NCBI GenBank assembly: GCA_011049955.1
Contig: DRGV01000054.1
Location: 1 to 31,573, forward strand
Direction: 5' to 3'
Source: a bacterium
Lineage (GTDB): Bacteria > UBP18 > UBA7526
Length of the DNA: 31,573 nt
Position 1 is the stretch's first letter; each line of letters opens with the position of its first letter. Positions 1 through 31,573 of the stretch are shown piece after piece. Both the position numbers and the translations under genes were made by a program. A model generated the notes under the pieces. The model ran no database searches and was not told the origin of the DNA. It saw only the letters and a list, made by a program, of their open reading frames with translations.

Positions 1-681
1 AAGAGGGTAGTAAAAACTAAAGATAGAGAATATAAAGCGTCAGCCATAATTGTAGCCAGTGGCACTCAGCCTCGGAAACTAGGAATTTTAGGAGAAGACC
101 GGTTACTGGGCAAGGGAGTCTCCTACTGTGCCACTTGTGACGGCCCACTATTTAAGGGGCAAGATATTGTAGTTGTTGGAGGAGGAGACAGCGCAGTGGA
201 AGAGGTCCTATCCTTAACGAAATTCGCTAAAAAGGTAACCCTGATTCATCGCCGGGAGAGATTGAGAGCCACCAGGATATTACAGGAAAGGGCTCTGGCT
301 AATGAAAAAATAGAATTCGTCTGGGATTCAGTAGTGACAGAAATTCTGGGAAAAGAAGGAGTAGATGGGATCAGGGTGAAAAATAAAAAAACAGAAGAGG
401 AAAAGGAAATTCCTTGTACGGGGGTTTTCGTCTCGATAGGTATTGTCCCGGCTACCAAGTTCTTAAGAGGCTTAGTCGATATGGATAAGGAGGGATACAT
501 TCCGACTGATGAAAATATGAAGACCTCAGTAGATGGGGTCTATGCCTGTGGTGATTGCAGAAAGAAGCTTTTACGTCAGATAATCACCGCCTGTGGTGAA
601 GGAGCTTTAGCGGCCTTTGCTGCCACGAAGTATGTGGAAGAATTAAAGGGAATGGCTTACCCAGGAAATAGTGATCGGTGA
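1..681 (+). CDS. trxB: Thioredoxin-disulfide reductase, 5' end outside the window
   Basis: Frame 1 is open from base 1: ...GKGVSYCATCDG (redox CxxC), VVVGGGDSAVEE (NADPH-binding), GVYACGD, and TACGEGALAA at the C-terminus. Confidence 0.97.
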   Translation, partial: KRVVKTKDREYKASAIIVASGTQPRKLGILGEDRLLGKGVSYCATCDGPLFKGQDIVVVGGGDSAVEEVLSLTKFAKKVTLIHRRERLRATRILQERALANEKIEFVWDSVVTEILGKEGVDGIRVKNKKTEEEKEIPCTGVFVSIGIVPATKFLRGLVDMDKEGYIPTDENMKTSVDGVYACGDCRKKLLRQIITACGEGALAAFAATKYVEELKGMAYPGNSDR

Positions 682-880
682 ATCCCAAAGTAACCAGTAA
701 CCAGCGAACAGTGATCAGGAGAAAGTGGGAAAGTGAGCAGGTGAGAAAGTGAGAACAAAAGTTAACAAGGATGCAAGTTAATAAGAAAATAAGCGAATAA
801 GAGAATAAGGAAAAGGGACTTATTAACGTATTTACTTATTCTCGTATTAACTTATTAACGTATCAACTTGTCAACTAATT
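682..880. repeat. Stacked intergenic short-period repeats (agtaacc; gaaagtg(g/a)g; ttaataag/cttattaa hairpin)
   Basis: aagtaaccagtaaccag near 689. A 30-mer at 719-748 is the exact reverse complement of 13553-13582. Arms aataagagaataag and cttattctcgtatt are inverted. Confidence 0.85.
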
Positions 881-900
881 CTGAACGAAATGAGGAAAAG

Positions 901-1419
901 ATGAAACTAAAAAGAGGACTGGTTCAAGTCTATACTGGCAACGGAAAGGGAAAGACCACTGCTGCCTGGGGACAAGCAATGAGGGCCTCGGGCCAGGGAT
1001 TAAGAGTAGCCATCATTCAATTCTTTAAGGGAAAAGGATCGGGTGAAGTGAAAATAGCAAAGAAGCTTAATTTAAAGGTCCATTCCTTCTGTCCGGTCCA
1101 TCCTTTCTTTGGTGGAAAGAAGAAAAGGTTAGAAAAAGAGTGTCAAGAAGGTTTGACTTTTGCCAAAAAAACAATTATGAGCAAAAAGTATGATCTTATC
1201 ATTCTGGATGAGATAAATATCGCCCTGCGTGATAGGCTGATAGAAATAAACGAGGTCTTGGATTTAATAAAGAAGAAGCCGAAAGGGGTGGAATTAATCC
1301 TTACTGGAAGAGGAGCGCCAAAAAAGATAATAGAAACCGCAAACTTAGTAACCGAGATGAGGGAGATCAATCATCCCTATAAGAAAGGAATAAAAGGAAG
1401 GAGAGGAATTGAATACTGA
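901..1419 (+). CDS. cobO: Cob(I)alamin adenosyltransferase, CobO/BtuR family
   Basis: VQVYTGNGKGKTTAA P-loop, IIQFFKG, YDLIILDEINIA, ELILTGR, HPYKKGIKGRRGIEY. ATG at 901 is preferred to the TTG at 868. Confidence 0.93.
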   Translation: MKLKRGLVQVYTGNGKGKTTAAWGQAMRASGQGLRVAIIQFFKGKGSGEVKIAKKLNLKVHSFCPVHPFFGGKKKRLEKECQEGLTFAKKTIMSKKYDLIILDEINIALRDRLIEINEVLDLIKKKPKGVELILTGRGAPKKIIETANLVTEMREINHPYKKGIKGRRGIEY

Positions 1420-1503
1420 ATCACGGATTAGCACTGATTTGGGACACTGATTAGCACTGATTTAATCCGTGCTCATCCGTATTGTTATCCGTGCCCATCC
1501 GTG
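1420..1503. repeat. Imperfect palindrome of cacggat/ctgatt arms and atccgtg arms
   Basis: Left arm cacggattagcactgatt, right arm atccgtgctcatccgt...atccgtgcccatccgtg. 1422-1434 is the exact reverse complement of 9377-9389. Confidence 0.85.
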
Positions 1504-1524
1504 TTTGAAAAGGAGGGGAAAGAG

Positions 1525-1821
1525 ATGGCAGTGGTTGAAGTAAGTATTCTACCCTTAGGAACAGGAACCCCAAGCATGAGTAAATATGTGGCCGATGTCT
1601 TGAAGGTTCTAAAAGAGAGTAATTTGAAATACGAATTGACTGCAATGGGAACCATCATTGAAGGAGATTTGGATGAGGTCTTGAAGTGGATTAGGAAGAT
1701 GCACGAGGTCCCTTTCAAGGAAGGAATAAAGAGAGTAGTCACTACCATCGAGATCGATGATCGCAGAGACAAAGGGTTGACCATTGAAGGAAAGGTAAAG
1801 GCGGTAGAGAATAAAAAGTAA
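1525..1821 (+). CDS. MTH1187/YkoF-like thiamine-binding family protein
   Basis: [23 protein letters not shown]...[15 protein letters not shown]...[17 protein letters not shown] aggagg at 1511-1516, ATG at 1525. Confidence 0.88.
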
Positions 1822-1847
1822 CTTTAGTTACTTATCTTTATCAAATC

Positions 1848-1874
1848 AAAAGCCCCCGATTTGGGGGCTTTTTT
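1848..1874. terminator. Bidirectional intrinsic terminator between convergent genes
   Basis: aaaagccccc-gattt-gggggctttttt: GC stem flanked by A and T tracts. Confidence 0.85.
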
Positions 1875-1929
1875 GTCAGAAAAAAGGCCAAAAATGGCTA
1901 AAAGGGGGTCATTTTTGAGGTTTTTGGGC

Positions 1930-2790
1930 CTATTTTTTGAGCTTTTGGCGAAAAAAACAAGGTTCTTGAGCGAAGCGAAAGGCTTCCTTCTTTTTGGGCT
2001 TTTGCGGGCTCCTTTTGGTAATTTTGCCCAGAATTTCTTGCATTTCTAAGTGGATTTTTCCGTTTGAGGCTAATATCTCTTTTTCATAGATATCGAGTTT
2101 ATTTCCATTAAAATCGGTGACACTTCCTCCGGCTTCAGCAACAATGAGGCTTCCTGCTGCCACATCCCAGGGAACGAGTTGCTCCTCCCAGAAGCCATCG
2201 AAGCGGCCATTAGCAATATAACAGAGGTTTAAGGCCGCTGCTCCATCCCTCCTTATTCCTTGGGAGTTTACCATGAATTCTCTATAAATCTTGAGATATT
2301 CGTCTGCCCTTTCCCTTCTATCATAGGGGAAGCCAGTGGCTAAGAGGCTCTTATCCAATTTATTTATCTTAGAGACAGAGATTCTCCTTCCATTTAAAGT
2401 GGCTCCCCTCCCCTTCTCTGCTAAGAATAGTTCATCGGGAACTGGATCATAGACCACTCCCAATATGACTTCACTATCTTCTTCCAAAGCAATGGAGACG
2501 CAGTATCTGGGGTATTTATGGACATAGTTTGTCGTCCCATCTAAGGGATCGATAATCCACTTATATCGACTGCCCCTCTCCTCTATTCTTCTCTCCTCAG
2601 TCAGAATATCATGAGAAGGATACTTCTCCTTAATAATACTGAGGATTACCTGCTCTGCCATTCTATCGATATCTGTGACTAAACTTACCTTTCCTTTGTA
2701 ATCGATCCTTTTTATCCTACCCAGATTTTCTCTTAATATATTCCCGGCCTCTTTTACTGCTCTTATAGCAAGTTCCCTAAACTCTTTCAT
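1930..2790 (-). CDS. suhB: Inositol monophosphatase family protein, with a basic C-terminal extension
   Basis: [32 protein letters not shown] motifs. Overlaps the tsaD stop (ATGA). Confidence 0.93.
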
Positions 2791-3914
2791 ACTGTTTTTC
2801 CTAAGCTGAGGTTAGCCACAGCATTCAACAATAGGTCTGACCTGATTCTCTCCTTTAGCTTATAATAACCACAGCAGGCGATCATGGCTGCATTATCTGT
2901 GCATAATTCTTCCCGTGGAAATATGAGTCTTATGTCTCTTGCTGTTGTTTCTTCTCTTAGTCTCTCTCTCAAACGGCTATTCGCAGCCACTCCCCCGGCC
3001 AAGACAATTCTTTCTACTCCCTTTATCTTCGCTGCCCTCAGGGTATTCTTGATAAGCATATCAACAATCGCTTCCTGGAAACTGGCCACAATATTGCATA
3101 GTAGCTTATTGCTCGTCGCCCATTTCGTTTGTCGCTTGTCGCCCGTCCCGATTTCATCGGGACTCTGTCGCTCGTCGTTTTTAAGCAACATGTGACTTGC
3201 GATTTGCGACCTGCGACCTGCGACCTGCGACCTGCGACCTGCGATGTAGTTGACAACTGCCGTTTTTATTCCACTGAAGGAGAAATCAAGCGTCTCTTTA
3301 GCCTTGAAGCAGGACCTGGGGAAGGAGATTGCTTTTGGATTCCCTTTCTTCGATAATGTGTCTATAATGGGCCCCCCTGGATAGCCTAATTTCAGGAACT
3401 TTGCTATCTTATCAAAGGCCTCTCCTGGTGCATCGTCCCTGGTTCTTCCCATTACCTCGTACTTTCCATGATCCTTAACATAGACCAAGTCTGAATGGCC
3501 ACCAGAGACGATTAATGCTAAGAAGGGAAACTTTAAGGAAGGATGTTCTAAGTAATTAGCATAGATATGGCCCTCCAAGTGATTGATACCTACAAAAGGG
3601 AGGTTATCAGCATAAGCAATAGCCTTTGCTGTAGAGAGACCGACTAACAATGCTCCTACCAGACCCGGACCATAGGTTACCGCTATCCCATCCAGATCAG
3701 AGAAACCAATCTTTGCTTCCGATAATGCCTCAGATATGACAGGATTTATTAATTCCAGGTGTTTCCGGGAAGCGATCTCAGGAACTACCCCCCAGAACTT
3801 CCTATGAATAGCAACCTGAGAAGCAATGACATTCGATAGAATCCTCTTGCCATCCTTCACTACCGATGCTGCCGTCTCATCACAAGAGGTCTCAATTCCT
3901 AAGATAAGCATCAC
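2787..3914 (-). CDS. tsaD: tRNA t6A synthesis protein TsaD, carrying a repeat-derived insertion
   Basis: [27 protein letters not shown] (HxxxH), [34 protein letters not shown]. Confidence 0.96.
3097..3248. repeat. In-frame repeat/palindrome insertion in tsaD: gtcgc arms, a gtcccgat-ttc-atcgggac hairpin and a (ctgcgac)n array
   Basis: Seven near-perfect heptamers at 3197-3245, encoding [13 protein letters not shown]. Confidence 0.9.
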
Positions 3915-3919
3915 ATCCC

Positions 3920-4110
3920 CCGAAGTAACCAGTAACCAGTTTACAGTAATCGAAAATTACAAGCACCAAGCACCAAATTACAAACAAATTCCAATTACCA
4001 AAATCATAATGACCAAAACAAAGAACTTGTAACGGGTTTTTGTTTGGAATTTCGGTCATTTGGTCATTGTATATTGTTTGTGATTTGTAATTTGGGATTT
4101 GGGATTTCAT
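3920..4110. repeat. Long imperfect palindrome of caaat/atttg heptamer arms
   Basis: 4048-4087 matches the reverse complement of 28404-28443 at 39 of 40 nt. Confidence 0.88.
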
Positions 4111-4116
4111 CCACAG

Positions 4117-5253
4117 CTATTCAAGTAATTCTGAAACCAGGACAAATTCTATTCCCTGGTTCTCCAACTCCGGAATGGCCTCTTTAATGGCTCGAATGGT
4201 GGGAAGATGGGGATGGCCGATGGCGATTGCCTGCCCCTCATTCAGGGCTATTTTAGCCAGAAGACGAATCTGTCCCTTGATGTAATCGAGATCGATCTCA
4301 TTATCTAAAAAGACGTTTCTCTTTCCACATTTAAGGCCGAGTTTCTTGGCTTCTCTATAAGCAACGGATTCGTCAGAGGTCTTACTATCTATGAAGAAGA
4401 GGTTTCTTTTCTTTAACTCTTTTAATATTAGATTTATGATTTCTTTATCTTCTGTCAGGCGGGAACCCATATGGTTATTCACTCCCTGAACGTAGGGAAT
4501 ACCAGAAAGATCCTGGGCGATTATCTTTGCTATCTCTCTTCGGGGAGTACTCATGAGAATGGCACCCTTTCCCGGGTCCTTATCTGAAGCCGGATATCCC
4601 TTTGGCTCCATAGGAAGATGAAGCATAACTAAAAAACCTCTTTTCTTTGCTTCTATAGCAGTATCTTTAGAATGGGGTAAAAATGGCAGGATGGAGAAGT
4701 TCAACGGACGATCCATAGCCAAGAGTTCCCTCGTTGTCCTTCCTCCCATCCCCAAGTCATCGATGATAATGGCTATCCTGGCTTTCGGTTGCTCTAAGAT
4801 GAGCGTCTGGATGGGAATCTTCCTCACCCCGATTTTCATGCTGAGAATTTTTTTTCCTTTAATTTCTCCCTCTTTGACCTTGATTATTCTTCCACCTTCT
4901 CTTTTTACTGCTTGGCTAACTGCCTTCTCATACTTCTTTAAAGACTCTTTAGGAGATATTCTTACCCTTTTTGTAATATGGGTCCACTCTATCTCTCCCT
5001 TCTTTCTCTTTTCCTTTTTCTTCTCGATAATGTCCTGGCGGCCTACTCCCAGTTCAGCCAGTCTCTCATCAATGGCGGAATCTATCTCCCTTGCCTTTGC
5101 CTCATAATCTATCCTCTTCAACCAGTCAAAGAGAGTTACCCTTCCCATCTGCTGATAATCAATCCAGAAACAGGCAAAGAGAAGTCCTAAAATAGCAATG
5201 ATAATTACTATCTTCAAAAATTTATACTTTTTTTCAATCATCCTTGACCCCAT
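4117..5253 (-). CDS. Divergent polysaccharide deacetylase family (YibQ-like), N-terminal membrane anchor
   Basis: IAIIIDDLG, VMLHLPMEP, GVNNHMGS, FFIDSKT, VFLDN, AIAIGHP. Usual position downstream of ctpA. Confidence 0.92.
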   Translation of the reverse strand: MGSRMIEKKYKFLKIVIIIAILGLLFACFWIDYQQMGRVTLFDWLKRIDYEAKAREIDSAIDERLAELGVGRQDIIEKKKEKRKKGEIEWTHITKRVRISPKESLKKYEKAVSQAVKREGGRIIKVKEGEIKGKKILSMKIGVRKIPIQTLILEQPKARIAIIIDDLGMGGRTTRELLAMDRPLNFSILPFLPHSKDTAIEAKKRGFLVMLHLPMEPKGYPASDKDPGKGAILMSTPRREIAKIIAQDLSGIPYVQGVNNHMGSRLTEDKEIINLILKELKKRNLFFIDSKTSDESVAYREAKKLGLKCGKRNVFLDNEIDLDYIKGQIRLLAKIALNEGQAIAIGHPHLPTIRAIKEAIPELENQGIEFVLVSELLE

Positions 5254-5279
5254 CGATAATTTCTACTAGTGCATTGGCT

Positions 5280-5353
5280 GGCGCTTCAAGCCTCAGGTCT
5301 CAGGCTGCAGGCGACAATAAAAAACTTGCAGCTTGAAGCTTGTAGCCGGAAGC
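5280..5353. repeat. Imperfect palindrome, (a/g)gc(c/t)t heptamer family
   Basis: gcttcaagc (5283-5291) pairs with gcttgaagc (5331-5339). Related elements at 12460-12565 and 27545-27606. Confidence 0.75.
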
Positions 5354-5358
5354 AGTTA

Positions 5359-6795
5359 CTATTTGCCTGCTTGGGCTAAGGTCCTATGGGAGAGCTCTTC
5401 TTTGATTACCTCTACTGCTTTCTGAAACTGGATATCTCCGTCCCTGGTAATCTCATAGGCTATTCTTTCTCCCAGGGCCTGCCTTGTTATAGCAATTCTC
5501 AACTCTCTCTTAATTTCAGGGGTCGCCGATTTCCACTCCTTCTCTTTAAGATCAAACTTCTTCTCTTTCAAGAACAAAGAAAACTCGTCCAGATACGCAA
5601 GCTTAACTCTGAATTCCTTATTTACATCAGGATGAATAAGGAGATACTTCTGGCTAAAACCTCTGAAGTATCCCTTGCTGGCGATCTTAGAGACTATCTT
5701 GGGAAGAGTGGGTAATTTCACTTCGATGTCCGGGTCGATTCCCTTTTCATCGATGTTCCTCCCTTTCGGGGTGAGGTAATAAGCGGTAGTAAGCCTCAAG
5801 CCTGAACCATCCTCTAAGGTCAATACGCTCTGTACCCTCGCCTTACCAAAGGACTTCTCTCCAATGATAGTCCCTCTCCCATAATCCTGAATAGCGCCGG
5901 CCACTACCTCAGAGGCAGAGGCACTCCCCTTATTGATGAGCACTACTAAGGGATAATCAGGATGGGGCACTTCACTTGAAAGATATTTCAAATTCTGAGA
6001 AGAGATTCTTCCCTCTGTGGAAACGATCAGACTATTCTTAGGGAGAAACTTATCACAGACTTCTACCGCCTCATTCAATAGCCCCCCGTGGTTATTGCGC
6101 AAATCAAGGATTAGGCCTTGCATCCCTTCTTTCTCTAATTCTTTTAGGGCTATTTCTAAATTTTTACCTGCCGACTTTTTGAATTCTCTGATTCGAATGT
6201 AGCCGATCTTATCCTCTGTCAGAAAAGAATAGGGAATGCTCTTTACTATGATTACGCCGCGGACGATAGTAAACTCCAAAGGTTCATCAATCCCTTCCCT
6301 TTCTATAGTTAAGACAACAGAGGTCCCCTTTTTACCTCTCATCTTTTTGACCGCATCCTGTAAGGTGATATCCTTGGTCGATTCTCCATCTATTTTTACA
6401 ATTCTATCTCCAGCCTGAATTCCGATCTCATATGCCGGAGTCCCCTCAATGGGGGAGACAACGGTGAGTTGCCCATCCCTTATCCAGATACTTATCCCCA
6501 ATCCCTCAAACTTCCCCTCTGTCTCAATCTGCATCTCCCTATAGGTCTCAGGGTCCATGAACTGAGAGTAGGGGTCTAAGGTCTTCATCATTCCCTTCAG
6601 GGCCCCGTAGATCAAGTCCCTGGTCTTCACTTCCTTAATATAGTTTGACTTGACCAGGGAGAGGACCTTGGAGAAGAGGCCAATATACTTATAGGTCTCC
6701 CTCCTCTCGTTTACCTTGCCAGATATTCCTCCCCCAACAATAAGGATCATTACAATTGTCAAAATTACAATCTTTATTCCATTCTTTCTCTTCAT
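5359..6795 (-). CDS. ctpA: C-terminal processing peptidase, S41A family, with PDZ domain
   Basis: LDPYSQF, GLGISI (PDZ), ILDLRNNHGG, GSASASEVVAGAIQD (catalytic Ser), FGK (Lys), LRLTTAYYLTP. RBS ggagg precedes the ATG at 6795. Confidence 0.94.
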   Translation of the reverse strand: MKRKNGIKIVILTIVMILIVGGGISGKVNERRETYKYIGLFSKVLSLVKSNYIKEVKTRDLIYGALKGMMKTLDPYSQFMDPETYREMQIETEGKFEGLGISIWIRDGQLTVVSPIEGTPAYEIGIQAGDRIVKIDGESTKDITLQDAVKKMRGKKGTSVVLTIEREGIDEPLEFTIVRGVIIVKSIPYSFLTEDKIGYIRIREFKKSAGKNLEIALKELEKEGMQGLILDLRNNHGGLLNEAVEVCDKFLPKNSLIVSTEGRISSQNLKYLSSEVPHPDYPLVVLINKGSASASEVVAGAIQDYGRGTIIGEKSFGKARVQSVLTLEDGSGLRLTTAYYLTPKGRNIDEKGIDPDIEVKLPTLPKIVSKIASKGYFRGFSQKYLLIHPDVNKEFRVKLAYLDEFSLFLKEKKFDLKEKEWKSATPEIKRELRIAITRQALGERIAYEITRDGDIQFQKAVEVIKEELSHRTLAQAGK

Positions 6796-6814
6796 CTTTA
6801 CCTCCATATAATAA

Positions 6815-7092
6815 AAGTTTATACGTTAATAAGTAAATACGTTTATGCGTTGATGCGTTAGACCCGTTAAACCCGTTGACCTGTTAAACCCGCTTCTTAT
6901 TCTTTACGGGCTAACCGGTATAACAGGCAAAACGGGCTCAACGTCCTTTGCATAACGCATTCCACATTTTTCATTGATCTTCTGCCCTTTCACCGTTTCC
7001 CCGTTTCTCCTTTTCTCCGCTTCTCACTTTCCCACCTGCCCACTTTCTTATTTTGAGCGAAGCGAAAAACAAGGTTCTGCTTTAGCAGGTTC
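6815..7092. repeat. Intergenic stack of repeats (tacgtt; aacccg/cgggc hairpin; ttccccgt and tttcccac; gagcgaagcg)
   Basis: aataagtaaatacgtt matches the reverse complement of sequence near 826-841. cctgtta/taacagg arms. ttttgagcgaagcgaaaaacaagg. Confidence 0.8.
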
Positions 7093-8307
7093 TTATTTTC
7101 TCAGCCAGTGCAAGGGATTTAAGGGGGCACCATCCTTTCTTATCTCAAAGTAAAGATAGGACCCTTTCTTTGAAGCCGTTTGGCCCACCTTACCAATCAA
7201 TTTTCCTCCTTCTACCTCCTGATTTTCTTTAACCAGGATGCTATCCAAGTGGGCATAGAGGGTATAATAACCTCCCCCATGAGCAATCATGACCATCTTT
7301 CCATATTCTCTTAAGCCTGGCTTCTGCGACCATTGGGCAAAGACTATGCTTCCCTTCGATACCGCCCACACCTCTGCTCCCTGAGGAGCCTTAATATCAA
7401 TCCCCTTATGAAAGGTATATGTCTTATACTGAGGATGTTGATGTTTTCCATAGGTCTTGGTTACCTGGTGGCTTATGGTCGGCCAGGGAAGGCGCCGCTT
7501 CTTCTGCCTGAAGGCTAAAGAGGCGAGCCGGGCCTGCTCTATAGTCTCCTTCTTCTTGACTTCCAGATTTCTAATCAGGGCCTCCAGTTCCTTTGAGGCC
7601 TTCTTGAGTTTTCTAACTCTTTTCTGATAGGCGATCCTTTCTTTCTCTGTCTTGGTTAAGAGCGTTTCCTTTACCCTCTTATTCTTCTCTATCTCGCCCT
7701 TTCTCTTTAAAGCTGTCTCTTTATAAGTAGTAATTCGTGTCCTTTTCTCCTCCAGACTCTTCTTCTCTCTTTCTATTCCCTTCTTTTTCTCTTCATCCCT
7801 GACTAACTCATCAGCATCGCAGGAGGCAGTAATATTCATAGATTTTTTCTGCAGAATCTTTTGAGAAAAATTGTGGGGATAAGGGAGGCTCTTTCTCTTA
7901 TAGATAATGATTAATCTTTCTCCCAGCGTACCCTGACTGGTTCTCAAGTTTTCGGTCGCCTCTCCTAAGTTCTCTTCCTTCTTCTCTAATTTTTTCTTGG
8001 TCTTCTTTAGGTTTTCGTCATAGATAATAATCTCTTTCTTCTTTACTTCCAAATGCTTCTTGATTTTATCCAGTTTAATACGGAGATTCCTTTCCTGAAT
8101 CCTTTTCTTCTCTAACTTCTTCTTCTCGGTGGTAAGTTCCTTCTTTGCTTTCGTCTTCTCTCTCTCCTTCTCCTGAATCTTTTTATCGTACTCCTTAATT
8201 TTCTCCTCATAAAGAGCGAAAGCAGAAACAGTAAACAGTGAACAGTGAACAGTGAACAACAAGATAAAAAGTAAGCCGTAAACCGTAAACCGTAAACCAT
8301 AAACCAT
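7093..8307 (-). CDS. envC: EnvC-like murein hydrolase activator: coiled coil plus M23/LytM domain
   Basis: Signal peptide, long K/E coiled coil, HKGIDI, YAHL, and YLYFEIR in place of HxH (degenerate, as in EnvC). Directly follows ftsX (TAGATG). Confidence 0.88.
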   Translation of the reverse strand: MVYGLRFTVYGLLFILLFTVHCSLFTVSAFALYEEKIKEYDKKIQEKEREKTKAKKELTTEKKKLEKKRIQERNLRIKLDKIKKHLEVKKKEIIIYDENLKKTKKKLEKKEENLGEATENLRTSQGTLGERLIIIYKRKSLPYPHNFSQKILQKKSMNITASCDADELVRDEEKKKGIEREKKSLEEKRTRITTYKETALKRKGEIEKNKRVKETLLTKTEKERIAYQKRVRKLKKASKELEALIRNLEVKKKETIEQARLASLAFRQKKRRLPWPTISHQVTKTYGKHQHPQYKTYTFHKGIDIKAPQGAEVWAVSKGSIVFAQWSQKPGLREYGKMVMIAHGGGYYTLYAHLDSILVKENQEVEGGKLIGKVGQTASKKGSYLYFEIRKDGAPLNPLHWLRK

Positions 8308-9093
8308 CTACTTAATTACCCGCCAGGAAAATAGGCTTCCCATCAAACCGAAGACTAAACCAGCACCTACTAGGCCCAAGGCCGTCTCTAAATTCATAAA
8401 TGAGATAGTCTCTACCCTCGAAATCAATAAGCGGTATATCCCATATAAAACGCCCAAGGCGAATAATGAGGTAAAGAGGCCCTGTAGGATTCCCTGGCCA
8501 AGGAAGCTTCCCCTTATCATCCAAATGCTTCTTTCCTTCTCCTTTAATCTCTCTATCTTCTCCTTCGGTAATGTTAGTCTAAAGAGAAGGGAGGCGACTA
8601 TTAAAAGTCCCAGGCCAAGAATAACTCCCGTAACGAGGCCAACCATCCGGAAAAGAGTAGTAGCCCTGAAGAGTTCCTCTGCCCCCCTCCCACCATAGTC
8701 TACCTCTTCAATCTCTGGATAGTCGGCTATTCTTTTTGAAATCTCTTTTATTACTCCTAACTTTCTCTCAGTCTTAACAAGTACGGAGGCCGGAAAGGGA
8801 TTCTCTCCTAAAATATCCATCTCTTTTTCCAGGGCTTCTTCCTTCAGAAATTTCTCCAGGGCCTCCTCTTTTGAAGTATAGATAATTTCTTCCACGTATT
8901 CCTCTCCCATTATCTTATCATATAACTTGTCTACCTCATCTGGACTAAGGTCTTCTTTTAAGAAGGCGACTATTGCCACCTCCTCTTCCCAAGCTGAGAT
9001 TACTTGGTCCATATTCTCTATTCCCACTAAAAAAACTCCCAGAATAATGAAAGAAATAAAGAGAGTCACTAAAAGTGACCAGTTTAACTTCAT
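8308..9093 (-). CDS. ftsX: Cell division permease FtsX, atypical
   Basis: TM1, periplasmic domain with V.YTSKEEALEKF...NPFPASV...IEEVDYG, then three further TM helices. RBS aggagg. Upstream of envC-ctpA. Confidence 0.85.
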   Translation of the reverse strand: MKLNWSLLVTLFISFIILGVFLVGIENMDQVISAWEEEVAIVAFLKEDLSPDEVDKLYDKIMGEEYVEEIIYTSKEEALEKFLKEEALEKEMDILGENPFPASVLVKTERKLGVIKEISKRIADYPEIEEVDYGGRGAEELFRATTLFRMVGLVTGVILGLGLLIVASLLFRLTLPKEKIERLKEKERSIWMIRGSFLGQGILQGLFTSLFALGVLYGIYRLLISRVETISFMNLETALGLVGAGLVFGLMGSLFSWRVIK

Positions 9094-9112
9094 CCCGTTA
9101 GACCTCCTAAAC

Positions 9113-9240
9113 GCTGATTGTCGCTAATATAGTGCACTGATTGCCGCTGATTTCAATTACGAAGGGTTAAAGGGGTTAGGCGGGGTAAGAGGGTTAAGGG
9201 GGTAAACCCCCTCTACCCTTTTAACCCTTTTCACCCCCGT
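9113..9240. repeat. ctgatt arm plus a gggtt/aaccc palindrome
   Basis: aagggttaaa (9162-9171) pairs with tttaaccctt (9220-9229). Central aggggg-taaa-ccccct at 9197-9212. Confidence 0.8.
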
Positions 9241-9257
9241 ACTATACATCTGCGTTT

Positions 9258-9286
9258 AGTATACCACGCCTCCGAAATAATGTCAA
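9258..9286 (-). promoter_or_regulatory. Sigma70-type promoter for the ftsX-envC-ctpA operon
   Basis: Minus strand TTGACA-N17-TATACT with a TG extended -10. Confidence 0.75.
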
Positions 9287-9350
9287 AAAAAGACGCCCCT
9301 GCCCCGTTGATAGCAAAGCTTATCTACGGGGGCTTTCCTGGGCGTCTTTT
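9287..9350 (-). terminator. Long terminator-like hairpin after the TolB-like gene, enclosing a ccccgt..acgggg palindrome
   Basis: aaaagacgccc ... gggcgtctttt outer stem, T-tract on the minus strand. Confidence 0.65.
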
Positions 9351-9379
9351 ATCCGTGCCAATCCGTTCTTTTATTCGTG

Positions 9380-10789
9380 CTAATCCGTGCTTTGGGACCA
9401 AAGATAAGGATTTGGTTTCACAATGGACCTCTCCTTTCCGGAGGAGAGTATTTGTTCCCCAATACCATCGATATTCATAATCCAGAAATAATAGTCTGTG
9501 CCTTCTATGGTCCAGAAAGCAAGATGTCTTCCATCGGAAGAGAATACCGGGCGTTCTAAAACTATTTTCGCTCTCGTCAACGACACTTGATTCTTTCCTT
9601 CCCCATTCATCATCCAGAGATCGTTGCTATTCTTCTCCTCATCCGATTTAGTAAAAACGATCTTCTCTCCATCCGATGACCAGGAAGGATAATTACTATT
9701 GCTTCCTTCTGTTAATTGTCTAAGGTCGCTACCATCCGTATTAACTATCCAGATATTATAGTTTGAGAGAAAAATAATTTTTGCCCCTTCTGGAGAAAAG
9801 GAAAATTTATCCTCGTTAAGTTCTATGTCCCCGCTCACTCTCTTCTTATTGCTTCCATCATTATCCATGGTATAGAGAGCGCCCTCTATGGCATAGGCAA
9901 TCTTTTTTCCATCTAAAGAAAACTTAAAGCCCCAGTCATTGCTCTCCCACCTATTCTTGGTCAGGGGTTTCTCTTCTTTTCCATCAGTGCCTGCCATCCA
10001 GATATCCAGGATCTTCCCCTTGCTCAGTCTATTATGAAGCAGATAATTACTATCTGGCGACCAGGCGAATGGAGACCCCAGACCAAGGCTGCTCTTCTTG
10101 GGATCCTCTGGGAAGAATATCTTGGTCTCTGTCCCCTTCTCAACATCTACTACCCGGATCTCCCCATCCTTGGAGAGGAAGGCCACCTTCCTTCCATCTG
10201 GAGAAGGCAGAGACTCATGAGAGACTACTGCTTTCCCCGTAGTCAGGGGTTTCTTGTCGCTACCGTCTCTATTCATAATCCAGAGGTCAGAATCCAGTTC
10301 AAAGATAATCTTCTCGTTTCCCTTTAACCACATGGGTTGGAAATAGTTTCCCGGGTCATGAGTTAGATTTTTTCTTCTACTTCCATCAGCATTCGCTATC
10401 CAGATATTATTTCTGTCAATATAAAGCACCTGATCTATGGTCTTAAAATAACTAATGATTAAGGGACTCCCTTTATTGTCCTTGATTGGGCTGCTTAGAG
10501 AAATGGTATAGATAGTAGAGGGAATCAGCTCTTTCGCAGGGCGAAAGACTAAGGTATTCTTTTCCCAATAAAATTCCCCCTTTATCTTAGGATTAATGAT
10601 AAAATTTTCCTCTACAGACTCCTCATCCATCTCTTTATTGAAGGTGACTCTGATTAGGGTATCGGTCTTTATTCCTCTATCTCCTTTAGCAGGAGAAATA
10701 GAGACTATCTCAGGTGGCTGCGCCCCGACTGGAAAAGTAACAAGTAGCAAGTAACAAGTAACAAGTAAAATAAGTTTGTAGTCTTTCAT
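9380..10789 (-). CDS. Secreted protein: Ig-like (SbsA/Big_5-type) domain plus TolB-like PD40 beta-propeller
   Basis: Signal peptide (VGA/QP), PEIVSISPA..VTFNKEMD Ig-like start, repeated WSPDG/FSPEG/WSSDG-KI.F and IW..N.DGS units. Confidence 0.82.
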   Translation of the reverse strand: MKDYKLILLVTCYLLLVTFPVGAQPPEIVSISPAKGDRGIKTDTLIRVTFNKEMDEESVEENFIINPKIKGEFYWEKNTLVFRPAKELIPSTIYTISLSSPIKDNKGSPLIISYFKTIDQVLYIDRNNIWIANADGSRRKNLTHDPGNYFQPMWLKGNEKIIFELDSDLWIMNRDGSDKKPLTTGKAVVSHESLPSPDGRKVAFLSKDGEIRVVDVEKGTETKIFFPEDPKKSSLGLGSPFAWSPDSNYLLHNRLSKGKILDIWMAGTDGKEEKPLTKNRWESNDWGFKFSLDGKKIAYAIEGALYTMDNDGSNKKRVSGDIELNEDKFSFSPEGAKIIFLSNYNIWIVNTDGSDLRQLTEGSNSNYPSWSSDGEKIVFTKSDEEKNSNDLWMMNGEGKNQVSLTRAKIVLERPVFSSDGRHLAFWTIEGTDYYFWIMNIDGIGEQILSSGKERSIVKPNPYLWSQSTD

Positions 10790-10849
10790 TTTTTTCTTTC
10801 CGTTAGTCTATCTGCGGTCATCTGCGTTTTGATCTGCGATAATCTGCGT

Positions 10850-12391
10850 TTAAAAGAGGGGATCCAGTTGATTAAGTAGGGATTGAGAGATCTTCTTTCC
10901 CGCTTTCTTCAAGGCCTTTTCTCCGGCCTCTTTCTTCGTGCGGCCGAACTCCTTTACTCTTCCTTCGCTCACCGAGGCTATTATTCTACCACTTTGGGCT
11001 TCCATCACCTTTAGGGAGACGCTTGCTCGACAACCGGGAGCAAACTCTATCTCCTTTCCATACATAGGGATGGTGCTTCCCAAGAACTCTGTTCGCGCCT
11101 GGCCAATAACTAAAACATCAAAGCCTAATTCTCTGCCCAGGTTTTGGATGAGGGTTTTGTTCCCTTTAAGAATTTTTCTTGCCTGGCTATCTGTAATCTC
11201 TCCCTTCCTCTTGAGCTGGTAATCGTCATCAATGAGTCCCCCCTCTATCTCTCCCTGAACCAGAGAAGGAGTAACTCTTTCTCTTAAGTTCCTCTCAATA
11301 ACCTTGATAAAGAAGACCTTCTTCTCTCTGGGAAGATAGGAGTTGAAGGTATATCTCTCCTTGAGGCTGGCTAACTTCAAAAGGGTCTTATCTATCTCCT
11401 CATCCTTCTTCTTGCCCAGGAGTCTTCTAATATCTATCTTCCCTTCAACTATATTTGGCTTAAGGGAAGAGTCAACCCGCCATACCCTACAACTTGCCAC
11501 ACCATTATTGTTCGTTCTTGTCAGAGTTTTTAGGCTTCCTTTTCCTTTCACAAATTCAAAGGTTACCGGAAGACCTCTCACTAGAATAGATTTCTCTTTT
11601 TCCTGATAACTGACCTTCAAAGTGAGGGGCTTTTTAAGAGGTTTTTTAACTATAGCCTCTTGACCGCTTCCTCTTCCTTCAGTCTTTATCTTAGATGTTA
11701 TTTCCTCTAAATCGCTTCTTATATCGGCCTTGAGGGTCTCATTATTTATCTCTGGTGAAATCTCCACCAGGATACTTACTCGGGATAGAAAGTCCAGGGC
11801 CCTGGCATATTGAGAGATGCTTTCTCTTATCCTTCCCTGGGCCAGAGCTCTCTCGGCATTCTGAGAAAGAGCAAGGGCCCCTTTGGTTAACTCTATGGCC
11901 TTCTTTCTCTGGGTTGCTTTTTCTTTTTCTAACTCTTTTATGGGGTATTTTATTAAGACATAGACATCGTAACTGAACTGGATCTTATCCTTTGTGGTGC
12001 TCTGCCACTTCTCATAGTACATCTCCTGCAGTTTTGCTGCCCGGACAGCGGCCGCCCCTTTAAACTTAACCTGATCCAATAACTGGGTCTCTATCTCTGT
12101 TCTCTTCTTTTCATAGAGGATGATTCCTTCCTGGCCAAAGTACTCTACAATCTTGCGCGCTGCATTCTTTACCGCATCGCTCTCCCCATCCTCTAATCGC
12201 CGGGCTTGGGTGCGCATCCCACTGAAGTAGAGATACTTATCATCCGCCTTCTTCTCCTTTGTCACCCAGGAAGGCTTCTTCTTCTGGGACCTCTCAACCA
12301 GCTTCCATCCTGGCCGCAAAGGCAATAGAGCACACCCACTAATCAAAGAGATAACTAATATCCCAATAGTAACTTTAAAGAATGAATGCAT
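10850..12391 (-). CDS. Large lipoprotein: LPP20-like domain, helical region, Ig-like domain and a C-terminal CsgG/FlgT-middle-like domain
   Basis: Lipobox LISG-C, KPSWV..YFSG..A..NAARKIVE, LVRGLPVTFEF..TNNNGVAS, DVLVIGQA..SLKVMEAQSGRIIAS. Start uncertain (12391 or 12433). Confidence 0.65.
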   Translation of the reverse strand: MHSFFKVTIGILVISLISGCALLPLRPGWKLVERSQKKKPSWVTKEKKADDKYLYFSGMRTQARRLEDGESDAVKNAARKIVEYFGQEGIILYEKKRTEIETQLLDQVKFKGAAAVRAAKLQEMYYEKWQSTTKDKIQFSYDVYVLIKYPIKELEKEKATQRKKAIELTKGALALSQNAERALAQGRIRESISQYARALDFLSRVSILVEISPEINNETLKADIRSDLEEITSKIKTEGRGSGQEAIVKKPLKKPLTLKVSYQEKEKSILVRGLPVTFEFVKGKGSLKTLTRTNNNGVASCRVWRVDSSLKPNIVEGKIDIRRLLGKKKDEEIDKTLLKLASLKERYTFNSYLPREKKVFFIKVIERNLRERVTPSLVQGEIEGGLIDDDYQLKRKGEITDSQARKILKGNKTLIQNLGRELGFDVLVIGQARTEFLGSTIPMYGKEIEFAPGCRASVSLKVMEAQSGRIIASVSEGRVKEFGRTKKEAGEKALKKAGKKISQSLLNQLDPLF

Positions 12392-12439
12392 ATTATTTCT
12401 GAGTGGTAGCAAAGAAACAAGGTTTTTGAGCATTAGCGA

Positions 12440-12570
12440 AAGGCCTCCTTATACTCCAGCCATAAGCTTCAAGCCGCAGGTTCACCCCGTTGGAAACAAA
12501 GCTTTCAACGGGGCAAGAGCCCAAGCTCTTTATAGCCTGAAGCCTGTAACCTGCGGCCTATATAGCTTTT
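12440..12570. repeat. Nested palindromic element
   Basis: ccgcaggtt (12474-12482) pairs with aacctgcgg (12548-12556), enclosing ccccgttg..caacgggg (12485-12513) and aagagc..gctctt. Confidence 0.8.
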
Positions 12571-12571
12571 A

Positions 12572-13189
12572 CTATTCTGCCTCGAACCTGGTCTGCATGA
12601 CCCTCTCTCTCATCTTGTCCAGGAACTCTTCTGCCTTCTTGTTCTTCATGGCTCTGGCTTTCGCCTTCTGGCGATTGATGACCTGGCTAGCTATCCTGCG
12701 ATAATCCTGTTCAGAGATGGTCATCAGAATGTAGCAGTTGTAGAAGTAGGTGACACCTTCAGGAACAACCTCCTCCACCTTCTCGTAGTAGAGCTCTTTT
12801 TCCTTCACTCCTTGAATCATGGCATCGGAGAGCATGATGAGACCGTCCCGGATTACGGTGCCGATATCCTTATCATCCATGGGAATGCCATACTCCAGCC
12901 GGGCATTCTCATAATCCACATTGGCCTTGGTCTCTACCATCTCCGCTACCTGGCGGGCAGCATGCATCCTGGAATCTGTCAGACCACCATCCAGATTGGG
13001 AGCCCTGGTCTTTATTCCCCTGAAGAACATCATCCCCTTCTTTGCCTTGGGGATCACTGTGATCCAGTTTGGTCGAGAGCCACTAGTCTCCACCACCTTC
13101 TGGTGCCCGATGGGTAGCCTCTTGGCACAGCCAACGATGAGGCCTATGGAAACCAGAAGCAGAATCAGTAGAATTAATACCTTCTTCAT
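12572..13189 (-). CDS. LPP20-like lipoprotein
   Basis: Lipobox LIVG-C, RPNWI, AARQVAE, LYYEKV..YNCYILM. RBS gaggtg. Paralogous to the N-terminus of the downstream gene. Confidence 0.7.
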   Translation of the reverse strand: MKKVLILLILLLVSIGLIVGCAKRLPIGHQKVVETSGSRPNWITVIPKAKKGMMFFRGIKTRAPNLDGGLTDSRMHAARQVAEMVETKANVDYENARLEYGIPMDDKDIGTVIRDGLIMLSDAMIQGVKEKELYYEKVEEVVPEGVTYFYNCYILMTISEQDYRRIASQVINRQKAKARAMKNKKAEEFLDKMRERVMQTRFEAE

Positions 13190-13243
13190 CTTCTATCTCA
13201 CCTCCCCTCTATACACGGATTTTTTGTCCCTTATCAACGTATC

Positions 13244-13273
13244 TCCGCCAGAGGCGAATCCGCCTCTGGCGGA
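13244..13273. repeat. REP-like perfect hairpin
   Basis: tccgccagaggcg-aatc-cgcctctggcgga: 13-bp stem. Confidence 0.9.
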
Positions 13274-13284
13274 AACTTATCAAC

Positions 13285-13610
13285 CAACTGATTAACTGGC
13301 AAACTGGCTAACTGGTCAACTACTAAATATATGTTACCACAAATTCTTTAAAATATCAATCTCAAATCTAACTTTTGCAAATTTGCCGTTTATCGTTAAT
13401 AAAAGTTTGTCGTTGTTGATGCGCGTAACGATGCTCGTTGTAGAAACTCGATGCTTGATTTTCTTCCCTTTCTTTAGCACAATCCAGCGTCGAGCTTCCA
13501 GATTCAAGCCTCGATACGAGTTTCGAAAACGTTAAATCTGTTTCTATACCTTTTTCTCACCTGCTCACTTTCCCACTTTCTCTGATTCCCTGATATCCTG
13601 ATAACCTGAC
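13285..13610. repeat. Intergenic repeat stack (aactgg; ctcgat/tcgag hairpin; tttcccac; cctgat)
   Basis: aactggcaaactggctaactggt; aaactcgat ... acgagttt; 30-mer at 13553-13582. Confidence 0.75.
13331..13360 (-). promoter_or_regulatory. Possible promoter for the LPP20 genes
   Basis: Minus strand TTGATA-N18-TAACAT with a TG extension. Confidence 0.4.
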
Positions 13611-14864
13611 CTAATCTCCTCCCCTCTTCCTCACCTTATCCTTAACCTTTATCTTATTCTCCGGGTCCTCCTTTATTACTTCAGCAATGGACATCTTCTC
13701 CGAAACTTTATTCACCTTAATCTTACCTATTCTTTCCTCCTCTGTCCCAATCACCTCATCCGTTACCGGATGTTTTATGGCCACTTCCCGATAGACGATG
13801 AAGACTTCTCCTACACCTACTTCGTGCTTCTTGCCCAGGTCAATATAGACCATATCACCCTTTCTTCTAATGACCATCTTCAAAGAGCCGGTAGCCAGAT
13901 ACTCCCCACGGGCTTTATCGTGGGCCTTCTTTAAATCCACTAAATTCTTCTTATATCTCTTCTCCTTGGGATCTAACTTACTTGCCTTTTGGTATTCTCT
14001 TCTCGCCTTAGCGACCTCCCCCTTCCTCTCATGGGCAATCCCTAAGTTATTATGAGCCCAGGCATTCTTGGGGTCCTTCTCCAGGGCCTTCTGCCACTCC
14101 CCAATGGCCGCATCCCACATCCCCATCTTGGCAAATCTCACCCCTTGCTTGGTATAGAAAGAGTCCTTCCCCTTCTCCAGTTTCCTTTTCTTGTTTATAT
14201 AATGAGGGGAGACCTCGCTCACAAACCGGGAGGTTACTTTCCTTAGAAGATCATTTAAGATGGAGCCATCTGAGGGGAGTTTAAAGAAGGCGCTATCGTA
14301 ACGCTTCTTATTGAAATCCTTTAAGATAGATTTTGCTGCAATTACTCTTCCCGTCTCAATATTTATCATCCGATAACTTACCGCCACACTTCCACTCTTC
14401 ATGGTATAGTTACGGTAGATGGGAGGAATATAGATCCCACTTTCTTTATCATAATATCCTGGGGTAGCTAAGGTTCGACCCCTAATCGTCTCTACATCAT
14501 ATCCCGAGACCGTCCCAAAGATTACCGCATCTACTCCTAATATCTGCCCCATCCTCCTAATAGTGGCATCGGAGACCATTCCTGAGAGATTGAACCTATG
14601 CTCTTGCACCACCTCATCAATCCTCTGTCTCTCTACAATCTCATAGAATCCGGGCTCTAAGAGACCGGAGACAAGTAAGTCAGAAGCTGCCCTCCCCGAT
14701 TCCGGACGACCACCATAGCTCTTGAAGTCCAGAATAGCAACCCTCTTTACTCCCCTGATGTCCCTATAGGCCCTATCCAGCCTCTGGAACCTTACCTTGG
14801 TTGTGGCACATCCCATAAGAAAGAGAACTAGAATCAGCGAACCAATCAATAATCTTCTCTTCAT
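13611..14864 (-). CDS. CsgG/HfaB-like lipoprotein with TPR repeats and a FlgT-C-like C-terminal domain
   Basis: Lipobox FLMG-C, RVAILDF..FYEIVERQRIDEV..GQILGVDAVIFGTV, AHNNLGIAH (TPR), VYIDLG..GEVFIVYRE..HPVTDEVIG. Confidence 0.75.
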   Translation of the reverse strand: MKRRLLIGSLILVLFLMGCATTKVRFQRLDRAYRDIRGVKRVAILDFKSYGGRPESGRAASDLLVSGLLEPGFYEIVERQRIDEVVQEHRFNLSGMVSDATIRRMGQILGVDAVIFGTVSGYDVETIRGRTLATPGYYDKESGIYIPPIYRNYTMKSGSVAVSYRMINIETGRVIAAKSILKDFNKKRYDSAFFKLPSDGSILNDLLRKVTSRFVSEVSPHYINKKRKLEKGKDSFYTKQGVRFAKMGMWDAAIGEWQKALEKDPKNAWAHNNLGIAHERKGEVAKARREYQKASKLDPKEKRYKKNLVDLKKAHDKARGEYLATGSLKMVIRRKGDMVYIDLGKKHEVGVGEVFIVYREVAIKHPVTDEVIGTEEERIGKIKVNKVSEKMSIAEVIKEDPENKIKVKDKVRKRGGD

Positions 14865-14904
14865 AAATCACCACTTAAAATCCTACAATAATTTCTCTGA
14901 AAAG

Positions 14905-16407
14905 TCAAAGTTCTTCCTTTAATAGTTTATTGACTATCTGAGGATTGGCTCTTCCCTTTGTCTCCTTCATCACTTGACCAACTAGATAGCCTAAGGCCTT
15001 CTCCTTCCCTTTCTTATAATCCTCAACTACCCTGGGGTTCTCTTTCAATATCTTATCAACTATCTTAGTAAGTGCTTCTTCATCGCTTATCTGAACCAGG
15101 CTCCTCTTCTTTATAATCCAGGAGGCCTTCTCTCCTGTCTCAAACATTTCAACAAAAACCTCCTTAGCCATCTTTCTTGAGAGAATCCCCTTATCTATCA
15201 GGGTCATCATCTCTGCTAATGCTTGAGGTCTGGCCTTACACTCTTCTATTCCAATATTCCCCTCCTTCAATTCCCTCAATAGTTCACTCATTATCCAATT
15301 AGCAATTTCCTTATTGAACTTGCGACCTGCGACCGGCGACCTGCGATCTGCGACCGGCGACCTGCGAGCTGCTTCTATGCATTCCTCATAATAATCTGCC
15401 AACTCCTTAGAAGAAGTCAAAATCCCAGCATCATAATCTGGAATCTTGTAATCCCTTGAAAAGCGTGCCTTTCTCGCCTCTGGCAATTCAGGGAGACTCT
15501 TTCTGATTCTCTCAGTCCATTCTCTATCAATCTCCATAAGAACTAAGTCTGGCTCGGGAAAGTATCTATAATCGTGAGCCTCTTCCTTGGTCCTCATAGA
15601 AATAGTAATCTCCTTATTCTCATCCCAGAGCCTGGTTTCCTGAACGATTCTTTTCCCTTCTTCTAATGCTTTAATCTGTCTACGCATCTCATATTCTAAG
15701 GCTTTCTCCACTGCCTTGAAGGAGTTCATATTCTTAATCTCCACCTTCACACCCAGTTCTTTCCCCGTTTCCCCGTTTCCCCGTTTCCCCGTTTCTTCTT
15801 TTGACGGTCTGACGGAAATATTAGCATCACACCTCAAAGACCCCTCTTCCATATTGCAATCACTGACCCCAATATACTGCAGGATACTCTTTAAAATCGC
15901 TAAAAACTCACGGGCCTCTCTAGGACTTTTAATATCCGGTTCAGTGACGATCTCAATTAGGGGGACGCCGCATCTATTGAAATCGATTAAGGTAGAATCT
16001 TTTACTTCCTCATGTAATAACTTCCCGGCATCCTCTTCCAGATGAACCCTGGTAATTCTGATTTTCTTTAATTTTCCATCGGTAATAATATCTACAAAGC
16101 CTTTACTGGAAAGGGGCTCCTCATACTGCGATATCTGATAACTCTTGGGTAGGTCAGGATAGAAGTAGTTCTTCCGAGCAAAGATGGATTCTTTCGCAAT
16201 CCGACAGTCGAGAGCTAAGGCAGCCTTAATAGCATACTCCAGGGCGGTCTTGTTCAAAACAGGCAAAACACCAGGAAGCCCCAGGCATACCGGACAGACC
16301 TGAGAATTAGGAAGCGCCCCGAACTCTGTGGAACAGGAACAGAATATCTTAGACTTCGTCTTCAGTTGAACATGAACCTCTAAGCCGATAATGGCTTCGT
16401 ACCCCAT
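14905..16407 (-). CDS. gatB: Asp/Glu-tRNA amidotransferase subunit B
   Basis: [68 protein letters not shown]. Confidence 0.98.
15320..15368. repeat. (c[t/g]gcga[c/t])x7 in frame in gatB
   Basis: Seven heptamers encoding [16 protein letters not shown]. Confidence 0.92.
15761..15792. repeat. (ttccccgt)x4 in frame in gatB
   Basis: Perfect octamer array encoding [12 protein letters not shown]. Confidence 0.92.
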
Positions 16408-16430
16408 TACTAACTCCTTAAAATTTTTTC

Positions 16431-16459
16431 TTGCAACTGATTTAAAAATGTGCTAATAT
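16431..16459 (+). promoter_or_regulatory. Probable glnA promoter
   Basis: TTGCAA-N17-TAATAT with a TG extension. RBS aggagg follows before the ATG at 16493. Confidence 0.5.
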
Positions 16460-16492
16460 GTAATAAGCCTTGTATCATATTAGGAGGAGAAG

Positions 16493-17821
16493 ATGAAGTG
16501 TAAGGATGCCAGCGAAGTATTAAAGGTAGTCCGGGAGAAGAAAGTAAAGTTTGTCCAGCTATGGTTTACCGATATCCTGGGCTTCTTAAAAACCGTCTCC
16601 ATTACCATCCGGGAGCTACCCGAGGCCCTGGAAAGCGGAACAGGATTCGATGGTTCTTCTATTGAGGGCTTTGCCCGGATTGAAGAGAGCGACATGATAG
16701 CTAAGCCGGATCCCACTACCTTCCAGATCCTTCCCTGGAGACCTTCTCGCCAAGTGGTGGGACGAATGTTCTGTGACATCCTGACACCAGAAGGTACCCC
16801 TTACGAGGGTGACCCCCGTTATGTATTAAAAAGGAATCTGGAGAAGGCCAGAAAGAAAGGTTTTATCTGTTACCTGGGACCGGAATTAGAATATTTCTAT
16901 TTTAAAAATGCAAAAGGTATCGAGCTGCTGGACCGTGCCGGCTATTTCGACCTCACCCCGGCAGATATGGCTAAGGATTTGCGTAGTAAAACCGTAACCA
17001 CTCTGGAGGAGATGGGTATCCCCATGGAATGTAGTCATCATGAGGTAGCTCCTAGTCAGCATGAACTGGATTTCAAATTTCAGGAAGCCCTAATCACTGC
17101 TGATAACGTAATAACCTACCGCTTGGTCACTAAAGAAGTGGCCCGCCGGCAGGGAGTATATGCCACCTTTATGCCTAAACCCATCTCTGGGATAAATGGA
17201 AGTGGAATGCATGTCCATCAATCACTCTTCAAGGGCAAAAGGAATGCCTTCTTCAACCCCAAAGATAAATATCACCTCTCTAAAGTGGGAAAGAAATTCC
17301 TGGCCGGCTTGCTGCGCCACTCCCGGGAAATTACCTCTATTACCAATCAGTGGGTCAATTCCTATAAAAGGCTCATTCCCGGTTATGAGGCTCCAGTCTA
17401 TATCTGCTGGGGACAACGCAATCGCTCTGCTTTAGTAAGAGTGCCCCATTACAAGCCTGGAAAGGAAATAGCTACTCGGTTAGAGTTACGCTCTCCCGAT
17501 CCCGCCTGCAACCCTTATCTTGCTTTCAGTGTCATGCTGGCTGCAGGACTAAGAGGCATAGAAAGAAATTACAAGTTAATGTCCTCCGTAGAAAGAGACG
17601 TCTACGATATGAATAGTGCAGAGAGAGCCAAGCTGGGTATAGAATCCCTCCCAGAAGACCTTCACGAAGCGATTACTGAAACAGAAAAGAGTTCCTTGGT
17701 AAAAGAGGCTTTAGGAAAACATATCTTTCAACAATTTATTGCCAATAAAAAGATTCAGTGGGATGAATATTGCCGCCAGGTCACCCAGTACGAACTGAAG
17801 CGATATTTACCCATCCTTTAA
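16493..17821 (+). CDS. glnA: Glutamine synthetase type I (short, about 440-aa form)
   Basis: FDGSSIEGF, GPELEYFYF, HHEVAPSQHE, FMPKPISGINGSGMHVHQSL, PGYEAP, NRSALVRVP, ELRSPDPACNPYLAF. Confidence 0.97.
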   Translation: MKCKDASEVLKVVREKKVKFVQLWFTDILGFLKTVSITIRELPEALESGTGFDGSSIEGFARIEESDMIAKPDPTTFQILPWRPSRQVVGRMFCDILTPEGTPYEGDPRYVLKRNLEKARKKGFICYLGPELEYFYFKNAKGIELLDRAGYFDLTPADMAKDLRSKTVTTLEEMGIPMECSHHEVAPSQHELDFKFQEALITADNVITYRLVTKEVARRQGVYATFMPKPISGINGSGMHVHQSLFKGKRNAFFNPKDKYHLSKVGKKFLAGLLRHSREITSITNQWVNSYKRLIPGYEAPVYICWGQRNRSALVRVPHYKPGKEIATRLELRSPDPACNPYLAFSVMLAAGLRGIERNYKLMSSVERDVYDMNSAERAKLGIESLPEDLHEAITETEKSSLVKEALGKHIFQQFIANKKIQWDEYCRQVTQYELKRYLPIL

Positions 17822-17842
17822 ATTCTTTTAGAATTTCTTTTT

Positions 17843-17872
17843 AAAAGGGCGCGCCCTTGCGCGCCCTTTTTT
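17843..17872. terminator. Bidirectional terminator between glnA and gatA
   Basis: aaaagggcgcgc-cctt-gcgcgccctttttt: 12-bp stem. Confidence 0.88.
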
Positions 17873-17873
17873 A

Positions 17874-19340
17874 TTATATCCTAGGCTTCCGCTTATGCCA
17901 GTCCGTATGTTGTTCGTAGGTATGGGCAACTCTAAGGATGGTCTCTTCAGCAAAGGGCTTGGTTAATATCTGCAGTCCTATGGGAAGATCCGCTTTTGTG
18001 AAACCACAGGGGATGGAGATTCCCGGGATCCCGGCTAAGTTAGTAGAGATGGTAAAGATATCAGAGAGATACATCTTCAGAGGATCATCGATCTTCTCCC
18101 CAATCTTAAAGGACGGGGTGGGACTGGTCGGAGTAATGAGGCAGTCGCATTTCTCAAAGGCCTTATCAATATCCTCCTTGACCAATGTTCTCACCTTCTG
18201 GGCCTTGAGGTAATAGGCATCATAATAGCCGGCAGATAGAGCATAGGTCCCCAACATTATCCTCCTCTTTACTTCATCCCCAAACCCTTCCCCTCTTGTT
18301 TCCTCATACATTTCTATCAACGACCTGTGACCTGCGACCTGCGACCTGCGACCATATTTCACTCCCTCATACCTTGCTAAATTGGAAGAGGCCTCGGCAG
18401 TAGCGAGCAGATAATAGACGGCAACCGCATACTCCGTATGAGGTAAAGAGATCTCCTCTATCTTCGCACCTAACTTCTCCAATAACCTTATGGCATCCTT
18501 TACAGATTTCTCTACCTCTTCATCCATTCCCTTGACAAAATACTCCTTAGGGACGCCGATTCTTACTTCTTTAATATCGTTTATTAAGGATTTTGTATAA
18601 TCTGGAACAGGATAGTCGCAAGAAGTAGAGTCCCTCTCATCGTAACCGCTTATGAGATTCATTAGCAATGCACAATCTCTAATATCCTTTGTTAGTGGAC
18701 CGATTTGATCTAAAGAAGAAGCAAAGGCCACTAGCCCATATCTCGATACCCTTCCATAGGTTGGCTTCAGACCCACTACTCCGCAGAGACTGGCCGGCTG
18801 TCTAATGGAGCCGCCGGTATCGCTCCCCAAGGCGAGGATGGCCTCGTCACTGGCTATCGCTGCTGCCGAACCACCGCTCGAGCCTCCGGGAATGGTCTCT
18901 AAATTCCAGGGGTTGTGGGTAATCTTAAAGGCAGAGTTTTCTGTGGAAGAGCCCATGGCAAACTCATCCATATTTGTCTTCCCAATAAATACTAAATCGT
19001 TCTCTTTTAATCTTTTAATTACTGTGGCATCATAAGGGGATTTAAAGTTCTCCAATATCTTTGAAGAGCAGGTAGTCAAAACTCCATCGATACACATGTT
19101 ATCCTTGATGGCTATGGGCACTCCGGCCAATGGAGAAATCTTCTCTTTCTTCCTTATTTTCTCATCAACCAACCTTGCCTGTTTCAGAGCCTCATCCTTT
19201 ATCAAAGTAACAAAAGAGTTAATCGTTTTTTCTACCTTCTCTATCCTCTTAAAGACGCTCTTCGTCACTTCCTCAGAAGAAACCTCCCCCTTCTTAATCA
19301 ACTCCCCTATCTCATGCGCCGTCAACTCATTCAGTTTCAC
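17874..19340 (-). CDS. gatA: Asp/Glu-tRNA amidotransferase subunit A
   Basis: [45 protein letters not shown] (amidase signature), [11 protein letters not shown]. Confidence 0.98.
18318..18352. repeat. (ctgcgac)n in frame in gatA
   Basis: Three perfect units (18332-18352) plus two degenerate units, encoding [11 protein letters not shown]. Confidence 0.85.
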
Positions 19341-19350
19341 TTATTCTTCC

Positions 19351-27778: not shown

Positions 27779-28321
27779 CTATCTACCACACTCACCTGTT
27801 TCCCCTTTTAATATTTCAATTCCGTGCTTCAGTGCTGGTAGAATAACCTCAAGGTTTTCTCTAACGGCCTTGGGGCTTCCTGGCAGGTTAACGATGAGGC
27901 TCTTCTTTCGTGTTCCCACTATTGCTCGGGAAAGCATGCTGAAGGGGGTCTTCTCCAATCCCTTTATTCTCATAGCTTCTACGAAACCAGGTACTTCCTT
28001 CTCAATTACCTCTTTCGTTGCCTCTGGAGTAACGTCTCTTGGCCCAATTCCTGTTCCTCCACTGGTCAGGATCAGATCTATACTGTCTTTATCCACCCAC
28101 TCTTTTAATCTTCTACAGATTATCTCTTTTTCATCGGGTATAATTTCATACTTGATAACTTGATAGATTGCCTGCCCCGTAGGAGTCTGACCGCCTCTGG
28201 CGGACGGACGACTTTTCGGGGGTAGTTTAGAAATTATTTTCCTGATTGCTGGACCGCTCTCATCCTTCCTCTCTCCCCGTGAAGCCTTATCACTGATAAC
28301 TAATATCCCTACTTTAATCAT
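27779..28321 (-). CDS. mog: Molybdopterin adenylyltransferase, MogA/MoaB family, with an insertion
   Basis: ILVISDKASRGER.DESG, IIPDE, LILTSGGTGIGPRDVTPEAT, LSRAIVG, VNLPGSPKAV. Confidence 0.9.
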   Translation of the reverse strand: MIKVGILVISDKASRGERKDESGPAIRKIISKLPPKSRPSARGGQTPTGQAIYQVIKYEIIPDEKEIICRRLKEWVDKDSIDLILTSGGTGIGPRDVTPEATKEVIEKEVPGFVEAMRIKGLEKTPFSMLSRAIVGTRKKSLIVNLPGSPKAVRENLEVILPALKHGIEILKGETGECGR

Positions 28322-28339
28322 GTTTACTCCTTAAAGAAT

Positions 28340-28522
28340 TCAATGATTAGAATGGATTAGTAGGGAATAGCACGGAAATCTTTAAATCACAAGCACCAAA
28401 TCACAAATCACAGACAATATACAATGACCAAATGACCGAAATTACAAATACTGGTTTTGGACATTGTAATTTTGAATTTGTAATTTGTTTGGGATTTGGA
28501 ATTTGTTATTTGGAATTTACCA
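28340..28522. repeat. cacgga arm plus a second caaat/atttg palindrome
   Basis: Homologous to 3950-4110 in inverted orientation (39/40 nt block). Confidence 0.88.
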
Positions 28523-28529
28523 ATCCCTA

Positions 28530-29006
28530 CTAGTCCCTTCTGACGAAGGTTCCGCTCTTTCCTCCGGTCTTCTTAAGTAACTTCACATCTGAGATGACCA
28601 TTCCCCTATCTACTGCCTTGCACATATCGTAGATGGTTAAGGCACTGATACTTGCTGCTATTAAGGCCTCCATCTCCACCCCAGTCCTTCCCAGACACTT
28701 CACCTTTGAAATTATTTTGATTCTATTCTTTCCTTTTAAGTCAAAAGTAATATCGATATTGCTGATTTCCAAGGGATGACACATGGGAATGAGTCCACTT
28801 GTCCTTTTGGCAGCCATGATTCCCGCCACTTTGGCCACAGATAAGACATCCCCTTTTGCCATTTTACCCTCTTTGATCATCTTTAGAGTCTCAGGCTTCA
28901 TAATGACATCCGCAGAAGTTATTGCCTCTCTTTTGGTTACTTTCTTCCCACTGACATCTACCATCTTAGCCCTTCCCTCTCTATCAAAATGCGTTAATTG
29001 TCCCAT
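28530..29006 (-). CDS. moaC: Cyclic pyranopterin monophosphate synthase MoaC
   Basis: [60 protein letters not shown] aggagg. Confidence 0.97.
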
Positions 29007-29062
29007 TCCCTACCTCCTAAAACCCGTGCTCATCCGTAAAGAATCCGTACTCATCCGTGTTT

Positions 29063-30058
29063 TCAGCCTCCTATCTTAGACATAACCTGATTATTTCCTT
29101 TAATGGAATGCTTCTCTGGTTTATTCTTTAAGGCCTTCTCAAATAGTTCCCTGATTTCCTTGCTACCTGCTCCGCTTCGTAGAGACCTCTTAATATCTAC
29201 TCCATAATCTGAGAAGAGGCAGGGATATAATCTTCCATCCGCTGTTAACCTTAAGCGATTACAGGTAGCACAGAAATGCTCACTCATAGGCGTTATAAAA
29301 CCAGTGGTCCCCAAAGATTTTTCAAACTTAAAAGACTTCGCTGGTCCCACTCCCCTCACTTGAGCCGGAATTAATTCTCCCAATTCTTTTAGTCCTTCTT
29401 TAACAGTAGAAGCGGAAACAAACTCAAAAGATGATTTCTGCGCCTTTGCGTTTGATTCTGCGCCTTTGCGGTTGCAAAAAGGCATATATTCAATGAATCT
29501 AATATGCAATGGTCGATCCAGGCTCATCCGGGCAAAGTCCAAAACCTCATCATCATTTATTCCCTTCATAACCACAACATTTATCTTCACTGGCTCAAGG
29601 CCCCTCTTCAATGCTTCCTCTATCCCATCTAAAACAAGAGATAGTCTTTCCGCCCTGGTAATGCGATTAAACTTATTGGCATCCCGACTATCCAGACTAA
29701 TATTTATCCTCTGCAGCCCGGCATTCTTTAAATCCCGGGCATAATCTTTTAAGAGGATCCCATTTGTAGTCATGCTCAAATCGCTAACTCCTTTAAGATT
29801 AGCAAGCATCTCTACTAAATAGACCACGCCCTTTCTCACTAAAGGCTCACCACCAGTAATCCTGACCTTATCAATCCCCCAATCTATACCATACCTTACT
29901 ATCTCTTTTACCTCCTCAAACCTCAGGATATCCTCATGTCTTAAGGGTTTAATCCCTTCGGAAGGCATGCAGTAGATGCATCTCAGATTGCACCTATCGG
30001 TAACAGAGACTCTTAAATAACTAATCTTCCGATTATATCTGTCAATTAATCCTTTCAT
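29063..30058 (-). CDS. moaA: GTP 3',8-cyclase MoaA (radical SAM)
   Basis: YLRVSVTDRCNLRCIYC, RITGGEPL, TTNG, RFIEYMP, FCATCNRLR..PCL, C-terminal IGG. ATG at 30058 overlaps the upstream stop (ATGA). Confidence 0.97.
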   Translation of the reverse strand: MKGLIDRYNRKISYLRVSVTDRCNLRCIYCMPSEGIKPLRHEDILRFEEVKEIVRYGIDWGIDKVRITGGEPLVRKGVVYLVEMLANLKGVSDLSMTTNGILLKDYARDLKNAGLQRINISLDSRDANKFNRITRAERLSLVLDGIEEALKRGLEPVKINVVVMKGINDDEVLDFARMSLDRPLHIRFIEYMPFCNRKGAESNAKAQKSSFEFVSASTVKEGLKELGELIPAQVRGVGPAKSFKFEKSLGTTGFITPMSEHFCATCNRLRLTADGRLYPCLFSDYGVDIKRSLRSGAGSKEIRELFEKALKNKPEKHSIKGNNQVMSKIGG

Positions 30059-31572
30059 TTTAAACTCTCTAAAAGAGTTCTTGCTTCTGAGATATGGGGA
30101 CAATACTTCTGAGAAAGTAAAAGCGCTTCTCTTGCCTCTTTCTCCTTCCCTTTCCGAAATAATAGCAGAGCCTGGAAGTAATAATGGTAGCCCTCCATGA
30201 CCCTTCTATAGAAGTCATCCGTCCCTTGTCCCAGCTCCTTGAATATTTTCTCATCAAAGAGGGGATGATATTCTCTAATCTGAATCCCTTTCTCTTTTCC
30301 TATATGATAGATGCGATAGAAGTAATTTTCATATACTAAGGTAAAGTTCTCTAATTTCTCAGGGGCAAAGTGAAGCCTGTAGGCTGCCCAGTTCTCATCT
30401 AAATCCATCCTATTGGCCACATACCTATAGGACATTAAAGGATCGGTTCGTAGGAGTTGATCGCCACGATAGATGAGATAATCCACCTTATATTCCTTGC
30501 AGAGGTCTACTAAATCCTTTTCCTTCTTAAAGAGAGCCAGAACGTACTTTTTGTAGGCTTCTCTTATCCCGGACTCAAAGTAACAGTGAAGAACGCTTGG
30601 CCTATTGCTATAAGCTGCGATCTGTGGAGAAAGAGAGAGGGGAACGAGAAAGGCATCTTGAGGCTCGGTATTCTCCCTTATCCAAAAAAGGACCTTTCTT
30701 ATTGCCAATCTATTGCCACTGGGAGGAAACTCCAGTGGCCTTATTCCTACCTTTAGCATCCCCTTTACCAGAAAGGAATTTTGCCAGGAGAGGGTCTGAT
30801 AGATCTGGAAGGAGAGGCCAATTAAGAGTAGAGAAAGGATAAGAATCCTTGAGAGACGCTCCCTGGCGAGAACAAATAGATAGGCGATGAAAATGACTAA
30901 GAAAAAGATGAAGAAGGTCTTAAGTTTATAGAACAGAAGATAACAGCCGAAAAAGGCAAAAAGAGCATAAAGGAGGAAACTGTTCTCCAGAGCAATCTTC
31001 TTCTGAAAGAGTCTTTTGAGAAAGGTAAAGACAGGATAAGAAGCCAAAAGAATGAGGACTAAAAACTCGTTCAAGAATCTAAAGAGAGTGGGCGAGAAAT
31101 AGGGAGGGGTCCAGTAGTGGCGGGCCTCAAAGGAAAGAAGAGAGGGATCAAGTGGTTTCACTCCCAGATATCTTATTTTATAGAGTACCGTCTGCCAGAC
31201 ATGGTTATACTGCCCGGTCCTGGGAAAGAGGAAAAAGAGACCTATTGCTATAACAAGAAAAAGGACTATACTTTCTACCCTGTTTCTCGCTTTTCCACCT
31301 GCCCATTTTCTTACTTTCCCACTTTCCCCTGTTTCCCCCTTTTTACGCCACTCTCTCCAGCCCCAGGAAGCAAGAAGAGAATAGGATAAGAGCATAGGAA
31401 GAGAAAAGATGAAGTAGTCTGTCCTTAAGCTTGTGGGAAGGACTAAGGCACCAACGAGATTAATCGCAGTAAAAAATCCCAGAGCCTGCATAGTCAGGTA
31501 GTATCTATTACTGAAGAGATAGACAAGGAAGATATAACCGAAGAGAATGAGGTAGTAGAACCGAGCCAGTTT
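30055..31572 (-). CDS. Polytopic membrane protein, GT-C glycosyltransferase superfamily (STT3/DPY19-like), 5' end outside the window
   Basis: Frame is open to the window edge (KLARFYYLILFG...). Many TM helices, then a soluble WIRENT..RPSVLH..Y.VDYLI..F.LVYEN domain and a TPR-like end. Confidence 0.6.
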   Translation of the reverse strand, partial: KLARFYYLILFGYIFLVYLFSNRYYLTMQALGFFTAINLVGALVLPTSLRTDYFIFSLPMLLSYSLLASWGWREWRKKGETGESGKVRKWAGGKARNRVESIVLFLVIAIGLFFLFPRTGQYNHVWQTVLYKIRYLGVKPLDPSLLSFEARHYWTPPYFSPTLFRFLNEFLVLILLASYPVFTFLKRLFQKKIALENSFLLYALFAFFGCYLLFYKLKTFFIFFLVIFIAYLFVLARERLSRILILSLLLIGLSFQIYQTLSWQNSFLVKGMLKVGIRPLEFPPSGNRLAIRKVLFWIRENTEPQDAFLVPLSLSPQIAAYSNRPSVLHCYFESGIREAYKKYVLALFKKEKDLVDLCKEYKVDYLIYRGDQLLRTDPLMSYRYVANRMDLDENWAAYRLHFAPEKLENFTLVYENYFYRIYHIGKEKGIQIREYHPLFDEKIFKELGQGTDDFYRRVMEGYHYYFQALLLFRKGKEKEAREALLLSQKYCPHISEARTLLESLK

Positions 31573-31573
31573 C

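Follow-up and report, generated by a model that had tools for sequence, protein, structure and literature searches.

Repeat arrays and palindromes inserted in frame in housekeeping genes of an uncultivated small-genome bacterium

Why would conserved housekeeping genes carry short tandem arrays and palindromes inside their reading frames? The window analysed here, a stretch of 31,573 nucleotides from an uncultivated bacterium, raises this question at 13 sites (Table 1). An earlier note, made from the letters of this DNA, had described such repeats in nine genes, and tandem repeat finding (TRF) combined with the open reading frames (ORFs) shows that all nine contain in-frame repeats or palindromes, within intact ORFs and where the note had seen them. 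The note had also read the repeats as newly inserted peptide loops. Syntenic orthologues from four relatives, a sister-genus DNA alignment and solved outgroup structures bear this out for eight of the nine genes, in which lineage-specific insertions add between 5 and 38 amino acids and are absent from the sister genus and, where checked, from the outgroup structures; the inserts are derived. The exception is gatA, whose net gain is only 2 amino acids because the array mostly replaces native sequence; the same site in a same-genus relative is 43 amino acids longer.

Table 1. Repeat-bearing features of the window, with positions counted from its first letter.
Feature	Position	Strand	Content and net size	Evidence
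tsaD insert, aa 226-272	3099..3245	-	net ~+38 aa	sequence, fold, dispersed copies, orthologues, pLDDT
intergenic palindromic family	3940..4116	.	~130-155 nt, heptamer-periodic arms	alignment of 16 copies, fold
envC (M23 peptidase) start codon and signal peptide	8212..8307	-		TRF rows 8226-8305, translation, fold
TolB-like protein signal peptide	10718..10789	-	heptamer array (AAGTAAC on + strand)	TRF 10735-10768, translation
gatB insert 2, aa 346-363	15316..15375	-	+15 aa; (GCAGGTC/GCCGGTC) x7	TRF 15321-15372 x7.4
gatB insert 1, aa 204-215	15760..15798	-	+11 aa; octamer array (CGGGGAAA) x4.5	TRF 15760-15795, unit TTTCCCCG x4.5, 100% match
gatA heptamer array	18321..18353	-	net ~+2 aa; GCAGGTC x4.7	TRF, 3h0l_A alignment, family alignment
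pcrA insert	20900..20960	-	+18 aa, 54 nt; two GC-rich hairpins	G003 DNA alignment, fold -34 kcal/mol (without shuffled control)
mutM insert	24426..24539	-	+36 aa, 108 nt	1l1t alignment, G003 DNA, dispersed copies, metagenomes, pLDDT
PSP1-domain protein	25431..25457	-	9 extra C-terminal residues (GESGPRQARS)	family alignment
holB palindrome	27056..27081	-	+5 aa; perfect 26-nt palindrome TCCCCCACCTTTGCAAAGGTGGGGGA	repeat finding, DNA alignment
mog insert	28160..28213	-	+18 aa, 54 nt	2is8 alignment, G003 DNA, motif positions
moaA insert	29408..29474	-	~+8 aa; 20-nt direct repeat (x2)	TRF 29436-29474, G003 alignment, 1tv7 alignment
last ORF (polytopic membrane protein)	31288..31344	-	+19 aa; purine-rich octamer array of GGGAAAGT type	TRF 31290-31328, G003 alignment

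All inserts examined have lengths divisible by three and contain no stop codon in the frame of the host, and length changes within genes come as 21-nt steps, the length of three heptamers. The second gatB insert, which is missing from Aquifex GatB (3h0l_B) and from the sister genus, is 21 nt shorter in a same-genus relative, and another population has a pcrA insert shorter by exactly 21 nt, at 20917; the first gatB insert is missing from 3h0l_B and from the relatives G002 and G003. Presence, absence and content of the inserts vary from genus to genus within the family and from one natural population to another, as expected from the note's description of the system as active, and the relatives bear insertions of their own at other sites.

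The inserts in tsaD and mutM are copies of dispersed, otherwise intergenic families of 85 to 155 nt, to which they are 73 to 92% identical; this is a new result. The tsaD insert is a complete composite element of about 142 nt, in which the palindrome gtcccgatgaaatcgggac separates an (AGGTCGC)n arm from a (GCGACnn)n reverse arm (TRF array GACCTGC x7.3 at 3194-3244), with a fold energy of -55 kcal/mol computed without a shuffled control, and five further copies in the genome share 73 to 82% identity with it. Outgroups lack the insert and relatives hold different fillings; in public metagenomes the loop occurs with at least eight different fillings. Throughout the phylum it contains a heptamer array, whose units change in place. 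The mutM insert (-44 kcal/mol, likewise without a shuffled control) separates the two Cys pairs of the zinc finger. Its parts are a 22-nt palindrome (CCAGGCACC...GGTGCCTGG), with CTGTG/CTGTA on the flanks, and one dispersed element of about 85 nt with CTTTATTA-type direct repeats at its bounds. The same type of repeat bounds all copies of this element, two of which are 92% identical to it; five more were found, three of them on one contig. CTTTATT is present once at the empty site of G003 and twice, flanking the element, at the filled site, and the direct repeats fit either a target site duplication with target preference or the termini of the element. Among metagenomic orthologues the zinc-finger site has four occupancy states, which lead stepwise from empty through half-filled to fully filled.

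Repeats are not confined to the window. Arrays of period 7 or 8 (TRF, score of at least 40) reach 456 per Mb in this genome; 80 outgroup loci (1.3 Mb) have 19 per Mb, and a third-order Markov simulation has none. Unit families number over 130 for heptamers and over 140 for octamers, and with the dispersed composite elements they make the system a multi-family one, as the earlier note had supposed; 440 TRF rows have period 7, and recurrent families include AAATCAC (25 arrays) and AACCAGT (20). Most intergenic regions (354 of 485) match at least one other intergenic region. A BLAST search of the 785-kb assembly yields at least 31 hits to the palindromic family of about 130 to 155 nt, which the window contains a second time at 28350-28529 and whose aligned copies have ragged ends. 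When we required an array next to its reverse-complement array with at most one mismatch per unit, 16 of 339 neighbouring array pairs passed; the arms are too degenerate for this criterion, and folding and BLAST told more. In some families the orientation is strongly biased with respect to transcription: the ratio is 12:1 for AAAGTGAG in intergenic DNA and 7:0 for GCAGGTC within genes. Altogether 77 of the 599 ORFs of at least 150 aa (13%) hold a segment resembling intergenic repeats, among them miaA, rsmA, leuS, valS, proS, mfd, gyrA, nifS and ilvE.

Genes and intergenic DNA of the window share motifs, another point on which the earlier note proved right: CCGCCTCTGGCGG lies at 13260 and 28191, CCTGCCCCGT at 9298, 25333 and 28171, TTCCCCGT at 6997 and 15761-15785, and TTTCCCAC at 7028, 13569 and 31315. 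The octamer unit of the first gatB insert recurs at 6988-7033 and on four other contigs, the octamer family of the last ORF recurs in pcrA of G003 at a different site, and the mog insert holds a CCGCCAGAGGCGG palindrome and a ACGGGGCAGG motif that both occur between genes too. BLAST found no other genomic copy of the holB, pcrA or mog inserts as such, and these three may be local palindrome-forming mutations rather than element insertions. The holB palindrome (fold energy -21 kcal/mol, without a shuffled control) lies within the Cys-rich module, at a site 15 nt longer than in the sister genus. Two exported proteins have signal peptides made of arrays: that of EnvC consists of two heptamer arrays (ACGGTTT and CACTGTT types) able to pair as a hairpin, within an N-terminal region of about 70 aa that is unconserved in relatives, and the AAGTAAC array of the TolB-like protein recurs at other loci. 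The C-terminal extension of the PSP1-domain protein, with one 33-nt match elsewhere in the genome, is a weak candidate for a repeat insertion.

AlphaFold models of MutM and TsaD assign a pLDDT above 94 to the cores and of 47 to 72 to the inserts (47 to 63 in MutM). The models thus support a loop location in both proteins, and a fold-compatible surface position is supported for these two as judged from pLDDT rather than solvent exposure. Going by the reading frames, the inserts would be translated as low-complexity segments, and they are probably disordered excursions from otherwise intact enzymes.

How did these segments arise? We favour, with a probability of roughly 0.7, selfish or mutational repeat DNA that selection has filtered to in-frame, stop-free survivors located in loops; both the neutrality or selfishness and the molecular mechanisms are what we infer. 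The repeats, about 5% of the DNA, comprise tandem arrays of 7- or 8-nt units, non-autonomous palindromic families of 85 to 155 nt, some with arms built from such arrays, and small GC-rich palindromes. Arrays would grow by slippage, single-copy palindromes would probably form via hairpin-templated strand switching, and the dispersed families would spread by some copying or insertion process. Between genes the repeats would accumulate freely; they make up about one fifth of intergenic DNA. In genes, purifying selection would spare only copies of 3n length in a stop-free orientation, and the survivors would sit in tolerant surface loops, termini and signal peptides.

Several other explanations have to be weighed against this reading. 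The sequence comes from a short-read metagenome-assembled genome (MAG) of Loki's Castle marine sediment that is 53% complete, and its contigs tend to end at arrays. An artefact of assembly or binning is conceivable in such material, yet its probability is practically nil: the Logan contigs of the source run, made by a second assembler, agree with 15766-28411 at every position and so give identical sequence over six of the inserts, an independent ENA assembly gives an equal mutM length, a run from another study covers the mutM insert in part, and related inserts occupy the same sites in orthologues of other samples and studies. It is very improbable that the inserts escape translation, either by removal from RNA or protein as mini-introns or intein-like segments or by ribosomal bypass as in the bypassing elements of yeast mitochondria. 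They do form stable hairpins; however, inserts that are removed or bypassed would need neither a stop-free length of 3n nor length variants differing by 21 nt, and the inserts lack intein or intron features and are as small as 15 nt. We rejected intein or intron removal and ribosomal bypass on these grounds.

Purely local mutation, by slippage in place and template switching at quasi-palindromes without any mobility, would explain shared units as mutational or compositional preference. The single-copy inserts of holB, pcrA and mog accord with it, as do the heptamer array that the TsaD loop has in all phylum members, with units changing in place, the overwriting at gatA and the apparent absence of mismatch repair; moreover, the holB palindrome has a right arm like the ancestral sequence seen in G003, so its left arm could have arisen by templated copying. 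We nevertheless hold it improbable as the whole account. The 142-nt tsaD and 85-nt mutM elements have full-length copies elsewhere with defined ends, the family of about 150 nt has its many BLAST hits, and CTTTATT doubles at the filled mutM site. Dispersed full-length copies with conserved ends refute local mutation as the sole process, and it is likely one of two. A selected function is a still poorer prospect: the repeats might be RNA signals (processing sites, terminators, stabilisers or purine arrays resembling Shine-Dalgarno sequences), contingency loci, or recruited disordered regions as proposed for Borg repeats. A strong orientation bias, found in several families, might reflect a role at the RNA level or a strand-specific mechanism, in which case the repeats would be more than neutral junk. 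The pairing of the envC arms needs G-U pairs and hence favours one strand, the array-built signal peptides point the same way, and the same protein loops are filled in every lineage. Yet the sequence at a given site is unconserved between species, empty states are common and occur in the best-conserved relatives too, the hosts are unrelated housekeeping enzymes without a shared theme, the inserted parts have low pLDDT, and in an essential gene a change by units of 7 or 8 nt would shift the frame lethally instead of acting as a useful switch. More speculatively, and rather unlikely in our judgement, arrays and array-armed hairpins could be products of one undescribed, strand-oriented DNA (or RNA-templated) copying mechanism common to many small-genome, uncultivated lineages; if so, they would form a class of ultra-small elements, mobile or self-generating and widespread, by which the loops of essential proteins are steadily remodelled.

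For the selfish or mutational reading, the enzymes of repair and mobilisation are of interest. The phylum comprises six species genomes of one family, all small and from uncultivated organisms, and in these six genomes (53 to 93% complete) no MutS_V or MutL domains were found. The apparent absence of mismatch repair may contribute to repeat instability. E. coli-type mismatch repair is not known to correct loops of 7 to 8 nt; such loops are not expected substrates, and loss of mismatch repair alone therefore fails to explain the period and was rejected as the full explanation. No Y1/RAYT transposase (PF01797, for which control genomes gave matches) and no reverse transcriptase (RVT_1) was detected in the six genomes, and the TnpB zinc ribbon gave a single sub-threshold match. 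A cognate transposase, as a MITE would have, was thus not found in a search of these incomplete MAGs that covered Y1_Tnp, RVT_1 and the TnpB zinc ribbon. MAGs often lose IS elements.

Core enzymes of this lineage, including tRNA-modification enzymes, aminoacyl-tRNA synthetases, an amidotransferase, DNA repair proteins and gyrase, can take up repeat-derived insertions in a steady stream, even within zinc-binding modules. The phylum is a natural experiment in loop tolerance and the birth of disordered segments, and the occupancy states in metagenomes permit the reconstruction of single insertion events. The arrays also break short-read assemblies, inflate intergenic ORF calls and distort phylogenomic alignments of candidate phyla. 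The system links three usually separate literatures, on the heptamers of STRRs, the palindromes of Rickettsia and the repeats of Borgs.

Like the STRR heptamer arrays of cyanobacteria and the TAACTGA repeats of Beggiatoaceae, cyanobacteria and Bacteroidetes, the arrays described here place specific heptanucleotide units in tandem at many dispersed loci, mostly between genes and with an orientation bias relative to downstream genes, with occasional stop-free copies in ORFs (PMC4679880). STRRs are essentially intergenic, as in a sample of 24 sets from Microcystis aeruginosa with 22 between genes and 2 in ORFs (PMC4679880), whereas here dozens lie inside essential genes and 81 arrays (52 of period 7 and 29 of period 8, score of at least 40) fall wholly within ORFs of at least 120 aa. 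Further differences are the more than 270 unit families, octamers about as common as heptamers, and the frequent pairing of arrays with reverse-complement arrays into long hairpins. Borg in-gene repeats reportedly have unit lengths divisible by three; the units here are of 7 or 8 nt, so that total length alone keeps the frame, and hairpin partners and dispersed copies occur as well. The likeness to Borg tandem repeats lies in fast evolution, independent origin and the addition of disordered segments within ORFs (PMC9879509). REP/BIME/REPIN sequences and MITEs are likewise short, palindromic, dispersed and mosaic and fill intergenic DNA (PMC3116915, PMC10969869), and a target site duplication at the mutM element, which is possible, would be MITE-like. 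Here, however, no RAYT accompanies the repeats in the six genomes, terminal inverted repeats are not cleanly delimited, and in-frame genic copies are common. Drosophila Foldback (FB) transposons, which are eukaryotic and of kilobase size, also have long inverted arms of short tandem subrepeats, a resemblance that implies no kinship. A close likeness is that to the Rickettsia palindromic elements (RPEs), which are described as short (about 100 to 150 nt), palindromic, non-autonomous and dispersed in several families, both between genes and in frame within unrelated housekeeping genes of a small genome, where they are read as extra fold-compatible peptide segments, with no known transposase (Ogata et al. 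2000, summarised in PMC10969869). The present system shares a dispersed multi-copy family (in tsaD and mutM), hairpin-forming palindromes and in-frame placement in conserved genes. It belongs to a different phylum in a free-living sediment setting, its arms are often made of 7- to 8-nt tandem units, pure arrays and palindromes of 15 to 27 nt insert too, and the peptides are unconserved. In view of phylum and composition, sequence homology to RPE families is unlikely. The higher density that the earlier note had noticed extends to the genome, with at least 91 genic segments among 599 long ORFs in 0.78 Mb against the 44 genic RPEs reported for R. conorii (PMC10969869). The repeats are of a known kind, that of RPEs and STRRs, and form a denser and more varied version of the "selfish palindromes" of Rickettsia.

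The insertions in tsaD and mutM belong to dispersed repeat families. In the tsaD insert of 142 nt, a central palindrome is set between an (AGGTCGC)n arm and a (GCGACnn)n arm; the entire insert recurs in five further copies, 73 to 82% identical, four between genes and the fifth overlapping a gene start. In the mutM insert, ~85 nt show 92% identity to intergenic copies on contigs C69 and C42 of the same genome, and on contig C44 the unit (~82 nt) occurs in three head-to-tail copies that share a CTTTATTA boundary; dispersed elements can therefore form tandem arrays themselves. Direct repeats of the CTTTATTA type bound every copy of the mutM element, and the empty mutM site in the sister genus has one CTTTATT. 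Outside this element, the mutM insert consists of a 22-nt palindrome with CTGTG/CTGTA on its flanks. A palindromic family of ~130 to 155 nt, with heptamer-periodic arms and a variable loop, gave at least 31 BLAST hits. No other copy of the holB, pcrA and mog inserts was found by BLAST in the window's own assembly. In the holB palindrome, the right arm is similar to the ancestral sequence, which would fit a left arm templated on it by strand switching.

The earlier note had described in-frame repeats or palindromes in tsaD, gatB (twice), gatA, pcrA, mutM, holB, mog, moaA and the last ORF, and we recovered all of them. Tandem Repeats Finder (TRF) detected arrays of period 7 or 8 within tsaD, gatA, the last ORF and, at two sites, gatB; in moaA it found a 20-nt repeat, while folding and repeat searches located palindromes in pcrA, mutM, holB and mog. 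All frames stay open, as had been noted; the motifs said to be common to genes and intergenic DNA are present where they had been read; and Pfam agrees with the assigned gene names (TsaD, GatB, GatA, a TatD-PcrA fusion, Fpg/MutM, HolB, Mog, MoaA and an M23 peptidase). Nearly all window genes lie on the minus strand. In envC and in the gene of a TolB-like protein, the signal peptide too is coded by heptamers.

Could the inserts be assembly artefacts, the doubt raised along with these observations? The parent metagenome-assembled genome (785 kb, 112 contigs, 53% complete, 44% G+C), in which the window is contig C54, comes from run SRR1555744 of project PRJNA259156, which two papers cite for the Lokiarchaeum sediment metagenome from Loki's Castle. 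The Logan contigs of this run reproduce positions 15766 to 28411 with zero differences, also span 13501 to 15789 and end only where an array is repeated elsewhere. A run of a different study covers 24451 to 25263 with five differences, and an independent assembly in ENA likewise encodes a MutM of 314 aa. An artefactual origin is thus very unlikely. In the sister genus, the counterpart of the TatD-PcrA gene has its PcrA match beginning at residue 284 and lacks a TatD portion; the fusion is therefore not common to the whole family. MurC and MurB are also fused in this genome, in one ORF of 788 aa.

Comparison with relatives and with solved structures shows that the extra segments are derived insertions, in line with the proposal of new peptide loops. 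We compared 21 window proteins with orthologues on syntenic contigs of four relatives; the phylum comprises only six species genomes, all of one family. Relative to the sister genus, there are extra residues in tsaD, gatB (two sites), pcrA (+18), mutM (+36), holB (+5), mog (+18), moaA (~+8), the last ORF (+19) and the C-terminal tail of a PSP1 protein. The corresponding DNA alignment gaps (108, 54, 15, 54, 24 and 57 nt) are all multiples of three. Structures from other phyla polarized the change: both gatB segments are missing from Aquifex GatB and the Mog insert from Thermus MoaB/Mog, and 44 residues separate the two zinc-finger Cys pairs of MutM, versus 8 in Geobacillus. The gatA array brings a net gain of just ~2 residues. 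The sister genus has insertions of its own elsewhere in tsaD, the TolB-like gene, holB and pcrA (one of those in pcrA is a GGGAAAGT octamer array), and the same-genus relative has them in gatB (+8) and gatA (+43), the latter, RQRRISLGLKPVSQSRQSEEKGVGISAPLRSASRQDRQVDRQTGR, lying exactly at the site of our short GCAGGTC array. Because relatives bear their own insertions at other places, the process must run throughout the family.

Natural populations document this turnover. About 30 MutM orthologues of the phylum in public metagenomes range from 277 to 319 aa, and their zinc-finger site occurs in four states: empty, with the palindrome only (+9 aa), with the element only (+27 aa) or with both, as in the window; a second site holds +18 or +40 aa in other lineages. 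Among 24 TsaD orthologues (330 to 388 aa), one loop has at least eight different repeat-coded fillings, and outgroup TsaD has a plain short loop. The shortest state, RIQDPGSRIQD, is, from the protein sequence, the predicted product of an in-frame array of AGGATCC, one of the heptamer families of the window's genome. In a related population from another study, the pcrA insert is shorter by exactly 21 nt, and gatB of the same-genus relative also differs by the length of three heptamers (21 nt).

AlphaFold2 models of MutM and TsaD, built on alignments of 119 and 113 sequences, have confident cores (mean pLDDT, 91.5 and 91.6). Confidence drops to 47 to 63 at about residues 258 to 296 of MutM, with the zinc-finger strands 297 to 301 and 304 to 308 kept, and to 49 to 72 at about 225 to 267 of TsaD, between two long helices. 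Both inserts thus fit surface excursions, where the earlier note expected them.

Repeats are spread across the genome. The assembly yields 1577 TRF rows, most often of period 7 (440) or 8 (336); each of these two periods comprises over 130 unit families. At a score of at least 40, period-7/8 arrays number 456 per Mb, versus 19 per Mb in outgroups (80 loci, 1.3 Mb); a third-order Markov simulation produced none. Merged arrays make up 4.9% of the genome; in intergenic DNA their share is about one fifth, and 354 of the 485 intergenic regions match another one in self-BLAST. Stop-free intergenic arrays produce spurious ORFs of 60 to 80 aa, which would inflate gene counts from automatic annotation. 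Within ORFs of at least 120 aa lie 81 complete period-7/8 arrays, evenly spread along the genes, and, of the 599 ORFs with 150 aa or more, 77 have internal segments (91 in total) matching repeats found between genes. The 20 ORFs named for the longest segments include miaA, rsmA, leuS, valS, proS, mfd, gyrA, the murC-murB fusion, nifS/iscS, ilvE and lpxL. MiaA (417 aa) matches a 288-position profile in two pieces, and an internal stretch of 346 nt has 34 matches to intergenic repeats; probably no other nested in-frame insertion of the assembly is larger.

Coordinates of features in the window and on other contigs
Feature	Position	Strand	Remark
TatD nuclease and PcrA/UvrD helicase, single frame of 1018 aa	19740-22796	-	983-aa gene in independent ENA assembly
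Intergenic members of the ~130-155-nt palindromic family	3940-4116; 28350-28529		self-BLAST
Purine-rich octamer arrays	719-755; 6988-7050; 13540-13590		
Spurious ORF in intergenic array (and similar)	3892-4110	-	
Threefold tandem of the mutM element	G000:C44:2228-2448		window's own genome
miaA (L108)	G000:C18:2082-3335		window's own genome
murC-murB fusion (L120)	G000:C62:2476-4842		window's own genome
gatA with 43-aa insertion (L022)	G001:C37		same-genus relative

We favor, at a probability of about 0.7, selfish or mutational repeat DNA that arises by three processes and then passes a selective filter. Slippage would generate repeats, hairpin-templated switching would add palindromes, and some form of copying would spread the dispersed families; selection would leave survivors that are in frame, free of stops and located in loops. 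The interpretation of the earlier note is supported, and we infer the translation of the inserts, their neutrality and the molecular steps. MutS_V and MutL (DNA_mis_repair) domains were found in none of the six genomes (53 to 93% complete) while 11 of 14 control genomes were positive, and the lineage therefore probably lacks mismatch repair. A search of the same six genomes for RAYT/Y1 transposases, reverse transcriptases and the TnpB zinc ribbon found none of the first two, and the third gave a sub-threshold match only. Several unit families have a strong orientation with respect to transcription: the AAAGTGAG repeat is oriented 12:1 between genes, and GCAGGTC 7:0 within genes, where the peptide is always AGRRSQV. 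This bias could stem from selection on RNA or peptide or from a strand-specific process. The purine-rich octamer arrays, which read GAGAAAGT/GGGAAAGT/CGGGGAAA on the transcribed strand, are nearly always co-oriented with flanking genes and contain Shine-Dalgarno-like GGAG/GTGA cores; they may act in translation or in the processing of RNA.

The phenomenon is of a known kind, and a literature search found no paper describing in-frame repeat insertions for this phylum. Among known systems, the Rickettsia palindromic elements (RPEs) come closest: they form ten families of ~150 bp, and R. conorii has 44 copies in genes, many of them as in-frame fusions (PMC10969869). The arrays resemble cyanobacterial short tandem heptamer repeats (STRR) and TAACTGA-type heptamers; in a Microcystis sample, 22 of 24 heptamer sets lay between genes and 2 within ORFs (PMC4679880). 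Borg tandem repeats likewise create disordered regions (PMC9879509). The density here is several times that of RPEs, and what sets the present case apart from these systems is the combination of 7- and 8-nt units in essential genes, arrays that serve as arms of dispersed hairpins and very many families.
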